Source: a virus (lineage: Duplodnaviria > Caudoviricetes). From it: a DNA stretch of 64,000 nucleotides. The position numbers were made by a program, and so were the translations under genes. Within the stretch, counting starts at the first letter, position 1. Each line of letters starts with the position of its first letter. The DNA lies in the IMG/VR virus record IMGVR_UViG_3300035696_003004, positions 1 through 64,000 of that record, one strand, 5' to 3'. Of this stretch, positions 1 to 64,000 are shown piece by piece. Under the pieces are notes generated by a model, which saw only the letters and a program-made list of their open reading frames with translations, was not told where the DNA came from and did not search any database.

Positions 1-23
1 ACGACGTACTTTGGGGAAAAGCG

Positions 24-1091
24 ATGGATGAACCAATTTACGGAATCGATGAACAGCAAATAGATATTCCGAAATTTCATCATTCGGTTGGATTCAAGAA
101 TTTGTTTGCTGCATTGATTCAGTCACAATCTGAATTTAAGCCGGTACCGAAGAACAAAACGGCATCGATTTATAGCCCAAAAACAGGAAAGACGTATAGC
201 TATAAATATGCCGATTTGGCCGATATATTGGCGATGGCACTTCCCGTGCTAACTAAACACGATTTGGGAATCATTCAGCCTAACGTTTTGGTTAACTCAC
301 AACTGCGTATTGTCACGCATTTGATTCATTCAACCGGTGAATGGATGTGCGGCGACGGTTTTGCATTGATCGAAACAGGGCCGCGGCAGGATGTTGGGAC
401 AGACGCCACCTATAACCGTCGCTATGACCTTTGCAGTTTGCTGGGCATCGTTGCCGACGAAGATATCGACGCGCAAAAGGATATGCTGACAGAGCCGCCA
501 ACCGTTCGACAACCGTCTCCTTCGAGAACCAACCAAGCGAAGCAAAAGCCGCAAACAGAGCCGGATTCATACCATTCAGCCGCCGAAGAACTGCTTAATC
601 ATCGGGACGAAATTATCGCCAAACTTAAATTGCTAGAACCCAGCGCTCATAATTTGGGGCAAATGGCCAAAAAGATGTTCCCCGGCCACGAAAACACCAA
701 AACGCTGACGGTTCCAGATTTAGAGCATTTGCTAAAAACGCTGAAAAAAGAGAAAGCGCCAGCTGCGGCTTTTGAACCGCCCGTTCTTCTTACCCAGGAA
801 ATTCCCCTGGAAATACCGCCGGATGTAGAGGATATGTTTGACGAAGGCGTAGTGACCACGGCTAGCCGGCTGCAAGGCCCGACGATTGGCAAAGGATTGG
901 CCCAAAGGCTGCATAAGCTCATTGGCATCCACAAAATCCACACGGAAGAAGAGCTAAAGAGGGACTACTTGGATCCTGTTGGCTTGGAGCATGTGTCGGA
1001 TCTGCCCCGTGATCTCTATGATTCGCTTTGCGCATGGGCCGAAGGAACATTGGAAGAAGGAAGTGCCGTAAACGAGGAGCAAAAGCCTTGA
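24..1091 (+). CDS. erf: ERF-family single-strand annealing protein
   Basis: N-terminal ERF motifs: YKYADLADI, HSTGEW, GTDATYNRRYDLCSLLGIVADEDID. Confidence 0.85.
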   Translation: MDEPIYGIDEQQIDIPKFHHSVGFKNLFAALIQSQSEFKPVPKNKTASIYSPKTGKTYSYKYADLADILAMALPVLTKHDLGIIQPNVLVNSQLRIVTHLIHSTGEWMCGDGFALIETGPRQDVGTDATYNRRYDLCSLLGIVADEDIDAQKDMLTEPPTVRQPSPSRTNQAKQKPQTEPDSYHSAAEELLNHRDEIIAKLKLLEPSAHNLGQMAKKMFPGHENTKTLTVPDLEHLLKTLKKEKAPAAAFEPPVLLTQEIPLEIPPDVEDMFDEGVVTTASRLQGPTIGKGLAQRLHKLIGIHKIHTEEELKRDYLDPVGLEHVSDLPRDLYDSLCAWAEGTLEEGSAVNEEQKP

Positions 1092-1366
1092 ATTTGGATG
1101 TCAATTTGCGAACGGTAGTGATCGAGCTGGAGCCTGTCGAGCATAGCAGCCACGTGGTTGCAACGGGTATGCCCCCCCAAACAGCGGTTATGGAGGTTAA
1201 ATTCCGGATGGTTCGCACTACCGCTGGCCCAAAATCCCAGCTACCGTTTATGAAACAATGCGTGCGGCCGAGAGCATTGGCAAGTTTTTGCGACAAATCG
1301 AAAAAAATTATGGAAAAGGAATTTGTGTTTGATTTAAGATTCTCTTCTCGGGCGAATGCTCGATGA
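1088..1366 (+). CDS. hypothetical protein
   Basis: TTG start overlaps the erf stop; co-oriented in the operon. Confidence 0.5.
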   Translation: MNLDVNLRTVVIELEPVEHSSHVVATGMPPQTAVMEVKFRMVRTTAGPKSQLPFMKQCVRPRALASFCDKSKKIMEKEFVFDLRFSSRANAR

Positions 1367-1692
1367 GGAGAAACATTATGCGAACGGTTGATTTTAGCCA
1401 AGCTTTTCCAACACGGACGACCATCGAGCCGTATTTGGCAATTGTAGATGCCGCCGGGAAGGTAACAAAGGGGAACGATGGAAGGCCTCGGGTAATTGTC
1501 GAAGATTATGACACTGCCCAATTGGCCAATAAAGCGGCTCGTACCATCCGCAATTACAGTCAGAACCATCATCTGTCATTGCATGTTACATGCCCTGAGG
1601 GATCAAGGGAAATCAAGGTTTACAAGGGCACGCCGCGAGCATCGGCAAGGAAGAAGGATGCTGCTCAACCCGTCGAGTCCGATACCGAATAG
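1363..1692 (+). CDS. hypothetical protein
   Basis: ATGA overlap with the previous stop; 109 aa. Confidence 0.6.
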   Translation: MRRNIMRTVDFSQAFPTRTTIEPYLAIVDAAGKVTKGNDGRPRVIVEDYDTAQLANKAARTIRNYSQNHHLSLHVTCPEGSREIKVYKGTPRASARKKDAAQPVESDTE

Positions 1693-2326
1693 GATTGAAA
1701 TCCCTGGGGGATGGTTTGAACCTAATGGGCACGTTTACCGTGACATTAAGGGAAACAGAGTACCGAGTGTCACGCAGATTTTCCAGATTTTGGGCCTCGT
1801 CGATTACGGCGATGTCGATCCCCAAGTATTACGGCACAAAGCGGAAATCGGCATCGCCGTTCATAAAGCCATAGAACTTCTCCTACAAAACAATTTGGAT
1901 TGGGATACGGTCGATAATGCCGCGATGAGCTATGTCGTGGGTGCGGAGCTATGGTTTCGCAACATGAAGTTTTGGTTGGCTGCTTGCGAACAGCAAGGGA
2001 TTTTTCAAATCAACGGCATGAAATTCGGCTATCAGTATGACCAGCGCGGTTCGATTGCATATCAAGGACAGCGCCGAGCGGTCATTGTCGACCTAAAAAC
2101 CAGCTTAAAAGAAAGCCCCACGTGGGCATTACAGACGGCGGCATATGCGCTTGCTGCACCACCGCTTGAAAAGGGACAGCGTTATTTGCGAGTGGTTCTC
2201 CATCTTCAAAAGGACGGCCATGCCAAGCCGATCTATTACACCGATCAGCAGGATGAGCAGACGTTTTTGTATATGGCCTATACGGCAATCTGGAAAATGA
2301 ACCATCAGTACAAATTGGCAGCATAA
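1658..2326 (+). CDS. PD-(D/E)XK exonuclease, likely ERF partner
   Basis: VPSVTQI, G..VH, D...IVDLKT and QTAAY RecB-like motifs; start uncertain. Confidence 0.75.
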   Translation: MLLNPSSPIPNRIEIPGGWFEPNGHVYRDIKGNRVPSVTQIFQILGLVDYGDVDPQVLRHKAEIGIAVHKAIELLLQNNLDWDTVDNAAMSYVVGAELWFRNMKFWLAACEQQGIFQINGMKFGYQYDQRGSIAYQGQRRAVIVDLKTSLKESPTWALQTAAYALAAPPLEKGQRYLRVVLHLQKDGHAKPIYYTDQQDEQTFLYMAYTAIWKMNHQYKLAA

Positions 2327-2337
2327 AGGAAATAGAC

Positions 2338-3024
2338 ATGGAAATCGATTTTAATGCGGATCCAGAAGAGCAACAGCTAGCGCTGGCAAAACCTGAATTG
2401 CTTATGCCTACGGGCTTTGACCTCAAGCAAACGGCAATGCGGCAAGAGATGCAAGCGGTTGTGCGTTATTCCGCTGGCATTGTGGACGCTGGCATTATCT
2501 CGATTGAAGAGCATGAGAAAGCCATCGAGGCAGGGCGACTTTTGCAGGTAATGACAAAGAACATCACCGACTTTTATAAACCGATCAAACAGATGATTGA
2601 TCGACTAAAGCAGCCGATTCTCGATATGGAACATGCGGATTCCGATGCGGTAAAAATCGCCAAGGAATCGCTGGCATCGGCGATCCAAGATTTTGAGCAC
2701 AAGCAGGCAGAGGCGGAAGCGGCACGGCTCCAGGAGGCTCTTGCAGCGGCTCCAAAGGGCGCGGAAGGGGAATTGCCTATGCCAGTGATCGTGCAGGCCA
2801 CTATGCCAGCTAAAACGCGCGGCAAAGTGGATCGTACGCGCTGGGATTCCGCAGTTGTGGATTTTCCCAAGCTAGTTCATGCGGTCGATACCAGCGAAGT
2901 GCCCATAGCCGCGTTGCTGCCCAACCAGCGCTACCTCGATAAACGAGCAGATGCTGATCGTGAAGGGTTTTCGATTCCGGGCGTGATTGCGCGCAAAACG
3001 GAAAAGATTCATTTTCGCGCTTAG
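2338..3024 (+). CDS. conserved-looking phage recombination-module protein, function unknown
   Basis: RBS AAGGAAA; coiled-coil core; C-terminal IPGV motif. Confidence 0.6.
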   Translation: MEIDFNADPEEQQLALAKPELLMPTGFDLKQTAMRQEMQAVVRYSAGIVDAGIISIEEHEKAIEAGRLLQVMTKNITDFYKPIKQMIDRLKQPILDMEHADSDAVKIAKESLASAIQDFEHKQAEAEAARLQEALAAAPKGAEGELPMPVIVQATMPAKTRGKVDRTRWDSAVVDFPKLVHAVDTSEVPIAALLPNQRYLDKRADADREGFSIPGVIARKTEKIHFRA

Positions 3025-3035
3025 TCCAAAAAGGG

Positions 3036-3064
3036 TTGACAGAATTATGGAAGATCCTTTCAAT
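3036..3064 (+). promoter_or_regulatory. putative sigma70 promoter
   Basis: TTGACA-17 nt-TTCAAT. Confidence 0.4.
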
Positions 3065-3146
3065 AAAAGCAGTGCGCATTGTGAGCGCGCAAAAATCGGC
3101 TGCCAGCGGGAATTGACCCCTCTTGCTGTGAGTAGGTGCCGAGCAG

Positions 3147-3196
3147 ACGGCGTAGGACGGCACTTCCTCGGCGCCAGTCCTACGCCGTTTTGTTTG
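3147..3196 (+). terminator. terminator/attenuator hairpin in the leader of the Xis-like gene
   Basis: 12-bp stem ACGGCGTAGGAC/GTCCTACGCCGT, 18-nt loop, then TTTGTTTG. Confidence 0.6.
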
Positions 3197-3301
3197 TTCG
3201 TAATATATTTATCGTGTTGTATTAAGTTCCAAAAAGGGGTAGAGTAAGTAAGTTTTTCTGGAACGGCTCCCATGAACCAAATGGTAGACGGAGGTTTCAC
3301 A

Positions 3302-3571
3302 ATGAATACAATGAGCAGCAAACAGTTGGAGCCGCTAATCAATGCGGTTGATGCGGCCAAATACTTGGGATTTGCTCCGTTGACTGTGCGTCGGATGGCG
3401 CGGTCTGGAAGAATACCATCGATCGCTTTTCCCGTTGGAAACGCAGGAAAACACCTGCACAAATTCCGTATGTCGGATCTGGAAACCTACGTAAAGTCGT
3501 TGGAGTACCAAATGCCCGTACCAGCAATCAAGGAAGCGCCGCAATCCGATCAGCCATCGGATTCGCTTTAA
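3302..3571 (+). CDS. excisionase-like helix-turn-helix protein
   Basis: LINAVDAAKYLG...TVRRMARSGRIP, HTH_17/MerR-like; next to the integrase. Confidence 0.75.
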   Translation: MNTMSSKQLEPLINAVDAAKYLGFAPLTVRRMARSGRIPSIAFPVGNAGKHLHKFRMSDLETYVKSLEYQMPVPAIKEAPQSDQPSDSL

Positions 3572-3600
3572 GGCGGTTTGCCCAAGGCTTTAATGAGCGG

Positions 3601-3652
3601 GGGGAGAATTTCTGTACTGCGGTACAGATTTGATTCTCCCCTCCTTTTTTTA
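3601..3652 (+). terminator. intrinsic terminator
   Basis: GGGGAGAAT..CTGTAC/GTACAG..ATTCTCCCC stem followed by a T run. Confidence 0.6.
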
Positions 3653-3666
3653 TTGGCAAACACAGA

Positions 3667-3940
3667 TAGGGGCATTTTTGGGGGCATATTAAAAATACTG
3701 GACTCTATCTTTAAGAAAATAAAAGATAATTTCATTCCTCGGTGGAATGCAATATACGCGCATCAACTACGACTTGCATCGACTTTTTAGATAAAAATTG
3801 AACGTTTTTATTGTTGAAAATAAATAAGTTCTGCGGTATAGTCAATTTTGTTGAGCGATCAATCTCGACTTGGGGGCATTTTAGCTTTTTATGCAAAATA
3901 CCCCCAAGTTGGGGGCATTTTTTGGGGCGAAATGCCCCCA
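3667..3940. repeat. attP-like region with integrase arm-type repeats
   Basis: TTGGGGGCAT at 3678, 3870 and 3909, inverted copies near 3898 and 3932; AT-rich; between xis-like and int genes. Confidence 0.6.
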
Positions 3941-3995
3941 TAAAAATCCACTGAACAAGCGTTATAAAGCGGAATGCCGGAAAAGGAAACGAAAA

Positions 3996-5231
3996 ATGAA
4001 ATTGAACAATTTGAAGTGCGAAAAGGCCAAGCCGGCAGCCAAGCCATACCGCTTGACTGATGGTGGGGGCCTCCGTTTGCTGGTGATGCCGACTGGTGCC
4101 AAGCTATGGCGCTGGAAGTATCGTTTCGAGGGCAAGGAAAAACAGATGGCTCTCGGCAAGTATCCGGAAGTTCCACTGGCGCAGGCGCGAATGCTCCACG
4201 CTGCCGCTCGTGCCAAGTTGGCAAACGGCAATGATCCGATGACCGAACGGAAAGAGAATAAGGAACAACAAAAAGCTGAACTTGATGAGGGAAAAAAAGC
4301 CGCGACGCTTACCTACGGATCATTGGTACGACAATGGTTTAATTGGTGGGGAAAAAACAAAAATCCGAAATATGCATTGCAAGTTGAAAACTTGATAGAA
4401 AAATATATCATTGCTACGCTTGGCAAGAAATTGCCTGCACAGATTACCCGGTTGGAGATTATAGCCATTGTTCACGCAGTCGATGAAAGCGGTACTCGTG
4501 AAACGGCGAGACGAATTCTTCAATTTATCTCTCAGATTTTTGTGTTTGGCTGTGACCGCGGACTAATTTTGTCGACTCCGGCTGCCGGTATTAAACCGAG
4601 TAACATACTAAGTCAACCAATCGATCATGGTGGTCGTGCACATTTGCCTATTGCGGAAGTGCCAGAACTATTGGCCAAAATGGATGAGTATGACGGTAAT
4701 GTTTTAACACGAATTGCCATGCATCTATTGAGCCTAACATTTTTGCGCACGCGCGAACTTTTGGATGCGCAGTGGAATGAAATCGATTGGGAGCAAAAAC
4801 AATGGCGCATCCCGCCCGAGCGCATGAAAATGAAAAGGCCACATATTGTTCCTCTGGCAAAACAAACGGTTGGATTACTCAAACGTCTTCATAATCTAAC
4901 CGGCGAAGGCGAATGGTTGTTCCCTAATACTCGTGGTGATACAAAGTCGATGACCAGAGGAACCTTTTTGTATGCATTAAAGCGGATGGGCTACAAAGGC
5001 CGTATGACCGGCCATGGTTGGCGTGCTATCGCTTCTACTTGGTTACATGAACACGGTTTTACGCACGAGCACATCGAATTGCAGCTGGCTCATTCGTCGA
5101 ACGACAAAGTTTCGGCAGCTTACAACTTTGCAAAGTATCTTGCTGATCGCACCGTCATGATGCAAGCGTGGGCGGATGCGCTCGACGAAATGAGGAACAA
5201 AGGCGAGCATCGGTTGCAAGTCGTCGCTTGA
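3996..5231 (+). CDS. int: P4-type tyrosine integrase
   Basis: Arm-binding N-terminus (LTDGGGLRLLV..TGAKLWRWKYR); catalytic R (FLRTREL), HGWR, LAH and Y (AAYNF). Confidence 0.95.
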   Translation: MKLNNLKCEKAKPAAKPYRLTDGGGLRLLVMPTGAKLWRWKYRFEGKEKQMALGKYPEVPLAQARMLHAAARAKLANGNDPMTERKENKEQQKAELDEGKKAATLTYGSLVRQWFNWWGKNKNPKYALQVENLIEKYIIATLGKKLPAQITRLEIIAIVHAVDESGTRETARRILQFISQIFVFGCDRGLILSTPAAGIKPSNILSQPIDHGGRAHLPIAEVPELLAKMDEYDGNVLTRIAMHLLSLTFLRTRELLDAQWNEIDWEQKQWRIPPERMKMKRPHIVPLAKQTVGLLKRLHNLTGEGEWLFPNTRGDTKSMTRGTFLYALKRMGYKGRMTGHGWRAIASTWLHEHGFTHEHIELQLAHSSNDKVSAAYNFAKYLADRTVMMQAWADALDEMRNKGEHRLQVVA

Positions 5232-5443
5232 ACTTTGCGGGTGGCTGTGGAAAAAGGCAAAAATCGCGGCCACCCGACAAAATATTTTATATAGCTGTTA
5301 GGACTTTTACGATCAATTTATAAGTCCAATTACGACTCGAATCGACATAGATAGACTTATCTTTTTGTTTTGCAGATTTCCACAATTGCTCTTCCTATTG
5401 CAAAAAAAATAGGACTATAGATAATGCGTCATGGGGATAATCC

Positions 5444-5656
5444 ATGAGTAAAAATACTAGCCCTCCCAAAGAGCAGCTGCCTTTTGTTCTTCGCAAAAAG
5501 CAAGTCGCAAAAATGCTCGGTTTAAGCGAAGCCACCATTTACAAAAAGCAGAAAGCAGGCGTTTTTCCCTTGCCGGTAAAGCTGGGGAATCGCGCCATTG
5601 GTTGGCTAACCGTTGACATCCAAAATTGGTTGGCCGAACGGGCAATTAGCAAGTAA
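5444..5656 (+). CDS. alpA: AlpA-family regulator / recombination directionality factor
   Basis: LRKKQVAKMLGLSEATIYK...FPLPVKLGNRAIGW. Confidence 0.85.
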   Translation: MSKNTSPPKEQLPFVLRKKQVAKMLGLSEATIYKKQKAGVFPLPVKLGNRAIGWLTVDIQNWLAERAISK

Positions 5657-5681
5657 TTGTAGTGCATCGAGTAAACACTAC
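5653..5681 (+). repeat. solitary CRISPR-repeat-like unit
   Basis: GTAATTGTAGTGCATCGA shares TTGTAGTGCATCGA with the array repeats; forms hairpin GTAGTG/CACTAC. Confidence 0.35.
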
Positions 5682-6815
5682 GTGGCTGCCTACTATAACG
5701 AGATCAATCCATTAAAAGCCGAGATTATAAGACAAGCTATTCAGGCTGGTGCCATTGCGTCTGGAGATGTTGATGATAGAAGCATCATCGAAGTACAAGC
5801 AACCGACCTTGTGGGATATACCCAATGCCACTTCTTTGCTGGCGGAGGATTCTGGTCGCTTGCGCTCCGGCAAGCTGGATGGCCAGACGAGCGACCAGTT
5901 TGGACGGGAAGTTGCCCATGCCCAAGTTTTTCCGCAGCGGGCAAAGGACAAGGGTTTGCAGACCCTCGTCACCTCTGGCCTGATTGGATACGACTCATCC
6001 GCGAGTGCCGACCTGCAGTCATTTTTGGAGAACAAGTTAGTGCCGCAATTGGACATGGCTGGCTCGACCTTGTTCAAACTGACTTGGAAGCGGAAGCGTA
6101 CGCCGTTGGGAAGATCGTATTTGGAGCGTGCAGCGTCGGCGCACCGCACATTCGACAACGGCTTTACTTTTTGGCCAAGTCCGAAGGCGTCAAATGCGGG
6201 GCCGGATTACGCAATTCTCAATCGACCAAACAGTGGCGGGATCAGCATAGCGACGGCTGCGGCGCTGGCATCGTGGACGACGCCGAAAGCAGAAGACTCG
6301 GAATGCGCGGGAGCGCATCGGGGCAAGCCAGACACGCTGCACAGCCAAGCGAATTTGGCGGCATGGGCGACACCGGCCGAGCGGGATTATCGGACAGCCA
6401 ACTTGAAGAGCTTTGCGGAACGTGGCGGAGGCAAGAAGGGCGAGCAACTACAAAACCAAGTGAAATTGCTGGCTGGCTGGCCGAGCCCATGCACGCCGAA
6501 CGGCGGGCGATCGATGTCGACGAAGGTTATGGATGCAACGGGGAAAACGCTGGACGGCAAGAAATATACGGCGAGTTTGGAGCACGCAGTAAAGTTTGCA
6601 GGCCCGGTCCGCTTAACGGCTTCTGGCGAGATGCTGACTGGATCGGATGCAGAGATGGCAAGTTCCGGCCAGTTAAACCCGGAACATTCCCTTTGGCTAC
6701 AGGGTATTCCGGACGTGTGGGTCTCCTTCGCCTTGCGGGCGATGCAATCTGCGTGCCTGCGGCGCAAGCGTTCATTGAAAGCTACCTTGAAATTAACGAG
6801 TCAAGAGGCCAATGA
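5682..6815 (+). CDS. C5 cytosine DNA methyltransferase (main polypeptide)
   Basis: HFFAGGG (motif I), GSCPCPSFS (IV), GEQV (VI), HIRQRL (VIII), LRLAGDAI (X); GTG start inferred. Confidence 0.85.
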   Translation: MAAYYNEINPLKAEIIRQAIQAGAIASGDVDDRSIIEVQATDLVGYTQCHFFAGGGFWSLALRQAGWPDERPVWTGSCPCPSFSAAGKGQGFADPRHLWPDWIRLIRECRPAVIFGEQVSAAIGHGWLDLVQTDLEAEAYAVGKIVFGACSVGAPHIRQRLYFLAKSEGVKCGAGLRNSQSTKQWRDQHSDGCGAGIVDDAESRRLGMRGSASGQARHAAQPSEFGGMGDTGRAGLSDSQLEELCGTWRRQEGRATTKPSEIAGWLAEPMHAERRAIDVDEGYGCNGENAGRQEIYGEFGARSKVCRPGPLNGFWRDADWIGCRDGKFRPVKPGTFPLATGYSGRVGLLRLAGDAICVPAAQAFIESYLEINESRGQ

Positions 6816-6822
6816 AATTTGA
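5749..6822 (+). CDS. overlapping alternative-frame ORF carrying a motif-IX-like segment (putative beta subunit)
   Basis: 357 aa open frame nested in the MTase gene; WPSP/WTTP/WATP repeats; GQLNPEHSLWLQGIPDVW. Confidence 0.55.
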   Translation: MPLRLEMLMIEASSKYKQPTLWDIPNATSLLAEDSGRLRSGKLDGQTSDQFGREVAHAQVFPQRAKDKGLQTLVTSGLIGYDSSASADLQSFLENKLVPQLDMAGSTLFKLTWKRKRTPLGRSYLERAASAHRTFDNGFTFWPSPKASNAGPDYAILNRPNSGGISIATAAALASWTTPKAEDSECAGAHRGKPDTLHSQANLAAWATPAERDYRTANLKSFAERGGGKKGEQLQNQVKLLAGWPSPCTPNGGRSMSTKVMDATGKTLDGKKYTASLEHAVKFAGPVRLTASGEMLTGSDAEMASSGQLNPEHSLWLQGIPDVWVSFALRAMQSACLRRKRSLKATLKLTSQEANEI

Positions 6823-7712
6823 TGGATTCCAAGGTCGATATATGGATGCCGTTGGCAATTGGAGATTACCTTGCGGATACATCGCACTTAAACACGACAC
6901 AGCACGGGGCGTATCTGCTGCTGTTAATGCACTATTGGCGAAAGGGGCCTTTGCCGAATGATCCCGAACAATTGGCAAACATTACCAAACTTTCAATGGA
7001 TGCTTGGAGCATTAACCAAGCAGTACTTATGCAATTCTTCGTAGTTGGCGAAGATAGCTTGCTTCATCAAAAACGCAGCGATCGAGAAAGAAAGGTTTGG
7101 ATGGATAAACGAGCAAAAGCGCAAGATAAGGCGTCAAAGGCCGCAAAAGCGCGCTGGAAAGATGCTTCAAGCATAACTTCGAGTAATGCTCAGAGCAATG
7201 CACAGGCAATGCTTAATTCATGCCCGTTACCATTACCTTTACCTTTACCATTACCATCACCATTACCAATACCTAAACCGCTTTTACCGGAATTTGCAAA
7301 AAACGCAAATTCCTCGTCAAGCGCTGACGCGCTCGACAACTGTTTGGAATCTGAATTTTCCTTTGACGAACCGATTCAACCAAACCTCACACGCGAAGTG
7401 GTATTGCAGAACGTTTATCAGCATTACCTGAAGCAAACTGGACGAAAAGCGAGCATGTATGCCTTAACCAGCTTGCGAAAGCAAAAGGCGTGCGCCCGGA
7501 TGGACGAAGCCTTGGCTGGGCTTGCAGATGGCAGTTTGGAAAAGGCGCAGCTGCTCATGATGGCCGCCATCGATGAGCTGGTGAACGACGACTGGCACAT
7601 GGGCCGCAATCCGAAAACCGGTGGCAAAAAGTTCATTGAATGGGAAACCCATTTGTTTGGCAGTAGAGAGATTTTTGAAAAGTGGATTCGATCGGCTGCC
7701 GAAGGGAATTAG
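6819..7712 (+). CDS. DUF1376/YdaU-family replication initiator
   Basis: WMPLAIGDYLADTSHLNTTQHGAYLLLLMHYW. Confidence 0.85.
   Translation: MMDSKVDIWMPLAIGDYLADTSHLNTTQHGAYLLLLMHYWRKGPLPNDPEQLANITKLSMDAWSINQAVLMQFFVVGEDSLLHQKRSDRERKVWMDKRAKAQDKASKAAKARWKDASSITSSNAQSNAQAMLNSCPLPLPLPLPLPSPLPIPKPLLPEFAKNANSSSSADALDNCLESEFSFDEPIQPNLTREVVLQNVYQHYLKQTGRKASMYALTSLRKQKACARMDEALAGLADGSLEKAQLLMMAAIDELVNDDWHMGRNPKTGGKKFIEWETHLFGSREIFEKWIRSAAEGN
7150..7275. repeat. candidate replication origin inside the initiator gene
   Basis: ATGC/GCAATGC repeats, then tandem TTACC(A/T) hexamers encoding PLPLPLP. Confidence 0.35.
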
Positions 7713-7745
7713 AAGCGGCGATCAACAACCGAAAGGAGCATCAAA

Positions 7746-7961
7746 ATGCCGGAACGACTTGTAACCATCTCGCTTAATCCCGTGGAATTGCGGATCTTTC
7801 GCCGGGCCGTAGCGCAGGCAGTCGATGCCGGCGAAATCGAGTGGAAGGCCGGATTGCAGCGCGTCTGCGAGTTGATGAAATTGCAACACGGCGAAGTGGT
7901 GCCAAAGGTTCGTCGCATCGGACTCGAAAAGAAAACCGTTCGTCGGCAAAAAGCTGCGTGA
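7746..7961 (+). CDS. hypothetical protein
   Basis: RBS AAGGAG; 71 aa. Confidence 0.65.
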   Translation: MPERLVTISLNPVELRIFRRAVAQAVDAGEIEWKAGLQRVCELMKLQHGEVVPKVRRIGLEKKTVRRQKAA

Positions 7962-7965
7962 AAGA

Positions 7966-9690
7966 ATGATGGAATTCCAGCCCACCTTCGATCAAGCGTA
8001 CGCCTATTACGCCTACCGTTTGCCGTTGCAGCAGCTTCCCAAGCGAGACGCATTGAACGTGCATTGTCCGTTTCACCAGGATGAGCATCCCTCTATGAGC
8101 CTAAACCTGGCCAAGGGGATATGGAACTGCCATAGCTGCAATCGCTCGGGCGGGATGCTGGATTTTGAACGGGAGATGATGCATACCGATGTAGAAACGG
8201 CATGGGCGGAAATCTATCGCATCATTGGCATGGAACCGCCAAAAGTAAATCGCAAGCTTGTTAAGGTTTACGAATATACCGATGTAATTGGCAAGTTGCT
8301 TTACCAAAAATTGCGCTATGAACCAAAAGATTTTAGCCAAAGGCAGCCAGACGGTAAGGGCGGTTGGTGGTACAACCTCCACGGTGCAAAAAAAGTATTG
8401 TATCGGTTGCCAGCAATTATTACTGCCAAAGTTGTGATTTGTGTCGAAGGGGAAAAAGACGCTGACAACCTACAAGCGGCTATCGACGCTGCCGGGATTA
8501 AAGGCTTTGCTGTTACTACCACCTTCGATGGTGCTGGGCATTGGAAGCAAGAATATGCCCCATACTTTACCGGGAAAATGGTTGTTGTTATTCCAGACAA
8601 TGACGCTAAGGGCAAAGCGCACGCGCAAACCATTGCGGCAAGTGTGAATCCGTACGCTGAAAAAGTTAAGTTAGTCGAATTACCTGAGGTACCTGAAAAA
8701 GAAGACATAAGTTGGTGGCTTGAAGCAGGCCACACAATAAAAGAATTGTTTGCATTGCTAAAGAAAACGCCGCTATGGGAACCGGAACATAGCGAGCATG
8801 TGTTGCTTGAAGAAATGCGAGATTTTATTGATCGCGCGCCGCTGGAAATTGATTGGCTAGTCGATGGCGTAATTCCGGTTGGTACGCGCGGCTTGATGGT
8901 GGCAGACGCCAAAAGCGGAAAAACCAGCGTTTCTTTGGATTTAGCGCTGGCCTTGGCATCGGGATCTTCGTGGTTGGGGCATGTTGTTTCTAAACGGCGG
9001 CGAGTAGCGATTATTAGCCGTGAAGATGCGCCGCAAGAAACTGCTCGACGGCTGCGGCTACTTCAGGCTGGCTCAGCGGCGCGCGCCGAATACAACTGGG
9101 GACAAGTCTGGATCAACACTGTGGCGCAAAGTCCGGAATTCCTTTTAAATTCCACCGAAGAAGTCGATGCCCTTATCAAAGAATTGCAAATGGAGCAATT
9201 CGATCTGGCAATTTTCGATGTGTTGCGCGAACTACACACGGGCGATGAAAACGACAACACAATTATGGCTGCGGTATTGGCAACCTTAAAACGCATTCAG
9301 GCGGAAGCGCGTTGCGCAATTTTGCTCCTTCACCATCTTTCAAAACAGCAAAGTTTAAATGTTTTCCGCGACGCCCGCGGTGCGGGGGCAATCCATGGTT
9401 GGACGGAATGGGGCGTGGGATTAACAGTCGAAGACGAAAGTTTGCCACGTCGTGATTGGGTAAGAAAGGCGGATTTTGAACTTAAATATGCTTGTCCCGC
9501 CGATCCGGTGTATTTCCGGTTTGTTGGCGATGATGCGGCTTTAAACATTGAGCTTACGGAACCACCGATTAAGCCGGTTTTGGTGCCGCGCCGAAGTCAA
9601 GTGCGGGCAATGACTAGCTACAACGGATTTGACAACAAAAGCCGCGCATATAAACACGACGATGATGATGATGAAAGTAAAGCCTTATGA
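7966..9690 (+). CDS. primase-helicase (CHC2 zinc finger + Toprim + AAA_25/RepA-like helicase)
   Basis: CPFHQD...CHSC; VEGEKD and PDND (Toprim); ADAKSGKT Walker A; AIFD; LLHH. Confidence 0.9.
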   Translation: MMEFQPTFDQAYAYYAYRLPLQQLPKRDALNVHCPFHQDEHPSMSLNLAKGIWNCHSCNRSGGMLDFEREMMHTDVETAWAEIYRIIGMEPPKVNRKLVKVYEYTDVIGKLLYQKLRYEPKDFSQRQPDGKGGWWYNLHGAKKVLYRLPAIITAKVVICVEGEKDADNLQAAIDAAGIKGFAVTTTFDGAGHWKQEYAPYFTGKMVVVIPDNDAKGKAHAQTIAASVNPYAEKVKLVELPEVPEKEDISWWLEAGHTIKELFALLKKTPLWEPEHSEHVLLEEMRDFIDRAPLEIDWLVDGVIPVGTRGLMVADAKSGKTSVSLDLALALASGSSWLGHVVSKRRRVAIISREDAPQETARRLRLLQAGSAARAEYNWGQVWINTVAQSPEFLLNSTEEVDALIKELQMEQFDLAIFDVLRELHTGDENDNTIMAAVLATLKRIQAEARCAILLLHHLSKQQSLNVFRDARGAGAIHGWTEWGVGLTVEDESLPRRDWVRKADFELKYACPADPVYFRFVGDDAALNIELTEPPIKPVLVPRRSQVRAMTSYNGFDNKSRAYKHDDDDDESKAL

Positions 9691-11129
9691 GTTATCGAAT
9701 TTTGGAGGGCGATGTAATCGAGCAATTGAAAACGTTGGCCGATGCATCGGTTGATTCCATCGTTACGGACCCTCCTTACGGTTTGGAATTTATGGGCAAG
9801 GATTGGGATGCTCCGTGGAAGACAGATCGTCGGCAAGGATTCAACGGTACCATGCAGATGCCAAATAGCCCTTACGGCCGTAGCAAAGTTCGCAATGGGA
9901 GCGGTGCCAGTTATGGTGCCGACGCGCGGGTGATGCAAGCGTTGCAAGAGTGGCATTTTTCTTGGGCCCAAGAGGCGCTGCGCGTGTTGAAGCCAGGCGG
10001 TTATTTGCTGGCTTTTGGCGGGAGCCGAACCTTCCATCGGCTAGCCTGTGCGATTGAAGATGCTGGCTTTGAGATCCGCGACCAAATTCAATGGATCTAT
10101 TCGAGTGGATTCCCGAAATCAGTGAACGTATCAAAGGCAATTGATAAGGCGATGAAGGCGGAGCGCGTTGTTGTTGCGCCAGCTCCTTACAAACGTGGAA
10201 CAGCGACGCAACGATATAGCGAAACAAGAAATGTTAGCTATGATTATCCACCGTTACCTATCACCGCACCGGCGACTGCTTCTGCTAAGCAATGGACTGG
10301 TTGGGGTACTGCGCTAAAGCCAGCCCATGAAACAATTGTGGTGGCGCGTAAGCCGCTTGAAGGAACTGTAGCGGCGAATGTATTGAAGTACGGCACGGGA
10401 GCACTAAACATCGATGTTTGCCGAATTTCAAGCGAAGGTGGTACCCAGCGTAAAAACGAAGCTTCACAGAATCGGCGGTATAGCGGTAGCGGAAGTACAA
10501 GTTTTTCTTTAAAGCCTGGTCCACGTGGAGGAGACCCACTTGGTCGCTGGCCAGCCAACGTGATTCATGATGGCAGTGAAGAAGTAGTCAATCTGTTTCC
10601 GCAAACAACAAGCGGAATGATGAAGGCCGGAACGGTTCGTGCGGCTCAGGATGAACCGGGAAGTGTCTGCTTTGGAGTTTATGGCGGGAATGCGACAAGC
10701 GTAGACACCTATGGAGATTCGGGAAGTGCTGCACGGTTTTTTTATTGCGCTAAAGTGAGCCGAGAAGAGCGCAACAAAGGATGCGAAGGGCTTAATAAAA
10801 AGCCGATGTTATGGTCGGCGGGCACGCAGTCGCCTGGTACGTTTCAAAGCAAAGGAACAGATCGTAGCGCGAATAATGCACATCCCACAGTAAAGCCTTT
10901 AGCTTTGATGACTTATCTCTGCCGATTGGTTACGCCGCCTAAAGGCACAGTTCTTGATTTGTTTATGGGTTCGGGGAGTACAGGAATTGCGGCTTTGCGG
11001 GAAGGATTCGATTTTATTGGTATTGAATTGAATCCTGAATATGTAAAGATCGCGCGACTGCGAATCGAAGCGGATGCGCCATTGTTTAATGCGGCGCAAG
11101 AAGAGGGGGCACATGACCAAATTAATTGA
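9687..11129 (+). CDS. N4/N6 DNA methyltransferase (beta class)
   Basis: DPPY catalytic motif; HPTVKP; VLDLFMGSGSTG SAM-binding motif. Confidence 0.92.
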   Translation: MSYRILEGDVIEQLKTLADASVDSIVTDPPYGLEFMGKDWDAPWKTDRRQGFNGTMQMPNSPYGRSKVRNGSGASYGADARVMQALQEWHFSWAQEALRVLKPGGYLLAFGGSRTFHRLACAIEDAGFEIRDQIQWIYSSGFPKSVNVSKAIDKAMKAERVVVAPAPYKRGTATQRYSETRNVSYDYPPLPITAPATASAKQWTGWGTALKPAHETIVVARKPLEGTVAANVLKYGTGALNIDVCRISSEGGTQRKNEASQNRRYSGSGSTSFSLKPGPRGGDPLGRWPANVIHDGSEEVVNLFPQTTSGMMKAGTVRAAQDEPGSVCFGVYGGNATSVDTYGDSGSAARFFYCAKVSREERNKGCEGLNKKPMLWSAGTQSPGTFQSKGTDRSANNAHPTVKPLALMTYLCRLVTPPKGTVLDLFMGSGSTGIAALREGFDFIGIELNPEYVKIARLRIEADAPLFNAAQEEGAHDQIN

Positions 11130-11349
11130 AAAAAATGCTTTGTTGTTGGCGGACAAACCAAGCGCAGAGGAAATTGTGCCAGAGTTAATAAAAATTGAAA
11201 CCGGCGATTCAATTTTTATTCCTAACGTAGACAACAGCGGATTTCCGCCGGTATCAAGTATTGCCGTTTATAAGTATGGCCTTAAAAGCGGCAAAGAGTT
11301 TATGGCGGAATACGATGATTGGGGGTTACGCGTATGGCGGACGAAGTAG
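11113..11349 (+). CDS. hypothetical protein
   Basis: RBS GAGGGG; ends GLRVWRTK. Confidence 0.6.
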   Translation: MTKLIEKNALLLADKPSAEEIVPELIKIETGDSIFIPNVDNSGFPPVSSIAVYKYGLKSGKEFMAEYDDWGLRVWRTK

Positions 11350-11576
11350 TTGACGAAATAACAAACGAGGATGCATGCAGTCGGATTGCCTATCTCATTC
11401 TCGAAGAAGTTCCACATATTGCCAAGCTGCTGGTATTGATTGCCAGGCAAGATGGGACAGCACGTTCAATCGATAACGGTTTAAGCGCCGATGAAGCGAA
11501 GGCGCTGGTTATGAGTTTCCATTCTTGGACAGATCAATGCATTGGAAGAAATAAGGAAAAAGCGAAAGGTAGGTGA
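11319..11576 (+). CDS. hypothetical protein
   Basis: co-oriented ORF in a tightly packed operon; start uncertain. Confidence 0.5.
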   Translation: MGVTRMADEVVDEITNEDACSRIAYLILEEVPHIAKLLVLIARQDGTARSIDNGLSADEAKALVMSFHSWTDQCIGRNKEKAKGR

Positions 11577-11579
11577 AAC

Positions 11580-12365
11580 ATGGCAAGCGCAGATCAAGCA
11601 TTGCTAATCGCTGAAACAATTGAGCCTTCAACAAAATTTTTGTCTATCAACGCGGATTTAGAAAAACGCGTGCAAGAAAGCGATCATTGCATCCGACAAG
11701 CTTGGGTCAAGATGAGTAAGCGGTCAATGGAAATTGGCTGGGAAGGAGCTTTTTTGCGCTCAACAAATGCATGGCAAATTCTTGGATACGACACTGAAAA
11801 AAGTTATCGCGCGGCTGTTGGGATTGGCCGCTCAACTTGGTACAAAATGGTTGATTTGGCGGAACGATTTCAACATTTAACCAAAGAACAGTTTATTTCA
11901 ATGTCTATCGAGAATGCCGAGCAATTGGCGGCGGCACCTTTGGAAACGCGTAAAGACGTGGCAATGGTAAAAGCTGCGTCGGCGATGACTGTACATGATT
12001 TTGAAAGTGTGCTTGTATTGGAAACCGCCACACGGGAAAATAAGCCAGTCGGCGAGGTCTATGTTTTGATGAAATGGCGCGTAAAGGAAGCGCAGCGGGA
12101 AGTAATTCAACGCGGGCTAAAAGATTGGCAAGAAGAGCATGGAATTGACGATGAAGGATACGCGCTCGAGCTAATGGTAGCCGAATTCCGTGATCGTCCA
12201 ACCTTGATTGGTTTTTTAACTCAATCGATCCCTATGTTAACTCGTGAAGTAATGCAAGCGGAGAGGGTTGAAGACATAGAAGGACTCCGTAAAGTAATTG
12301 CGGCGCATATTCACGATATGGGAGAAATTTTAAAACTTTGCTGCGGCGAAAATTTAACTAACTAA
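11580..12365 (+). CDS. hypothetical protein
   Basis: 261 aa; RBS AGGTGA. Confidence 0.7.
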   Translation: MASADQALLIAETIEPSTKFLSINADLEKRVQESDHCIRQAWVKMSKRSMEIGWEGAFLRSTNAWQILGYDTEKSYRAAVGIGRSTWYKMVDLAERFQHLTKEQFISMSIENAEQLAAAPLETRKDVAMVKAASAMTVHDFESVLVLETATRENKPVGEVYVLMKWRVKEAQREVIQRGLKDWQEEHGIDDEGYALELMVAEFRDRPTLIGFLTQSIPMLTREVMQAERVEDIEGLRKVIAAHIHDMGEILKLCCGENLTN

Positions 12366-12378
12366 TAAAGGAGCATGA

Positions 12379-12627
12379 ATGTCTTTACCGGCAAATGCAG
12401 AGGAAATGTGGAAGCATGGGTACCGTTTTTTAAACCATGATAAATGCGAGATTTGCCATCAATCGATTGAATTGTGGCTTAATCCACAAGGCCGAAGCAT
12501 CATAACGAATCCCATGCCCAATAAAAATTCTTCGGTTCAGTTGCATGCGGTGAATTGCAGCAATTATAAACCGACAAAAGAGCAGCGCAATGAAAAGCAA
12601 TCTGAAGCCGGCGATTCGCGTTCTTAA
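12379..12627 (+). CDS. small Cys/His protein
   Basis: CEIC...H..NC; RBS AAGGAG. Confidence 0.6.
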   Translation: MSLPANAEEMWKHGYRFLNHDKCEICHQSIELWLNPQGRSIITNPMPNKNSSVQLHAVNCSNYKPTKEQRNEKQSEAGDSRS

Positions 12628-12952
12628 AGACGGTAGAGAAATTTGTAACATGCTGACCACGGAAGGCCGGAACGAATATCTGCGGCGTATTCGCGTTATG
12701 TGGGAAAGACAAGGCCGTCGTTGTTGCTTGGAGAAATACGTGAAAGAGTGTCCTGGCAAGTTGCGGCTAGCCGACGCGACTTTCGAGCATCAAGATGGAC
12801 GTGGTTATGATGGTGGCCATCGAGACGATAGGATTGAGCGCTTAAACCGTAAAACTGGGAAAATGGAGTTGTATAACGGCGCGGCGCATTATGTATGTAA
12901 CTCCCGTAAAGGTAGCGTACGGATCGATTACCACAAGGAGCTATCGCAATGA
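12590..12952 (+). CDS. HNH-like endonuclease
   Basis: CC...C, TFEH...GG...NGAAHYVCNSRKG. Confidence 0.6.
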   Translation: MKSNLKPAIRVLKDGREICNMLTTEGRNEYLRRIRVMWERQGRRCCLEKYVKECPGKLRLADATFEHQDGRGYDGGHRDDRIERLNRKTGKMELYNGAAHYVCNSRKGSVRIDYHKELSQ

Positions 12953-13149
12953 TTCGGAACATAAGCGATAAATTTGAAAAAAGGAAATTGATCCAGGAGC
13001 AAACCGCACGTTTAGAAATGGACCGCGAATTCTGGTCGGACTGTCTTACTTGCCAGATTGAGGGCTCCGTAAATAACGATGAGGCAGCAAAAGCAGTTCA
13101 AATAGCTGATTTGTTGCTGGAAGCACGGCGAGAGCGGTTTCCGTTATGA
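12949..13149 (+). CDS. hypothetical protein
   Basis: ATGA overlap; RBS AAGGAG. Confidence 0.55.
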   Translation: MIRNISDKFEKRKLIQEQTARLEMDREFWSDCLTCQIEGSVNNDEAAKAVQIADLLLEARRERFPL

Positions 13150-13361
13150 CAATTCGGAGGGCGTATCTTTGTTCGATTTGTAATGTAGAGCGCAAAGAAA
13201 CCAATCGATGGTTTGTTGCCGTGGAGTCATTGTACGATTTAAAAATTATGCGATGGAAAGATGCCAGTGGGGAAATACTAAATGCCACGACAACGCAGCA
13301 TCTTTGTGGCCAAGCGTGCACGCATAAGTTAGTTGATCGATTTTTAGCCAAAAACCCATAA
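13146..13361 (+). CDS. small zinc-binding protein
   Basis: CSIC...HLCGQAC. Confidence 0.6.
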   Translation: MTIRRAYLCSICNVERKETNRWFVAVESLYDLKIMRWKDASGEILNATTTQHLCGQACTHKLVDRFLAKNP

Positions 13362-13376
13362 CAAAAAGGAGCCAAA

Positions 13377-13598
13377 ATGGCAAAAGGAAAGTTGTTTGAA
13401 TATGCGGTGTTGTACCATCCAAAGTCTAAAAAAGATTTGGCGGGCAACGAAGAAGTTACAAAGTCAATAATTCTTACCGATGTTACGCGGCAGTTAGCGG
13501 CTACGCCAGATGAAGTATCGATTCTTGCCGCGCGATCAATACCACCTGAATATCTTGACAAGTTGGAGCAAGTTGAAATTGTTGTACGACCTTTTTAG
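13377..13598 (+). CDS. hypothetical protein
   Basis: RBS AAGGAG; 73 aa. Confidence 0.7.
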   Translation: MAKGKLFEYAVLYHPKSKKDLAGNEEVTKSIILTDVTRQLAATPDEVSILAARSIPPEYLDKLEQVEIVVRPF

Positions 13599-13606
13599 TC
13601 CCCTTA

Positions 13607-13876
13607 ATGAAAAAGAACCGATCATTAGGGGCAACAACTTTAGCTCTTGCTAGTCTTGAAGATGAGTGCCAAACTAAGGAAGAGCGAGGTTCAGACATAA
13701 TAACAAGTGCGGTGTATAACCCACCAGCGGGAATTAACCCTTGGGCATTTGTGAGCCCTAGCCCAGAGTTAAGAAATAGCGGGCTAAGCAATATGAACTA
13801 TACGGTTTCAAATGCGATTCCCGCAACGGTTTACAGCGCGGCGCAAGTTGCACAACCCATGACTGGCGGCTTATAA
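13607..13876 (+). CDS. hypothetical protein
   Basis: co-oriented ORF; start uncertain. Confidence 0.4.
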   Translation: MKKNRSLGATTLALASLEDECQTKEERGSDIITSAVYNPPAGINPWAFVSPSPELRNSGLSNMNYTVSNAIPATVYSAAQVAQPMTGGL

Positions 13877-13903
13877 GCCAGCTTTTTAAATCGTGAGGAT
13901 ATT

Positions 13904-14455
13904 ATGAACAGACGATCATTTTTGCAAGCAGCTACGGTTGGCGGATGTGGCATTGCTTTTGTTCCGCTGGCTGGGATTGAAGGATGCACGATAACCGCTT
14001 CAACGCTAAAAAGCTATCTTAATACCGTGCTGCAAAGTGCGGAAAACATTTTAGCGTTGTCCTCGTCATCAGATAGTTGGTATACCACGTTATCGAACGC
14101 AATCAAGGCGCTCGAAGCGACGGAAAGTAATTGGAATGGTTCGACTGCTGTGAGCGTTGTTGTTAGTGCTTTGGATACGTTAGAAGCTGTTTTAGCGGTT
14201 ATTCCGGTTACTGCAGCGTATTCTTCGCTGATCGATATATTGGTGAGCGCTATCGAAGTGATTTTGACGACCTTCGTTAAGTCGAGTATTGCGGCGTTAC
14301 CGGTGGAAATGAAGGCTTTAACAAGTGCGAATTCGCACAGAGGCCGTGTGCCTTTGCAAAATCCGCATTTTATGCAAAGTAAAGTTGGAGCGTATAAGCA
14401 GCAGTGGAATGAAGTTGTCAAGGGTATTGGGCTGGATAAGAAGTATCAGCTCTAA
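13904..14455 (+). CDS. putative Tat-exported lipoprotein
   Basis: MNRRSFL twin-arginine motif, hydrophobic stretch, IEGC lipobox-like Cys. Confidence 0.65.
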   Translation: MNRRSFLQAATVGGCGIAFVPLAGIEGCTITASTLKSYLNTVLQSAENILALSSSSDSWYTTLSNAIKALEATESNWNGSTAVSVVVSALDTLEAVLAVIPVTAAYSSLIDILVSAIEVILTTFVKSSIAALPVEMKALTSANSHRGRVPLQNPHFMQSKVGAYKQQWNEVVKGIGLDKKYQL

Positions 14456-14533
14456 CGGGTGCGTCGGGCCTTCGGTTTTTTTATACAAAGTTTTGGGACA
14501 CCGAAGGCCTGGCGTAGGACTATGGAGGATATA

Positions 14534-15388
14534 ATGGGAAACGTTTTTTTGACGCTATCACCGAAAGGACGGAGATACGGGCTATATCGTGACAACATCT
14601 TTTCGCCAAGTAGAGAGTTGCTGGCGCTGCATGTGCCTGCGCAATTGCAATTACCACCTAAAGCCCAGACCTCGCAATGGATGGGCAAGATCCGCGATCA
14701 GGGGCAAGAAGGAAGCTGTTCTGGTCAGCTAGGCGCCGAGTATCGTGACGCGCTTTACAGAAAACTTTATTTGTTTGAAAAAGAGAAAGATGTAGCTCCC
14801 ACCGATTTTATGGCATCGGCAGCCTTTGTTTATTTGTGTAATTTGATTGCCAGCGGCGATTTAGGCCAGGATGTAGGCTCAACGATTCATCAAACTTTTA
14901 TTACGCTAAATCAAAAAGGCGCTTGTTTAAACACGAAGGAACCATACTCGGATACCAATTATGCGACACCGCCAAGTGACGAGCAATACTTAGAAGCGCT
15001 GATGTACAAAGGAGGTGCCTATCATTTTTTAGGCTCGTTAGAGGAGATTAAAGCGTCGATTGCTTCTGGTTATTCGGTGGGTTTTGGTATTGATGTGTAC
15101 GAAAGCTTTGAAGGGGAGCAATTGGCGAAGACGGGCTTTATGCCGCTGCCAAAAGCGAATGAACAATTGCTTGGTAGCCATGCACAACATGCGATGGACT
15201 ACGACGATGAAATCAAGTTTTCTGATGGAATCGAAGGTGGAGTTTTTATTCAAAATTCGTGGGGTAGCAATTGGGGGATCTCGGCGTCCGGGCGCTCGGA
15301 TCGCGGTTGCTATTGGATGCCATACGCTTATTTTGACGAGCATGTGCACGATGCTTGGATGATGCACTTGGGGGCAGCGTGGAATTAA
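14534..15388 (+). CDS. papain-like C1 cysteine peptidase
   Basis: DQGQEGSC (Q and C), SHA (H), QNSWG..WG (N). Confidence 0.85.
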   Translation: MGNVFLTLSPKGRRYGLYRDNIFSPSRELLALHVPAQLQLPPKAQTSQWMGKIRDQGQEGSCSGQLGAEYRDALYRKLYLFEKEKDVAPTDFMASAAFVYLCNLIASGDLGQDVGSTIHQTFITLNQKGACLNTKEPYSDTNYATPPSDEQYLEALMYKGGAYHFLGSLEEIKASIASGYSVGFGIDVYESFEGEQLAKTGFMPLPKANEQLLGSHAQHAMDYDDEIKFSDGIEGGVFIQNSWGSNWGISASGRSDRGCYWMPYAYFDEHVHDAWMMHLGAAWN

Positions 15389-15458
15389 ACAGTCGGAAGT
15401 ATTTCTTTTTGCTCTATAGAAACCGGTTTGTTATACTTTAAAAAGAAAGGATTATGCC

Positions 15459-15851
15459 ATGTTTTGCAAAATTCATCACGATGTGCAGCTTATTTGTCCC
15501 AAATGCATGGGTGCCCAAGGTGGCAGGATTGGCGGCAAGTCAACGTCAGAGGCTAAAAAACGGTCTTCGCAGCAAAATGCTTATAAAGCGTATCTAACAC
15601 GTTTTGAGAAAATGCAGCATAGTTCTAACCCAGTTCCCTTTGATCGGGCGGCGATTTGGGGAAAAGACGATGCATTGGCTTATATTCGGCAGCATTCGGA
15701 AGAGGATGTGACTTCCGAGCTTCTTGTGAAGGCGGCATCCAAGCGAAAAAAAGCCAGTGCGCAGCGATATGCGTCTCAACGTCTTTCCTTGTTATGTAAA
15801 AAAGGCATTATCAAAAAGGTAAGCCGCGGTGTTTACCGACTGAATGCCTAG
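15459..15851 (+). CDS. putative DNA-binding protein
   Basis: CPKC, GGKSTSEAK motif, C-terminal winged-helix-like IKKVSRGVY; TTGCTC-17-TATACT promoter upstream. Confidence 0.55.
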   Translation: MFCKIHHDVQLICPKCMGAQGGRIGGKSTSEAKKRSSQQNAYKAYLTRFEKMQHSSNPVPFDRAAIWGKDDALAYIRQHSEEDVTSELLVKAASKRKKASAQRYASQRLSLLCKKGIIKKVSRGVYRLNA

Positions 15852-15992
15852 TCAGGGTTGCCGAACAGACGCGCGCAAATTTTTCTGGACAAAAAGGTGA
15901 AAAAGTGGATAGAGTGTTTCTGTATTAGAACCCTTTTTGATCCAACGCCTCTACTTGCTGTAAAGGCAAAGGGGGAGGAAAGGTGATGTATC

Positions 15993-17186
15993 ATGCGTAA
16001 TACGACGATGCGTGATAAATTGTCTGCCGTGCTGGGGGGCTCGATTCCGGTACCCATGACAGGAGCTAAAGCGCGGCGACTGGTGTCCGCGGAATTGGCA
16101 ACAAAACACCATAAAAAGCGCCCTTACATGGCTGATCGAAGGCCAGTTGAGTTTAATATTGAGGCTAGAGCTGAACCTGAGACTCAAGCTCTTCGCTACA
16201 TAATACCGCCCAAAAAAAGAAAGCCTTTTGCGGTTCATGTATATCCAATTTCCCCTGTTCAACCAGAAATTCAGACACTAGATGAACCGCTTGTTGAGGA
16301 AACGCCTCCTGTTGAGGTGGTGAAAGAGCCACCAAAGATGGAAGAAGAAGTCTCGCGGCAGTTCGTTGCCGCTTGGCATCGCGCGGAGCCAATAGCGGTT
16401 GTTGCGCCGGTGCCGGTATCCAAGCCGGAGTTAGCGCCTGAAACGCAAGTTGTTGTCAAGGAAGAACTTAACCTGAATCAGCAAAACGCAATCGAGTCGC
16501 AAATTGCGTTGGAGCCGCAACCTTTAATTTCTTCTTCAAGTGAGACAGAGGTCATTTCAGCATCTGTTGTCCCTGATGAACAAGCTCCTACGAAACCGCC
16601 TCAAGTTGCTGGCTCATTACCGCCAAATTTAAATTGGTTAGAAAAGCAAACGCCATTTGCGCCAGATCTCAAGGGGATAGTGGATCGGGTACGTGACGCA
16701 AAGACGCGAATTGCTTTTACAATGGAGCAATTGCGGCATCGGGAAGAGGAAATCAAAAAACAATGTGAGAAGGCGCGCGCCGATTTGGATAGCGTTCAAT
16801 TCCAGATAGAGCAACAGCGCGACTATACCCGTCAATTGGATGACATGATCGCTGCTTGTGCGATTGTTGCCAAACAAAGTGCGGCGATAGACCCCGGTTT
16901 GTTTTCGCGCATGGTGACTAAGCAAATGAATAAAATCCATACGGTGACTACTCATACAGCCCGTTGGTCTGGCGATCCGTCATTTTGTCACCGTAAGGAT
17001 GTTTTGGCGCTCTTGAAGACAAGTCCAAACGAAGAATGGAATGCTGACAAAGTGCGCAAGGGATTGCCAGCGATTATGCAGACTCATGCACACAAAGTTG
17101 TGCCAGGGATTCTAGCTAATCTTACGAATGAAGGCATTCTGCAACGAGTTAGTGTTGGTTTCTACTGTCTGGCTAAGACAAACTAG
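15993..17186 (+). CDS. hypothetical protein (P/E-rich linker, coiled coil, winged-helix-like C-terminus)
   Basis: 397 aa; ends LQRVSVGFYCL. Confidence 0.6.
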   Translation: MRNTTMRDKLSAVLGGSIPVPMTGAKARRLVSAELATKHHKKRPYMADRRPVEFNIEARAEPETQALRYIIPPKKRKPFAVHVYPISPVQPEIQTLDEPLVEETPPVEVVKEPPKMEEEVSRQFVAAWHRAEPIAVVAPVPVSKPELAPETQVVVKEELNLNQQNAIESQIALEPQPLISSSSETEVISASVVPDEQAPTKPPQVAGSLPPNLNWLEKQTPFAPDLKGIVDRVRDAKTRIAFTMEQLRHREEEIKKQCEKARADLDSVQFQIEQQRDYTRQLDDMIAACAIVAKQSAAIDPGLFSRMVTKQMNKIHTVTTHTARWSGDPSFCHRKDVLALLKTSPNEEWNADKVRKGLPAIMQTHAHKVVPGILANLTNEGILQRVSVGFYCLAKTN

Positions 17187-17802
17187 CTTCAGGCTGCTTA
17201 GTATTTGCTTCAAAATAGCGCCAAATGGTAGTTTTGGAAACTCCGCACATGGAAGCTATTTTTTGGTAAGTTTTGCCTTGCGTGCGAAGTTGCCGGGCAA
17301 GTTTTTTATCGAATTTGGCTGGCGGAGCGCCTGGTCCTAAATATCCTTTAGGCCCTCGTGTACCTTTGACTTTTTGGTTTTGAAGTCCTCGCCTTGTGCG
17401 CTCGGAAATATAAACACGCTCCTGGTTAACAAAGGTGTTTAAAAGCGAGGTCACAATGGTGCTTGATTCGAGATAGGGATCGTTTAAAGAGTAAAATTTT
17501 ATGTTCCACAAGCATAATTGGTGTAAAAGCTTGATTGTAGGCAAGATGCTTTGGCGCGAAAGGTGATTGAGTGACCCAAAAAGGAGTATATCAAATTTAT
17601 TTTTTTGGGCATCGATAAGCATTTTGTGAAATGTGGTTTTGTATGTATTTGGTGCCCCTTTTTGACTTTGCTTTTTCGCAATGTAAATCCTTGTTATGGT
17701 CCACTTTTTTTGTTTAGCGAAGGTCCGCAATGCGGCGAGTTGATTGGTACTTTGTTGCCGGTGTTGAGGCTCCTCGACGTACAAGTAAATAGCTGTACGC
17801 AT
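17173..17802 (-). CDS. serine resolvase/invertase homolog lacking the catalytic Ser
   Basis: Resolvase fold (FDILL..L.HLSR, ERVYISERTRRGL, C-terminal HTH) but IYLYVE replaces YxRVS; RBS AAGGAG. Confidence 0.8.
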   Translation of the reverse strand: MRTAIYLYVEEPQHRQQSTNQLAALRTFAKQKKWTITRIYIAKKQSQKGAPNTYKTTFHKMLIDAQKNKFDILLFGSLNHLSRQSILPTIKLLHQLCLWNIKFYSLNDPYLESSTIVTSLLNTFVNQERVYISERTRRGLQNQKVKGTRGPKGYLGPGAPPAKFDKKLARQLRTQGKTYQKIASMCGVSKTTIWRYFEANTKQPEASLS

Positions 17803-17868
17803 AGGTACTCCTTTCTGGCACAGTGTACCATATAAACGGGCTAAAAATACCCGATAGTTTGGGATTTT

Positions 17869-18132
17869 GTGCCCGAGCGTGCGAAAATTGGAGCGATGAT
17901 AATACCTGGAAAAATTTGCGTTTGCGATGTATGCGGGGAACGTTGGGTATTTGATCCAACGATTTCTTTACGTGATCGCTGTAAAAATCGAAATTGTCGT
18001 TCTCGAAAATGGAATTCAGGTGGGAAGGATCGGCGATTTCTTAGCACAACTGGTCAACGTGTCGTAGTTTCATGTGATGAGTCTACATCTTTGCCGAAGC
18101 TACAGGAGAAAGGGGGAATCGGCAATGACTGA
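17869..18132 (+). CDS. small zinc-ribbon protein
   Basis: CDVC..W...CKNRNCRSRKWN. Confidence 0.6.
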   Translation: MPERAKIGAMIIPGKICVCDVCGERWVFDPTISLRDRCKNRNCRSRKWNSGGKDRRFLSTTGQRVVVSCDESTSLPKLQEKGGIGND

Positions 18133-18224
18133 GTTTTTGTTTTAAATGGGTCATGCGCGCAAATTATTTTGTGCATTGCAGTTCAAATAGGGTATTGTAG
18201 CTAAATGGTAGGGAGGACTTTGTT

Positions 18225-18455
18225 GTGGCGAATCAGCACGATGAAGAAGTTGTTTTGCTCGTTGATATTCGCGCTTTACGCGCGCAAGCGAAAATTGCCG
18301 TTATTGAGGCCGCCAGAATTATTGGAGTCGGGAAGTCGACGCTTGAGCGGGTGGAAACTGGACGTATGCCAAGTTTAAGTGTCGCGCTGAAAATAGCCGC
18401 TTCCTATGGCATTCCGGTAGAACAGATTTGGGGAATACCGGAAGAAAAAGGATAA
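18225..18455 (+). CDS. XRE/Cro-like HTH regulator
   Basis: LRAQAKI...AARIIGVGKSTLERVETGRMPSL..ALKIA..YGIPVEQIW. Confidence 0.85.
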   Translation: MANQHDEEVVLLVDIRALRAQAKIAVIEAARIIGVGKSTLERVETGRMPSLSVALKIAASYGIPVEQIWGIPEEKG

Positions 18456-18608
18456 TCGCATGAAATCGGCCATTATGAGAAAGCGGCTTGAAACTCTTTA
18501 CGAGGAAAATAATCTTGCGCGCTGAGTATCATTGCAATTTTGCAGGGACGAGGGCTCGATTAGCGTAAGCCATCTTTGACATAGGCAGTAAAGTTTTGGA
18601 GATGCGCC

Positions 18609-19319
18609 GTGAAAGTGATTGTTGCTGGAAGCCGTTCCGTTAATGATTCAGCCCTCGTTGACTTGGCCATTCAAAAAAGTGGTTTTGAGATTACCGAGGA
18701 AGTTTGTGGAATGGCCATAGGCGTTGATCTTTTAGGTAGAGGTTGGGCGAAAGCGCACAACATTCCGGTCAAGGAAATGCCGGCCAATTGGCGACCAAAC
18801 GGAACGCTTGAACGTGATGCTGGTTATCGGTGAAATGAGCAAATGGCGGAATACGCCGAGGCATTGATAGCTGTTTGGGACGGCGAAAGCCACGGTATTA
18901 AACAGATGATTGAAGTAGCTCAAAAGGCGGGGCTCAAGGTATTTGTCTATCGCCTTCCTATTTTTGTATTTGGAAGCAATCTAAAAGGCATTCATGGGGC
19001 TGGTGCCGCCCGTACAGCGTGCAAAGAATATGGAGCCCAACCAGGGGTTGGCGAAGGACGTACTGGCCGCGCTTACGCGATCCCTACTAAAGATGCACCG
19101 TATCAGCGCCGGGACATTTGGAAGATCCGCGCTAGCATACAAAATTTTTTAGAATACGCCAAGTATCATTCTGAATTGGATTTTTGGGTGACTCGTGTTG
19201 GTTGCGGGCTTGCTGGGTACAAAGATTCCGACATTGCGCCTTCGTTCGCAGATGCACCTCCAAACTGCCAATTTGATCCTGCCTGGAAAAAATTTGGTTT
19301 AAAAAGTTGGGAAATTTAG
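18609..19319 (+). pseudogene. SLOG (YspA/DUF2493-like) domain fused to an A1S_2505-like domain, interrupted by in-frame TGA at 18831
   Basis: VIVAGSR..CGMAIGVD..AGYR*NEQMAEYAEALIAVWDG, then IFVFGSNLKGIHGAGAA; both ORFs in the same frame. Confidence 0.7.
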
Positions 19320-19321
19320 CT

Positions 19322-19942
19322 ATGGAAATTGCTGCTATCTCGGATACGCATGGCTATGATTTCGATCTGCCGACGGCGGATGTATTAGTGTGTGCCGGCG
19401 ATATGACGGCGACGGGTCGATGGGAGCAAATGATTGCCGTTGGCGAATATATAAAATCCGCAGCTTACGATCATGTAATTTTGGTGCCGGGCAATCACGA
19501 TTTATGTTTTGAGAAAGCTTTGGAGTTGGCTGCTTACAACTTCCCATACAACTTTCATTTGCTGGTAGACCAAGCTTGTGAGTATCAAGAGCATGTTTTT
19601 TATGGATAACCGTGGACTCCGCCATTTATGAATTGGGCGTTTATGCGTTCAGAAGACGAGTTGCGATGCTTGTATCGCAATATGCCGGCCGAGATTGATG
19701 TATTGATAACCCATGGACCCCCTGCTGGCGTGCTAGATAATCATTGTGGCTCGACTGCGTTGCGGGAAGCCGTGGAAGCGCGTAAAGTTCATTATCATGT
19801 TTTCGGTCATATACATGAATGCGGTGGTCTTCACCAACAACTAACAAGTAATGGCCAAAAAACCGATTGCTATAATGTGGCGGCGCTGGGGCTAGACTAT
19901 CGGCCACCAACGCGCGCGCCACGTATTATTCACGCTGTCTAA
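19322..19942 (+). pseudogene. calcineurin-like metallophosphoesterase interrupted by in-frame TAA at 19607
   Basis: SDTH, AGD, GNHD, FYG*PWTP, THGPP, GHIHE motifs all in one frame. Confidence 0.75.
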
Positions 19943-19961
19943 AACAGTTTTATGTGAAGGA

Positions 19962-20375
19962 GTGAAAATGAACAAGCAAGGAAATTCAAAGGTGGCTGAT
20001 CCTGAATTTAAGTGTTTGGAACCTGGATGTGGAGAAGTTTGCAAAGATAAACGCTCGTTGGGAATGCATCGCTGGTTTAAACATCATATAAGGGGCGTCT
20101 CTTATCGTGGCGTTAATACGGCTCGTAAGGCAGTGGGTCGGCCTAAAGGCTCGGGAATACAAAAAGGGTTAGCCATGCCAGCGACTAGTCAAGTGATTCC
20201 GCCCTTTCTAGCCGTTCGGACCACCTCGGTACCTGCCATCAGCGCGGAATTGGTGGGATATGCGCTTGGAAAAATCGAAAGTCTTGCCGAGCAAATTGCG
20301 CATGACAATGAGGTTCCTACACGGGAATTTGTCGGGCGAATAATGACATATTATGCCGAAATGGCAAGGCGATAG
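19962..20375 (+). CDS. C2H2 zinc-finger-containing protein
   Basis: FKCLEPGCGEVCKDKRSLGMHRWFKH. Confidence 0.6.
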   Translation: MKMNKQGNSKVADPEFKCLEPGCGEVCKDKRSLGMHRWFKHHIRGVSYRGVNTARKAVGRPKGSGIQKGLAMPATSQVIPPFLAVRTTSVPAISAELVGYALGKIESLAEQIAHDNEVPTREFVGRIMTYYAEMARR

Positions 20376-20445
20376 GGCGTCCAAGTAATCGCCGTCAAAA
20401 TTTGTTTTGGCGGCGATTTTTGGGATTTATTGCATGGGGGAAGTA

Positions 20446-20694
20446 ATGGAAAGAGATTCAACCACTCTACCGCATATAGAAATGATGATGTGGGTTGTAT
20501 ACGATCACCCACTTGATTATCCTCAAAAATATGTCGCAAGGTTGTGGAATATTAATGGAGATCATCCGGCTGCAACTAACGTAATCGCTTTAGCGGATAC
20601 TCTTGTGGAGATTCGGCAAATGCTACCCGAAGGGCTATCTCGATTGGAGCGATTTGACGGCGATGATGAATGCATTGTAGAGGTATGGTTATGA
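20446..20694 (+). CDS. hypothetical phage protein
   Basis: WVVYDHPLDYP..YVARLW; RBS GGGGG. Confidence 0.6.
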   Translation: MERDSTTLPHIEMMMWVVYDHPLDYPQKYVARLWNINGDHPAATNVIALADTLVEIRQMLPEGLSRLERFDGDDECIVEVWL

Positions 20695-21116
20695 AAATCA
20701 ATTTGAAAAATTTCGAGAGCAAAATTTTTTGGAAGCATATGCGTATGTTTTTGCCCGCGATTATTGTTCTTTGGGCGGTTATTGCAGGCGTGCAAATAAC
20801 ACTTGATATTACAGCGCACAATTTTATTGGAGTAGCTTGTATTTCTGCTATAGCATTGTTTTTAGTTGCACTTGTTTTTGTGTATGATTATTGGACCATA
20901 AAACTTATGGAGATTATGTATAAAGATAGAGATAGTATGCTAAAAGTGGTAAGGCATTTGGCAAATGAACTAGTTGCCTTGCACAACATAGCTTTATGTG
21001 CGATGGCGATGCAGACATCAATTGAGAAAGGTTTAGTGCCTAACACGGGAGCATTAAAGCATTATTTAGAAATTTATGAAATGATGCGTCCTAAAGAAAA
21101 TGAAAAACCTAATTGA
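20691..21116 (+). CDS. membrane protein with two predicted TM segments
   Basis: two hydrophobic stretches. Confidence 0.55.
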   Translation: MKINLKNFESKIFWKHMRMFLPAIIVLWAVIAGVQITLDITAHNFIGVACISAIALFLVALVFVYDYWTIKLMEIMYKDRDSMLKVVRHLANELVALHNIALCAMAMQTSIEKGLVPNTGALKHYLEIYEMMRPKENEKPN

Positions 21117-21173
21117 CTAAGTGCGTTATGATACTTTACAGAATCCGCCTAGCGGCGAGAAGTAAGGTGCAAT

Positions 21174-21611
21174 ATGGCAAAGAGCGTAAACAAAGTCATT
21201 TTGTTAGGCAACGTTGGGAAAGACCCGGAGATTCGGGCGTTGCCAAGCGGTACAAAAGTTGCTAGCTGGACGTTGGCGACGAGCGAGCGCTTTAAGGACA
21301 GTTCCGGCAACTGGCAAGAGCGTACGGAATGGCATAATTTGGTTGCATATGCCCGGTTAGCCGAAGTTGTTGAAAAGTTTGTGACCAAAGGCGGCAAGCT
21401 GTACATTGAAGGCAAGATCGAAACGCATTCCTGGAACGATACGCGGTCTGGTGAGAAGAAATATCAAACGCAGATCAAGGTGGAAGATTTGTTGTTGCTG
21501 AATGCGCAGCCAAACAGTGAGCCAACGCATGCAGAGGCGCAGCCGCAGCGCCAAACACAAGCGAGAACGGCAACAATGGCGCAAGTTGATGATTGGGATG
21601 ATTTTCGCTAG
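21174..21611 (+). CDS. ssb: single-stranded DNA-binding protein
   Basis: SVNKVILLGNVGKDPE, TEWH, KGGKLYIEG, acidic tail. Confidence 0.95.
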   Translation: MAKSVNKVILLGNVGKDPEIRALPSGTKVASWTLATSERFKDSSGNWQERTEWHNLVAYARLAEVVEKFVTKGGKLYIEGKIETHSWNDTRSGEKKYQTQIKVEDLLLLNAQPNSEPTHAEAQPQRQTQARTATMAQVDDWDDFR

Positions 21612-21755
21612 CGATCAGTTGTCGGCACTATTAGTAAGTTATTTGAAAACAAGGCATTACAATATAATGTAAATTTATTGGCGCAGATTAGATGAAAAGT
21701 GGGCGCTAAATGGATGCCATGAGGTTTTTATTGGCCAATGTGGGCGGTAATGAAG

Positions 21756-22100
21756 CTATTTACCGCCCGCTTTGGCTATGACAATTGCTGCCTTTAGTGC
21801 TTCAATGAGTGTGTTTTCATTGGCGATTACGCCATGTCCGCACATACCGCCCCTACAGTTTACAATGCCGAACGGCCAGCTATTGAATTCAATGTAAATG
21901 GAAAATGGGAAAACAGTGACACTGTGAGAGGAAGCTATGGATTTGTCATGGGGATTGATAGCAAACCACCATTGCTTATCGACTTGGTGCTCTAGACAAC
22001 CGGGCAAATCTTTGATGCTTTGGTAGCCCAGCTCAATGCATAGATCGCAAATAGTGGCGAAGACGGCGTTGACTTCTTCTGGCTGTTTGGCTTCGATCAT
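21756..22100 (-). CDS. hypothetical protein
   Basis: 114 aa; start overlaps the upstream stop. Confidence 0.6.
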   Translation of the reverse strand: MIEAKQPEEVNAVFATICDLCIELGYQSIKDLPGCLEHQVDKQWWFAINPHDKSIASSHSVTVFPFSIYIEFNSWPFGIVNCRGGMCGHGVIANENTLIEALKAAIVIAKAGGK

Positions 22101-22303
22101 AAGTCGTATCCTCTAACTTTGTGGGGCGTTGGCAAGACGATGATTGGTCGCTGGCGCTGCTGCAGCTTGTGCCCATTCCATTCGCGTGAGCGGCAAGTGT
22201 GATTGGCGCAGACCGTTGGCGGGTGCTTATTTAGTGAATCCCATTTGTACTGGCAGACATTGCAAACGCAATGCCAGCAACGAACATAACCGCGGCGAAT
22301 CAT
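22097..22303 (-). CDS. small zinc-ribbon protein, paralog of 17869-18132
   Basis: CNVC..W...P.VCANHTCRSREWN. Confidence 0.6.
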   Translation of the reverse strand: MIRRGYVRCWHCVCNVCQYKWDSLNKHPPTVCANHTCRSREWNGHKLQQRQRPIIVLPTPHKVRGYDL

Positions 22304-22451
22304 TGTTCCTCACTTGCTTGTCCTTTGGTTTGGCTTGATTATGTCTCTACAATATCAATTTCTTAATTACCCAAAGAACAAATAGTAGCGTACAAAGTAC
22401 ACCAATGATAAATCCAACTGTAAAAGCCTCAAGTATTGTCATAATGTCCAT

Positions 22452-22673
22452 TTAAAGATTGTTTGTAAGTACCTCGTTTTTGTAGTGTTTGGCGCGAAGA
22501 CGAAGATTTGGATTATGCGCGAACGGGGACACGGCGATAAACTTTTCGGCGGCGTACTGCCGCAATTCAATGTCGTCCCACTCTGTCGGCATGGCATCGA
22601 TTTTTGACAAAACGAGATTCTGAACTGCGCTAAACAGTTCACGGATAAAGTCTGCTTTTTGGATATTGGTCAT
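22452..22673 (-). CDS. hypothetical protein
   Basis: 73 aa; RBS-like GAGG upstream. Confidence 0.6.
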   Translation of the reverse strand: MTNIQKADFIRELFSAVQNLVLSKIDAMPTEWDDIELRQYAAEKFIAVSPFAHNPNLRLRAKHYKNEVLTNNL

Positions 22674-22766
22674 AAGTTTTTACCTCGATTCTCCACCCTT
22701 TCTGAAACACGATACTTCTTATATACGCCTTTTTTCCTGTTTTTGCTATACCCCTTTATATATTAT

Positions 22767-22795
22767 ATTTTAATTGACGATACAAACGGGTTTAT
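22767..22795 (+). promoter_or_regulatory. sigma70 promoter
   Basis: TTGACG-17-TATATT. Confidence 0.55.
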
Positions 22796-22822
22796 GTATA
22801 TTGTTGTAGGGGAACAAAAGAG

Positions 22823-23029
22823 ATGCCGAAAACAATTGTGGGGATTTTGCCGGAGATCGAGAATTTGGGGCGTTTAGCCGCGCAGTATAGAGACAAGGCG
22901 GCAGCGTGTCCTGCTGGCACGTGGGAGCGATACAACCTTATGATCCTGGCGGAAATGTATACTCAAGCGCAAGCCGATTTGCTGCTGAACACGCCGCCGC
23001 AGCCGTTCCAACTTGGCACGCAGTGCTGA
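22823..23029 (+). CDS. hypothetical protein
   Basis: directly downstream of the promoter. Confidence 0.5.
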   Translation: MPKTIVGILPEIENLGRLAAQYRDKAAACPAGTWERYNLMILAEMYTQAQADLLLNTPPQPFQLGTQC

Positions 23030-23085
23030 AAAATTTAAATGGTTTATTTGGGTTCAGGTATACTGAAAAGGTCAAGGGGTCGATT

Positions 23086-23349
23086 ATGACGGATACACAA
23101 TTGTGGCTGGCAATAGGCATTCCGAGTTTTATGGTGTTGCTCGGGATTTTCCTGAACATGAATTCCATTAAAGCGCTGCGGAACGAAATGGAAAGCCGCT
23201 TTACTGGGATAGAAAACTGTTTTACAGGAATTGAAGCACGGCTGATTGCGATTGAAGGGGATATGCGGCGTTTCTACGAGATTTTGGGCGAGCATTCCGG
23301 GAAGATCGAGAGCTATAACGCGCGCCTTACGAACCTTGAGCGGAAATAG
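23086..23349 (+). CDS. small membrane-anchored coiled-coil protein
   Basis: N-terminal TM (WLAIGIPSFMVLLGIF) plus heptad repeats; RBS AAGGGG; hairpin and T run follow. Confidence 0.7.
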   Translation: MTDTQLWLAIGIPSFMVLLGIFLNMNSIKALRNEMESRFTGIENCFTGIEARLIAIEGDMRRFYEILGEHSGKIESYNARLTNLERK

Positions 23350-23398
23350 AACGCGCTAAATACAAGTTCAGGCCGGGCCACGTGCCCGGATTTTTTGT

Positions 23399-23413
23399 GT
23401 CCAGGATCTGGAC
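23399..23413. promoter_or_regulatory. 15-bp palindrome, copy 1
   Basis: GTCCAGGATCTGGAC. Confidence 0.55.
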
Positions 23414-23650
23414 TGAAACAGAACGCGCCCCTTGCGGGGCGCGAGCGTGCAACACTTTTATACAGTGAACAGCGGTGTTTTACACAGCAGATGCCGTCAT
23501 CTGTCGCCGACAACGGCTAGAGGTTATTTTAGGGCTTTTACGATCTTTGTCAACAAAAAACCGGGCCGAAGCCGGCCCGGCACAAGTGGTGCAGTGGTGA
23601 AAACCGTTAATCTGCCAATCCCAATTGCTAGGCGCGGGCGTGGTAAGGCA

Positions 23651-23812
23651 TTATACGCGCGGGCAATCAGAGCACGCCATCTTCACACGCTGCGGCTTGT
23701 GTATCGATGTAATCCATACCTCGTGCCCGCAGCTCAGCAAGACGCACCAACGTAATGGATTGACTGGCGATTGGTCGATACGCTGGACAGTTTTAATCTG
23801 CAATTGTTTCAT
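23651..23812 (-). CDS. small hypothetical protein
   Basis: LSCGH...CSDC. Confidence 0.5.
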   Translation of the reverse strand: MKQLQIKTVQRIDQSPVNPLRWCVLLSCGHEVWITSIHKPQRVKMACSDCPRV

Positions 23813-24059
23813 CTTGATCCTTCTCTGACACTGCGTTTTTCCGACAAATGTCGTACAGCTCTGTTGTCGTTTTGGGCTCGACATCGGCGACGATCATGTT
23901 GACGAAAGCCTCTTCGGGCGGTTCGTCGCCAAGTTTGATGGTGGTGCGCATGGCGGGTTCTACGTCTTCAACATCGTAGTCTACAACAGCCACAGAGACG
24001 GGTTCATTGCTCAAAACTTGCTGCACAATTCCGCCTTCCATAATCAAAACGATTTTCAT
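23793..24059 (-). CDS. small acidic hypothetical protein
   Basis: RBS GGAG; MKIVLIMEGGIVQQV. Confidence 0.65.
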   Translation of the reverse strand: MKIVLIMEGGIVQQVLSNEPVSVAVVDYDVEDVEPAMRTTIKLGDEPPEEAFVNMIVADVEPKTTTELYDICRKNAVSEKDQDETIAD

Positions 24060-24490
24060 TGTTTATGCTCCTGTCCGAAATTTGGTTGATAAAGAACATG
24101 ATTATTCTGGATGTGGAGTACCAATTGTTCGATTTCGCGCCGCCGCGGTTTTTCGAGTAGCCCGGCCCTAATGTAGGCATGTACCTTTGCGGCAGTAAGA
24201 AACTCAATTTCCGTGTAGTTGGACTCGTCTCCATAATCGTTATAGAGTTGTTTCCTGGTAATTTCTCCGGAGGCGTCCACCATTTGACCGTCTAAGCAGC
24301 GGCAATAAGCGTGGACCAAAACGCGACTGTTGTCTGTTTTATCTTTATCCAGCGCCTTGTTATTCCAAAGAAATTCGATGGTATAGTAAAAAGCCTGATT
24401 GAGCGCCAGCGCAAAGATGTGGGAGCGTTTGTGCAAATAAATTCCTGCGTTAAATGGTTGTATTTTTTTGTCGCCTATCATGAGCGTCAA
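24056..24490 (-). CDS. hypothetical protein
   Basis: 144 aa; co-oriented in the leftward cassette. Confidence 0.6.
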   Translation of the reverse strand: MTLMIGDKKIQPFNAGIYLHKRSHIFALALNQAFYYTIEFLWNNKALDKDKTDNSRVLVHAYCRCLDGQMVDASGEITRKQLYNDYGDESNYTEIEFLTAAKVHAYIRAGLLEKPRRREIEQLVLHIQNNHVLYQPNFGQEHKQ

Positions 24491-24508
24491 ATTCCCTTGT
24501 TGGTTGAG

Positions 24509-25012
24509 TTAGCTGTTTTTGGGTTGGGGCGGCATGGCCGCAGTGACAGCATTCAAGGTCATGAGGATGGCCAGGCCGGTAATGCTCAGCCATTCGACGG
24601 CCGAAAGGGTAAGAATGCCCTCGAGCAGTACGACAAAGCCAATCGCCTTGAGTTTACTGTGGAAGTAGCTGAGCGCCCAAAGAAAAACGCTGGTGGAAGA
24701 ATAGAGCAAGCCACCGGCCACCAGCGCCCACAAATAAGGCCGTTTGGCGACTTCCTGGTGGATAAGGGTATAGCTGCCCAAAGGAATGAAGCCGCCGACT
24801 AAAAGGCCGCCAATGGCGAACAGGCGATTGCCGCGGCGAAAGGCATAGAGCAGTTGATCGGTGAGGTTGTTGCTGGTTGCAAGATCCCGCGCACGGCGTT
24901 GAGTCGTTGTCAGCTTGGGGCGTCCCCGGCGGCGCTTGGGCGCGCGCAGGACAGGCTGTTCGGCCGCTTCGGGCCTCTCGATACTCTCTTGGGCTGGAAT
25001 CACGGATAGCAT
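24509..25012 (-). CDS. membrane protein with an AT-hook-like RRGRPK motif
   Basis: several hydrophobic segments; RBS GAGGGG. Confidence 0.6.
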   Translation of the reverse strand: MLSVIPAQESIERPEAAEQPVLRAPKRRRGRPKLTTTQRRARDLATSNNLTDQLLYAFRRGNRLFAIGGLLVGGFIPLGSYTLIHQEVAKRPYLWALVAGGLLYSSTSVFLWALSYFHSKLKAIGFVVLLEGILTLSAVEWLSITGLAILMTLNAVTAAMPPQPKNS

Positions 25013-25045
25013 GGAAACATCCCCCTCGATCAAACTTTATTATCA

Positions 25046-25074
25046 ACTATACCAAAGGGGTTTATATTTGTCAA
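25046..25074 (-). promoter_or_regulatory. near-consensus sigma70 promoter
   Basis: minus strand TTGACA-17-TATAGT with an AT-rich upstream stretch. Confidence 0.7.
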
Positions 25075-25193
25075 TAAAAAAGATTGAGGAAGAAAAATTG
25101 GGCGCATATCAAAAGCAAAAAAGCCGGGATTACGTACCCGGCCCCCGTTACCAACGGGACGTTTTGCCTACCTTGGAGTTGGCGCAGCAAAAA

Positions 25194-25490
25194 TCAAGCT
25201 TGTGAGTCTCTATAGTCTTTCCAGCGTCCGTGCTGGCGGAAAAATGCGATGCCGGCCAGCTCTTCGTTAAGTTTTTCTATGAGCTGCTTGGCTTCGGCTT
25301 CGCTTAGCTCGAGGCACATATGCTGGGTTTCGTGATTTTTGGCGCGCTTGGCGTCTTGGGAATCGCGTTCAAAGGTAAAGGTAATTTTGGCCGCGTCTTC
25401 GATTCGGCTCACGCTGTAAGCGGCAATTCTGCTCTCGATCATCGGCACACGGTTGCATCCGCTGTCGTACCATCGCTTAGATGTTTGCAT
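25194..25490 (-). CDS. hypothetical protein
   Basis: 98 aa; terminator-like hairpin downstream (25122-25146). Confidence 0.6.
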   Translation of the reverse strand: MQTSKRWYDSGCNRVPMIESRIAAYSVSRIEDAAKITFTFERDSQDAKRAKNHETQHMCLELSEAEAKQLIEKLNEELAGIAFFRQHGRWKDYRDSQA

Positions 25491-25576
25491 AAGGTTGCTC
25501 CATGCCTGTGGTAAGGCTGTAGACGGCGGGGGAGGGCCGCAGTATTGATATTAACTCTTCACTTGCGCACGGCGCG

Positions 25577-25747
25577 CTACTGGTTCAACTGTTCGCAAAG
25601 CGTGTCAATGTCTTCGCTGCCCAAGGGCTCGATGGCGCGGCCGTCGTCGAGATAGACGTGCTGTAGCGGGCCCCATAGGATGCGGGAATGTTCGCAGTTG
25701 GGATCTACAAAAAGGTTTGCGGGTTTGGCTTCAAGATGCTTTTTCAT
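25577..25747 (-). CDS. small hypothetical protein (56 aa, not in ORF track)
   Basis: MKKHLEAKPANLFVDPNCEHSRILWG... Confidence 0.45.
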   Translation of the reverse strand: MKKHLEAKPANLFVDPNCEHSRILWGPLQHVYLDDGRAIEPLGSEDIDTLCEQLNQ

Positions 25748-26082
25748 CGCTTTAGGATAACGCAGACAAAAAAGGGTGAAGAAAAAATCTCCACCCTTGA
25801 AAAAAGTCGACCGGGGCTATTCGATGCGCCGTGCGCGCCCGATTCTTCGACCTTCCGCTAAAAATCGACGTTGCCAATAGGCGGAGAGCTGCATAGCTTC
25901 GCTACGCTTTGCCGTCCAGCCCCAATCCGAGTTTTGTTCGGCGCTGGTTTTCGGCGCGCGTTGTGAGCCTTTTGTGCATTGCGGCAAACTGCAAACATAC
26001 CAAACCGGATGAAAAGCGCTTCCGTTTGCCCGTCTGCCGATGTGTGTCTGGACTTCGCTTCCAATTGCCATTTTTCCCCCCC

Positions 26083-26754
26083 CTATTTATAGATAGCGCC
26101 AAGAGTGCCGTTCCCGCCGGCGCGGGCCATGGCTACGCCTACGCCTACGCGAAAACCTTCGTCGACGTCGCGTTCGCGGGCGATGGTTTGCTTGGCGTCC
26201 GTCGCGTCCGAATCATAGACCGGCCGCACGGAATAGCCGCCGCGGTTTACGAAAATGCCAATGTGGTCGGCGAGCCGATTTTCTTTGTTGGCGACTTTGC
26301 ACAGTTGCGTATAGCGTTCTTCGCCCTTCACCTTGTCGATGAGAGCTTCATCGGACATGCCGGCGGCCGCGCCGTAATCGGTGCAGCTATATACGCATCC
26401 GATTCCGAGCAAATACTCGTTATAGGTTTGGTTACGTTCCTGCCGATAGACTTTGAAGGTGAACGATTCCCACCATTCAGGGGGAATGGCGTCGCAATTG
26501 TTTTCCGGTTCGTGGCCGGTTCCGTGGCAGTTGGGGCAGGTCTCGAGCTGTTGAGTCTGGACGATTATCTCGCCCGTGCCGTGGCATTTTTGACAACCAC
26601 GGCGGCCGCCGCGCTTGCCGCGGCCTGTACCGTGGCATTCCCGGCAAGTCTGCCATTCGTTCGCATAGCGCTTGCCGGTGCTGCCGTTTTCGCTGCAGCC
26701 CCAACAGGGTTTCGATTCGAGAATCACGGTATGCGTTTCGGAATCAAGTCTCAT
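26083..26754 (-). CDS. protein with DnaJ-type zinc-finger repeats
   Basis: CWGC plus three CxxCHGTG repeats. Confidence 0.7.
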   Translation of the reverse strand: MRLDSETHTVILESKPCWGCSENGSTGKRYANEWQTCRECHGTGRGKRGGRRGCQKCHGTGEIIVQTQQLETCPNCHGTGHEPENNCDAIPPEWWESFTFKVYRQERNQTYNEYLLGIGCVYSCTDYGAAAGMSDEALIDKVKGEERYTQLCKVANKENRLADHIGIFVNRGGYSVRPVYDSDATDAKQTIARERDVDEGFRVGVGVAMARAGGNGTLGAIYK

Positions 26755-26756
26755 GG

Positions 26757-26810
26757 TGTTCGCTCCATAGCAGCTGGCAGCTGCTAGAGAAACTATATCA
26801 TAAAGCGCTT
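26757..26810 (-). promoter_or_regulatory. duplicated promoter/RBS cassette, copy 1
   Basis: CGCTTTATGATATAGTTTCTCTAG...CAGCTGCTATGGAGCG, shared with 27514-27560. Confidence 0.6.
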
Positions 26811-26882
26811 TAGGTTATGCAAGAAAAAAGAAAAGGCCGATACAGAATGACTGTACCGGCCGCGGCGGGAAAAATTCGCCGA

Positions 26883-27098
26883 CTAAAGCAGCTGTGAAAC
26901 CAGTTTTGAGTTTAGGGGCACAATGCCAGTCATTCCCCAAACTTCCACATAATCGCCGTTTGCCGCAAGGACAAAAAACGAGTCATAATCTTTCGCGCCG
27001 GCGATGGAATCCTTGATTGGGGCGGTATCTTGGCTATCCGATACAAAAGCGTATTCCGGCCCCATTTGAGCAACAATTTTCAATTTGCGCTCTGCCAT
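26883..27098 (-). CDS. hypothetical protein
   Basis: RBS AAGGAAA; 71 aa. Confidence 0.6.
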   Translation of the reverse strand: MAERKLKIVAQMGPEYAFVSDSQDTAPIKDSIAGAKDYDSFFVLAANGDYVEVWGMTGIVPLNSKLVSQLL

Positions 27099-27162
27099 GA
27101 CGTTTCCTTACTGCCCGCGAATCAAGCCCACGGGCGGGCAGATTTTAAAAATCGGCAGTGAG

Positions 27163-27507
27163 TTAAACTTTGGGGCTGTTCGCGCGGCGGCGGACTTCGG
27201 CGCGCCATTGCGCGGCGTCGCCGTGGGCGGGCAAGGGAACTTCATCAAACCACGCGATGGGGCAATGGTAGTAAAACGGGCCGCATGCTTCGTCGATTTC
27301 TTTGTGCGAGCCGGCGTCCCATATCATAACCATAATGAACTTTTCAATGGCATTACCGTCTTTCTCGACCTGATAGAGAAACCAGTCTTCATTGCCGGTG
27401 CGAGAATGCTTGATGGCGGTTACGGTAGCGCCGCCCGCCGACTTCCACGGGCCTTTTTGTTGTTTGACGACTTCATCGCGCGATGCATGTTCCGTGGTCC
27501 ACCCCAT
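27163..27507 (-). CDS. DUF6927-like protein
   Basis: MGW start; EACGPFYYHCP motif. Confidence 0.55.
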   Translation of the reverse strand: MGWTTEHASRDEVVKQQKGPWKSAGGATVTAIKHSRTGNEDWFLYQVEKDGNAIEKFIMVMIWDAGSHKEIDEACGPFYYHCPIAWFDEVPLPAHGDAAQWRAEVRRRANSPKV

Positions 27508-27513
27508 TGTGTA

Positions 27514-27574
27514 CGCTCCATAGCAGCTGGTTGCCGCTAGAGAAACTATATCATAAAGCGGATTGGGTGCGTCA
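27514..27574 (-). promoter_or_regulatory. duplicated promoter/RBS cassette, copy 2
   Basis: TTGACG...TGaTATAGT...ATGGAGCG. Confidence 0.6.
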
Positions 27575-27581
27575 AGAAAAT

Positions 27582-27598
27582 AAGTCCATAATCTGGAC
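27582..27598. repeat. 17-bp direct repeat containing palindrome copy 2, left of the TA module
   Basis: AAGTCCATAATCTGGAC. Confidence 0.75.
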
Positions 27599-27654
27599 GG
27601 TTACAAGATGCCCGAACCGTATTACAATGTAATTCAGTGGGAAGGGGAATTGCC

Positions 27655-27915
27655 ATGGCCGCGAATGCACTCGTTCAAACTCGAATCAACTTCAAAATTA
27701 AACAGGAAGCGACGACGGTTCTCGAGTCAATCGGTCTCACCGTTTCGGATGCGGTACGGCTCATGCTTACCCGCGTGGCGCGGGACAAGGCGCTACCGTT
27801 TGAGCCGTTGACTCCGAACAAAAAGACGATTGCGGCCATGCGCGCGGTTCGCGCCGGCAAACTCGAAACCGTTTCGTTAGACGACATGCAGGCGATGCTC
27901 GATGCGAACGATTAA
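27655..27915 (+). CDS. dinJ: RelB/DinJ antitoxin
   Basis: VQTRIN..IKQEA..VL..IGLTVSDAVRLMLTRVA....LPF..L.PN..T..AM. Confidence 0.9.
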   Translation: MAANALVQTRINFKIKQEATTVLESIGLTVSDAVRLMLTRVARDKALPFEPLTPNKKTIAAMRAVRAGKLETVSLDDMQAMLDAND

Positions 27916-28183
27916 ACAATCATCCCGCTTTAAACGGGACTTTAAGCGCGAAGCGCGCGGCCCTCATCGCCGGTTTCTCCAAGAAAATTGGGCCAAGATC
28001 CTGAAAATGTTGGCGGAAGACGAAGCGTTACCGCCGCCGTACTACGATCATGCGCTCTCGGGGGATTGGGCGGATTTTCGGGATTGCCACATTCGCCCCG
28101 ACCTGGTTTTGATCTACAGCAAACCGGCTGATGGTACATTGCAGCTAGCGCGAATGGGCTCGCATGCGGAGCTGGGCCTGTAA
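27902..28183 (+). CDS. yafQ: YafQ/RelE-family mRNA interferase toxin
   Basis: DHALSGDW..FRDCHIRPDLVLIY...L.LARMGSHAEL. Confidence 0.92.
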   Translation: MRTIKQSSRFKRDFKREARGPHRRFLQENWAKILKMLAEDEALPPPYYDHALSGDWADFRDCHIRPDLVLIYSKPADGTLQLARMGSHAELGL

Positions 28184-28191
28184 GGCGCGAA

Positions 28192-28208
28192 AAGTCCATA
28201 ATCTGGAC
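28192..28208. repeat. 17-bp direct repeat containing palindrome copy 3, right of the TA module
   Basis: AAGTCCATAATCTGGAC, identical to 27582. Confidence 0.75.
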
Positions 28209-28659
28209 AGCCGCTTAGATCCGCGGCCCCCGAAAACCGGCCCAAAACCGTGCAGCGAAAACCGTACAGCAAAAAATCCCCCCCGAAAACCGTTCAGCGA
28301 TTGGCAATCAATCCATACCACAAAGGGAAGCAAGGCACAGACAACATACGCCATGGCAAGCAAGCCGACCACGCCGGCCCGCGCGCGGCATCCTACAACG
28401 CTACACGGCAGCGCTCTGCAATCCGAAACCATTAAAGTGTGTACACGTTCACAGGTAAACCAACTTTGAAAACAAAGGAGAAAAGACGTTTCGTCGTTCC
28501 ATCAAAAAAAATGGTCACCTATCAAAGTGAGCGCAATCCAGGGCAGAGGGGGGCTCCTGCGCGTAAGAGACCCTAGGCGCGGCCGGCGCTGCGGCGGGCA
28601 GGGAAGGGGGCAAGCGTGCAGCGGTAACGCGTCCTAAGGGCAGAGAAGTCTTCAGTTAA

Positions 28660-28690
28660 GGCATGATTGGGGGCATGATTGGGGGCATTG
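28660..28690. repeat. 12-bp tandem repeat containing TTGGGGGCAT
   Basis: GGCATGATTGGG x2 plus a partial third copy. Confidence 0.75.
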
Positions 28691-28874
28691 TTAGCGTTAC
28701 TGGTTGCAAGTGCAACAAAATAAAGGGAACGCGCATGCTGATTCGGCAGGAAGACGGCGGGCGCTGAGCGAGTGGCGCGCCGTGTAGGCCGTCTAGCGTG
28801 TCTGGTTGGCGCGTTATCGGACGTTGGGCAGTTGTCCGGCCCCTGGGGGGGGCACGTAGTCGACGACGCCTCAG

Positions 28875-28968
28875 GCGCAATTGATTTTGGCTGGGGTTTT
28901 GGGTCTAAGGCGCAGAATAAGCGCAATTGATTTTGGCTGAGATTTGAGGATTGAGGCGCAATTTTGGC
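28875..28968. repeat. 19-bp direct repeat (iteron-like)
   Basis: GCGCAATTGATTTTGGCTG at 28875 and 28921; partial copy at 28956. Confidence 0.75.
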
Positions 28969-29626
28969 GCAGGTGTTAATGGATTAAAAACTGGATAGGT
29001 TTTTGGTGATAGAGCGCAAAAAGAGCGCAGTTGGCATGGATTGTAAAAAGGGGGGTGATGTTGTAGGGAGTAAGCGCGGTGGGGGGTACGGTTTGGGGGA
29101 GGGCTGCGCGGGCTGGCGTGAGTTCAGGGCATGCCGTTTGGGGGAACGTCATCTAGGCGTTTAGATGACAGCCCGCGCGAGATTGCAGAAGGCCCATATT
29201 ACGGCGTCGTCTTTCCGCTGTGCGCCTTCACTGCGCATCGGATTCCCTGGCACCAGGTATAGCGTACTCGACTGGTAAGCAACGGGCGTCTGTCGCGACC
29301 ACGAGAGTGCTTCTGCAATGTGCTGACGCGTATAGGCTACCGGGTTAAAGTAGTCTATGGGGCACAGCACGAATTGATTATAGCGCGGTTTTGGGCAGGA
29401 AAAAGCCAGCCCGGGGCGAAGTGGGCTGGCTCATTAGGTGGTGAAGCAAGCAGATTTAAGTGTAGCAAGGGCGGTGTCTCTCAACCAAGAAAGTATGACC
29501 CAATGACCCCAAGAGGTCGGCCGCCCTTGCATGAAGATCATTATAGTCGAGAATGATTGTTTATAACCAAAAATATTAATTTTCTGCTGTGAGGTAGCTT
29601 GTTGTTCATTATGATACGGTTTATCT

Positions 29627-29641
29627 GTCCAGATTCTGGAC
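29627..29641. promoter_or_regulatory. 15-bp palindrome, copy 4 (perfect), operator position
   Basis: GTCCAGATTCTGGAC between TATGAT (29610) and the GGAGG RBS of the next gene. Confidence 0.65.
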
Positions 29642-29651
29642 TGGAGGACGT

Positions 29652-30098
29652 GTGGGCAAAAAGTTATGTACAGCGAGTAGAAAGCAGGTTCCGGCGATTG
29701 TTGCGGAGGTGCTGGCGGCTTTAAGTTTGTCTGATGAAAAGGAGATTGTGTCGGAGATCCAGCGTCTGCAAGAGTGTGCGCTCGAACTGATCGAATTGAA
29801 GCGATCCTTTTTTCGTATTGCGCAGATGTTCCTCGTGGAACATAAAGGGCTTCACCCTTTGAAGCTTACGGCTGAAGAAAGCTACCAGATAAATCGGATC
29901 ATTACGGATGCGGATATGATGGTTGAGGAACTACAGTTTGAAAATTACCGGTTGCGGAAGGAACTAAAAAATCTTATTGGCAAGGCGCAAAATAAGAGGC
30001 AAAATGTCAAGAAGCAGGTGCATCATGGCAACAAAAGCGGAAAAAGAAAAACAAGCACTTCACAAAGAGTGCAGGGCCCGACGAAGCGAATGGATTGA
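29652..30098 (+). CDS. hypothetical helical protein
   Basis: GTG start with GGAGG RBS; 148 aa. Confidence 0.65.
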   Translation: MGKKLCTASRKQVPAIVAEVLAALSLSDEKEIVSEIQRLQECALELIELKRSFFRIAQMFLVEHKGLHPLKLTAEESYQINRIITDADMMVEELQFENYRLRKELKNLIGKAQNKRQNVKKQVHHGNKSGKRKTSTSQRVQGPTKRMD

Positions 30099-30267
30099 AT
30101 TTCGGAGAAAGTATTTGTTTACGCAGAAGCGGCTGGCGGAAGTTTTAGGGATCAGCCGGCGAACGGTACAGATGATCGAAGGTGAGCGGGTTGAAAGGCC
30201 GCATCCGGACACGCTGCGGGCATTCCTTACGCTCAAGATCAAGCACGAGCGCGGCGAAACGATGTAG
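30025..30267 (+). CDS. XRE-family HTH protein
   Basis: FTQKRLAEVLGISRRTVQMIEG...P..DTL. Confidence 0.8.
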   Translation: MATKAEKEKQALHKECRARRSEWIEFRRKYLFTQKRLAEVLGISRRTVQMIEGERVERPHPDTLRAFLTLKIKHERGETM

Positions 30268-30274
30268 CGCTTGG

Positions 30275-30928
30275 CAGTGCATCGGACAGATGCAACCGCT
30301 GCGTCGAAGGTCCGAGTATGCAACAACCAAATGGCAATGGTTTTGTAGTGCATTGAGCTAATGCAACTCCGATGTATTGGAACTTACAAACGACAACGTG
30401 GAGTAGCAACAAATTTGCAGTGCATTGAAAAATGCAACGGTATTTTCCACGACGAAAGCTTTGTAGTGCATCGAATGGATGCAACAGATAGGGGATATCC
30501 GCGTATACTTTTCCCGACACGTATCAAGTAATTTGTAGTGTATCGGATGAATGCAACCTAATACTGTATCTACTCCGGCTCAAGCTAAGGCGCGTATCAA
30601 GTAATTTGTAGTGCATCGGATGGATGCAACGTCAAACGTACAATTGTCAAAACGTTAATTTGATCGGCACAACAAAGTCGCAGTGCATTGAATAGATGCA
30701 ACCCCCACATCGCTGCGTTTGTAGGATTGGAAATACGTGGCAACAAACAAGCTGTGCATCGGGCAGATGTAACACCGGCCAATCCGCAAGCAGTGTGCTG
30801 CAAAGCACAACGACATGGCCTCTACGCTAGTGAGTTCACTGAATAAGTGAAACAACTCAAGGTGAATGCAGAGCGTTGGACAAACGCAACGGCTTCGAGA
30901 AATCGGGAGTGCATCAAACAAATGCAAC
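30275..30928 (+). CRISPR. degenerate CRISPR-like array, about 12 units, no cas genes nearby
   Basis: 36-37 nt repeats at 30331, 30403, 30521, 30594, 30666 and 30737 with 34-36 nt spacers; truncated units end at 30296, 30485, 30811, 30853, 30890 and 30928; same repeat family as the 62.9 kb array. Confidence 0.75.
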
Positions 30929-31029
30929 AATTGCACTGGATGCATAAATAGGGCATTACACAAATTCATTTTTGTGCTAGTGATATAGTAAGTGTGCAAA
31001 AATGCACCAACTTAGAAAGGCGGTTTTCT

Positions 31030-31443
31030 ATGCCTGAAGACGAAGGCTATACGGAAGGTTTAACGGGAGAAGAGATCATTTTGGACGTTCTCGATCAACT
31101 AGACAAGAAACTTCACACTGATTGCAATTTGCGTGAAACGGATGCCTATCCCGGCGGCTACGATGGTTGGATTGAATACTTTTTACGCCCACGCGGCTTG
31201 GATACGGTCGAAGTTCGATCAAAAATTATTGTCGGCTCACCCGCGCTTTCCGGCCAAGTGAAAAAGGTTGTGGAAGGTCGTATTGACATTCCACTTGAAA
31301 CAAGTCTAAATGTCGTTCGTGAACGGAGTAGCCAAGGCGTTCCTACGTTATCTAAAGATGAAAACGGTCAGCCCATTGTCGTAAAGCGCCAATATCGACG
31401 TCGTAACGTAGAAACAACCGCAGTACCAGAAGAAACAAAATAG
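31030..31443 (+). CDS. hypothetical protein
   Basis: RBS AAGGCGG; first gene of the packaging block. Confidence 0.65.
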   Translation: MPEDEGYTEGLTGEEIILDVLDQLDKKLHTDCNLRETDAYPGGYDGWIEYFLRPRGLDTVEVRSKIIVGSPALSGQVKKVVEGRIDIPLETSLNVVRERSSQGVPTLSKDENGQPIVVKRQYRRRNVETTAVPEETK

Positions 31444-31446
31444 TCT

Positions 31447-31818
31447 TTGAGCGTATACGGAGAAATGCTTATGCTCTTAGAACAGGATGAACGATTCGTA
31501 CACGCCCTCGAACAAATCGCGGCAGCGCTAAAGGGTATCGATGAAACCAGGAAACAAGAATTCGAACGGCGGTTCCCGGTCCGGAAAGAATTCCGGGAAG
31601 CCATTGTTACACGTGTCCCTTCCGAAGAAGACCGAATCCGCGAAGAGCACGGCGCCAGCACAGGATCGCTTGAAGAATGGCTTGGCGAACTTGGGGGGGA
31701 GGAATTCATTGGAACGCGAGAGCGCGAGTTCCTTGAACGCAATGCCAGTTCCCCAAAAATTGAAAATCCAGACGAAGCGAACGACGGGGGCTCTAAAGCG
31801 TCTGAAGGTACAGCCTGA
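31447..31818 (+). CDS. hypothetical protein
   Basis: 123 aa, acidic. Confidence 0.55.
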   Translation: MSVYGEMLMLLEQDERFVHALEQIAAALKGIDETRKQEFERRFPVRKEFREAIVTRVPSEEDRIREEHGASTGSLEEWLGELGGEEFIGTREREFLERNASSPKIENPDEANDGGSKASEGTA

Positions 31819-32380
31819 AGACGTTGCCAAAGCTCCACAAATAACTCCCCTGTTAAGACAAGCCGAAGGTGGTCTCGATGCCGTCCTAAGCGCTATGCGC
31901 TTTGCCCCCCAAAACGAGGCAATCAACGCTTTTCTCAAAAAATATGATTCCATCCCGCCTAGCGATCGTGAACGATTGCCTTGGGAAGCAATCGCTCTAT
32001 CCGCCGCAATTGATATCAATCAGCTCCTCGGTTCCATTATGTTTGCGATCCAGTCCCAAACCGCCAATACCGTAAAACTGATCGCAATGACTTCTCAGCC
32101 ATTAGTAACTCGTGCCCGAGTTCGCTATGCTCAGTTGCCTAGTGGCGACCGTGATCGCACGGCACTCGATACAGCCTATGGCTTCCTGCCATCTCCTAAA
32201 GGTCCAACTTTTATCGGTAAAGCCGTCTTCGGCGCACAATCCGCCAAAAACGATAACGACGATGCAATTGATGCACAAGAAACCTTCGGCGAAGATGACG
32301 ACCTGGACGATCTTTTCCCCTCCTGCGCGGCTATGCAGGAAAGACTATTGCCCATTCGGCAACGGCAGCTTCCGTCATGA
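31742..32380 (+). CDS. hypothetical protein, candidate terminase small subunit
   Basis: position upstream of terL only; start uncertain. Confidence 0.4.
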   Translation: MPVPQKLKIQTKRTTGALKRLKVQPEDVAKAPQITPLLRQAEGGLDAVLSAMRFAPQNEAINAFLKKYDSIPPSDRERLPWEAIALSAAIDINQLLGSIMFAIQSQTANTVKLIAMTSQPLVTRARVRYAQLPSGDRDRTALDTAYGFLPSPKGPTFIGKAVFGAQSAKNDNDDAIDAQETFGEDDDLDDLFPSCAAMQERLLPIRQRQLPS

Positions 32381-32799
32381 AAATTGTTTTTCTGGACTTT
32401 GATGGACCAATTATCCCGCAAATGTCCCACGATGATAATCATCCTATGGATGCATGGCCTTCCTGCATTGCCGCTTTAAACCGAATTACTGATACAACAG
32501 ATGCCAAAATCGTTGTTAGCAGTACTTGGCGGGCAGGCGGATTGTCCGAAATGCGTAATTTGCTATCCAAATGGGGCGCAAACGCCGAAGTGATTGGTCT
32601 TACCCCCGTTCTCTTAAACGAAACTCGCGGTAAAGAAATTGCCGAATACTTGAAAGCGCATCCAGAAACCGAATCCTTTGTTATTCTGGATGATGACGAT
32701 GACATGGATGAATCGCTGCCGTTTTTGGTTATAACTCCGTTTGCAACCGGCTTAACAGAAAAACATGCTGACCGGGCGATTAAGATATTGAACGGCTAA
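32377..32799 (+). CDS. HAD-domain phosphatase (Swiss-army-knife RNA-repair-like)
   Basis: VFLDFDG, IVVSSTWR, RGKEI, FVILDD. Confidence 0.85.
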   Translation: MKIVFLDFDGPIIPQMSHDDNHPMDAWPSCIAALNRITDTTDAKIVVSSTWRAGGLSEMRNLLSKWGANAEVIGLTPVLLNETRGKEIAEYLKAHPETESFVILDDDDDMDESLPFLVITPFATGLTEKHADRAIKILNG

Positions 32800-33030
32800 T
32801 TATCAATCATGAAGGTGCAAAATGGTTCTACTTGATATGCGTTCCTTTTGGGATGGATTTGCTTGCGGAAGTCTTGCAATTATATTCATTTGCATGGGCT
32901 TGATGTTTCTTGTGCAACACTTCAATAGCAAATAGATAAAATACCGCGATCGCAAAACTACTTCAAAGTAGCTTTTGAAAGAACTACTTGACACCACGCA
33001 CAATTCGGCTTAAATGTAAAAGCAATCGTT

Positions 33031-33099
33031 GAGCGACATGCCCCTCGCCTTTGGCGGGAACAAGCAATGGCTCAAGACCAGCAATGGCCTTGGGCCATT
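33031..33099 (+). ncRNA. repeated two-hairpin leader RNA, copy A
   Basis: follows TTGACA(32988)-17-TAAATG; shared consensus. Confidence 0.7.
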
Positions 33100-33135
33100 G
33101 TTGTTTTTGCGCCAAATATCCCCAAGGAGGAAATT

Positions 33136-33249
33136 ATGGCATCTCGCAAACGTATCAGTTCGGCTAAATGTGCACAGGTCCGCAAGGGCACCGACCGCAT
33201 TAAAAAGCTCGGCAAACGCGCCAGCAAAACCATTGCCGTAAAAGGTTAG
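33136..33249 (+). CDS. small basic protein (37 aa)
   Basis: RBS AAGGAGG; MASRKRISSAK... Confidence 0.6.
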   Translation: MASRKRISSAKCAQVRKGTDRIKKLGKRASKTIAVKG

Positions 33250-33272
33250 CGGCATAAGCCCCGGAGACCGAA

Positions 33273-33398
33273 ATGAAATCGACCAAGCGTGTAGGCAAAG
33301 TAAACCTTGTGCAACTTAAAAAAATGCGTCCACCTGTTCATGACGTTAGCAAGCGAATGGATAAAGCACCAGGCAAAACAGCTCGGGGAAAACTTTAA
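33273..33398 (+). CDS. small basic protein (41 aa)
   Basis: RBS GGAG; MKSTKRVGKV... Confidence 0.5.
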   Translation: MKSTKRVGKVNLVQLKKMRPPVHDVSKRMDKAPGKTARGKL

Positions 33399-33426
33399 CT
33401 TACACGCTCCGGTATTCCGGAGCTAA

Positions 33427-35574
33427 ATGTATTCAGAACGCGTTATCTTGGCCAATTTGGACGAGTTTGCAGCTCGTGAAGGATGGATGCCAGTCTATCA
33501 TTCGCTCGATCAAGTAGAGGAATTTAAGAAGTATATCGACTCTATTGTAAAAGTTGAAAGCAATTCTCGATCTTCCTATGTAACTCTTATTCGTACCATC
33601 ACCGAAAAACGGCGCAAGGAGATCTGGCATTGGATCGAAAACGAACAGGCATTGTGCGGACTCGATTCGAACTATTTCGAATCTCGCTACGCCTATGTGT
33701 GCGATGAAAAAGGGCAGATATTTAAATTTAAAAATCGGCTTTCCCAACAAATTTTCGATTCCGTAATTGCCGACTTCGATGAACGGCAAGTATCAATCGA
33801 GTTACTAATAATCAAGGCAAGACAAGTCGGAGTAACCACAAAAACAGCACTAAAGTTTATTCAAAAATTACTTTTTATTCCACATACGCAAGCCGTAATG
33901 GCTTCTGTCCAATCGGATAAATCCGAGTTGATTGGTCGCATTTTGAATACCGTCTATAACCATTGTCCTTGGTGGCTGGTACCACGTTCGCTGCCCAAAG
34001 GTGCTTATGATAATGGCTCAATTCTTTCAATTCAGTCAGGTATGCAAGCGACCGGAATCGCTCAAGGATGGACTCCAACAGCCATACACGTCTCGGAGCT
34101 GGCTGATATACCGAAACCGAAAAAAGTGATCGAAGAGGGTTTACTTAGGGCCACTCACTCTTCCCGCAACTTGTTTTTGGTTTTTGAAGGAACTGGCGGC
34201 GGTAATACTGGCTGGCTGGCAGATACTTGGCGTGCATCCAAAGAAGATTGGCCTAAAGGCCGCGCACGGCTTTGCCCGATTTTTATTCCTTGGGTAATGG
34301 TACCAGATCTGTATCCGGAACCAGATTGGATTCGTAAATTCCCCGTTCCAGGCGGTTGGCATCCAAATGAAGCTACGCATAAGCATATAACGCGCTGCGA
34401 ACTTTATGTTCGTAATACTCCATATTTAACCAAAGTTGTTGGCAAAGATTGGAGAATGCCAGTCGAACAAAAGTGGTTTTGGGAATTTAACTACATGCAA
34501 GCATGCAAGAACCATACTCAAAAAATTTGGCTCGCGCAGATGGCTGCCGATGATCATGAAGCATTAACCGGTGTTTACGATAGTGTATTTGAACCAGAAA
34601 CAATCGACGAGATCGAAAAGTTTAATTACGTAATTCATACGGATGGAAGAACGCGACGGAAAAAATCGCTTCAGGCATATGCAATCACAGGTGATTCGAT
34701 CGATGATAGCTTTAATCCAGATGAATCGTTAATTGATTACGAAAAAATGCATATTCGTGTCTCGTGGCAATCCGATCGTGGACAAAAATTTTTTTGGACG
34801 CTTGTTCCTTTAAAACCAATAGACGAAGAAGATGAAAACGACACGCTCGACAAACTTTTGGTATACGAAGAACCTCAATCGGGCTGCGACTATAGCTGCG
34901 GAATCGATACGGCCGATGGCCTAGGAAAAGAAGACGAAGACCGTACTTGCGTTTCAATGACGCGAAATCGGTTTGGTGATGAGTGCGATTATCAGGTCTG
35001 CGAACTAACTTCAAATAGGATAAATTCTGCACAAATTGTAGGCTTTGCCGCATGCATGGCGGCTTGGTATGGCGAACATACAAAAAATCCGCTTGGCGTC
35101 AAATTCTGTGTCGAACAGATCAGTCGGCCGGGGGATACCTGCCAGCATCAGCTAAAGTTAATGGGCTTTCATTATCATCACAAGCCGCGGCGCTACGACA
35201 GTAAGAAAATCAAAGATGATTCCGGGAAAAAGGAAGGTTGGTTTTCCAACGTATGGAGCGTACCTATCTTGATGACGCGTTTTACCGAAGCCGTGAATGG
35301 CGGTTGGTACCGGCCAGCGTCAAAATGGCTAATCGAGGAATTAAAAACACTAGAACGCCATGAAGCTGCAGGCCGGGCTTCGAAAATGATCCATCGTAGT
35401 GGCTATCACGATGATCGTGTACGTGCCGCTGCGCAGTCTTACTTCACCATTCACGATATGGATGTGTTAGCAGATCGGGCGCAACGGCGTTATTCGCCCC
35501 CGACAGATAGCAATCCACCGCTTAGTCGATCAAAATGCTCGGTCAACAACGTATGTGTAGGAGGATGGGATTGA
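33427..35574 (+). CDS. terL: terminase large subunit
   Basis: IIKARQVGVTT Walker A, IHVSE Walker B, FEGT coupling motif, GIDTADG..D and HDD nuclease motifs. Confidence 0.9.
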   Translation: MYSERVILANLDEFAAREGWMPVYHSLDQVEEFKKYIDSIVKVESNSRSSYVTLIRTITEKRRKEIWHWIENEQALCGLDSNYFESRYAYVCDEKGQIFKFKNRLSQQIFDSVIADFDERQVSIELLIIKARQVGVTTKTALKFIQKLLFIPHTQAVMASVQSDKSELIGRILNTVYNHCPWWLVPRSLPKGAYDNGSILSIQSGMQATGIAQGWTPTAIHVSELADIPKPKKVIEEGLLRATHSSRNLFLVFEGTGGGNTGWLADTWRASKEDWPKGRARLCPIFIPWVMVPDLYPEPDWIRKFPVPGGWHPNEATHKHITRCELYVRNTPYLTKVVGKDWRMPVEQKWFWEFNYMQACKNHTQKIWLAQMAADDHEALTGVYDSVFEPETIDEIEKFNYVIHTDGRTRRKKSLQAYAITGDSIDDSFNPDESLIDYEKMHIRVSWQSDRGQKFFWTLVPLKPIDEEDENDTLDKLLVYEEPQSGCDYSCGIDTADGLGKEDEDRTCVSMTRNRFGDECDYQVCELTSNRINSAQIVGFAACMAAWYGEHTKNPLGVKFCVEQISRPGDTCQHQLKLMGFHYHHKPRRYDSKKIKDDSGKKEGWFSNVWSVPILMTRFTEAVNGGWYRPASKWLIEELKTLERHEAAGRASKMIHRSGYHDDRVRAAAQSYFTIHDMDVLADRAQRRYSPPTDSNPPLSRSKCSVNNVCVGGWD

Positions 35575-35581
35575 TTTAGCC

Positions 35582-35962
35582 ATGCTAAGCAGAAAAATTG
35601 TATTTTGGTTTAATCCGACAACAAAGGAATGGCGTATGGGATTACCGGAAATATATCCGGCACCCTATGGTTATGAAAAGGTTGTCTGTAATACGGCGCA
35701 CGAGGCCGAATTGTGTTCGGAAAAAATGCGTTGGTGGGAATCAATGAACGGCGAAATTGAAAATCAAAGGCGCGAAATGGTTGAAGGTCCGATCAGGGAT
35801 GCATTGCGTAAAGAAATTCTGTGGCTGGCGTCGAACGCTCGCAATGAAATCAACCGGGAGTTTCTGCTACGGCATTTAGCACTATATGACAAGCGGGAAG
35901 ATCGCACTAAAGAAAAACGTGTTAGCTATTTACACAGTGAAGCTTACGAAAAGGGTCGATAA
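35582..35962 (+). CDS. hypothetical protein
   Basis: between terL and the portal gene. Confidence 0.65.
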   Translation: MLSRKIVFWFNPTTKEWRMGLPEIYPAPYGYEKVVCNTAHEAELCSEKMRWWESMNGEIENQRREMVEGPIRDALRKEILWLASNARNEINREFLLRHLALYDKREDRTKEKRVSYLHSEAYEKGR

Positions 35963-36031
35963 TTAACTTAATGTAGACGCGAAACTAAAATTTTATTACT
36001 ATGACTTTACCGAGGAGGAAAGTGGTTATGA

Positions 36032-38083
36032 ATGGAGTTGGAAACAACCGAGTGGCAATGTCCAAAGTTTGAAACTTCCCCTAGCATTCGTGCTGGATGG
36101 GTTGAAGAACAAATTCAAGAGGGCGAAGGCTTTCTGGAAGGCCAGACTTGCTACAAAAATTTAGGTGCCAATTTACGTGTATTTGATGCTATTTTTCGTG
36201 ATAAGTCGCGTTCGACCTTAATAACAAACGAACTTAAATACGATATACGTAAATTCTGCGAAACGCTTGCCGAAGTTCGTGAAATTGCCGCTTATGGATC
36301 GGATTTTCCCGCCTATAAAAAATTTGCTGAGATGCTTACCAAGGTTGCGCGATGTGTTTATCTAGAGTCTGATTTTCCCTTCCAGATTTTAAAAGTTTTG
36401 CAATATGCCAGCGTAATGGGTATTGGTTACTTGTGGCCAAAAGTGCGAGCCGATGAATATGGCTATGGTGAACGCAAGATCGTTTTCGACGCACTTGGAC
36501 TTTTAGATGTTGTTCCGGTTCAAATTCCGCGAACTAACGATGTTCAAGATGCTTATGCAAACACAGTTTATGACTACATGCCGATTGCGGAAGCGCACGG
36601 ACGTTTTCCGCTTTTTCAGGGTCTTTTACAAACAGTTGGCCCTCGTAGTTATAAAACCAAAGTACAAGCACGACGCTTAGACTATGCTGAACGCTATCGT
36701 TACGGCGAACAAGGTCGAAGTTTTGGCAATTTGTATACAGAAATTCGTTACACATTTATTCGGGATCTTCGTATCAATAATACCGGCTATGAATTGCCAA
36801 TGGGCGATCCTGGTACTAGCTGGTTCTACAAAGTACCGTTTGTTGGCCAAATGATATTTGGTGGCATGCGTAACGGAATGCCCTATATGCGTCCGGCATC
36901 CATTGAGGACTGCCGCGTGTATCCCAATCTGCGGCTCATTATCACATCGGCTGGTCTCGATCGACCGATGTACGACGGACCGGCATTCGATTGGGATGGG
37001 AAAATGCCGATCATTCAGTACGTTGTTGATGATTGGGCGTGGGAGCCGATGGGTCGTTCGCTCGTTGGCGATGTAGGCTCAATCGAAATTACAACGCGAA
37101 AAATTGAACGAAAAATCGATCAGGTGATTACTGCCACGCTAAATCCGCCGATTGGTTACGATCACACCGCAACGGGCGGTCCGAAAATCGAACACTTCGA
37201 CATTTTTGAAGAAGATGTGCGCTACGGTGTGGATGGCGAACCACGGAAAATTATGCAATCCATCCTTCCCGAAGAAGTTCGTGTTCAAGGAGAACATTTT
37301 AAGTTTTTAGAATACCTAAAAAATTGCAAACAGGCTCAACTTGGCTTGCAAGATCTTGGAAATCTGCAAAATATCAAAATGAATTTGGCCAATGATACCG
37401 CCGATAAAATGCTGGAATCAATTGGCCCGATTGCAAAGGGTATTGCGGCTAGGATCGAAAAAGCGAATAAAGCCATTGGCCAGCGTATGAAGTTTCTTAT
37501 TTTGCAATGGTTTAATGTGCCGAGAATTATGGAATATGTTGGCCCCGATCAAATTGATCGTGCGGTTTTTGATTTTAATCCTGACGATTTAGTTCCGAGC
37601 CATATGCCCGATGAGCTGATTGGCGGTACTTTTCCGTCATCTCCATCACAGTACGATCGGTTAACGCGCGCGCGTTGGTTTACACGGCAAATTCGCTTAG
37701 TTTCCGTGCCAAGCACGCTGTTACGCATTACGCAAATGCAAGAGCAATTGAAGTATTTGCAGCTAAAACGTGGAAATGCTCCAATTTCTTGGGCAACAGT
37801 TATGAAAAAGCTTGATGTACCGAACTATGGCGACGTGAACGGTAATACAGAACGTGAAAAGTGGTTTAACGAAGAACTTGAAATGCAGAAACTTAAGATC
37901 ATTGCCGCCGCAGCTGCCCAGCAATTGATGCAACAACTTGGCGTGCAACCGCCACAAGGTGCTGGTGGCGGGAAAGGCGGCGGCGGAAAAGGTGGTCGTC
38001 CACCGAGTGGAGCAAAAGCACCGCAGTTAAAACAAAAAGGAGCACAGGGTGGAACGCCTCGTTCAGTTGTCACTGAATCGTAG
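36032..38083 (+). CDS. portal protein
   Basis: 683 aa after terL; helical; Q/G-rich C-terminus typical of P22/T7-like portals. Confidence 0.75.
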   Translation: MELETTEWQCPKFETSPSIRAGWVEEQIQEGEGFLEGQTCYKNLGANLRVFDAIFRDKSRSTLITNELKYDIRKFCETLAEVREIAAYGSDFPAYKKFAEMLTKVARCVYLESDFPFQILKVLQYASVMGIGYLWPKVRADEYGYGERKIVFDALGLLDVVPVQIPRTNDVQDAYANTVYDYMPIAEAHGRFPLFQGLLQTVGPRSYKTKVQARRLDYAERYRYGEQGRSFGNLYTEIRYTFIRDLRINNTGYELPMGDPGTSWFYKVPFVGQMIFGGMRNGMPYMRPASIEDCRVYPNLRLIITSAGLDRPMYDGPAFDWDGKMPIIQYVVDDWAWEPMGRSLVGDVGSIEITTRKIERKIDQVITATLNPPIGYDHTATGGPKIEHFDIFEEDVRYGVDGEPRKIMQSILPEEVRVQGEHFKFLEYLKNCKQAQLGLQDLGNLQNIKMNLANDTADKMLESIGPIAKGIAARIEKANKAIGQRMKFLILQWFNVPRIMEYVGPDQIDRAVFDFNPDDLVPSHMPDELIGGTFPSSPSQYDRLTRARWFTRQIRLVSVPSTLLRITQMQEQLKYLQLKRGNAPISWATVMKKLDVPNYGDVNGNTEREKWFNEELEMQKLKIIAAAAAQQLMQQLGVQPPQGAGGGKGGGGKGGRPPSGAKAPQLKQKGAQGGTPRSVVTES

Positions 38084-38105
38084 TGAATAAAAGGGAGAGA
38101 GATGT

Positions 38106-38345
38106 ATGCCTGTAAAGATCAAAGTACAAAAAGATTACTTTATGACCGAAGTAAGTGCTGATTTGCCAGCAGATGTTGGTGAACTTAATGACGAACTTTT
38201 GGCAATTGGAACGACTGGAAAAATGGTTGTGCAGTATAACCACGGCAGTGTACAAGGCATTAACGTGGAGCAAAGAACAAAGATTCCGGACAATGTAGCG
38301 GATGAAATCAGAAAATTATTAGGCATTGGGACAAAAATTTCGTAA
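38106..38345 (+). CDS. hypothetical protein
   Basis: RBS GGGAG; 79 aa. Confidence 0.6.
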   Translation: MPVKIKVQKDYFMTEVSADLPADVGELNDELLAIGTTGKMVVQYNHGSVQGINVEQRTKIPDNVADEIRKLLGIGTKIS

Positions 38346-38394
38346 TTAGGACTTGACATGAAACAAGATAAGTCCTATACATCGAAAAGATATT

Positions 38395-38460
38395 GAGCGG
38401 CATGCCCCCCCTCCTTGGGGAAGAAGCAATGGCTCAGGACCGAAATGGCCTTGAGCCATT
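38395..38460 (+). ncRNA. repeated two-hairpin leader RNA, copy B
   Basis: follows TTGACA(38353)-17-TATACA. Confidence 0.75.
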
Positions 38461-38485
38461 TCTATTTCAACCCAAGGAGATAACC

Positions 38486-38596
38486 ATGGCGAAGAGACAC
38501 AAAATCGGAATGGTTAAGGCAAGCCACTTAAAGAAGGGCAGAGGCCGCAAGCGTGGTCGCAAACGTGGTGGCAAAAAGAGCGCCATTAAGGCTTAA
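38486..38596 (+). CDS. small protamine-like basic protein (36 aa)
   Basis: RBS AAGGAG; KKGRGRKRGRKRGGKK. Confidence 0.65.
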   Translation: MAKRHKIGMVKASHLKKGRGRKRGRKRGGKKSAIKA

Positions 38597-38609
38597 GTAA
38601 AGGAACCCA

Positions 38610-38924
38610 ATGGCGAGTACACCTACAGCAATGCCCGATCAACAAACGCAAGGCGCCGCTCCTCCAACAGGGGGCGGCGCGCCCCCGCAGAATGCGCCTG
38701 TTCAAACTCCACCTCCTGAACAAGCAGCGGCCCCGTCACAAGGACCAACTAGCGGATTGCAACAATTGCTTTTCCAATGGTCACAAGTAGTGAAACAGAT
38801 TGCTGCATCGGATCCCCGGCTAGCACCTGGAGCCGAAAAGATTTCTCAGGGTATTCAAGACATGCAGACGGCGATTATTTCGCCACCGCAACCGACGCCG
38901 ATGGGTCAGCAACCACAATACTAA
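38610..38924 (+). CDS. P/Q-rich head-associated protein
   Basis: RBS AAGGAA; position before the scaffold gene. Confidence 0.6.
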   Translation: MASTPTAMPDQQTQGAAPPTGGGAPPQNAPVQTPPPEQAAAPSQGPTSGLQQLLFQWSQVVKQIAASDPRLAPGAEKISQGIQDMQTAIISPPQPTPMGQQPQY

Positions 38925-38948
38925 AAAATTGCGGGAGAAGAAAAGGTT

Positions 38949-39977
38949 ATGCCTACAGTTTCAGAGTTACTAAAGCAATCCGGTCTTACCGATGAACAGA
39001 TCGCGGCACTTGATCCAAAGATGGTCAGTTCATTTAGTGGCATTTTGACGTCCGCCGACAGTGAACGCCAAGCCGCACAGCAAGCAGCAGCTAAAGCTGA
39101 AGCGGAACGTAAAGCCGCAGCCGAAGATGCGGCAAAGGCCGAACAAGAACATCAAGCAGCTATGAAAGCCAAAGAAGAAGCGGAATTGGCTGATCGTAGT
39201 TGGCGCCAGTTTTACGATGAAAGCGTTACGCCGGCACTAAATACATGGGGAACTGAAAAGGCCAATCTTGAAGCGCAATTAGCTTTTTACCGTGCGCAAA
39301 ATGATGCTGCCCGCGCTGGTGGTTTTGTTCCGCAAGATGCGCCAGGTTATGTGCCACAAGCTTTAGATCCATCCAATGCTTCGGCCGCACAACCGCGTGA
39401 TCCCAAAGGTCGTTATGTGGCAGGTGCCGCAACTGGAACGCCAGGCTCGCCTGTTTTTACGGTGGATGCAATTGAAGAACGTCTTGGCAATGGCATCAGT
39501 AATATCGGCTGGGCGATGCAGGAATATGCCAGATTGAACGAAGGCAAGATTTTACCTGATCCTTTTGATTCGCTAGCAAAAGAAGCAACAAATATGCGCC
39601 TCCCGTTTCGCGATTATGTCGCGCGGAAATACGACTTTGCTGGCAAACAGGCGGAAATGCAGCAAAAAATGCAGCAAGAACATGATGCTCAAGTCGCTGC
39701 TAGCGCTGTGAAGCCATTGCAAGAACAGTTGGCGGTAAAAGAAAAAGAATGGCAGGAAAAGTTATCAGCCAAAGATAAGGAATGGGCCGAAAAGATTGGC
39801 TCTAACCCGGACGTTCGTATTGCGCAACCATCGCGGTTTGCTGATGTTGCGCGCGCCGTAAAGGCAAATGAACGTCCAGATCCGTTGAATTTGAATGAAC
39901 AACAACGTCGACTAGCTACTTCGCAAGCGATCCGCCATGAAATTGTAGAGCAAAACATGGAACAAGCGGCTGCGTAA
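38949..39977 (+). CDS. capsid scaffolding protein (putative)
   Basis: A/E/Q/K-rich coiled coil directly upstream of the capsid gene. Confidence 0.65.
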   Translation: MPTVSELLKQSGLTDEQIAALDPKMVSSFSGILTSADSERQAAQQAAAKAEAERKAAAEDAAKAEQEHQAAMKAKEEAELADRSWRQFYDESVTPALNTWGTEKANLEAQLAFYRAQNDAARAGGFVPQDAPGYVPQALDPSNASAAQPRDPKGRYVAGAATGTPGSPVFTVDAIEERLGNGISNIGWAMQEYARLNEGKILPDPFDSLAKEATNMRLPFRDYVARKYDFAGKQAEMQQKMQQEHDAQVAASAVKPLQEQLAVKEKEWQEKLSAKDKEWAEKIGSNPDVRIAQPSRFADVARAVKANERPDPLNLNEQQRRLATSQAIRHEIVEQNMEQAAA

Positions 39978-40003
39978 AGTAACGACGCTGAATTAAGTTT
40001 TTC

Positions 40004-40064
40004 GAGACGCATGCCCCCCTTCGGGGAATAAGCAATGGCTCAAAACCATTAATGGTTTTGGGCC
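40004..40064 (+). ncRNA. repeated two-hairpin leader RNA, copy C
   Basis: CATGCCCCC TTCG GGG AATAAGC AATGGCTCAAAACCA TTAA TGGTTTTGGGCC, then a T run; no clear promoter. Confidence 0.65.
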
Positions 40065-40179
40065 TTTTTTATTTTGGAAGAAAAACGGTGATTGTAAGCA
40101 AAAATTTCAAGATCCGACTTGGATGGATTGTCGTCGGAGAAACACCCAGCAATGGAGACACTTTCGAAAGGAGCAGCAA

Positions 40180-40215
40180 ATGGCAAAAGTTAAGAAAGTT
40201 CTAGCTATTGCCTAG
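40180..40215 (+). CDS. 11-aa basic upstream ORF (MAKVKKVLAIA)
   Basis: strong AAGGAG RBS; ends 11 nt before the capsid start. Confidence 0.4.
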   Translation: MAKVKKVLAIA

Positions 40216-40226
40216 CTGACCGTATT

Positions 40227-41459
40227 ATGCCAACTGATCCTCTCTACAACGAAATAGACGCTTCTAACTTAGAAAGTGTCAGAAAGAACGTGGTATATAA
40301 CAATCTGTTTGTCGATACCCCGTTCCAGGCTAAGTTGCGCCGTGCTGGTGTTTGGGATGAGTTCCTTGGTGGCGCCGGCATGATGGAAGGCATCTTGTAC
40401 GGGCGCACGCAGGGAGCTGCGGTGAACCCGGGCCAGACCGTCACCGTAACCCGCCAGCAAATCAACACCGGCATCAAGTTCCTGCCCAAGGCTTATGCCG
40501 CGTGGTATCCGCTGGATGACTGGGAAATGGATGATGGTTCCGGTACAGGCGGCGTCATCAATTCCGGTCCATCGAAGATTGTGGACGAATACCAACTCTA
40601 CATGGAAGCGATGGTAATGACTATCAACACCATGCAAGAGATGGATTCGTTCCGCCATGGGCAACCGTCCTCAACAACCGTTCAGGATAACCGTATTAAG
40701 ACGATCAACGGCCTGGACGAAGCGCTGAATAACGGTATTGATAACTCGGTGTATGGCAATATCTACACCAATTACGGCGGACAAGCGCGCAACGGGAATA
40801 TTGGAACTGCGCTCAATGCTACGCCGCTATTTCTGGGTACATCGGCCGGTGCTCCTGGGCTGATCGATTTTGCCTCGTTGATGCAGCTCTGGTCGCAGTG
40901 CAAAGTTACCGGCGGCAATCCGACGCTGGGTATTACGAATGTGTTTGGTTTTAAGGCTATCGCCATCGCGCTCGATGCGCAGCGGCGTGACGTTTCTAAT
41001 ACCAAACACGACATCAAGTGGGATGGTATGAACTTTAATGGCGTCGACATTTATGCCGATCCGCTAGCACCATCCGCCCAAGCACAAAACTATCTTGAAT
41101 TGGCACCGGCCAACGGCGCAGCAGGAAACACGAATCTTGCTGACGGCGTTGGATCGAGCACGGCAACGGTTACCTTTACTACGCCGCAATTTACAAAAAA
41201 TGGTGCGCCTGTATCTGTATCGCCGACCGGTTCTGGTTTGCCGTCAAATACGACAATTCAGCCTTCCGAAGTCCTTTACTTCCTGGAGCCGGAAAGCTTC
41301 AAGATCCGCCCGACAAACAAAAAGGGCTGGAACTTTGGATTGCGCCGCGCACCAATGCCAAACAACGTAAGCATTGATGCTTTGTTTATGCGGCTTGGCA
41401 CAAATCTCTACAACACTCAGCCTCGTCACAATGGCTACGCATTTGGCTTTACTGCCTGA
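40227..41459 (+). CDS. major capsid protein
   Basis: 410 aa after the scaffold; HK97-fold-like composition; GC3-rich codon usage suggests high expression. Confidence 0.8.
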   Translation: MPTDPLYNEIDASNLESVRKNVVYNNLFVDTPFQAKLRRAGVWDEFLGGAGMMEGILYGRTQGAAVNPGQTVTVTRQQINTGIKFLPKAYAAWYPLDDWEMDDGSGTGGVINSGPSKIVDEYQLYMEAMVMTINTMQEMDSFRHGQPSSTTVQDNRIKTINGLDEALNNGIDNSVYGNIYTNYGGQARNGNIGTALNATPLFLGTSAGAPGLIDFASLMQLWSQCKVTGGNPTLGITNVFGFKAIAIALDAQRRDVSNTKHDIKWDGMNFNGVDIYADPLAPSAQAQNYLELAPANGAAGNTNLADGVGSSTATVTFTTPQFTKNGAPVSVSPTGSGLPSNTTIQPSEVLYFLEPESFKIRPTNKKGWNFGLRRAPMPNNVSIDALFMRLGTNLYNTQPRHNGYAFGFTA

Positions 41460-41474
41460 AATTAGGAGACGATC

Positions 41475-42308
41475 ATGCCTTTTCAACCAATTTTGCCGAC
41501 TTGGTTAGCTATTAACAATGCGAACTTTACGTCGCCGACGGCATTGACCGATCCTCGTACTGGCTTGCCATTTGCTGCTGGCGGCTTGAACCTCGGCGAT
41601 TATTTCGATTTAACCGAGCAGGAAGCGAATAGCGCATCCTATACCACCAATGGCACGCTTCATTCCGGTCGGTATCGCTTTGTGCTAGTTGATTCTGGTG
41701 CTAATTCCACAAATGTGAAAACCGGTACCGTGGGATATCTGCGGCCTGGCTTCTCTGTATCAAACGTTGTTATCACGGCGGCAGGAACGGGTGCGACAAC
41801 AGGCGTATACAATATTGCGGCCACGACAGGCACCGGTGGCGGAACTGGCGCAATGATCCAAGTTGTCGTTGGCTCTACTGGAACTATTACTTCGGCAACT
41901 GTGTTGCAAGGTGGCAATTACTACGTTTCGGTTCCAACTTTTTCGCTGACGATTACTGGAACAAGTGGTGGCACGGTTGCAGCTGAATTGTCTACTTCGC
42001 CCAATGTGATAACTGACTTTTCCAACAAGGTTACCGCAGTACGACCGGTTGTGTTCCTGAATTCAATTACACCTGGAAATTATGGGTTTATTCAGGAATT
42101 GGGAGTGGCTACAGTACTTGGCCAATCCTCTTCGTTTACAGATACGACTATCGGTGACTGGATCGATGCGGTTTCTGGTGGCGTTGTCAATTCGCGCGCG
42201 GCTTCCGGTAGTCCGACTGGCGTGACGATTGGTCAAGCGATCGATTTGCCAGTGGTATCGAACTTGTTCAAAATTTACATGAACAACGTGCCTGTGGTTC
42301 AGGACTAA
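41475..42308 (+). CDS. capsid decoration/cement protein (putative)
   Basis: follows the capsid gene; G/T-rich beta-strand protein. Confidence 0.55.
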   Translation: MPFQPILPTWLAINNANFTSPTALTDPRTGLPFAAGGLNLGDYFDLTEQEANSASYTTNGTLHSGRYRFVLVDSGANSTNVKTGTVGYLRPGFSVSNVVITAAGTGATTGVYNIAATTGTGGGTGAMIQVVVGSTGTITSATVLQGGNYYVSVPTFSLTITGTSGGTVAAELSTSPNVITDFSNKVTAVRPVVFLNSITPGNYGFIQELGVATVLGQSSSFTDTTIGDWIDAVSGGVVNSRAASGSPTGVTIGQAIDLPVVSNLFKIYMNNVPVVQD

Positions 42309-42373
42309 CAGCTCGTTACGGCGAAGCAGATCATAAAAGTCTGCTTCGCCGAGCAGCTTGAGTAGGAGCGGTT

Positions 42374-42709
42374 ATGGTTCTCAATGTGCTTTACGGGCTG
42401 TATCCGGATTTTGTCGGTCGCCGCGCAATCATTGTCGGCAATGGCACGGGCCCAGCTTTGTATGTAACTGGTGGCGATACAGTTACGCTTAATTTGCCCA
42501 ATTACTACATTGATGCACTTGCGGGCGAAGTTTTGACGGTAAGTGGAAACTACTATGTGCGACCAATTCCGTCTGCAGTTGGACCTCGAGCCGTTTGGAA
42601 ACTGAAATGGTACTACGCAACTGGCGCTTCGGCAAATACTGAAGTGACTGCAAGTACCGTTTTGTCGTCCGAGCAACTTCAAATTGGCGGATTTTGTGGG
42701 CAATTTTAA
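42374..42709 (+). CDS. virion structural protein
   Basis: RBS AGGAG; structural operon. Confidence 0.6.
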   Translation: MVLNVLYGLYPDFVGRRAIIVGNGTGPALYVTGGDTVTLNLPNYYIDALAGEVLTVSGNYYVRPIPSAVGPRAVWKLKWYYATGASANTEVTASTVLSSEQLQIGGFCGQF

Positions 42710-42745
42710 GCAGGAATAAAGCGTCTTTCTCCCGGAGACACTTAC

Positions 42746-42785
42746 CCGGCTCTTGTGGGGAAATCCCATAAGAGCCGTTTTGTTA
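42746..42785 (+). terminator. intrinsic terminator
   Basis: CGGCTCTTGTGGG-GAAAT-CCCATAAGAGCCG-TTTT. Confidence 0.65.
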
Positions 42786-42795
42786 GGAGCGCAAC

Positions 42796-43809
42796 GTGGC
42801 TCTTCAAAACATGCGACAAGAGTTACTTGGAATTCCGGGAACAAACTTTGGCTTAGTAACCACTAAAGTCAATGAAGCTTTTGCTGCAATTCAAAATGAA
42901 AACGTTTGGAGTTTTCAGTTAACCGATGGTGGATGGCTTACGCCTGGATTGCTTGGTGGTCCTAATACACAATTTCTTAGTCCAGGAACAATTACGGTTA
43001 CACCATTTACCAACACTATTACAGGAGATGCAACTGCTTCTGCCGCATGGATTGCTGCTTTAATTAGCCCTCCATTGCTTACGCAACAACAAATACGCGT
43101 TCCGTATTATTCGCTGTACAGCATTATTGCCGCAAATGTGACAAACCCCAGTGCGGTTGTATTAACCATTGATCGGCCATGGATGGAGCCAAAACAAACT
43201 AATGGTACATACATGATTTATCAGGCATATTATGCCGCACCGGTTGGATTTAAACGTTGGTACAACATTCGCGATACCACCAATAACAACTATATGGACT
43301 GGTGGAGCAAAACTGAAATTGATTTAGCAAATGAAGATGCTGAGCGAACCGATTTTGATGAGCCGCTTTATGTAGTGCCGTACAAAATGGATACACGCGT
43401 GGGAAGCGCAACGTATGGCCAAATGCTTTTTGAACTTTGGCCACATCCGATTACGCAACTTCCTTATACGTTTGCTTGTCAAGCAAATTGGCCAGTGCTT
43501 AGTAGCCCTTCTGCTACTGTACCGTACCCGCTTAACGACGAGTTGGTTAAGTTACGTGCATACGAAATGCTTTATTTGTGGAAAGAATCGCAAAAGGGCG
43601 ATGAGATGGAGCGCGGCGCAGGAGCTAATTGGCAATTTCTTTTACAAGCCGCACGAGCTGAATATGATGACCGGCTTAAACATATTCGCGTGATGGACAA
43701 AAGTATTGTTGATCTTTATTTCAGCAAGATGGAACGGTTGCCGTCCGCGTTTGGCGAACCGTATGCGACGGTCGAAGGTCAATTGAATATTGGCGGATGG
43801 GGAGCATAA
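42796..43809 (+). CDS. head-tail adaptor/structural protein
   Basis: ELWPHP motif; position. Confidence 0.55.
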   Translation: MALQNMRQELLGIPGTNFGLVTTKVNEAFAAIQNENVWSFQLTDGGWLTPGLLGGPNTQFLSPGTITVTPFTNTITGDATASAAWIAALISPPLLTQQQIRVPYYSLYSIIAANVTNPSAVVLTIDRPWMEPKQTNGTYMIYQAYYAAPVGFKRWYNIRDTTNNNYMDWWSKTEIDLANEDAERTDFDEPLYVVPYKMDTRVGSATYGQMLFELWPHPITQLPYTFACQANWPVLSSPSATVPYPLNDELVKLRAYEMLYLWKESQKGDEMERGAGANWQFLLQAARAEYDDRLKHIRVMDKSIVDLYFSKMERLPSAFGEPYATVEGQLNIGGWGA

Positions 43810-43811
43810 CT

Positions 43812-44189
43812 ATGCCAGGATATGCGGGAACAGCACAAGCTGCATTAATTCGTGACAACCAGCAGAAATACTTGTGGAACAACGAAACGGTCGCGGTGGG
43901 AGAGGCAAGCATTGCTTTTCAAATCGAAAGAGTCAACCGCACATTTTACCCGTGGGGCATTTCGTTGGAAATTTTTTTTAATGGAAATCCTGGTGCTTTT
44001 GAAGTTGATCTTCAAGACGCAGATATTGATATGGACTCGCACTACGTAACGGTGGATGCGATTACTGTCGGACTAAATTCTTCGTATGTAACACGGATAG
44101 AATTGCCGTCATTTTATGCAAAGTATGTCCGCGTAAAGTTAGTTGCTTTAACTTATCCGGTAAATGTATCGGTGCTGTTAACGAGGTGA
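43812..44189 (+). CDS. virion structural protein
   Basis: RBS GGAG; beta-rich. Confidence 0.55.
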   Translation: MPGYAGTAQAALIRDNQQKYLWNNETVAVGEASIAFQIERVNRTFYPWGISLEIFFNGNPGAFEVDLQDADIDMDSHYVTVDAITVGLNSSYVTRIELPSFYAKYVRVKLVALTYPVNVSVLLTR

Positions 44190-44192
44190 GCG

Positions 44193-45470
44193 ATGAAGAA
44201 GCTAATTTTAATTTTGTCGGCAATATTTGTAACGGGCACGTTGATCACAGCGTTGCATGGACAAATTATCGTCGGGAATTATACAGCTACTTCATTTCAG
44301 TCAGGCGCAGCCCTTCCTGCTTCGTGCAGTGGAAGCGCCATATTTACTTTAACTACAACATGGGCACCATATTATTGCAACAATGGAACATATACTTTAT
44401 TTTCAAACGGCGGATCGTCGTTAACTTCTGCAAATTTATTAAATGGTTCTGTTGGGGCGCTACCGTATCAAACTGCAGTTAGCACAACGGCTTTTGTGTA
44501 TCCAACTACTGATTCACAAATGATTTACTTAGACGGAAATCGTACAGATTACTATATACCAGACGGCACTTTTGAGCGACCGTATAAAACTTTAGATCAA
44601 TTAGGCTCTGGTTTAACAAGTTATATAAGCGGCGGAGGCACAGGGCCGATTGCCATATGGGCTAGCCCAAATAGTGCATATAGCACAGCGATCGCGTTTA
44701 CGTTTCCTGCAATTGCAACTACAATTTTCGCTAATAACTCTACATGGACGTTTTCCGCTGGAGTAACTGTCAATGCTGTCCCAATGACAATTTATGACTT
44801 AAATACGGTTGGCAATGTTACTTATTCAACTTGCTCTTCTACTACAAGAAGCGAGCGTCATGGAGGTAGTTATAGCGGCGGCAATGTAACTCTCGGAATT
44901 GGATGCTATAACCACCAGTACGGTGTAAATTTGTCTGGCAGTTCATACATTTTTACTGTAAATGGCTTGCTTTATGCAGAAGCTACTACAGGGTCAATGA
45001 CATTTGCGTCTGGTGGACCAAACGCATTTATAGCTCTTTATAACACCAATATGGCAAAAGCCACTAACTCCACTATGTACAACGTTGACATGACGCTAGG
45101 AGGCAGAACACTTATTAGCGGCGGAATAATGGCGGCTGGAAAGTCTACTGTTGCTAACGTATATCTTCCTTTGGCAAATACTACAACAACGGCACATGCA
45201 ATTTCTGGAGTTGCCTTTACAACTGGTCTTGGAGTGCTTTGTACTAATGGTTTAACAACCTATGTAGCCATGGGGCAATTATTGGGTGCTGCTACCTATT
45301 GCACACTTCCAGCGACTTATACAGGACCAATTAATATTATGGGACAAACAATTGGAGCACAAACAATATATCGTTGTACGACTGCGGGAACTGTTCTCCC
45401 TGTCGGTTCTTTGACAACAGTAGCAGCAAATTGCGGCGCAAGTACAGCGATTGGTTTAACTGTTCAATAA
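44193..45470 (+). CDS. tail fibre/spike-like protein with a hydrophobic N-terminus
   Basis: S/T/G-rich; C-terminal module shared with 45782-48307. Confidence 0.6.
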   Translation: MKKLILILSAIFVTGTLITALHGQIIVGNYTATSFQSGAALPASCSGSAIFTLTTTWAPYYCNNGTYTLFSNGGSSLTSANLLNGSVGALPYQTAVSTTAFVYPTTDSQMIYLDGNRTDYYIPDGTFERPYKTLDQLGSGLTSYISGGGTGPIAIWASPNSAYSTAIAFTFPAIATTIFANNSTWTFSAGVTVNAVPMTIYDLNTVGNVTYSTCSSTTRSERHGGSYSGGNVTLGIGCYNHQYGVNLSGSSYIFTVNGLLYAEATTGSMTFASGGPNAFIALYNTNMAKATNSTMYNVDMTLGGRTLISGGIMAAGKSTVANVYLPLANTTTTAHAISGVAFTTGLGVLCTNGLTTYVAMGQLLGAATYCTLPATYTGPINIMGQTIGAQTIYRCTTAGTVLPVGSLTTVAANCGASTAIGLTVQ

Positions 45471-45488
45471 AGAAACTAGGAGAAAAAA

Positions 45489-45764
45489 ATGAAAAAAATT
45501 GTATTTGAATTGTTGTTGTTTTTGGCTATTCCAGTTTTAGCCCAACAAGCAGCTGAACCAACTGTAACTGAGCTGAAGGCTCAAATTGCGCAGCTTAAAT
45601 TGCAAATATTGCAGTTACAGTCTGCATTATTGCAATGTCAAGCTCCGCAAGTGCAACAAGAGGTTCAAAGCACACAATCGGCTTTGCGGGCTGAACAAGA
45701 AAAGAAAAAGCCAGAAGAAAAAAAGCTAGAAAGCAAAGAAGTAAAGCCGACTGGAATTAAGTAG
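45489..45764 (+). CDS. signal-peptide coiled-coil protein
   Basis: MKKIVFELLLFLAIPVLAQQ plus heptads. Confidence 0.6.
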   Translation: MKKIVFELLLFLAIPVLAQQAAEPTVTELKAQIAQLKLQILQLQSALLQCQAPQVQQEVQSTQSALRAEQEKKKPEEKKLESKEVKPTGIK

Positions 45765-45781
45765 TCGCAAAGGAAAAAACG

Positions 45782-48307
45782 ATGAAGCATCTATATGCTT
45801 TATGCGTGTTTATTTTTACTGCTAGCGCATCTGCTCAAGTTGCCGCAGCCAACGGATATTGCAACCTTGGTGGCGCGCAGTCTGTTACGTCTGGATTGTC
45901 GTCGTCAAATTATTTGCAAGGAATAATTCCTAGTTGCTCAGTAACGGTATATTTGACGGGTACGACTACATTAGCGACGATCTATGCTGATTCAAATCTA
46001 ACCATATTAAACAATCCCTTTACTGCGAATGCGGCGTCGTCAACCAATCCTGGATATTGGCTATTTTTCGCGGCAATTAATCAAGGATACGATGTTGTGC
46101 TGAGTGGCGGCGTAAGCCCAAATATTTACCCATCGGCGGTTACGCTTACAGCTTTATATCCAGGAACGGATATTATTGCCGGCATCACTCAATTGACAGG
46201 CGATGTGACAGCAGGGCCTGGAAATGGGGCCCAGGTGGCTACTGTAGTACGAGTAAATGGCGCTGCAATACCGACTTTAGCAACTGTGCTTGGCAGTAAT
46301 AGCTCATCGCAATTAATTGCGGCAAGCACAACTGGTAGTGGCAACGTGGTTCTTTCCGCTAGTCCGACGCTTACTGGCACATTAACGGCGGCGGCAGCAA
46401 ATTTATCGGGAGCGATCACTTTACAAAACTACACTGGTTATCTTTACTGTAACGGATCATCTTCCATTTGCAACGCATCGACTACAGTTCCATATTCTTC
46501 ATTAAGCGGTACTGTTCCAACTTGGAATCAAAATACGACCGGAACAGCGGCAAACATTACTGCAACTTCAAACACAACACTTACTTCTCTTGTAAATCTT
46601 GCAACGGTAGGAACTATTACTACGGGAACATGGAATGGCACAGTTGTTAGTACTACTTTTGGCGGTACAGGTCAAAACTGGTCATCTTCTACAGGCATTC
46701 CTTCGTTGTCAAGTGGAACATTCTCATTATTAAGCACGACAGGCAGTGGCAGTGTAGTGTTAGCAAATGGCCCTACAATTGGATCAATCTACATTACAGG
46801 TGTTGTAACTGTAGGTACTTTATCAGTTCAACCAGTCAGTTATTTCTACGGGCCTATTGATGCAACGGCTACTGGTGGAGCAACGTCCAGCTTAAATGCT
46901 AGTAGTCCAGTTTTAAGTTTTATTGGTTCTTACTACAATTCTTTATCAACAGATTCTGACGATACTTGGACCGTTAAAAACGTTGTTGGAACTGGAACTA
47001 CTCCAACTTCTACATTTACTTTTGCTCATTTGGGATCTACCGGCACAGCAAGTATTTCCATGCATTATTCAATTAGCACGGGAGTAATTACGGAAAGCGG
47101 ATCAACAACCAATACGTTTAGTGGATCAGTAGCAGGAGTAGCTCTACTTTCCGCTATCAATAGTGGTAGTGCCGGAGTTGGCATAGTTGGATCAATAACG
47201 GGAGCAGGGGGAGTAGGTATACAAGGAAGCGCTACTAGTGGAACAGCAATATGGGGGAACGCCACTAGCGGTGAAGGAGTATATGGATCAAGCACAACCA
47301 ATTTAGGTGTACATGGTGGAAGTTTAAGTGGATCAGCAGGATATTTTGTTCAGGAAGGAACACTTACATCTTCTACTACAAATTCGACTTTATATGTTTA
47401 CAGAAATCAAACGTTAGGATCTTATACATCAACTGGAGCAATAATTAGCGCTAATGACGCTAGTGGTAGTGGCACTGATTTAATGGATTTAGCGGTGTCG
47501 AGCAGTAATAAATTTAGCGTAAGTGCTTTAGGAGCAATTAGCACGGGAGTAATTACAGAAAGTGGAAGTGGCACAAACTTGTTTACAAATACTACAAGCA
47601 CTGGCTATTCATTTGTTGCTAGTTTTTATCAACCAAATTTACCAACTTCATTACCAACATATATAAGCATCGGAGTAAATAGTGGAACATATAATCAGTC
47701 AAATTTAGGATTTACTTATATAAATAATAATAGCACTGCTAATAATGGATGGGCTGGAGTGTCTAACGTCGATCATATAATTAATTGGTTTGGTACCGGC
47801 GATGTAACCATTGGCACCACTACAGATTCCGGCTATAAGTTGGAAGTAAACGGTAGCTTAGCATCTGGAGCAATTACAGAAAGCAGTACATCAAGCAATA
47901 CATTTATAAACACTTTATCTGCAAGTACCATCAATTCGGTTTTTAGTTGTCCCAACATTCCAACATCTAACGGAATTTGTTCATTAGCGCTTGGGCAAGC
48001 ACATTCAAACTGGAATGAAATACTTATGTATTTTAATTTTAACGGAAGTGGAAGTACAACAAATTCCGGATCGTTGGGGCTTTATGGAAATAACAATATG
48101 ATTAACTGGTTTGGTACTGGAGATGTAACGGTTGCTACATTTACGGATTCTGGATATAAGTTTCAAGTTGCTGGCACTACATCAGTAAATAGCGGCACAA
48201 ATCAAGTTTATCGTTGTACAACAGCAAGCACGCTTCCCGTAGGCGCGCTTACGATAAATACTGCGAATTGCTCTGCGTCTACCGCGACTGGCTTGTATGT
48301 ACCTTAA
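45782..48307 (+). CDS. tail fibre / receptor-binding protein
   Basis: 841 aa, S/T/G-rich, internal repeated modules. Confidence 0.7.
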   Translation: MKHLYALCVFIFTASASAQVAAANGYCNLGGAQSVTSGLSSSNYLQGIIPSCSVTVYLTGTTTLATIYADSNLTILNNPFTANAASSTNPGYWLFFAAINQGYDVVLSGGVSPNIYPSAVTLTALYPGTDIIAGITQLTGDVTAGPGNGAQVATVVRVNGAAIPTLATVLGSNSSSQLIAASTTGSGNVVLSASPTLTGTLTAAAANLSGAITLQNYTGYLYCNGSSSICNASTTVPYSSLSGTVPTWNQNTTGTAANITATSNTTLTSLVNLATVGTITTGTWNGTVVSTTFGGTGQNWSSSTGIPSLSSGTFSLLSTTGSGSVVLANGPTIGSIYITGVVTVGTLSVQPVSYFYGPIDATATGGATSSLNASSPVLSFIGSYYNSLSTDSDDTWTVKNVVGTGTTPTSTFTFAHLGSTGTASISMHYSISTGVITESGSTTNTFSGSVAGVALLSAINSGSAGVGIVGSITGAGGVGIQGSATSGTAIWGNATSGEGVYGSSTTNLGVHGGSLSGSAGYFVQEGTLTSSTTNSTLYVYRNQTLGSYTSTGAIISANDASGSGTDLMDLAVSSSNKFSVSALGAISTGVITESGSGTNLFTNTTSTGYSFVASFYQPNLPTSLPTYISIGVNSGTYNQSNLGFTYINNNSTANNGWAGVSNVDHIINWFGTGDVTIGTTTDSGYKLEVNGSLASGAITESSTSSNTFINTLSASTINSVFSCPNIPTSNGICSLALGQAHSNWNEILMYFNFNGSGSTTNSGSLGLYGNNNMINWFGTGDVTVATFTDSGYKFQVAGTTSVNSGTNQVYRCTTASTLPVGALTINTANCSASTATGLYVP

Positions 48308-48341
48308 TCAACAAAACTACTAAAGCATTAAAAGGAGAAAA

Positions 48342-48710
48342 ATGGCATACCAATTGAGTAATTACAAAGATGAATTTGGTACAACACATTCTGCCGCATA
48401 TTTGCGTATAACGGATGTGCAAATATTACATAGAAAACAGCAAGCAATTGTCTCTTTTGAAATATATGCCGATGCAGCCTCGGCAGATGATGGATCGAGT
48501 TTGCCACTAAAAAGCGATGGTTATGTGTTCGCCGATAATAGTACAAGTGGCACCACGCTTTATACAAGTAGTTTTGTAACAACATTAGGAACTGATCCGC
48601 TAGGTACTCAACCGACGATTGTAAATAACATTATTCAGTGCCAATCATATTTAGCAATGAAAAACCATCCAAGCTTAACTAGTTTGCTAGCTGGAGCGAC
48701 CGCCGTTTAA
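48342..48710 (+). CDS. tail fibre assembly chaperone (putative)
   Basis: directly follows the fibre gene; QSYLAMK-type C-terminus. Confidence 0.5.
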   Translation: MAYQLSNYKDEFGTTHSAAYLRITDVQILHRKQQAIVSFEIYADAASADDGSSLPLKSDGYVFADNSTSGTTLYTSSFVTTLGTDPLGTQPTIVNNIIQCQSYLAMKNHPSLTSLLAGATAV

Positions 48711-48762
48711 CAATATAAACATTAATTGTTAGCGTAAAAATTTAGTAATTTGGTAGCAAAAA

Positions 48763-49020
48763 ATGGATTGCAAAATGAGCCAATTCGAGCAGGAAATGCT
48801 AGATGGAATTACTGAAGTTAAAGTAGGAATGGCGGATCTTCGCGCCAAAATGAACATGTTAGTTGGAGTTGAAGGTACTAACGGAAGACTAAGTGAAATT
48901 ATTACTGACGTAAATTCGTTAAAAAAATCGCGGGATCAACAACGTGGTTTCATGGCTGCACTTAGTTTGATCGGGACTTGTATTGGTGGTGTATTGGAAT
49001 GGTTTTTCAGTAGACGTTAA
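48763..49020 (+). CDS. holin/anti-holin-like membrane protein
   Basis: coiled coil plus C-terminal TM; upstream of the endolysin. Confidence 0.5.
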   Translation: MDCKMSQFEQEMLDGITEVKVGMADLRAKMNMLVGVEGTNGRLSEIITDVNSLKKSRDQQRGFMAALSLIGTCIGGVLEWFFSRR

Positions 49021-49024
49021 AACT

Positions 49025-49540
49025 ATGCATATTGATGTTAAAATCCGCGCTTTTCTCGATACCATTGCTTGGTCCGAAGGAACTAGCACGCATTTACTAA
49101 CCAAAAATAATGGTTACGACGTAATTGTATCTGGTGATGAAGCAGCCGGAGAAATTGGACTAGAAATCTTTACCACCTATGTAGACCATCCATTTGCATT
49201 TGGTCGTCCTGCAAAAGTTATACGTTTAACGCCAACGAGGCTTACATCGACGGCAAGCGGTCGCTATCAGTTAGAACTTAAATGGTGGGAAGCTTATAAG
49301 TTGATGCTGCATTTAAGCGATTTTAGCACAGCTAGTCAAGATGCTGTAGCTGTTCGGCAAATACAAGAACGCAGCGCTTTAGCAAGCATTGAGGACGGAC
49401 AAATTGCTGAGGCAATCAATAATTGTTCGAACATTTGGGCAAGTTTTCCTGGCAATGATTATGTACAGCCGGGCGGTAAAAACTTAACTGAATTGGTTGA
49501 TCGTTACCAGCAATTTTTAAATACTACAACAACTACATAG
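49025..49540 (+). CDS. lambda R-type endolysin (lytic transglycosylase)
   Basis: AFLDTIAWSEGT, GYDVIV, STASGRYQ, DFS..SQD, WASFPG. Confidence 0.9.
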   Translation: MHIDVKIRAFLDTIAWSEGTSTHLLTKNNGYDVIVSGDEAAGEIGLEIFTTYVDHPFAFGRPAKVIRLTPTRLTSTASGRYQLELKWWEAYKLMLHLSDFSTASQDAVAVRQIQERSALASIEDGQIAEAINNCSNIWASFPGNDYVQPGGKNLTELVDRYQQFLNTTTTT

Positions 49541-49558
49541 GAGTTCAAAGGAGAATGT

Positions 49559-49891
49559 ATGGCAACAATATTGTTTTGGATAACACTTACAGTTCCACCT
49601 GCGGCAAAGATTCTTACAATTGCTGTAATTGTGTATGGCGTGTTGCAGACATTAAAGCAATCACCGTTGATTGGACCGTATATTTCGGGTTGGGTCGCAA
49701 TCGCTCTAAATGTGATTTTGAATGCGTTAGGTGCAATGGTGGCTATCCCTTCCGATCAACTTTACACGACCAATTCACTGCTTACGATTCTGACAGCGGC
49801 ACTTGGTTCTGCTGGTATCCATGGAACAGTGTCAACGTTGGCAAATTCATCTAAACCTGCTGCTGTGTCAGGAGTCAACGCAGCAAAGTGA
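49559..49891 (+). CDS. holin (putative)
   Basis: three hydrophobic segments next to the endolysin. Confidence 0.6.
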   Translation: MATILFWITLTVPPAAKILTIAVIVYGVLQTLKQSPLIGPYISGWVAIALNVILNALGAMVAIPSDQLYTTNSLLTILTAALGSAGIHGTVSTLANSSKPAAVSGVNAAK

Positions 49892-49897
49892 GGGCTT

Positions 49898-50092
49898 ATG
49901 CCCGCTCGCGAAATTATGAAAAAGTTCCGCAAAGGTCAGTTGCATTCAGGAAAGGGCGGAAAGATCGTACGAAATAAAAAACAAGCTAAAGCGATTCTTT
50001 TGTCGTATCTGCGTAAGGAAGGTCGAATTGGGCCTCGTAAACCGCTAGCAAAAAAGAGTCGGCATAGAAAAAGGATTGCCACCAAGAAATAA
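49898..50092 (+). CDS. small basic protein
   Basis: K/R-rich; MKKFRKGQLHSGKGG...QAKAI. Confidence 0.65.
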   Translation: MPAREIMKKFRKGQLHSGKGGKIVRNKKQAKAILLSYLRKEGRIGPRKPLAKKSRHRKRIATKK

Positions 50093-50118
50093 GTGGTGGA
50101 TGATTGTATAGATATCGC

Positions 50119-50184
50119 GAGCGGCATGCCCCCCCTCCTTGGGGAAGAAGCAATGGCTCAAGACCGAAATGGCCTTGGGCCATT
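50119..50184 (+). ncRNA. repeated two-hairpin leader RNA, copy D
   Basis: near-identical to copy B; follows TTGCCA(50076)-17-GATGAT. Confidence 0.75.
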
Positions 50185-50212
50185 TTCATTTTGGCCGAAA
50201 GGAGGAAAATTG

Positions 50213-50473
50213 GTGGCAAAACTAAGTTACAAAAAACGGCAAAAACTGCCGAGCAAAGCGTTTGCTATTAAAGGGCGGCGCTACCCGATTAATGATCCTG
50301 CGCATGCAAAAAACGCGTTAGCACGAGTGTCACAACACGGATCTCCGCAAGAAAAAGCTGAAGTACGACGTAAGGTGCATGCCAAGTTTCCTGGAATTGC
50401 CGTTAGCGGCTTGAAAAAGGGAAAGACCAAAGCTAAAAAGAAAGGCCGCAAGCGCGTGGCTGGAAAGGGATGA
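50213..50473 (+). CDS. small basic protein
   Basis: RBS GGAGG; LSYKKRQKLPSKAFA..RRYPI.D..HA.NALAR. Confidence 0.65.
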   Translation: MAKLSYKKRQKLPSKAFAIKGRRYPINDPAHAKNALARVSQHGSPQEKAEVRRKVHAKFPGIAVSGLKKGKTKAKKKGRKRVAGKG

Positions 50474-50476
50474 GCG

Positions 50477-50731
50477 ATGGCAAAGCGTACAAGGGCTGCT
50501 GCATCTGGATTGGAACGGTTAAACATAGGCGTGGAGCGCGCTGAGAATGGCGCAATAGTGCGTGTGAGCGGTGAGGGCAAAGGAAAAAACGCTTCCTATA
50601 CCAGCCGCACTTTTATTGCTCCAAACGGCCGTGCCGCGATGAGAATTGCCACTACGCATATTCAAGGCATTGGCAAAAAGATAAAGTCCGGTAAAGCAAA
50701 AGCGACAAAAGGCCGCGCGCGCAAAAGCTGA
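50477..50731 (+). CDS. small basic protein
   Basis: K/R-rich; 84 aa. Confidence 0.55.
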   Translation: MAKRTRAAASGLERLNIGVERAENGAIVRVSGEGKGKNASYTSRTFIAPNGRAAMRIATTHIQGIGKKIKSGKAKATKGRARKS

Positions 50732-50740
50732 AGGTTTGTA

Positions 50741-52063
50741 ATGGCTGGATATTCCTGGCTTACGTATTCAACGGCGCGCCAACAGCTTGCAGCTCGTTTG
50801 GCGGACAGTGGAAATGTGTTTTGGACAGATGCAGAATGTGGACTTTACATTATCGACGCTTTGCGAATGTTTAATGTGCTTACGTTTACTTGGAAGCAAG
50901 ATTATGTTTTTTATGCTACAAACCTTTGGAATACGTTGGGAACTTTGACAAATTCGCCGCGGATACGAACAGTTACAGATACCAACTGCTACACCTTGAT
51001 GGAATACATGCTGTTAGAACCGCCGACAGGGGGTACGTGGACTGGAACCTCGCAATTTACAATCAATCAATTTTCGACGGCGTTGCAGCATCGTAGGGAT
51101 GAAATGCTGCAAATTTCCAATTGCAACCAATTGTTGCTGAGTTCGATTGCGCTGACACCAAATACCAGACGTACGTACTTGCCGGACACAATAATCGATG
51201 TTGCGCGCGTTCGGTATTTGCCTGTAACAGGGTCGCCGACGACACTTTATCGCGATGATACAGTTGCGCAAGAATTTTATGAAGCGCCACTTTACGAACT
51301 AGGCTCAGGAACGCCGCAGACCTATATGTTGACTTCAGAGCCGCCGCTTACTTGGGATGTCGATATTACTCCAAATCTGCCGGGCAAATACGAAGCAATT
51401 GTGCTTGAGTCTGGTGCTGCATTTATTCCGCCCACAGCGACGCTTTTAAATATTCCAAACGACTTTTCATGGGTGCTGATTTGGGGTGCAATTGCAGATT
51501 TGTTGGGTATGGAAAGTGAGGCTACTGATCGGCAGCGAGCGTCGTATTGCTTGCGCAGATACCAGGATGGTTTGAATTTGTTGCTGAAAACACCTTGGAT
51601 TATGTTGGCAAAGGTAAATGGAGCAGCAACGGATATACCGTCGATTGCGGCCATGGATCGGTATCAGCCGGAGTGGGATTCAACTCCCGCAACTTTTGGG
51701 CCCTGCGTGGTAGCAGGCGGAATCGATATGATCGCGGCTCCCCAAGGCTCAAGTATCGGAGTGACGGTGCTGGCCAATGCGCCGGTGCCGTCCTCTGATA
51801 CCGATTACGTGCAAGTTTCACGATCAGATTGGGATATTGTTTTGGATTTGGCTCAAGTTTTTGCAGCATTTAAGCAAGGAGGAGCTGAGTTTCAATCGGC
51901 ATTGGAATTGGAATCGAGAGCAATTCAGGCATGCGCTGTTGAAAATACACGTTTAAAAAGTATGGGCAGCTTTAGCGACATTTTGGCACAACGCGGACAA
52001 GCACAGGATCGCAATCAGGAAAGATTTAATAATGCCAACCAAAAAACTAGCGGGACAAAATAG
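50741..52063 (+). CDS. tail adaptor/tubular protein (putative)
   Basis: 440 aa upstream of the large tail protein. Confidence 0.55.
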   Translation: MAGYSWLTYSTARQQLAARLADSGNVFWTDAECGLYIIDALRMFNVLTFTWKQDYVFYATNLWNTLGTLTNSPRIRTVTDTNCYTLMEYMLLEPPTGGTWTGTSQFTINQFSTALQHRRDEMLQISNCNQLLLSSIALTPNTRRTYLPDTIIDVARVRYLPVTGSPTTLYRDDTVAQEFYEAPLYELGSGTPQTYMLTSEPPLTWDVDITPNLPGKYEAIVLESGAAFIPPTATLLNIPNDFSWVLIWGAIADLLGMESEATDRQRASYCLRRYQDGLNLLLKTPWIMLAKVNGAATDIPSIAAMDRYQPEWDSTPATFGPCVVAGGIDMIAAPQGSSIGVTVLANAPVPSSDTDYVQVSRSDWDIVLDLAQVFAAFKQGGAEFQSALELESRAIQACAVENTRLKSMGSFSDILAQRGQAQDRNQERFNNANQKTSGTK

Positions 52064-52065
52064 AT

Positions 52066-55000
52066 ATGGCAAATCCGCAAAATTACGGTCGGGCAAACGA
52101 TGGTATTCGGTTTAAGCCAGGTGGCATAAATACTGTCAAGGCTGTTGACCAAATTACACAGCCAGGGGAATACTCCTATCTCCAAAATGTTCGCGGCTAT
52201 CTACAGAATCGATTGATTGGCCGGACAACGCAATCGAGCGCTCTCGATACGTTGAGTGCCGTACCGCACACAATGCGTCGACTTAACGATTCGACGCCTA
52301 GTGGCCCAACATCAGGTTATGCTCGAATCATTGGCGCGGCTGGATTAATGTATATAAATTCGACGAAAGTAGCGTCTGGATTAAGTGGCAATCCTGTATC
52401 CATGGTACCATTTCGGCCGAATGCATCCGTACAGCCTTGGATGTATATAGGCGATTCATCTACAGACGTTACAATCACAAGTTCGTCATTTGTTTGCGAT
52501 GGAATGCTTAAAATTCGGTCTGATGGCTTGACATATAAAACTGGAATTGCTGAACCACAAGTTGCGCCGGTAGTGAGCACAGGAAGTTATACGACAAATG
52601 GCACCGATGTATTACCGGCGACGGCGATGCCGTGGACCAACCGCGGAGGCACCAACGCCAACTGGAATTTTGGAGGCATTGAAACCGCAGCAAACACAAA
52701 TCCCGTAGTAATCAATACGCCAATTGAAGGGTCAACGGTTACCTTAAGTGTAACGGGGACGGCAACGCTGATTAACGGTGTAAGTAATGCGACACCAAGT
52801 ACCTCCAGCTCAAGTTGGGTTACATCTGTTTATCCCGGGCACTATTTGAAATCGGGAGCTAGCAGTTGTTCAGTAGTTGTAGCTGCATTTACAGACATAA
52901 ATGGAAATGTAATTGCTGAAGCGTCTTCTTCGACAACGGGATACATCTACAACGTGGGTGCAGGGGTCGTTTTAACTGTTCCTGTCAATGCGGTGCAGCT
53001 GCATGTAGGCATTAACTCGCAAGGCGGCACTTTTCATTCCAACAGCGGTAATTTTACTCTTACTTGGACTGTAGTAACACCGGCTACGGCAACGGTTGTT
53101 TCGCTTTACAACACTGTTACTGCGTATTATTGGGGCGACTCTCCACACTCTGGATCGGTATCTTTGTACATTTGGAAAAATCCGGAAGATTCCGGATCGG
53201 GTACTTCGCGTACAAGTAGCACAGCAGCAGGATCATCAACTAATAACTCGCTAATTTTCGATTCAACGCCAAATACGTCATCTAATCCTGTTTTATGGAC
53301 AACGCTCAATACAGATGGAACTGTGGAAGGAACAATAGATTTATTTGCAACCGCATTGGAATCTCAAGGGTTTCAAGACTTTAACGTTTGTATAGTGGGA
53401 AGTTTGTATATTCCAGTAGCTGGAACTTACGCATTCCAAATGGTCAATAAAGATCAAGTCATGTTTGGAATTGGCGGTGGCGCAACGACTTCCTTGGGAA
53501 CGGTTAAAGGACCAAGCGCTCAAACCGAAACGGTGATAAGTGCATTGCCCTTAATGGCAGTTAGCAGTCCAAATGGCGAAGGTGGTGCAGTTACTACATC
53601 ATTTAACGTTACTTTTAGCGAACCCGGTACTTATAGTTGCGAAGCTGATTGGGATTATTGGTATCACAATGGACGAACAATGGTTATCACTTGCGCGCCG
53701 ACGCCAGGAGCAGCTGTTGCAACGATTCCACCGCTCTCTACAAATGTGCGAACCAATGTTTCGTATGAATATGTTTATCGGTCTTCAAAGACAGGCGCAG
53801 TATCGAACCCTTCGCCAGCCTCCACTATTCAAGATACGCCGGTACTGGCAAACACGGTCACATCTTTATATTCGTCTGATCCGCAGGTCGATAAGGTTGA
53901 CTATTACAGAATGGATGCTACTTTAACAAGTTATACGTACATTGCTACCGGGCCAAATGACAATTTGGGCGTGACAAGCGGTTATAACACACCGATTCAA
54001 GATACTGTTACAGATTCAGCGGCGGAAGATAATAGCACGATCAGTACGGATAATTTTGAACCATTTCCATCGATTGATACGCCCAAAAGCGGAGTAATTA
54101 ATATTTCTGGCGGAACAATTACATGGGTAAGTGGTGACACGTTCAACACAAGTTGGTTGCCAGGAACAATTATTTTGATCGGATCTCCTACGCAATTAGG
54201 ATATACATTATATTCGCGCCCGACTTCAACAACAACAATGTATCTGCCTGATGCACCTGACGGAACTAATCTTAATTACAACATTGCCGAACCGATATTG
54301 GCAGCCCGGCCGCTGCCATCGATGTGGGGACCGACCGATAACACTGCTTATATGTTTGCTTGCAATGATCCGTACCGGCCAGGGACGCTTTATTTTACAA
54401 AAGGAAACAATCCGGACTCGGCACCGGATACGAATCAAATCGAAGTCACGTCGCCTTCCGAGCCGTTAATGAACGGATGCATTGTAAACGGCGTAGGAAT
54501 GGTGTTTTCAACGGAACGTGCATGGATTATCGATCCGACCTATACCTCTGCGCTGGCCACAGTTAGCGGAGTGCAGGGAAGCGCTTTTAATTTGATTGAG
54601 TCAATCACCAATCGCGGCCTTTACATACGCAGTTGCCTTTGCACGGAAGCGGGAATGAATGTTTTTTTCCGCGCCAAAGACGGAATTTACGTTTCGCCAA
54701 AGGGTTCGGGGAGCCAATCGATTACCGATTCTCAGCTCTACAATCTTTTTCCTCATGAAGGCTCAACGCCGGCAGCAGTCACGATTGCCAGCTATACAAT
54801 CTATCCGCCCAATGACTTATTACCAAATAAACAAACTTTGTCGTTTGCCAATGGATACTTGTATTACGACTATGAAGACACCAGTGGAAATCCGCGAACG
54901 CTGGTTTATGATGTCGTAGCCAAGGGCTGGATTGTCGATGTTTATGGAACTACGGTTACCTGTCATGCGCTTGAAGAAGGAGTTGAAGTCAACGATACGC

Positions 55001-56028
55001 TGGTAGGATGCACGGACAGTACTGTGCGCGATTTGGAAAGTGGAGGAACAGAGACGGCAACTTCCGTAGTGGCGACTGGCGCGGTAAACACCGGAGATGC
55101 GCGAGCATTTAAAAGACTAGGCGATGTATTTCTGAAAGCGTTTGTGGCAACCAGTAATCCGGTTACGGTCTCGCTATATACAGATCGCTACCAAACAGCA
55201 CTGACCGGCTTTAGCCCGACAAGTTTAACCGGAAACGGAACGATTCAGCCCTACATCATCGATTTTACTTCTGGCTATGCGAAAGACGTGATTGATGTTG
55301 AAGCGGTTTTAAGTTGGCCAACAAACTCTACGACTTATATCGATCTTTGGCAACCGACATTTATTGCTCTACCGGAAGCGACACAAGATAGGCCCACGGA
55401 TTGGGGCGATTTGGGAAGTGTGGGATTGAATTTTGTGCAGGGATTGATTTTGGAGGCCGACACTTTCAATGCCGCAAAAGCAATTTCTGTCGAGGATGAG
55501 CTGGGAAATCTTCATGTTCCCAATGAATCGCCCTTTACTCTAAACGGTCAGCAAAAAATTCCATTGACATTTACGCCGCCATTTACGAGCCATATTGGAA
55601 GAGTGGTGTCTACGGATGGAGTTCGGTGGAAATTGTGGGGCATCAACTGGGTCAGTTTGCCGTATCCAGAATCGACGGTAGAATGGCAAACAGAAATGCT
55701 TTCGCATGGAATGAAGGGTTGGTTTCATGTGCGAATGATGAATCTTCCAATGATTTCAACAACGGCAGTTACACTAACGTTGGTATTTGACGCTTGGCCA
55801 ACAATCACCTTAGCGGTACCAAGTACAAGTGGATCGTTTATAAAGCAAAAAGTTCAAATTCCAGCAAATAAGACCAAGTTGTTGAGCTATCGATTGAGTT
55901 CGACAGCTCCGTTTTATTTGTTTAAAAATGATGTAGAGGTTTGGATTGGGCAGTGGGGCCGAACGGAGGCATATACGGTTTTAAAGCCATTTGGTGGATC
56001 AGCAGGAAACGCAGGAGCGCAAGTCTAA
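52066..56028 (+). CDS. large tail nozzle/hub protein with a PA14-like insertion
   Basis: 1320 aa, beta-rich; no tape-measure or sheath gene in the window, consistent with a podovirus layout. Confidence 0.6.
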   Translation: MANPQNYGRANDGIRFKPGGINTVKAVDQITQPGEYSYLQNVRGYLQNRLIGRTTQSSALDTLSAVPHTMRRLNDSTPSGPTSGYARIIGAAGLMYINSTKVASGLSGNPVSMVPFRPNASVQPWMYIGDSSTDVTITSSSFVCDGMLKIRSDGLTYKTGIAEPQVAPVVSTGSYTTNGTDVLPATAMPWTNRGGTNANWNFGGIETAANTNPVVINTPIEGSTVTLSVTGTATLINGVSNATPSTSSSSWVTSVYPGHYLKSGASSCSVVVAAFTDINGNVIAEASSSTTGYIYNVGAGVVLTVPVNAVQLHVGINSQGGTFHSNSGNFTLTWTVVTPATATVVSLYNTVTAYYWGDSPHSGSVSLYIWKNPEDSGSGTSRTSSTAAGSSTNNSLIFDSTPNTSSNPVLWTTLNTDGTVEGTIDLFATALESQGFQDFNVCIVGSLYIPVAGTYAFQMVNKDQVMFGIGGGATTSLGTVKGPSAQTETVISALPLMAVSSPNGEGGAVTTSFNVTFSEPGTYSCEADWDYWYHNGRTMVITCAPTPGAAVATIPPLSTNVRTNVSYEYVYRSSKTGAVSNPSPASTIQDTPVLANTVTSLYSSDPQVDKVDYYRMDATLTSYTYIATGPNDNLGVTSGYNTPIQDTVTDSAAEDNSTISTDNFEPFPSIDTPKSGVINISGGTITWVSGDTFNTSWLPGTIILIGSPTQLGYTLYSRPTSTTTMYLPDAPDGTNLNYNIAEPILAARPLPSMWGPTDNTAYMFACNDPYRPGTLYFTKGNNPDSAPDTNQIEVTSPSEPLMNGCIVNGVGMVFSTERAWIIDPTYTSALATVSGVQGSAFNLIESITNRGLYIRSCLCTEAGMNVFFRAKDGIYVSPKGSGSQSITDSQLYNLFPHEGSTPAAVTIASYTIYPPNDLLPNKQTLSFANGYLYYDYEDTSGNPRTLVYDVVAKGWIVDVYGTTVTCHALEEGVEVNDTLVGCTDSTVRDLESGGTETATSVVATGAVNTGDARAFKRLGDVFLKAFVATSNPVTVSLYTDRYQTALTGFSPTSLTGNGTIQPYIIDFTSGYAKDVIDVEAVLSWPTNSTTYIDLWQPTFIALPEATQDRPTDWGDLGSVGLNFVQGLILEADTFNAAKAISVEDELGNLHVPNESPFTLNGQQKIPLTFTPPFTSHIGRVVSTDGVRWKLWGINWVSLPYPESTVEWQTEMLSHGMKGWFHVRMMNLPMISTTAVTLTLVFDAWPTITLAVPSTSGSFIKQKVQIPANKTKLLSYRLSSTAPFYLFKNDVEVWIGQWGRTEAYTVLKPFGGSAGNAGAQV

Positions 56029-56164
56029 TGCCAAAAATTACGATTACTGAACGTCGCTGCGATCGATGTGGGAAAATCGGCACAGTACCGTGGCCGAACA
56101 AAAAATGTCCTGATTGTACGAAATGGGCCAAGCAAAATCCTACAAAGGCAAAGTAGGCATTTAA

Positions 56165-57139
56165 ATGGCTGTTTACATTGCACCTAAAAAGTGGCCAGCA
56201 TTAGACGACAACCCGTCGTCCGCAGAAGTCGCTTTAAATTTGCGAAGAGTTTTTAATACATTGAATGACCATGACCAAGCGATTAACACAATGTATGCAA
56301 ACGGGACTACTGTTACCACCGAAACCGTCACAAAACTTATTACTGAGGCGGCTACTTCCTCTTCGTCTTCGCTTAATGTGGTCACATCTTTTAATGGCAG
56401 CAAAGGCGATATTACATTTTTTAATTATTTGGGGACTGTTGACAATCAAGTCGGAGTTACAAGTTATACAACGCAAAGTTCCGATGATGGCGCAATGATT
56501 CTAATCGATGATTCATCGGCTGTGGCTATTACTTTAAATTTTAACGTCTCGGCACCATGGTTTACAACTATCGTCAATTTGGGGACTGGTACAGCTACTC
56601 TTACGCCGTCAAGTGGTACGGTTAATGGTGCGGCTTCGGTAACACTTTATGGCGGAAGCTTTTCTATCGTTTACTTCGATAGTACAAATTTTTGGGCTAG
56701 TTTGCTACCCATTGCTTCGACTAGTCAATTTGGATTAGTGAAGCCAGATAATTCCACAATTACTATATCAAATGGGGTTATATCATCTGTTTCTTCTTCG
56801 TGGTTAGGAGGTACATTATCGATAAGCAATATTACAATTGGTTCCGGTGCAGGAACCGGTGCTACTTATAGCATTGTGGGTACTGATGGCAATCATACAG
56901 TTGCAATTGAAACAGGTACGTCACCAGCAGCTTCCTCTATGCTATTTACAATTACGTTCACAGCATCGAGAGGCCATACGACTTATCCAGTGATTTGGCA
57001 GGCGGGACTAAGTGGATATACATCGCTCGCTCAATCTGTATGGATTAATTCAAGTTCAAGTACATCATATACTATAAACTCTGGATCAACTGCATTAACG
57101 GCAGGTGTTGAATACTATTGGAATGTTGTTTGCCCGTAA
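56165..57139 (+). CDS. tail fibre/needle-like protein
   Basis: S/T-rich; SQFGLVKPDNSTITI repeat typical of fibres. Confidence 0.55.
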   Translation: MAVYIAPKKWPALDDNPSSAEVALNLRRVFNTLNDHDQAINTMYANGTTVTTETVTKLITEAATSSSSSLNVVTSFNGSKGDITFFNYLGTVDNQVGVTSYTTQSSDDGAMILIDDSSAVAITLNFNVSAPWFTTIVNLGTGTATLTPSSGTVNGAASVTLYGGSFSIVYFDSTNFWASLLPIASTSQFGLVKPDNSTITISNGVISSVSSSWLGGTLSISNITIGSGAGTGATYSIVGTDGNHTVAIETGTSPAASSMLFTITFTASRGHTTYPVIWQAGLSGYTSLAQSVWINSSSSTSYTINSGSTALTAGVEYYWNVVCP

Positions 57140-57226
57140 GTATAATTGCATAAATAAGGTCGAAATAGGGCGAATTAGATATGTTGTTATAAATATAAAC
57201 TAGGATTATTCTGTTGATACATTAGT

Positions 57227-57291
57227 GAGCAACATGCCTCCCCAACGGGGAACAAGCAATGGCTCAAAGTCCGAAATGGCTTTGAGCCATT
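57227..57291 (+). ncRNA. repeated two-hairpin leader RNA, copy E
   Basis: follows TTGTTA(57184)-17-TATTCT. Confidence 0.7.
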
Positions 57292-57312
57292 TCTGTTTTG
57301 CGCGAGGGGGAT

Positions 57313-57902
57313 TTATGGGTTTTTGGTCGAGCCTATTTGGTGGTTCAAATCCGACCCTTGGTAGCGACATTAAGGACTTTGGCGCTATCGGAAGTTTCGC
57401 CACAAACTTGGGTGAATCAAATCTTAATAAGTCTAGCAACTTTTGGTCTTCGATTCTAGGTGGTAACCAAGCCCAAATCAGTCAGACACTTGCCCCGGAA
57501 GTTAATGCAATGCAGCAGCAAGGTCAGCAGCAAAAACAGCAACTTGGGCAATTTGGAACGAGATCTGGTGGAACTGCCGCAGCCGCCGCTGGCATCGATA
57601 CAAGCACGCGCGGCAATATCAGCAATATGGTTTCGTCCTTGCTAGGCAGTGCGGCAAGCAATTTGGGAAGTTTGGGGACTAGCAGTTTGGGCATGGGCAT
57701 GCAAGCACTCGGTCAGCAGGCAACGTTATCGCAGGAACAGATGCAAAATTGGTCAAACAGCATTTTGGGACGCAGTATTACTGGTGGAATTGGAGCGGCA
57801 GAATCTTTTGGATTGGGTGCCGCTGGCGGTGCGCTTTCTAACACTGGAGCAGGTCGAGGCGCTATGAGTGGTCTGCAGGGCTATTGGTTGGGCGGTCAAT
57901 AA
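57313..57902 (+). CDS. DNA ejection/pilot protein (putative)
   Basis: MGFWSSLFGG start; G/S/Q/A-rich. Confidence 0.65.
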
Positions 57903-57912
57903 GGAGTGAAAC

Positions 57913-59634
57913 ATGGCAAGCGGCGAAGCATGGCAAAGTGGTTGGAATCTCGGTTCGCAACTTGCGCAGCAGCGCTCTGCCCGAAAGCAGGAAATATCTG
58001 ACGAAGCATTTCAAACTCAATTCGGCGAATTACAGCAAAATATTGGCAATTTGCAGACAAAACTTTCAACGGTTCCTCCTGGAACCCCCGAATACTTAAA
58101 AACGCAGTATGCTCTGCAACAGGCGATCGAAAGCCGGAACGGCCTATTTGCGCAAAAGCCAGGTGCGCTGCAAAAATTTGGCCATTTGCTGCATTTGACG
58201 AAGGGGCCACAGCAGCCAGCGGCTACGACTCCGTTGATTGGACAACAAACAGTGGAAGTTGGTGGCGAAAGGGTTCCAACTGGTCCGGCCTATATGGTTC
58301 AAGGGCCACAGACGCCGGCACAGTTAAAAGCGCGAGCGGAGGCGCAAAGAATGGCGGCAGGGGCACCAGCATATGTTGCTCCACAAACCGCTTGGGAAAA
58401 GTACGTAGCCAATTATCAAGAAGTAATGGGTCGTGAAGCTCAACCGCCCAAGGAAGTAAAGGAAGAGTTTGCGCGGACGGGGAAGGTTACGGAACCGAAG
58501 CCTACGGCTGAAAACTTTAAGACGCAAAGCATTATTTTGTCGGATGGAACGACTGTTACAGCTCAACAAGACACAAAAAGCGGGGACTGGTTTTATTTGA
58601 GCAAAAAGCGGATTCCCGATGAGCTGCTGGATGGAGCCAAAAGTGCGCCTAAAGAATTACAACCAAAGACGGCATGGGCGCGAGACGAAAAAGGAAAGAT
58701 TTATTCGGTCAATTTAGATGCAAGAACACACCAGGAGATTGCGGGTACAAGAAATTACGGTTTGGTGCCGCCAGCATCTTTAACGGGAAGAATTACGACT
58801 GGTTTTTATCACTATGTTGATCCAGCTACTGGACAAGTTTTTCAAGTTCCTGAGACGCATACTTCTGTTCCTGTGGGAGGTGGACGTGGCACCGCAGCTG
58901 CACCTTCCGCGCCGATGGCGGGTACAGCGGCACCAGCGGCTGTTCCTGCTGCTGCGCGTAGTGCTGCCAGTGCGCCGTCTGTGCCAAAAACTCCAGGGGA
59001 AGCGCGTCGTCAAATGCCGCGTCAAGTACCACCTAAAGCTGGTGGTGCTGTGACACCTACCGCTACTCCGTCACGCGCGCCAGGGGCTGCTGGACCAGGC
59101 CGCGTAATTGGATGGAAGGGAACGAAGGATTACATCGATACCAAAACGGCGTACGAGGCATCTGTAGACAGAACAAAAACAATGGACGACAACCTGAGAA
59201 ATGCCTTGCGCGGCGATCAGCAAGCAATGATTTCCCTTGTGGCAAACCATATTGGTATGACGCTAGGAGCGCAAAAAGGCGCTCGCATCAACCAAGCGGT
59301 GTGGAATGAGGCTGTGGAATCCGCTCCGTGGTTGGCACGTGCCGTAGCGCGGTTTGATAATCGTGGCTTGTTGTCGGGCGTAACATTGGCTCCTGAACAG
59401 ATGCGGCAAATGGTCGGATTGGCGCATGAAAAAGTGGATGTACTAAAGCAGCATTTGGATCGGCTAAATGCTGAACGTGGTATTGGTGTGAGAAATCCTG
59501 GTGCTGGCGATGGAACCCCCGGTAAAAAGACGGTGAGTTTGTCGGCGGCGCGCCGATTACCGCAAAATAAGGGAAAGGCAGATGCCCAAATTCGTGCAGA
59601 CATTGAAGCACATGGCTATCTGGTAGGGCCGTAA
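57913..59634 (+). CDS. DNA ejection (internal virion) protein (putative)
   Basis: position and low-complexity helical composition. Confidence 0.55.
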   Translation: MASGEAWQSGWNLGSQLAQQRSARKQEISDEAFQTQFGELQQNIGNLQTKLSTVPPGTPEYLKTQYALQQAIESRNGLFAQKPGALQKFGHLLHLTKGPQQPAATTPLIGQQTVEVGGERVPTGPAYMVQGPQTPAQLKARAEAQRMAAGAPAYVAPQTAWEKYVANYQEVMGREAQPPKEVKEEFARTGKVTEPKPTAENFKTQSIILSDGTTVTAQQDTKSGDWFYLSKKRIPDELLDGAKSAPKELQPKTAWARDEKGKIYSVNLDARTHQEIAGTRNYGLVPPASLTGRITTGFYHYVDPATGQVFQVPETHTSVPVGGGRGTAAAPSAPMAGTAAPAAVPAAARSAASAPSVPKTPGEARRQMPRQVPPKAGGAVTPTATPSRAPGAAGPGRVIGWKGTKDYIDTKTAYEASVDRTKTMDDNLRNALRGDQQAMISLVANHIGMTLGAQKGARINQAVWNEAVESAPWLARAVARFDNRGLLSGVTLAPEQMRQMVGLAHEKVDVLKQHLDRLNAERGIGVRNPGAGDGTPGKKTVSLSAARRLPQNKGKADAQIRADIEAHGYLVGP

Positions 59635-61628
59635 TGGCAAATAAACAACTACAAACCGATCCTTATGCTTCGATTGCTGTGTCTGCTGCAACGGCAGATC
59701 CGTATTCTGAAATTGCATATCCGTCTGAACTGACGGCCAATCCACGTGGTGAAGGCATCTATCAGATGCGAACGCCGCAGGGGCAAGTAATTGGCTTGCC
59801 TTATAGCAATGTGCCCAAACGGCCACAAGGATGGAGTTTTGCTAACCAGACCGAACAGGAACGGTTTAATAAAGATTACGGTGCTGATCCAGCGCGCCAA
59901 ACTGAGGCTGGTCCATCTTTTGCTGCTGCGCCGTCTGGTAAAGAATGGGGCCGGGCGCTGCTTCGCCATCCGTTAAGAGCGACAGCAGCTCTTGCCGTTC
60001 CGAGACAACGGCCGAAGGGGGCAACAACTGGCGAAATGCTAGCCAGTGATGTTGGCAATGTTGCAGCTGGTGCGCTTAGCGTGCCACGGCATCCTGTTCA
60101 AACGGCGCTTGGTGCCTTGGAGGGGATCGGCGGTGTCGTTACTGCACCCGTTGAAGCTGCAATGGGCAAACCAACCATTTTTAGCGAAACGGCCGAACAA
60201 TTTAAAGAAAGTCCAGAAATAGTTCCTTTTGGCCTTGGGCAAGCCATTGCAATGGGCGGACTAGGAAAGAAAGCTGGCACGCTGGGGGGAAAAGGAATTC
60301 AAGCAATTCGTGAAGCGGCTGCAAAAAAATATGGACCGGTAAATGTTCCAATTGCTAAAGAAAAAGTTCCTGTACTAGTAGGAGAAGCACGGCCGGAGAC
60401 CGCAGCGGGAAGAAAGCAAATTGGCTTTAAAAGAATGGGTGTAAGTCCAGCAAAGTTTGAAAAGGTAGCGCAAGCTCAACAAACTGCCGTCAAGAATGTA
60501 ATTCGAAAAACAGCACAGCAGACTTCTGGATTAATTGGGCCAATGGCCGAAGAACCAGGAGAGGCCATGCAGGAAGCTGCTGATGCAACTTTTGCCAAAG
60601 CACGGCCTATGTATGCTGCATTAGATAAGTCTTTGACCACCGTTCCTGATGGTCTTGAAAACGTATCAAAAATTACGCAGCAAGCAATGTCGCGAGCTAA
60701 AAAATTGGGAGTTACTTTTGGCGATGAAAGTGTTGATTTAAGTAAAATTCGACCCGATAAAAATGGATCAATTCAGTGGGGAGGAACACGAATTTCTAAG
60801 GCGACAAATCCGGAACGTTGGAATGCGCTTGTTAAAGATGGAATTATTGACGATTCTGGGCATGGAACACCGATTTCTGCTTATATAAAAGTGCGTTCTC
60901 AACTTTTAAAGATGCAACGCTCGACTGCCGATGCGGCAACTCGAAATGCTATTTCAAACGAGATCCGTACAATGAATGAAGGCATGGAAACGGCACTTAA
61001 AGGTACGCCGCTTTACGAAAATTGGGTGCAAGCTAATCATCTATGGTCTAAAGGGTATGCATTGCGAGACGTAGCGGATGCTTTTAGAAAAGCTACCAAG
61101 GGAACGCCGGCAGCAGAACAAGCACCTGGACTTACACCAGTTCAGACTCGTATTTTGGGCCCCAACTTGGTAAATCGGTTGAACTCCCTTGAACAAGAAG
61201 GCATTCTTGGAAGGGCATTTACTCACGAGGAAATATCTAATCTGCGCCAAGCTGCGGATATTTTGGATCGCGCACGAGCTGCGGCAGGCTCGGGATATAG
61301 TTTTGTTCATGGCTATTCGTTGCGGAGTGTTTTTTGGCGTTCTTTAATTCGCATGCCAGCGATTCCCCTTGTCAATATAATGACTAAAATTGAGGGTGTT
61401 AATGCACTGAAGGCAGCTGAAGCTGCGCGTACTCCAGCCGAGCTTCAAACTGCATTGGTAGCATTAGGCGTTGCGGCTGCTAGCCCATCTGCTACAAAAC
61501 CTCTTGGACAGTTGCGGGAGCAAGCTAAGAAAATGGCACCTGTTGACATGCCAACTGACAATTTCGGGGAAACGCAGACTGAGGCACCAGAAGAAACTGA
61601 AACTGGAGAATCGGAAGTAATGCCGTAA
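59634..61628 (+). CDS. DNA ejection (internal virion) protein (putative)
   Basis: 664 aa, A/G-rich; TAATG coupling to the previous gene. Confidence 0.55.
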   Translation: MANKQLQTDPYASIAVSAATADPYSEIAYPSELTANPRGEGIYQMRTPQGQVIGLPYSNVPKRPQGWSFANQTEQERFNKDYGADPARQTEAGPSFAAAPSGKEWGRALLRHPLRATAALAVPRQRPKGATTGEMLASDVGNVAAGALSVPRHPVQTALGALEGIGGVVTAPVEAAMGKPTIFSETAEQFKESPEIVPFGLGQAIAMGGLGKKAGTLGGKGIQAIREAAAKKYGPVNVPIAKEKVPVLVGEARPETAAGRKQIGFKRMGVSPAKFEKVAQAQQTAVKNVIRKTAQQTSGLIGPMAEEPGEAMQEAADATFAKARPMYAALDKSLTTVPDGLENVSKITQQAMSRAKKLGVTFGDESVDLSKIRPDKNGSIQWGGTRISKATNPERWNALVKDGIIDDSGHGTPISAYIKVRSQLLKMQRSTADAATRNAISNEIRTMNEGMETALKGTPLYENWVQANHLWSKGYALRDVADAFRKATKGTPAAEQAPGLTPVQTRILGPNLVNRLNSLEQEGILGRAFTHEEISNLRQAADILDRARAAAGSGYSFVHGYSLRSVFWRSLIRMPAIPLVNIMTKIEGVNALKAAEAARTPAELQTALVALGVAAASPSATKPLGQLREQAKKMAPVDMPTDNFGETQTEAPEETETGESEVMP

Positions 61629-61674
61629 TGTTTTATGCAACTGCATTCCGTAAAGCGTAAGGAGTTAAATAAAT

Positions 61675-61914
61675 ATGGATTTAATGTTTAGCCTGATTGA
61701 GATCGATGATGGTTTTTTTGTTAATCCGTTTAATGTAACGGTTGTGAAGGCGGCTGATAAAAAACAATGTGTGCTTTATGTATCGGGACAGTCGGCTCTT
61801 GATGGCTTTGTAATTAAAAGATCAGCTTTGGAAGTTGCCACTGACATTGTCGAAGAAATTAGAGAAGTAGACGAATCAGATTCTGAAGAAGAAGAGCCCG
61901 AAACAGATAATTAG
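61675..61914 (+). CDS. small acidic protein
   Basis: RBS AAGGAG; 79 aa. Confidence 0.65.
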   Translation: MDLMFSLIEIDDGFFVNPFNVTVVKAADKKQCVLYVSGQSALDGFVIKRSALEVATDIVEEIREVDESDSEEEEPETDN

Positions 61915-61935
61915 CTGAAAATATTAAGTCATAAT

Positions 61936-62874
61936 ATGGTCCTTATGCAACCAAGCGCTAAAATACTTGCTGCGTTCGAAAGATGTCCTCGCATGGCTTT
62001 TTGGATGCGTTCTTGGCAGCAATACAAAATGGATGACATTCAAATGCTTCAAGCGGGTATACGAATTGGTGTTATGGAAATGGAGCGTAAGGATTGGGGA
62101 CAGGTTGCTGGTGAACAAGTTTATGCGCTCGGCCTCGAACCTGGTTTAGAAACAAATTACTTTAATGTGCATGACCAAGTTGTTCATTTGGCTTCGATTG
62201 CCGACATTGTAACAACGGCTATACGAAAACAACAAGAAAAACCTTGGGGTATACCGCCACCAGTGCTATTGGGAAAGCAAGGGTTGCAATGGAATTCTTC
62301 TGCTTATATTGATCCGTCTGGTTCGCATTTGCGAAGGATTGTTTTAGTATCGAATTGGTCCGATGAACGGCATTACAGCGAAGCGCGATCCTATTTTTCG
62401 TTAGGTGAAGTTTGTGCATATGGTTTGCCAATGCAGCAGGTAGTTATTGTGCTGGGTCAGAACCGAAGTGGAAAGCGACATTCGGCATGGACAAAGGGAT
62501 TTCGGCACCCACGAAATAAGAAACTGCGTTTTCGCAAAAAAAATGATGTCACTGTGCCATTTAATTCAAATTGGGATAAAGTATGGCGAGAGGATTTTAG
62601 CGATATTTCTACGCACGATTGGTTACAAGCAATGTTGGATGATGGCGTTCTTCAAGATCATTGCTTTACGGTTCAAATTGATGTGCCGATCCAGATTACT
62701 CGAAAACATATACTTGATTTAATGATGCGTAAGCTTGAAGCAATTGAAAAATTAAATACACTACCCGATGAACAAATGACCGGCTGTGACTGGCCTTATA
62801 AATGCCAATTTCGTAAGCCGTGTCATTCTGGCGGCGAGCCGAAAGAGGGGGTATTTAGAGTGATTGCGCAATAG
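61936..62874 (+). CDS. Cas4/AddB-like PD-(D/E)XK-fold protein, nuclease motif apparently degenerate
   Basis: N-terminal S..L..FERCPR and C-terminal C-x5-C-x5-C (1+3 Cys Fe-S staple pattern); no clear D/ExK motif. Confidence 0.55.
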   Translation: MVLMQPSAKILAAFERCPRMAFWMRSWQQYKMDDIQMLQAGIRIGVMEMERKDWGQVAGEQVYALGLEPGLETNYFNVHDQVVHLASIADIVTTAIRKQQEKPWGIPPPVLLGKQGLQWNSSAYIDPSGSHLRRIVLVSNWSDERHYSEARSYFSLGEVCAYGLPMQQVVIVLGQNRSGKRHSAWTKGFRHPRNKKLRFRKKNDVTVPFNSNWDKVWREDFSDISTHDWLQAMLDDGVLQDHCFTVQIDVPIQITRKHILDLMMRKLEAIEKLNTLPDEQMTGCDWPYKCQFRKPCHSGGEPKEGVFRVIAQ

Positions 62875-62880
62875 TGCGTT

Positions 62881-63131
62881 GTTGCATCTATTCGATGCAT
62901 TACAAAACCGTTGCTACTCGAGCTGGTGGCTTGGATCTAGCCAAACCACATAGTTGCATCTGTTCGATGCACTACAAAACCGTTGCTACGGAACAACTGC
63001 GACTTGAAAACGAGGCGTTTCTAATTGCATCTGTTCGATGCACTACAAACCGTTGCTACATACTCTTCCGCACGACCAAATCGTAAATGGCCAAGTTGCA
63101 TCTGTTCGATGCACTACAAAACCGTTGCTAC
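62881..63131 (-). CRISPR. CRISPR mini-array, 4 repeats and 3 spacers
   Basis: 37-nt repeat GTAGCAACGGTTTTGTAGTGCATCGAACAGATGCAAC (minus strand) at 62881, 62953, 63024 and 63095; spacers 35/34/35 nt; most diverged repeat at the trailer end. Confidence 0.92.
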
Positions 63132-63307
63132 AACACAATTATAACTATTTTGTTTTGAATGGCCACAAGCTGCTTTCCGCGAACCGCGTAAATTTGTGCT
63201 TTTCAATTGTAACGAGCGGCACAATACTCATTCTATCTCTTTCAAAATCAGCATATTATCCCTTCCGCAAACTTTTTGAAGTTTTACCGAAACTGAAGGT
63301 TCGCGCA
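63132..63307 (-). promoter_or_regulatory. array leader with promoter
   Basis: AT-rich; minus-strand TATAAT ends 6 nt before the first repeat. Confidence 0.6.
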
Positions 63308-63961
63308 TTAGTGCCATTCGCCGCTGGCAACGTCACTGTCGTTAAGAAATTTGTTCTCGTCTTCATTATCTCCCAAGTTGGCGCTGACTGCCGCACCGCG
63401 AGCACGTGAAGCTCGTGGTGGATGAATGACATTTTGAATAGAATTTGGCTGAATAACTGCGGGTAATGGGGAATCGGAAACGATTGCTGCAAGATCAGGC
63501 TGGTTGGCTTCTAAGCGATTTGGTAGATTATCGCTTAACGATGCTATCGCTGTCTGCTGATTCCTAAGTGCCGCAATTGTCTGCTGCAGCGAAGGAATTT
63601 CGGCATTAAGAACCGCCCAAAGATTTGCAGCTTTTGCGCGTTCTTCAATTGCTTTTGCCAACCTTTTTTCGGCCGCGCTTAGGGCAACGCCAAAAACTTT
63701 ATTATTACCCGATTGACGAAGGTGCCTGCGTGTCTTGTTACGTGTAGATACAGACTTATCATTTAATGCCCTACACGACAAAGTTGAACTTTGGAGTATA
63801 TCGCCAATCTTTTTGTTTCTATTAGACCATCTAGCTTTAGCTGCCTTACTTGCTAATTCATGTCGTTGCTCGCTGGTAAGGTTTTTCATTCTTGCGGCAC
63901 CTGCTTGAGCATTTTGACTAATAGATACTGGATTAATTACAGCTTGTTCATTCATAACCAA
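63308..63961 (-). CDS. hypothetical protein with a basic helical motif and coiled coil
   Basis: ARMKNLTSEQRHELASKAAKARW motif; may start outside the window. Confidence 0.6.
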   Translation of the reverse strand: MVMNEQAVINPVSISQNAQAGAARMKNLTSEQRHELASKAAKARWSNRNKKIGDILQSSTLSCRALNDKSVSTRNKTRRHLRQSGNNKVFGVALSAAEKRLAKAIEERAKAANLWAVLNAEIPSLQQTIAALRNQQTAIASLSDNLPNRLEANQPDLAAIVSDSPLPAVIQPNSIQNVIHPPRASRARGAAVSANLGDNEDENKFLNDSDVASGEWH

Positions 63962-64000
63962 TGCCTTTTTAAAACTATCTACGAATGCCAGCGAAAATGC

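Follow-up and report, generated by a model that had tools for sequence, protein, structure and literature searches.

The locus described here raises the question of what a string of CRISPR-like units, nearly all of them with a different repeat, could be doing in a stretch of phage DNA in which no cas effector is visible. The window, i.e., the whole 64-kb stretch that was analysed, covers positions 1 to 64,000 of a record of 72,987 nt that IMG/VR classes as a provirus and for which CheckV estimates a completeness of 54%. The record encodes an ERF recombinase, a P4-type integrase, two DNA methylases, a primase-helicase and the large terminase (TerL), almost all of its genes lie on the + strand, and judging by this gene content it looks like a temperate phage. 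The ERF gene is the first gene of the record, which starts 23 nt ahead of it and ends on a stop codon, as is seen with trimmed proviruses. The phage lineage is common in peat and soil metagenomes, and the carrier is a temperate phage or a provirus.

The units under study (array A) extend from 30,277 to 30,928 on the + strand, between an XRE-type HTH gene (29977..30267, + strand; Pfam HTH_3 2.7e-5, phrog_8), which probably starts at the ATG at 30004 or 30025, and the first gene of the packaging/structural block (31,031). The TAG stop codon of the HTH gene (30265-67) falls within the first unit, there is no room for a leader between gene and array, and no leader, consensus promoter or terminator was found for array A and the trailer that follows it. 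As had been predicted, 12 units are present, each of them ending in a stem of 5-6 bp, a loop of 4-7 nt and an AC tail, and folding gave the same geometry in all 12, with weakened stems in U5 (-1.5 kcal/mol) and U12 (-3.2 kcal/mol). The hairpin cores of U1-U6 are located at 30277-96, 30348-67, 30420-38, 30466-85, 30538-57 and 30611-30, those of U7-U12 at 30683-702, 30754-73, 30793-811, 30834-53, 30871-90 and 30909-28 (all + strand), which gives end-to-end periods of 71, 71, 47, 72, 73, 72, 71, 38, 42, 37 and 38 nt.

Two parts can be told apart by this spacing. The full-length part (U1-U8; 30260..30773, + strand) is made of units with a degenerate 17-nt 5' half and a 20-nt hairpin with the AC end, and has the spacing of a CRISPR array, with a period of 71-73 nt (once 47 nt) and unique spacers of 34, 35, 10, 35, 36, 35 and 34 nt; the six full-length spacers (34-36 nt) of the original prediction were thus recovered, and the seventh is cut to 10 nt. 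The tail (U9-U12; 30774..30928, + strand) departs from a regular repeat-spacer pattern, as its units are hairpin-only and are separated by unique segments of 18, 22, 17 and 18 nt; its period of 37-42 nt, as had been pointed out earlier, corresponds to the size of a minimal type V crRNA. Rewritten hairpins are concentrated here: U9 (30793..30811, + strand) reads GTGTGCT-GCAA-AGCACAAC and U10 (30834..30853, + strand) GTTCACT-GAATA-AGTGAAAC, both with perfect 6-bp stems, while U11 (30871..30890, + strand) reads GAGCGTT-GGACA-AACGCAAC, with 5 bp and an AAC tail. The weakened hairpin of U12 (30909..30928, + strand), GTGCATC-AAACA-AATGCAAC, is near-canonical. It is followed by a trailer (30929..30991, + strand; ..ATAAATAGG..TTTTTGTGCTAGTGATATAGTAA) and by a degenerate terminal unit, U13 (30992..31011, + strand; GTGTGCAAAAATGCACCAAC), 19 nt ahead of the start of the ORF at 31031-31443.

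The predicted kinship to a repeat near 62.9 kb was borne out by a second array (array B; 62881..63131, - strand), which consists of four near-identical 37-nt repeats, GTAGCAACGGTTTTGTAGTGCATCGAACAGATGCAAC, and three spacers of 34-35 nt; four related loci (L115, L131, L185 and L188) have conserved the leader region next to it (63,095-63,305). Compared with the repeat of array B, the hairpins of U1-U8 have 15-19 of 20 bases in common and their 5' halves 8-14 of 17 (random expectation ~8); upstream of U9-U12 the agreement is 6-9 of 17 bases, i.e., the random level, and no 5' half can be recognised. The most diverged units of array A are thus those at its far end. Among the related loci, the repeats are identical in L132, which has an adaptation module, whereas arrays without cas genes nearby, and chromosomal mini-arrays as well, have conserved no more than the 3' 20 nt. 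The family as a whole uses at least seven stem forms (TGCATC/GATGCA, TGCACC/GGTGCA, TGCACT/AGTGCA, TGCGCC/GGCGCA, TGCGCT/AGCGCA, TGCGTC/GACGCA and TGGCTC/GAGTCA), all seven with the same geometry and the same CAAC end.

The rewritten stems had been read as evidence for selection on RNA structure, with a shuffling test among the means of refuting it. Over the 16 units of the window, 96.7% of the cells pair and five of the six pairs vary on both sides; none of 500 shuffles reached the observed pairing or covariation, and slid controls gave 22-49% pairing. Perfect hairpins of this kind (6-bp stem, 4-5 nt loop, AC tail) occur six times outside the two arrays in 146 kb when both strands are counted (expected ~4.5), and the probability that two non-canonical stems (U9 and U10) come to lie in phase within 155 nt by chance is ~2e-5. 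A covariance model built from the 16 units, a search also proposed beforehand, detected no further unit in the 73-kb record beyond the two arrays. The degenerate 5' halves, the truncated spacer and the two weakened stems, together with the lack of targets found and of a cas gene in the record, are what an array in neutral decay after the loss of its cas genes would leave behind; neutral decay breaks stems, yet pairing is almost complete here, three stems of array A (U9-U11) were rewritten via compensatory changes, and rewritten hairpins are kept in diverged relatives, which makes a dead array very improbable.

The arrangement is conserved in other phages. An array is found at the same place in L102-L104 (89% TerL identity) and in the metagenome counterparts L141, L151, L163 and L209, and at the equivalent place in L206, a third and more distant relative. 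Common to these loci are a first hairpin that meets the end of the HTH gene or overlaps with it, a trailer of ~60 nt and one last unit just ahead of the downstream gene; in L103, L209 and L206 the whole succession of HTH gene end fused to the array, trailer, terminal unit and downstream gene is present, and the spacers differ from phage to phage, so that in L103 and L206 the trailer has been kept while the spacers next to it have not. The counterpart of U10 in L103 is GGGTACT-GAATA-AGTATCAC, in which all six pairs are preserved via changes on both sides; we infer the orthology of the two hairpins from their identical loop and their position in the same part of the array. L206 adds to this series of tail hairpins with compensating changes the hairpin GGGTGCT-GCATA-AGCACCAC, which is a relative of U9 as well. 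The structure is therefore kept in homologous loci with changes on both sides of the stem, and selection on RNA structure rather than plain decay is supported by the aligned sequences, because covariation is seen both within the window and when the orthologous tail units of the three related phages are compared. Short units that consist of the hairpin alone, spaced 17-25 nt apart, are likewise present in L096 and L206. Read by eye, a terminator-like hairpin with a run of T's lies directly behind the first array of L096, which agrees with the orientation given to the arrays. More distant relatives are without the array, and a complete 134-kb relative (G001) is without both cas12 and arrays, hence we consider the arrays to be accessory.

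The position of the terminal unit deserves separate attention, as 19-31 nt separate the last unit from the start of the gene that follows it, in the window as well as in L103 and L206, and a hairpin unit is found in the same layout 15-23 nt ahead of the cas12 start codon in L161 and L246/L247. Hairpins placed just ahead of cas12 and of the first late gene hint at a cis-regulatory use of the handle, and together with the conserved trailer they would suit cis-acting RNA sites, be it Cas12 binding and cleavage sites that sever the early (HTH) from the late transcript or sites that leave the late mRNA with a protein-bound hairpin at its 5' terminus. Such a role explains one or two units, not twelve with unique spacers, and the terminal unit of the window is degenerate and went unscored by the covariance model (its counterparts in L103 and L206 are canonical); as an account of array A, we hold it to be quite unlikely.

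In order to find the system to which such hairpins belong, metagenome contigs were scanned with the canonical hairpin, which yielded > 120 loci, mostly from peat-type samples and many with long arrays, and the effector family was singled out by clustering the large ORFs of these loci. The same pattern run on genome contigs returned single chance matches only and no host array. In four loci (L227, L161, L134 and L132), a Cas12 gene lies directly upstream of an array with the same hairpin and on the same strand, cas12 and its arrays being co-directional. These genes encode 745-770 aa (in L134, one open frame of 679 aa), within a family whose members range from 715 to 790 aa. The family has a Pfam Cas12f1-like TNB domain and is hit by Cas12u1 in PADLOC (2e-26), its profile has Cas12m as best match in the PDB (1.9e-23), and an AlphaFold2 model (pLDDT 82.5) was closest to Cas12m2 and GoCas12m over nearly the whole length (Foldseek 6.7e-20; TM 0.42/0.52 with Cas12m2). 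The motifs GL(D/E)IGWR (RuvC-I), ILEENF (RuvC-II) and QDxNAAxN (RuvC-III) supply the residues D/E, E and D of the RuvC site. Cas12m is a compact effector of ~600 aa that binds DNA without cutting it. Compact size of ~600 aa and a non-canonical RuvC triad are features that the family lacks, with its 715-790 aa and its D/E, E, D residues unlike those of characterised Cas12m, and we therefore name it Cas12m-like and do not file it as type V-M (formerly V-U1; PMC11013384).

The locus L132 has the order cas12-cas4-cas1-cas2, then 11 identical repeats, then an ERF gene. The family also occurs in bacterial chromosomes, where cas12 is accompanied by a mini-array of the same design (L243, L246 and G052); one such gene, on a contig of 476 kb, is flanked by genes for cytochrome c maturation on one side and for copper efflux on the other and has a mini-array of three units. 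Two of the 151 genomes sampled from the likely host bacterial family contain it, and in one of them (G052) a truncated cas12 precedes a hairpin with exactly the sequence of the U6 core. Two Cas12 homologues at NCBI are labelled as Terracidiphilus MAG proteins, and from these names the host is probably a member of the Acidobacteriota of the Terracidiphilus kind.

The hairpin of array A is the same as that of the repeats beside cas12, with or without cas4-cas1-cas2, in L132, L227, L161, L134, L246 and G052, and on this sequence identity the array A hairpin is that of a Cas12m-like (type V-M-related) system; the type V effector that had been proposed from the 3' hairpin is supported by the Cas12m-like genes directly upstream of arrays with this hairpin. 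Short, structured repeats without a cas gene in the record could in principle be REP-like elements or protein-binding iterons, i.e., no CRISPR repeats at all. The presence of the identical hairpin in canonical arrays beside cas12-cas4-cas1-cas2 refutes this for practical purposes, and we give it next to no credence.

That no cas effector is visible, as first stated, is true for the record: no Cas protein was found among its large ORFs (Pfam, PHROGs, NCBIfam, PADLOC), and no cas12 anywhere in the 72,987 nt. The 573- and 664-aa ORFs adjoining array B were considered as Cas12 and rejected, as they match no family and their composition is, in our reading, virion-protein-like. A 312-aa ORF (61936-62874) has a Cas4-like cysteine pattern; BLASTP similarity to the Cas4 of L132 was nil, as it was to the PD-(D/E)XK protein of L227. 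The record is, however, a provirus fragment with an estimated completeness of 54%, and the absence of a cas gene is therefore uninformative. Moreover, the record begins exactly where relatives carry array and cas operon: in L090 and L127 an array is found upstream of the ERF gene, and in L132 the whole cas operon lies upstream of the array that precedes this gene.

Whether the units act as guides depends on their spacers. For the spacers of the window, no convincing protospacer was found in the record, in 1.6 Mb of related loci, in the phage genomes G001-G003 or in INPHARED, none in IMG/VR, which was queried with 22-nt seeds taken from five spacers of array A and one of array B, and no convincing match in 401 genomes of the likely host family, so the spacer search and PAM analysis recommended at the outset gave no target for the window itself. 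A cluster of host-genome matches around U8 and the first tail segment turned out on inspection to consist of chance matches, one of them being a prophage array (G034). Another of them, the only lead for the window, is an 18-nt tail segment that matches 17 of 18 positions in G162 next to a TTC (chance ~0.07); it is weak, and we do not count it as evidence. The roughly 680 (683) spacers of the family matched only their own arrays in four related phage genomes, so that targeting of these close relatives is unseen.

Clear matches outside arrays were obtained for four of these ~680 spacers of related arrays. A spacer of L184 matches a site that precedes the likely start of a gene for a TonB-dependent outer-membrane receptor by ~60 nt (L204; 5' flank TTC), one of L206, from the homologue of array A, lies within a TadE-like pilus gene (L221; 5' flank TCC), one of L176 within a small ORF that belongs to a prophage-like stretch of bacterial chromosome (G390; 5' flank TTC), and one of L177 within the gene of a caspase-domain protein (G318; 5' flank TTC). 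The 5' flank is thus TTC in three of the four protospacers and TCC in one, a small sample that fits both the 5'-TTN PAM of Cas12m2 (PMC10442227) and a hairpin acting as 5' handle. Small as the sample is, it shows that genuine guides are present in arrays of this lineage and that host genes are the target of several. The guide hypothesis contained in the original prediction stands for the related arrays, and for the window spacers it is without a target.

The same evidence bears on the idea that array A is an RNA anti-CRISPR, in which the array, above all its tail, would yield crRNA look-alikes that soak up the Cas12 of the host or of a rival phage (as in Racr) or that guide repression of the effector's own promoter or of a safeguard gene (as in Cracr). 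The tail units, hairpins without a 5' half and without a normal spacer, are what one would expect of it, and their 37-42 nt period equals the size of the 40-nt mature V-A Cracr, which has a 19-nt handle and a 21-nt spacer (bioRxiv 10.1101/2024.10.29.618823); V-A is also a target of known Racrs (PMC10651486), array A lies 3' of an HTH gene as in acr-aca operons, and the cognate Cas12 is present in bacterial chromosomes. In addition, hairpin units occur in the 5' UTR of cas12 (L161 and L246), which implies that autoregulatory circuits open to hijacking may exist. In five cas12 upstream regions, however, no PAM-proximal match of at least 9 nt to the array A segments was found. Array B gave one weak hit, in which spacer 3 matches the L227 cas12 at -41 with a seed of 11 nt, next to CAG instead of TTC. 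Eight units (U1-U8) with unique, full-length spacers (one of 10 nt) would be needless in a decoy, related arrays have true protospacers with a PAM, and related phages encode the effector itself. The four real protospacers, three with 5'-TTC, favour guides over decoys, and the anti-CRISPR explanation, mainly for the tail, is a possible but rather unlikely one; the phage may also gain both from targeting and from soaking up Cas12. The further notion that a decoy was tuned to several effector variants is unneeded: the array beside the single cas12 of L134/L161 mixes two stem forms, from which it follows that one effector tolerates varied stems and that several effectors are unnecessary.

Taken together, array A is probably a genuine array of crRNAs, passed on by inheritance, with which a Cas12m-like effector is loaded to the advantage of the phage. 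Its transcription, its processing, the source of its effector and its targets are what we infer in the following. Transcription of the HTH gene would probably continue into the array. The 20-nt hairpin with its AC end would be bound as the 5' handle of the crRNA by a Cas12m-like protein, which would cleave upstream of the hairpin, in keeping with Cas12m, which cuts within its own repeat (PMC11013384, PMC10442227), and the sequence 3' of each hairpin would serve as the guide. If only the handle is required, the upstream 17 nt of the repeats would be free to drift and stems would change solely through compensatory substitution; with no adaptation module to keep the repeats uniform, each unit would evolve separately. 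Tail units would be minimal cassettes of a hairpin and 17-22 nt, approximately the heteroduplex length of Cas12m2. The effector could be encoded in the 46% of the phage genome that the record lacks, or be supplied by the chromosome of the host or by another element resident in the same cell. For the phage, the payoff would be a Cas12 reprogrammed against host genes or rival elements, with competition against the host's own crRNAs for Cas12 as an automatic side effect.

Several observations speak against this reading of array A as a working guide array. The pseudoknot scaffold of Cas12m2 includes upstream repeat bases (PMC10442227), a part that is unconserved here. One spacer is reduced to 10 nt and the stems of U5 and U12 are weakened; array A spacers have no protospacer in the databases searched, the record has no cas12, and the array has neither leader nor consensus promoter. 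The segments of the tail could also be meaningless filler, in which case those units would be decoys. A bolder version, which we regard as rather unlikely, would have the tail as a natural minimal multiplex cassette (20-nt handle and ~18-nt guide, without a 5' half), with which the phage loads a Cas12m-like and maybe bind-only effector in order to silence host genes, its stems having been diversified, with their shape kept, against recombination between closely packed units. Surface receptors, defence genes and cas12 itself are the candidate targets that come to mind for such a cassette. If it were true, the effector would read the shape of the handle and not its sequence.

Phage mini-arrays, Racrs, stacked Cracr arrays, phage CRISPR-Cas systems and V-M systems on plasmids and prophages have already been described (PMC11656645, PMC10651486, bioRxiv 10.1101/2024.10.29.618823), and array A resembles each of them in part. 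With type V-M it shares the kinship of the effector (by HMM, profile and predicted fold), an apparent crRNA with a repeat-derived 5' handle and the association with mobile elements, V-M systems being found on plasmids and some prophages (PMC11656645), and its likely PAM, 5'-TTC in three of four protospacers, compares with the 5'-TTN of Cas12m2. It differs in the size of the effector (715-790 vs. ~600 aa), in the RuvC residues (D/E, E, D vs. the H-D-D triad of Cas12m2; PMC10442227), in an upstream repeat half that is dispensable, and in that most arrays of the lineage are without cas genes nearby. Cracr/crlRNA (bioRxiv 10.1101/2024.10.29.618823) and Racr (PMC10651486) are likewise phage-borne, without cas genes and next to a regulator gene, with degenerate repeats that keep the Cas-binding hairpin and ~40-nt units stacked in arrays. 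The tail units fit the Racr form, whereas U1-U8 carry normal spacers; here, moreover, there is no match to a cas promoter, eight units have full-length spacers, stems are rewritten, the system is V-M-like instead of V-A or type I, and phage relatives encode the effector. As in virus-borne mini-CRISPR arrays and phage CRISPR-Cas systems (PMC11656645), the repeats match a cellular or phage Cas system and, in related arrays, spacers are directed against other elements or host genes. The differences lie in the number of units (12 here, dozens per genome in relatives), in the heterogeneity of the repeats, and in arrays of the array A type that appear to be inherited and to evolve by duplication and drift, not by fresh acquisition.

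What sets the present case apart is an effector that is Cas12m-like but larger and whose RuvC triad appears complete, the large number of units without cas genes nearby and with the repeat reduced to a bare handle, and, in the alignments, a clear compensatory evolution of the handle, including between orthologous units of different phages. An uncharacterised Cas12m-related effector family of ~750 aa, which is widespread in metagenomes of peat and soil and turns up sporadically in Acidobacteriota-like genomes, is thereby tied to its crRNA handle, and the covariation provides a map of the obligatory pairs and of the fixed bases (G1, the G..A of the loop and the CAAC end). A temperate phage lineage invests in many arrays without cas nearby, the genomes of relatives having as many as dozens of units each, and the hairpin-only units offer a natural model for compact, recombination-resistant multiplex guide arrays. 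Of the few targets identified for related arrays, most are genes of the host (for an outer-membrane receptor, a Tad pilus and a caspase-domain protein), which suggests a phage-directed reprogramming of the host.

The second array of the record, array B, is a canonical array of four repeats on the minus strand, and together with its leader region it occupies window positions 62881-63307. The leader region is conserved in four related loci (L115, L131, L185, and L188). The first 11 nt of spacer 3 match a site at -41 upstream of the cas12 gene in a further related locus, L227, for which the chance expectation is ~0.03, and the flank of this match is CAG, not the likely PAM, TTC. Convergent with array B lies a plus-strand ORF of 312 aa (61936-62874), and the same pairing of this type of gene with an array was also found in L137, L174, L194, and L201. 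Its cysteine layout, with one N-terminal Cys and a C-x5-C-x5-C motif at the C-terminal end, recalls the pattern of Cas4/AddB-type iron-sulfur nucleases; no match to the protein was obtained in Pfam, PHROG, NCBIfam, or PADLOC, and BLASTP showed no similarity to the Cas4 of L132.

Two matches involve genomes of the likely host family. The first segment in the hairpin-only tail of array A (30774-30791, 18 nt) agrees at 17/18 positions with a site inside a chromosomal gene of one such genome (G162:C117), where it is preceded by TTC, a match that is within chance (~0.07); 17/18 positions of this segment are also common to a spacer in L219. In addition, a stretch of ~57 nt between the arrays of related locus L177 (L177:3800-3860) has 79-90% identity to many bacterial genomes of this family; it could represent a fragment of a tRNA or else an attachment site.

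Only 23 nt of the record precede the ERF start codon (window 1-23), and its other end, at 72,987 of L001, falls exactly on a stop codon, a pattern typical of a trimmed provirus; its completeness according to CheckV is 54%. An array is located just upstream of ERF in the relatives L090 and L127, and in L132 this place is taken by cas12-cas4-cas1-cas2 and an array. The TerL gene spans 2,148 nt in the window (33427-35574) vs. 2,934 nt in the 89%-identical relatives L102, L103, and L104, and in L103 the point matching window position ~34,093 carries an insertion of ~1.1 kb, possibly an intron or intein, or else a homing-endonuclease insertion.

Mini-arrays, chromosomal and mobile-element, adjoin cas12 in related loci (L243:12290-12480; L246:12330-12790). 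The 'spacers' of units 1 and 3 are related in L243, and in L246 the pairs of related 'spacers' take the form of a duplicated two-unit block, which argues for growth by duplication and drift, not by acquisition alone. A hairpin unit is also present in the 5' UTR of cas12 itself, 23 nt upstream of its ATG in L161 (minus strand) and 15 nt upstream in L246/L247, being preceded by two degenerate units in L246, and this unit may serve as an autoregulatory or processing element.

Follow-up and report, generated by a model that had tools for sequence, protein, structure and literature searches.

The timing of late-gene expression in tailed phages is mostly unknown outside the model systems, and the locus described here raises the question of what an RNA element that recurs in front of virion-gene units does for their expression. 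The window, a 64,000-nt stretch of a 72,987-base virus record (IMG/VR IMGVR_UViG_3300035696_003004), had been proposed to carry five same-strand copies of a two-hairpin leader RNA at a fixed distance from late promoters, acting as an antiterminator like the put RNA of phage HK022, as a protein-controlled attenuator, or as a set of small RNAs (sRNAs). The five copies are confirmed: all lie on the + strand, starting at 33031, 38395, 40004, 50119 and 57227, and score 78-89 bits with a covariance model (R1), as against at most 31 bits for their reverse strands and 10 bits for the next + strand match. The 13-mer AAGCAATGGCTCA occurs exactly five times in the window and likewise in the whole record, and at two mismatches the observed number of matches was reached by none of 100 shuffles. 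No gathering-level match to Rfam 15 (Acido-1, sRNA-Xcc1 and Mu-gpT-DE included) was found in the 64-kb window, and permissive scans returned generic hairpin matches such as microRNA precursors, with Mu-gpT-DE reaching 15 of the 49 bits that its threshold requires. The element, a folded RNA of 80-95 bases, is a strand-specific structured RNA family that is absent from Rfam, as had been suspected from its sequence.

Each copy contains four interacting segments, R0 (GAGnnnCAUGC), S1 (GCAAUGGCUCAAG), S2 (a loop copy of S1) and S3 with a short U run, in addition to a hairpin, H1. The copies and their surroundings are as follows.

32988-33016, + strand: promoter-like site of copy 1, TTGACA, 17-nt spacer, TAAATG (or TTAAAT with a 16-nt spacer)
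33031-33114, + strand: copy 1, 87.5 bits, terminator-like in scans; R0 33031-33041, H1 33042-33058, linker 33059-33065, S1 33066-33076, S2 33079-33088, S3 33089-33102, U-rich tail 33103-33114
33136-33249, + strand: T1, tiny basic ORF of 37 aa, ending ..LGKRASKTIAVKG
33273-33398: second T1-like ORF
33427-35574: large terminase gene (TerL by PHROG)
38353-38381, + strand: promoter-like site of copy 2, TTGACA, 17-nt spacer, TATACA
38395-38475, + strand: copy 2, 88.9 bits; R0 38395-38405, H1 38406-38420, linker 38421-38427, S1 38428-38438, S2 38441-38449, S3 38450-38463, tail 38464-38475
38486-38596, + strand: T2, tiny basic ORF of 36 aa, ..KASHLKKGR..KKSAIKA, no Pfam family
38610-38924 and 38949-39977: head-module ORFs of 104 aa and 342 aa
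40004-40082, + strand: copy 3, 80.5 bits, intercistronic
40227-41459, + strand: major capsid protein gene (PHROG major head protein), served by copy 3
50076-50104, + strand: promoter-like site of copy 4, TTGCCA, 17-nt spacer, GATGAT
50119-50199, + strand: copy 4, 84.8 bits; R0 50119-50129, H1 50130-50144, S1 50152-50162, S2 50165-50173, S3 50174-50187
50213-50473, + strand: basic DUF6582-like gene (phrog_16160) of 86 aa, behind copy 4
57184-57212, + strand: promoter-like site of copy 5, TTGTTA, 17-nt spacer, TATTCT
57227-57306, + strand: copy 5, 78.3 bits; R0 57227-57237, H1 57238-57250, S1 57258-57268, S2 57271-57280, S3 57281-57294
57315-57902, + strand: gene for a 195-aa protein (MGFWSSLFGG...), behind copy 5

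Covariation backs H1 and also A (S1:S3) and B (S2:S3), two helices that exclude each other. Across 75 distinct sequences, A together with H1 has 90% of cells paired and nine pairs changed on both sides, a level reached by none of 500 shuffles, and B has 86% of cells paired and seven both-side-changed pairs in 43 cells (again 0/500 shuffles). The top two column pairs of an unbiased mutual-information scan belong to B, and the next to A and H1. R0 can also pair with S1 (P1), and every transcript cut off after S1 has P1 with H1 as its minimum-energy fold; the only three copies with a changed S1 core are the same three, and the only ones, with a changed R0 core, the changes being mostly compensatory. 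R0, H1 and S1 form a modular, conserved 5′ domain, and one truncated copy in a related genome (G002:18481) consists of this domain only, joined directly to the ribosome-binding site. The whole-fold energy of B minus that of A averages +5.2 kcal/mol, with 24 of 73 copies within 3 kcal/mol; in copy 3, a continuous 12-bp stem makes up A, UUUUUUAUUUU comes directly after it, and B is not formed.

The two-hairpin anatomy originally described was thus correct in placing a terminator-like hairpin at the end and incomplete in missing P1 and B. The second stem does show the wobble and compensatory changes described, in the window and much more strongly across the family. The GNRA loop ascribed to that stem does cap a 3-bp helix in fold A, but the loop is at the same time a near copy of the 5′ arm that pairs alternatively with the 3′ arm, and its bases covary with the tail as helix B. 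Two other interpretations of the sequence were rejected. A DNA-level operator, for which direct and inverted repeats of GCAATGGC were considered, does not agree with G-U pairs that fit one strand only and a reverse strand that scores less than half the bits. Translation of a leader peptide or uORF from the AUG of R0 or of S1 does not agree with the lack of stop codons in any frame of the G+C-rich element, with H1 and S2 lengths that shift the frame among copies, or with the constant base-pairing of both AUGs.

At copies 1, 2, 4 and 5, sigma-70-like boxes of the form TTGnnn-17-(T/G)Annn(T/A) end 13-15 nt before the GAG of R0. The proposed fixed distance to the -10 box holds for these four and loosens to 12-16 nt in relatives, and the proposed promoter linkage, which applies to four of the five window copies, fails for about one third of family copies, where a promoter-like site is absent. 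TTGnnn lies upstream in 51 of 78 family contexts and CTTGAC in 36 of 78; CTTGAC is conserved in relatives upstream of the homologue of copy 1, and TATTCT of copy 5 is conserved in G001. The promoter spacer of copy 4 contains an inverted repeat, CCACC..GGTGG. Copy 3 has no promoter-like site and starts about 30 nt past the stop codon of the upstream ORF. The copies do lie in the leaders of virion-gene units, as had been proposed, but some of these units had been misnamed: the first genes behind copies 1 and 2 are tiny basic ORFs and the first behind copy 4 is the DUF6582-like gene, which 440-aa and 1320-aa virion genes follow. Homologues of T1 (36-42 aa) are conserved behind the same copy type in relatives, and homologues of the 195-aa gene sit behind the same copy type in G001-G003. 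The ribosome-binding site is only 10-25 nt past S3 in most copies; the start codon is 90-140 nt away in some, including copy 3.

We tentatively favour the view that the element is a shared, cis-acting leader switch, a conditional transcription stop that is sensed through the 5′ domain. During transcription, R0 would pair with S1 around H1 to form this domain, and S3 would then either pair with the loop copy S2, giving the short hairpin B, or oust R0 and pair with S1, giving the long hairpin A. Either hairpin adjoins the short U run and may with it constitute the stop. Transcription from the sigma-70-type late promoters, and read-through from upstream, would be kept unproductive until release, when a putative phage-specified signal would act on the conserved 5′ domain and let polymerase pass; this direction of the switch is the one we presume. 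Masking of the nearby ribosome-binding site may add to the block. The phage is temperate, as an integrase is present, and constitutive late promoters in a temperate phage would need a downstream block.

Several observations argue against a stop. A and B share one end point, the U run, which leaves no fold as an obvious read-through form. Copies 1, 3 and 5 pass simple terminator scans, but the U tails are weak in most copies: a terminator discriminant (the control at 42747 scores +25) exceeds 0 in only 11-13 of 73 family copies and finds weak tails in window copies 2, 4 and 5, although it is E. coli-trained and may not fit the rules of the host. In copy G003:118091, compensatory changes preserve P1, A and B although the U run is missing, and the truncated G002:18481 shows the 5′ domain working without the hairpin. 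A stop before the most abundant virion protein, as at copy 3, would also be odd.

The weak U tails and the close ribosome-binding sites could instead point to a post-transcriptional switch whose target would be translation start, or the processing and stability of the mRNA, and not termination, a reading that we consider rather unlikely. Here the long S1:S3 fold would be extended by pairing of the linker with the tail, and R0 and H1 would pair with the Shine-Dalgarno sequence and start codon, so that the start site is masked or a long duplex becomes cuttable by an RNase III-type enzyme, of which the T7 intercistronic sites and the lambda N leader offer examples; in P1+H1+B the start site would be free, and GGGGAAnAAGCAAUGGC would serve as a decoy start site. 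When the ribosome-binding site is included, the minimum-energy fold of copies 1, 2, 4 and 5 is indeed one nested hairpin, in which H1 is paired to the Shine-Dalgarno region and the start codon region takes up the CAUG of R0. In the truncated G002 copy, GGCAUG of R0 faces CAUGCC at the start codon and CCCCUUU faces AAAGGGG at the Shine-Dalgarno sequence, and copies that head T2 have 9-10 bp of CUCCUUGGG:CCCAAGGAG, with a compensating C-G to U-A change in L025, L036 and L069. The copies also precede the capsid protein and the tiny basic proteins, which are expected to be bulk products. This complementarity is, however, largely generic, a C-rich arm against a G-rich Shine-Dalgarno sequence: pairing of the left arm scores -20.2 kcal/mol against its own start site and -17.6 kcal/mol against 150 sampled starts of element-less genes (mean z -0.54), and in this weak test anti-start-site complementarity was rejected as a general rule. 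Predicted start-site accessibility hardly differs between folds (0.41 when constrained to A, 0.43 when constrained to B), the copies with start codons 90-140 nt away do not fit, and the UUU after S3, which is nearly invariant in the family, is left unexplained.

Alternatively, the copies might be a promoter-linked repeat that has spread and serves as plain terminators or insulators without regulation, or they might give rise to abundant short trans-acting RNAs. The promoter-to-hairpin distance would yield RNAs of about 95 nt, the hairpin and U run resemble the 3′ ends of Hfq- or ProQ-type sRNAs, and the element is multicopy. For an insulator, however, the order promoter, hairpin, gene is reversed; a related Acidobacteria phage has the usual order of terminator then promoter. 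Plain terminators would not account for how strongly R0, H1 and the A/B alternatives are conserved and covary, nor for the truncated copy that lacks the hairpin, and the short promoter-to-hairpin distance is all that supports sRNAs. This is the least probable of the readings considered.

Read-through in the late region bears on a further explanation. At 42747-42787 a strong canonical terminator adjoins the ribosome-binding site of the next late gene and leaves no room for a promoter, so that some terminator read-through is needed there. This would be provided if the element were a put- or nut-like polymerase modifier, whose 5′ domain or GNRA-capped hairpin binds RNA polymerase, alone or with a small basic protein, so that polymerase resists both the element's own stop and downstream terminators. 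The element resembles HK022 put in size and shape: put measures about 70 nt, has two stem-loops and is either promoter-proximal or located a few hundred nucleotides downstream (PMC9378689). The conserved A-rich block just 5′ of R0 (-12 to -7), which in 26 of 78 contexts includes a -10-like hexamer (A2, T6, at least 4/6 matches) ending 5-6 nt before GAG, recalls the A-rich -10-like block reported just upstream of putL (PMC9378689). Tiny Lys/Arg-rich ORFs, of no known family, stand directly behind two copy types. A processive effect would nevertheless make the promoter-less copy 3, 1.6 kb past copy 2, unnecessary; put RNAs have no terminator-like hairpin of their own behind them; and covariation-backed A/B alternatives are unexpected for a fixed polymerase-binding fold. 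We consider polymerase modification improbable.

Both a released stop and a modified polymerase invite a search for a trans-acting factor. Among the genes screened, no antiterminator-like protein was found by Pfam or PHROGs and no PyrR-like protein was found; no Q-like family was present in 17 early-region proteins (Pfam, E ≤ 0.01) or in 20 conserved ones (PHROGs), and no CAT/PRD domain in the 17 early-region ORFs scanned against Pfam. A 95-aa HTH gene at 29977-30267 was scanned against PHROGs only. The conserved early and middle ORFs yielded, by Pfam and PHROGs, only an HTH protein, an excisionase-like protein, a phosphoesterase, SSB, a toxin-antitoxin pair and the like. Conserved genes of 149 aa and 279 aa just upstream of the copy 1 region belong to no Pfam or PHROG family; the 149-aa protein has no PDB sequence match and a low-confidence structure model, and the 279-aa protein has no solved relative by sequence and no fold match above Z 4.7 for its predicted model (pLDDT 66). 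N/nut antitermination combines boxA with a boxB hairpin whose GNRA-like loop is bound by an Arg-rich peptide; no boxA was recognised here. A more speculative arrangement, to which we give little credence, is a three-way strand-exchange switch in which S3 moves between the near-identical S1 and S2 according to capture by R0, and which is set by the T1 and T2 peptides; these would bind RNA in the manner of N or of ribosomal proteins and give simultaneous feedback to every late unit. If true, it would amount to a self-contained RNA-peptide timer for virion genes, without known counterpart.

Among the put-like, protein-controlled attenuator and sRNA roles first suggested, the attenuator or switch fits best because covariation-backed alternative helices exist, and the conditional stop has partial precedents in several known systems. 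The lambda PR′-tR′ (6S RNA)/Q system likewise places a constitutive sigma-70-type promoter and a stop within about 100-200 nt before the virion genes of a temperate phage, with the block lifted late in infection. The lambda arrangement is, however, single copy with a signal read on DNA by Q, whereas here there are 5-8 copies with covariation-backed RNA helices, and some copies are promoter-less. The lambda system also has a -10-like pause element in the initially transcribed region, for which the -10-like hexamer before GAG in 26 of 78 contexts may be a candidate counterpart. The putL and putR sites of HK022, compared by description, are likewise nascent RNAs, some 70-80 nt in length, made up of two stem-loops, promoter-proximal or internal and multicopy in one phage. 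They render polymerase terminator-resistant in cis through its beta′ zinc-binding domain, with no protein required, but they serve early operons without a terminator-like second hairpin or alternative helices, and two copies suffice for a processive effect; the analogy is weakened because the present copies recur in one transcription path and carry their own stop-like hairpin. In the RAT/BglG-SacY-LicT and PyrR attenuators, a conserved 5′ structure shares a strand (here S1) with the stop hairpin, so that stabilising one excludes the other, and PyrR leaders involve three alternative hairpins. A comparable overlap is seen here, with P1 sharing S1 with helix A; unlike in those systems, the competitor, helix A, takes up the 3′ arm of the stop hairpin and reaches the same U run, and the genes are phage late genes. 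The intercistronic RNase III sites of T7 are conserved hairpins that are similarly repeated behind late promoters and between cistrons, defining RNA ends for each gene block, but they have no U run and no 5′ domain.

In IMG/VR, roughly 60 phage contigs bear members of the family, which amount to about 90 distinct copies (E < 1e-11). Near-complete genomes carry 6-8 same-strand copies each, all in the virion-gene region and within 35-40 kb of late region. A loose gapped pattern run on genome contigs gave 80 loci (L101-L180) among the matches listed (at least 120 stretches); these are chance matches, with none to the model. The element is common to a clade of temperate soil and peat phages, and the phages that bear it are uncultured and probably infect Acidobacteria. 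The major capsid protein is 90-92% identical in G001-G003 and 27% identical to the major head protein of a Tunturiibacter phage; Tunturi_1, the only cultured relative, has no copy of the element, and no near-identical phage records were found. About one third of sampled words occurred in one aquatic DNA study among public sequencing runs, and the runs listed with sampled words included no RNA study.

One RNA module, which precedes each virion-gene unit and has been retained throughout a large clade, appears to coordinate the late genes of these phages. Its architecture is unusual, a conserved 5′ domain followed by two covariation-backed helices that compete for one strand and end at the same U run, and its small size makes it accessible to direct biochemical study. 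Should stop and release prove true, an RNA-based alternative that works at multiple loci would join Q, N and put; should translational control prove true, the element would be a decoy start-site switch. On either reading it provides a new RNA family for Rfam and a marker of late promoters in these phages.

Five copies of the leader element lie on the + strand of this temperate phage, each found where the original prediction had placed it and each ahead of a unit of virion genes.

Copies of the leader element in the window
33031, + strand, copy 1
38395, + strand, copy 2
40004, + strand, copy 3
50119, + strand, copy 4
57227, + strand, copy 5

An exact 13-mer is common to all five copies and occurs only these five times, a count that holds for the window and for the full 72,987-base IMG/VR provirus record alike. 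The covariance model of the element (R1), which was built on 45 family members, assigns 78-89 bits to the five copies, at most 31 bits to their own reverse strands and 10 bits to the best other match on the + strand. Because of this gap in score, the element is real, strand-specific and restricted to the half of the phage that holds the virion genes. Phage DNA makes up the entire window, which encodes an ERF recombinase, integrase, methylases, primase-helicase, SSB and a RelB/YafQ pair, and no tRNA genes were found in it. The phage-borne pair (a RelB antitoxin and a YafQ/ParE-type toxin) lies at 27637-28183.

An IMG/VR scan with a 19-base motif returned 53 stretches, scans anchored on another part of the element gave 36 additional loci, and relatives of the terminase gene brought in further contigs; the family recognized by R1 numbers about 90 different copies, spread over some 60 contigs. 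In each of five larger relatives, one of them (G003) a 134-kb genome bounded by terminal repeats, there are 6-8 copies, all on the late-gene strand and within 35-40 kb. A second short repeat, GGACC..N..GGGGACC(CC), adjoins leader copies in late intergenic spacers of G003 (L225-L227, for example downstream of 126098, 118091 and 101181). The sole cultured relatives are phages of Tunturiibacter (Acidobacteriota), with a capsid identity of 27%, and the element is absent from them. Homologues of neighbouring genes appear as contaminants in Sphagnum assemblies, matches that agree with a peat host without proving one.

Segments of the consensus element, 5′ to 3′
A-rich block, -12 to -7
R0, GAGnnnCAUGC
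H1 hairpin, C-rich arm, variable top and G-rich arm
Linker from H1 to S1, AAnAAGC
S1, AAUGGCUCAAG, then CC
S2, (A)GnAAUGGC, a near copy of S1
S3, CUUGRGCCAUUKCY, then a short U run

Of the two hairpins originally described, the long second one stands as helix A (S1:S3), but its apparent GNRA loop covaries with the tail and belongs to helix B (S2:S3). Support was counted on 75 distinct sequences with 500 shuffles. For A together with H1, pairing holds in 90% of cells and 9 pairs are changed on both sides; for B, in which the loop copy S2 uses the same S3 strand, it holds in 86%, with 7 double-change pairs in 43 cells. In either case 0/500 shuffles reach these values. In an unbiased mutual-information scan the top two column pairs both fall in B, followed by A and H1. 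One connects the ‘N’ in the GNRA-like loop with the tail (A-U 42, C-G 15) and the other an S2 U/C to an S3 A/G, and tail position 76 tracks S2, not S1. Since A and B are mutually exclusive, this covariation indicates that both helices are under selection.

A further helix, P1 (R0:S1 around H1), is the predicted minimum-energy fold of every transcript ending just after S1. R0 and S1 hardly vary, which leaves little room for covariation in P1; in a set of about 88 sequences, the S1 core is altered in just three, and these same three are the only ones whose R0 core is altered (CGCGC with GCAGCGG, CGCGC with GCAACGG, and CACGC with GCGAUGG), and full pairing is restored in two of the three, one via a shifted bulge. 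By folding energy H1+A is favoured over P1+H1+B on average (difference +5.2 ± 4.9 kcal/mol), and the gap is within 3 kcal/mol in 24 of 73 copies.

Copies 1, 2, 4 and 5 lie 13-15 nt downstream of TTGnnn-17-(T/G)Annn(T/A) sites; copy 3 is preceded by a stop codon, without a promoter-like site. Across 78 family contexts, TTGnnn is present upstream in 51 and CTTGAC in 36, and a conserved promoter is never present at capsid-type copies. The copy-4 promoter spacer is filled by an inverted repeat, CCACCAAGAAATAAGTGGTGG (window 50079-50099), which could be an operator; a similar repeat is kept in relatives (L009). The genes served are conserved according to copy type.

Genes behind each copy type
36-42-aa Lys/Arg-rich ORF (T1), then large terminase
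34-40-aa Lys/Arg-rich ORF (T2), then head-module genes
Major capsid protein
DUF6582-like basic protein, then large virion proteins
190-aa MGFWSSLFGG protein

The tiny Lys/Arg-rich ORFs (window 33136-33249, 33273-33398 and 38486-38596) form two paralogous families of 34-42 aa with C-termini ..KRASKTIAVKG and ..KKSAIKA, directly behind copies 1 and 2 and kept across relatives; they matched no Pfam family and gave no lead in the ESM Atlas. In three relatives (L061, L062, L063), terminase residues 121-715 cover 2,934 bases rather than the expected 1,785 or so, which suggests that the large terminase gene carries ~1.1 kb of inserted sequence (intein, intron or homing-endonuclease type). The first late promoter and the conserved gene of 279 aa are separated by a HAD_SAK_2 gene (an RNA-repair ‘Swiss army knife’ HAD domain) at window 32377-32799, which is missing from that position in the relatives G001-G003.

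The best single reading, which we hold tentatively, is that the element is a conditional transcription stop. The order promoter, hairpin, gene, the nearly invariant UUU after the hairpin and the passing of simple terminator scans by copies 1, 3 and 5 count in its favour, and the sharing of one strand (here S1) by a 5′ domain and a stop hairpin recalls the RAT/BglG or PyrR leaders. Against it, both alternative folds terminate at the same U run, and one relative copy keeps all helices by compensatory changes with the U run gone. By the E. coli-type terminator score, which may not be the host's, most U tails are weak: no more than 11-13 of 73 copies have a positive value, against the +25 reached by the canonical terminator at 42747. 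The reading as plain terminators or as trans-acting sRNAs, the latter among the original suggestions, is the poorest fit of the four and very improbable. Two conserved genes lying shortly before the first late promoter, of 149 aa and 279 aa, gave no family or fold match (the 149-aa model being of low confidence), and no trans factor could be named.

Also counted against a conditional stop is a copy reduced to R0, H1 and S1 (G002:C1:18481, - strand, L235), which lacks S2, S3 and the U run and is joined to the ribosome-binding site and start of a 64-aa-type gene. Its R0 and H1 arm are predicted to pair neatly with the AUG and Shine-Dalgarno of that gene, and a nested long hairpin is predicted once the ribosome-binding site is included, as would suit control of translation or processing. 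We regard such control as rather unlikely, as most of the start-site complementarity is of a generic kind (z = -0.54 relative to other start sites) and the distance from element to gene is large for some copies.

A strong, canonical terminator (14-bp stem and UUUUGUU) occupies 42747-42787, with a stop codon on one side (42709) and the ribosome-binding site/GTG of the next late gene (42796) on the other. A promoter would not fit in between, and the downstream tail and lysis genes therefore rely on read-through. That requirement, the size and shape of the RNA and the tiny basic ORFs are in keeping with a polymerase modifier like nut or put (the HK022 cis-acting antiterminator RNA; PMC9378689), which is nevertheless improbable given the internal copies and alternative helices.

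The element matches no Rfam 15 family at any useful threshold, a comparison that the original prediction had proposed, and belongs to no described RNA family. It is used at several loci, has a modular 5′ domain and contains a pair of covarying helices contending for one strand, features that separate it from the PR'-tR'/Q, nut and RAT systems and from put as described. As a conditional stop, it is proposed to work like an attenuator or late-leader block: the late promoters would be strong and of host type, and a temperate phage would need them kept silent by a stop in the leader.

Follow-up and report, generated by a model that had tools for sequence, protein, structure and literature searches.

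The virus record IMGVR_UViG_3300035696_003004, of which the first 64,000 nucleotides are here called the window, carries near the right end of that window a small CRISPR array with no cas gene beside it, and the question raised by this locus is which protein its guides serve. An earlier note, made from the letters of the window, had read it as a Cas-less mini-array that borrows host Cas proteins. This reading was not supported by the parent contig, on which a compact effector gene and a primary array lie to the left of the window; more probably, the locus belongs with two or more other crRNA arrays to a prophage-carried CRISPR system.

The mini-array is read on the minus strand, because its trailer and leader are placed accordingly and the leader is conserved there. 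In transcript order, it consists of a leader-proximal repeat of 37 nt (63095–63131; in crRNA sense GUAGCAACGGUUUUGUA-GUGCAUC-GAACA-GAUGCA-AC, with a 6-bp 3' hairpin of −8.5 kcal/mol), spacer 1 (63060–63094, 35 nt), a second repeat of 36 nt (63024–63059) whose U-run is one U short and whose last base is U rather than C, spacer 2 (62990–63023, 34 nt), a third repeat of 37 nt identical to the first (62953–62989), spacer 3 (62918–62952, 35 nt), and a terminal repeat of 37 nt with two substitutions (62881–62917). One of these two substitutions falls at G18, just 5' of the stem, a position that is invariant in 129 members of the repeat family. Three copies of the repeat match at ≤3 mismatches against 0.00 expected in 100 shuffles, and the fourth is an indel variant; the four near-identical repeats and three unique spacers described in the earlier note were thus confirmed, at repeat lengths of 36–37 nt, as was the polarity marked by a diverged trailer repeat. 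The locus has what is generally asked of a CRISPR array: at least three direct repeats of 23–50 nt with unique spacers of comparable length between them, a promoter-bearing leader on one side and a degenerate repeat on the opposite side. If the crRNA is built as repeat-then-spacer, as in type V systems, the trailer repeat would guide nothing, and the changed last base and 1-nt deletion of the second repeat may have weakened one guide.

On its trailer side, the array adjoins the stop codon of a gene for a Cys-rich 312-aa protein (61936–62874, plus strand), which closes the structural block and is convergent with the array; homologs of this gene adjoin arrays in eight related loci among those listed. 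The leader end faces a non-coding stretch of 176 nt, and upstream of the array and co-directional with it lies a gene for a 232-aa protein with no assigned function (63308–64000 within the window, minus strand, ending at record position 64006), homologs of which flank arrays of 2–18 units in relatives.

The conserved leader (63132–63211, minus strand) contains a −10 element, a −35 element and a TTCAAAACAAAA box, with a GCGGTTCGCGG palindrome upstream. Over its 80 nt it shares 57–61 identical positions with array leaders in four unrelated contigs, one of which is the Telmatobacter bradus chromosome, against at most 53 of 80 in shuffled controls; the −10 element, the TTCAAAACAAAA box and an upstream GCG-GTT-CGC palindrome are common to the leaders compared. 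The promoter-like site on the minus strand pairs a −35 hexamer TGGCCA (63165–63160) with a −10 hexamer TATAAT (63143–63138) across a 16-nt spacer and scores 10 of 12, a match that by itself is not above chance (one found, 1.7 expected). The TATAAT ends at 63138, 7 nt before the first repeat, so that transcription would begin at about 63131, on the first base of this repeat. As judged from the sequence, leader and putative promoter are conserved across phages and one host genome, and the claim of the earlier note that the array possesses its own leader and TATAAT promoter was borne out by this comparison. The imperfect palindrome (TTTxCGxGGTTxGCGGAAA; window 63166–63200, minus strand) is itself conserved, lies ~35–55 nt upstream of the leader's −10 element, and has equivalents in the leaders of loci L028, L073, L098, L102, L116 and L134; it may be an operator for some regulator.

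The repeat hairpin was used to scan public collections (IMG/VR, GTDB genomes and peat metagenomes), which placed the mini-array in a large family. Arrays of this family were found in 11 IMG/VR stretches, in about ten Acidobacteriaceae genomes (including Telmatobacter, Terracidiphilus and bog MAGs) and in at least 120 peat-metagenome stretches, giving at least 112 loci of no fewer than three units each and at least about 1300 units overall, always with a period of 70–74 nt. In crRNA sense, the repeat comprises a variable 5' half, a hairpin of 6 bp whose loop has 5 nt, and a tail AC; in phage arrays, the 5' half varies from unit to unit and the last 21–23 nt are nearly invariant. The upper three pairs of the stem covary (AU/GC/GU, UA/CG and CG/UA): across 129 distinct units, 97.7% of cells are paired, and double-change cells number 74 versus 27 in shuffles, with none of 500 shuffles reaching 74. 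Conservation limited to the spacer-proximal hairpin is as expected for a type V crRNA handle, with the repeat preceding the spacer. Readings of the repeat ends as Cas13b-like (GTTG...CAAC), as Cas6-processed type III (an 8-nt tag) or as Cas12f (GTTGCA...ATGCAAC) were dropped, since the position of the leader set the orientation and a neighboring effector was found. Rfam gave no CRISPR-DR family match for this repeat, only sub-threshold chance matches (tracrRNA and a miRNA). The repeat type, which the earlier note had singled out as a point of interest, is type V and Cas12m-like, and its family arrays reside in Acidobacteriaceae genomes.

Members of the effector family are encoded neither in the window nor elsewhere in the 72,987-bp IMG/VR provirus record. 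The 664-aa and 573-aa proteins near the mini-array were considered as hidden effectors and rejected, nothing in them being Cas-like; as products of the structural block, both probably form part of the tail, and no Cas-like match was obtained for the 573-, 664-, 312-, 232- and 1320-aa proteins of this neighborhood in Pfam, PHROGs, PADLOC, NCBIfam or PDB sequences. Beyond position 64,000, where an effector might also have been sought, the right flank (64–73 kb) contains no cas gene and instead carries genes for glycosyltransferases, methyltransferases and HNH proteins as well as six tRNAs. The record begins exactly at the gene for an ERF recombinase; this gene, with which the window opens (24–1091, plus strand), served as the anchor for locating the parent contig. 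The exact ERF protein was found on ENA contig ERZ27256985:k141_312841 (142,900 bp) and on JGI contig Ga0326724_0000189; the former agrees with both ends of the record at 100% identity, across 11,091 bp on the left and 11,787 bp on the right, the latter stretch containing the mini-array. Directly upstream of window base 1 on this contig lies recA (window coordinates about −1050 to −1), preceded by a primary array of 14 units (about −2340 to −1400) and by the gene for a 742-aa Cas12m-like protein (−4578 to −2350). The effector gene is therefore located in the same genome, 2.4 kb beyond the left edge of the window and 65 kb from the mini-array—the situation that, according to the earlier note, would make this an ordinary phage CRISPR-Cas system. 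The provirus boundary drawn in IMG/VR falls between recA and the ERF gene, so that recA, the 14-unit array and the effector gene were cut off; that these belong to the phage is indicated by the syntenic relatives L066 and L074, in which the gene order is effector, array, ERF. The Cas-less look of the mini-array is thus an artefact of provirus trimming.

The element is integrated, since its right flank passes into genes typical of an Acidobacteria chromosome (TonB-dependent receptors and GH30), and the phage is temperate. Its genes encode the ERF protein, a PD-(D/E)XK nuclease, an excisionase-like HTH protein, an integrase, methylases, a primase-helicase and a terminase. The tyrosine integrase and excisionase-like genes are internal (window 3891–5231), with phage genes on either side. 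Toward the right end, HNH endonuclease genes and a glycosyltransferase/methyltransferase block—probably lysogenic-conversion genes—precede a cluster of six class II tRNA genes (Leu-UAA, four Ser and Tyr; record 71868–72762, L004:9868–10762), beyond which the sequence continues as host-type (L169:12456–20513). Two solitary repeat units that form perfect hairpins, 225 bp apart, occur in the host intergenic region right of the prophage (L169 ~19609–19644 and 19834–19869; record ~80844 and 81069), with a TonB-dependent receptor gene just downstream of them; in Acidobacteriales bin_175, the orphan array likewise lies upstream of a CarboxypepD_reg receptor-type gene. Neither cas1, cas2 nor cas4 was found in this phage; for Cas1, the search covered the 72,987-bp record and the called genes of its flanks.

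When ORFs near the arrays were clustered, a protein of 690–770 aa with RuvC and zinc-ribbon domains was recovered 6–139 bp from arrays at eight loci among those listed. The C-terminus of this family matches Pfam PF07282 (Cas12f1-like_TNB), and in a profile comparison with PDB, Cas12m chains ranked ahead of TnpB and Cas12f (E 3e-12), the alignment spanning the N-terminal helix, the RuvC-I 'DxGWR' segment and the RuvC-III/zinc-ribbon end. Structural comparison placed the protein in the same neighborhood: with an AlphaFold2 model of pLDDT 84.3, Foldseek returned Cas12m2 (8hhl; E 1.3e-20, TM 0.55) first and GoCas12m (8pm4; 3e-18) second, with Cas12f (5.7e-12), Cas-lambda and the rest far lower. 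The 742-aa effector of this phage retains both the D-E-D RuvC triad and the CxxC..CxxC zinc ribbon. It shares only 13–14% identity with the solved Cas12m proteins and is ~140 aa longer, and it is therefore regarded as a sister clade of Cas12m rather than a close member; at this distance, its activity (binding or cutting) and RNA requirements are extrapolated. Clustered at 90% identity, the family falls into at least 113 groups; not one is annotated as Cas or named Cas12, the annotations being hypothetical, zinc-ribbon or transposase proteins. RuvC changes occur among the homologs, with Asp-to-Asn in RuvC-III of the Acidobacteriaceae chromosomal copies (L029 and L129) and Asp-to-Glu in RuvC-I of L074. 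In L029, the N-terminus of the effector (128–2364) lies in another frame, as two matches at 155–295 and 280–2364, which may reflect a frameshift. The effector homolog is followed there by a 3-unit array and an outer-membrane efflux gene.

Further repeat units are dispersed over the phage genome. The diversified sister array in opposite orientation that the earlier note had pointed out is real: it comprises ~11–12 units (30260–30928, plus strand), directly follows an XRE-type HTH gene (29977–30267), and has repeats much more diverged than those of the mini-array. At its far end (window 30775–30928), some stems are wholly rewritten (GUUCAC..GUGAAC and GAGCG..CGCAAC), in units ~38 nt apart that leave little or no spacer. 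A degenerate solitary remnant of the repeat (5646–5681, plus strand) lies between the integrase region and a C5-methylase gene, and arrays also occur near the integrase in relatives of this phage. Arrays in the relatives occupy fixed junctions, namely beside the effector, between xis and int, after the HTH gene (a site also occupied in L005, L009 and L011), and between the 232-aa and 312-aa genes, the site of the mini-array, at which relatives carry 2–18 units. In the 130-kb relative L074 (Ga0224518_1000001), positions 2934–7140 hold the Cas12m-like gene, cas4, cas1 and cas2, then an array and the ERF gene, and the clade as a whole thereby departs from adaptation-less V-M systems. No effector match was found in two array-carrying phage records (G006, 82% complete; G010, rated 100% complete), and array-only phages may accordingly exist in the clade.

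Related arrays are also present in host chromosomes. The effector sits beside short arrays, with an efflux gene adjacent, in some Acidobacteriaceae chromosomes (L029, L127 and L129). Telmatobacter bradus DSM 23630 (NZ_CP184532 ~1031870–1032332; L028/L033) carries an array of seven identical repeats and unique spacers, preceded by the conserved leader that the mini-array also has, and further units lie at 1032586, 1034135, 1034207 and 861635–861728; this complete genome lacks Cas1 and, in a family-profile search that included a positive control, gave no effector homolog. Cas genes next to the host arrays were looked for and not found in Telmatobacter or bin_175, both of which thus have orphan arrays, and the CRISPR loci of bog_218 that do include cas1 have repeats unrelated to the family of the mini-array.

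What the guides recognize was addressed at several scales. All three mini-array spacers lacked a match in IMG/VR when searched as exact 20-mers, one of them was not found in 401 Acidobacteriaceae genomes at ≤3 mismatches over 27 nt, and none had a protospacer in 1.43 Mb of related phage and host DNA, a set that included five whole related phage records; the targeting of competing viruses suggested by the earlier note could thus not be demonstrated for this array. The absence of a self-target, which the earlier note had judged by eye, was upheld across the phage's own 95.9 kb, where the longest exact matches were 10–12 nt, as for shuffled spacers. When 619 unique spacers of the family were compared with the same 1.43 Mb, no phage-borne spacer matched a phage, and the sole convincing protospacer belonged to a spacer of the bin_175 orphan array (L047 ~11994), which matches four phages of the clade at 31 of 34 positions (L175:15741–15769, L177:6727–6755, L181:7441–7469 and L186:7824–7852). 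This protospacer has CATCC at its 5' flank, the only PAM clue obtained, and two of its three mismatches fall within the first five (PAM-proximal) positions, a possible escape pattern. The match of a host spacer to phages of the clade, together with the relative that carries cas4-cas1-cas2, shows that the repeat family belongs to a real immune system.

Among known systems, type V-M (Cas12m, formerly V-U1; MmCas12m2 8HHL/8HIO, GoCas12m 8PM4 and UnCas12m4a 23VU) is the best profile and fold match. Cas12m matures its pre-crRNA by itself, works without a tracrRNA, and protects through DNA binding instead of cleavage (PMC11013384, PMC10442227); published variants with an intact D-E-D triad are also non-cutting (PMC11013384). 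V-M systems show enrichment on plasmids and occur in some prophages as well (PMC11656645). The phage system resembles them in its single compact RuvC and zinc-ribbon effector, the array directly downstream, carriage on a mobile element, the lack of cas1, cas2 and cas4 in this phage, and a 3' structure of the repeat that would be consistent with a self-processed crRNA handle. It differs in that the effector measures ~740 aa rather than ~600 aa, at the low identity given above and with D-E-D intact, that several arrays with leaders of their own are scattered across 65 kb, and that the 5' halves of the repeats are strongly diverged; moreover, V-M systems are described as free of adaptation genes, whereas some relatives here carry cas4-cas1-cas2.

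Other phage- and virus-borne systems are less close. Cas-less mini-arrays of viruses (Sulfolobus SPV1/SPV2, Medvedeva 2019; survey by Faure 2019), as summarized in PMC11656645, use host effectors and have spacers matching related viruses. On that summary, the present locus is similar in its very short array, temperate virus, accessory genes and probable part in inter-virus competition, but differs in that the effector is phage-encoded and no spacer match was found; this prophage is not a virus without cognate cas genes. CasPhi (Cas12j), Cas-lambda (Cas12l), the Cas12 'hacker' (V-P) and MvCas12m are likewise phage-borne miniature Cas12 systems that come with a short array and mostly lack an adaptation module, and the CasPhi repeat also ends in a hairpin and AC, but fold and profile place the present effector with Cas12m rather than with Cas12j, Cas12l or Cas12p. 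Identity with the V-P 'hacker' was rejected, that system being tracrRNA-dependent and of a different fold neighborhood. MvCas12m of a myxophage has 610 aa and one array (bioRxiv 10.64898/2026.09.14.751636), in contrast to the multiple dispersed arrays and Acidobacteriaceae host here. RNA anti-CRISPRs (Racr) and crRNA-like regulators share the placement of CRISPR repeat units in phages away from cas genes; they are solitary repeats, or regulatory mini-arrays with partial matches, directed against host Cas, whereas the mini-array combines a regular repeat-spacer structure and full-length unique spacers with a canonical leader and an effector of its own.

Taken together, we consider it likely that the mini-array is a functional satellite array that feeds the phage's own Cas12m-like effector. 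Because the effector is encoded on the same contig, the array is placed as the distal satellite of a phage-borne, adaptation-less type V-M-like system, and its hairpin is common to the array beside the effector gene. In the mechanism that we propose, the mini-array would be transcribed from its own minus-strand promoter, perhaps with additional read-through from the 232-aa gene, and the effector would cut the pre-crRNA upstream of each 3' hairpin to leave a handle of ~20–30 nt followed by the spacer. Such cutting would account both for the conservation of only the 3' part of the repeat and for the freedom of the last repeat to decay. The three guides would then direct the effector to matching DNA, where binding would probably block transcription or replication, as with Cas12m; cleavage would still be possible in this scheme because the D-E-D triad is intact. 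The likely role would be to keep competing phages or plasmids out of the lysogen, with new spacers gained either through recombination with relatives that bear cas4-cas1-cas2 or through adaptation in trans.

A first alternative is that the mini-array is a decaying remnant, left over from an array that was once longer at this junction and has ceased to be expressed or useful. Relatives hold 12–18 units at the same junction as against three spacers here, two of the four repeats are mutated, and the spacers found no targets; two repeats, however, are identical over all 37 nt, even in the half that is free to drift in the rest of the family, which favors recent duplication or acquisition over long decay, and the leader and promoter are intact and conserved. 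We therefore regard a remnant as unlikely. Equally tentative, and in our estimate improbable, is a broader proposal in which the dispersed arrays, each behind a conserved and possibly operator-controlled promoter, would form a programmable repressor network, the DNA-binding Cas12m-like protein being loaded with one guide set or another from arrays in separate operons as lysogeny and infection proceed; conversely, orphan host arrays such as that of Telmatobacter bradus could be 'unarmed' guides that capture the effector of an invading phage of the clade and turn it against that phage. If true, host orphan arrays would reverse the usual direction of borrowing.

Borrowing in its usual direction, with the phage supplying guides alone and the host supplying the Cas12m-like protein, finds some support in the Acidobacteriaceae chromosomes that encode the effector beside short arrays and in the two array-bearing phage records without an effector match, but an effector on the same contig makes borrowing needless and the chromosomal homologs seen carry the Asp-to-Asn change in RuvC-III, and this explanation appears distinctly unlikely. 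About as unlikely is an RNA decoy, acting as an RNA anti-CRISPR or a crRNA-like regulator, whose repeat transcripts would sequester or redirect a host Cas12m-like effector rather than guide interference: solitary phage repeats and mini-arrays in such roles have been published (PMC10651486; bioRxiv 10.1101/2024.10.29.618823), the bin_175 host array targets this phage clade, and the sister array follows an HTH gene in an acr-aca-like layout, but the full-length unique spacers, canonical geometry and ordinary leader, the intact effector kept by the phage, the adaptation genes at the equivalent locus in relatives, and partial spacer matches to promoters that are not above chance all stand against it.

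With the mini-array read as a satellite of the phage's own system, several points are new. Phage-borne V-M systems have scarcely been described, and a 2026 preprint on the myxophage Cas12m claims the first V-M in a phage (bioRxiv 10.64898/2026.09.14.751636). The present system adds a distant, larger Cas12m-like clade in Acidobacteria phages, and the combination of many dispersed arrays, independently conserved leaders, and repeats diversified outside the handle is likewise new. Trimming of the provirus in IMG/VR had removed the cas gene and left a seemingly Cas-less array, and surveys of Cas-less viral arrays that are based on trimmed records may overcount them. From a biotechnological perspective, the compact effector and its simple 3'-hairpin guide are a candidate programmable DNA-binding tool. 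For the biology of these phages and their hosts, the repeat is now tied to a previously unnamed Cas12m-like clade that resides in temperate phages and in the chromosomes of peat-soil Acidobacteriaceae.
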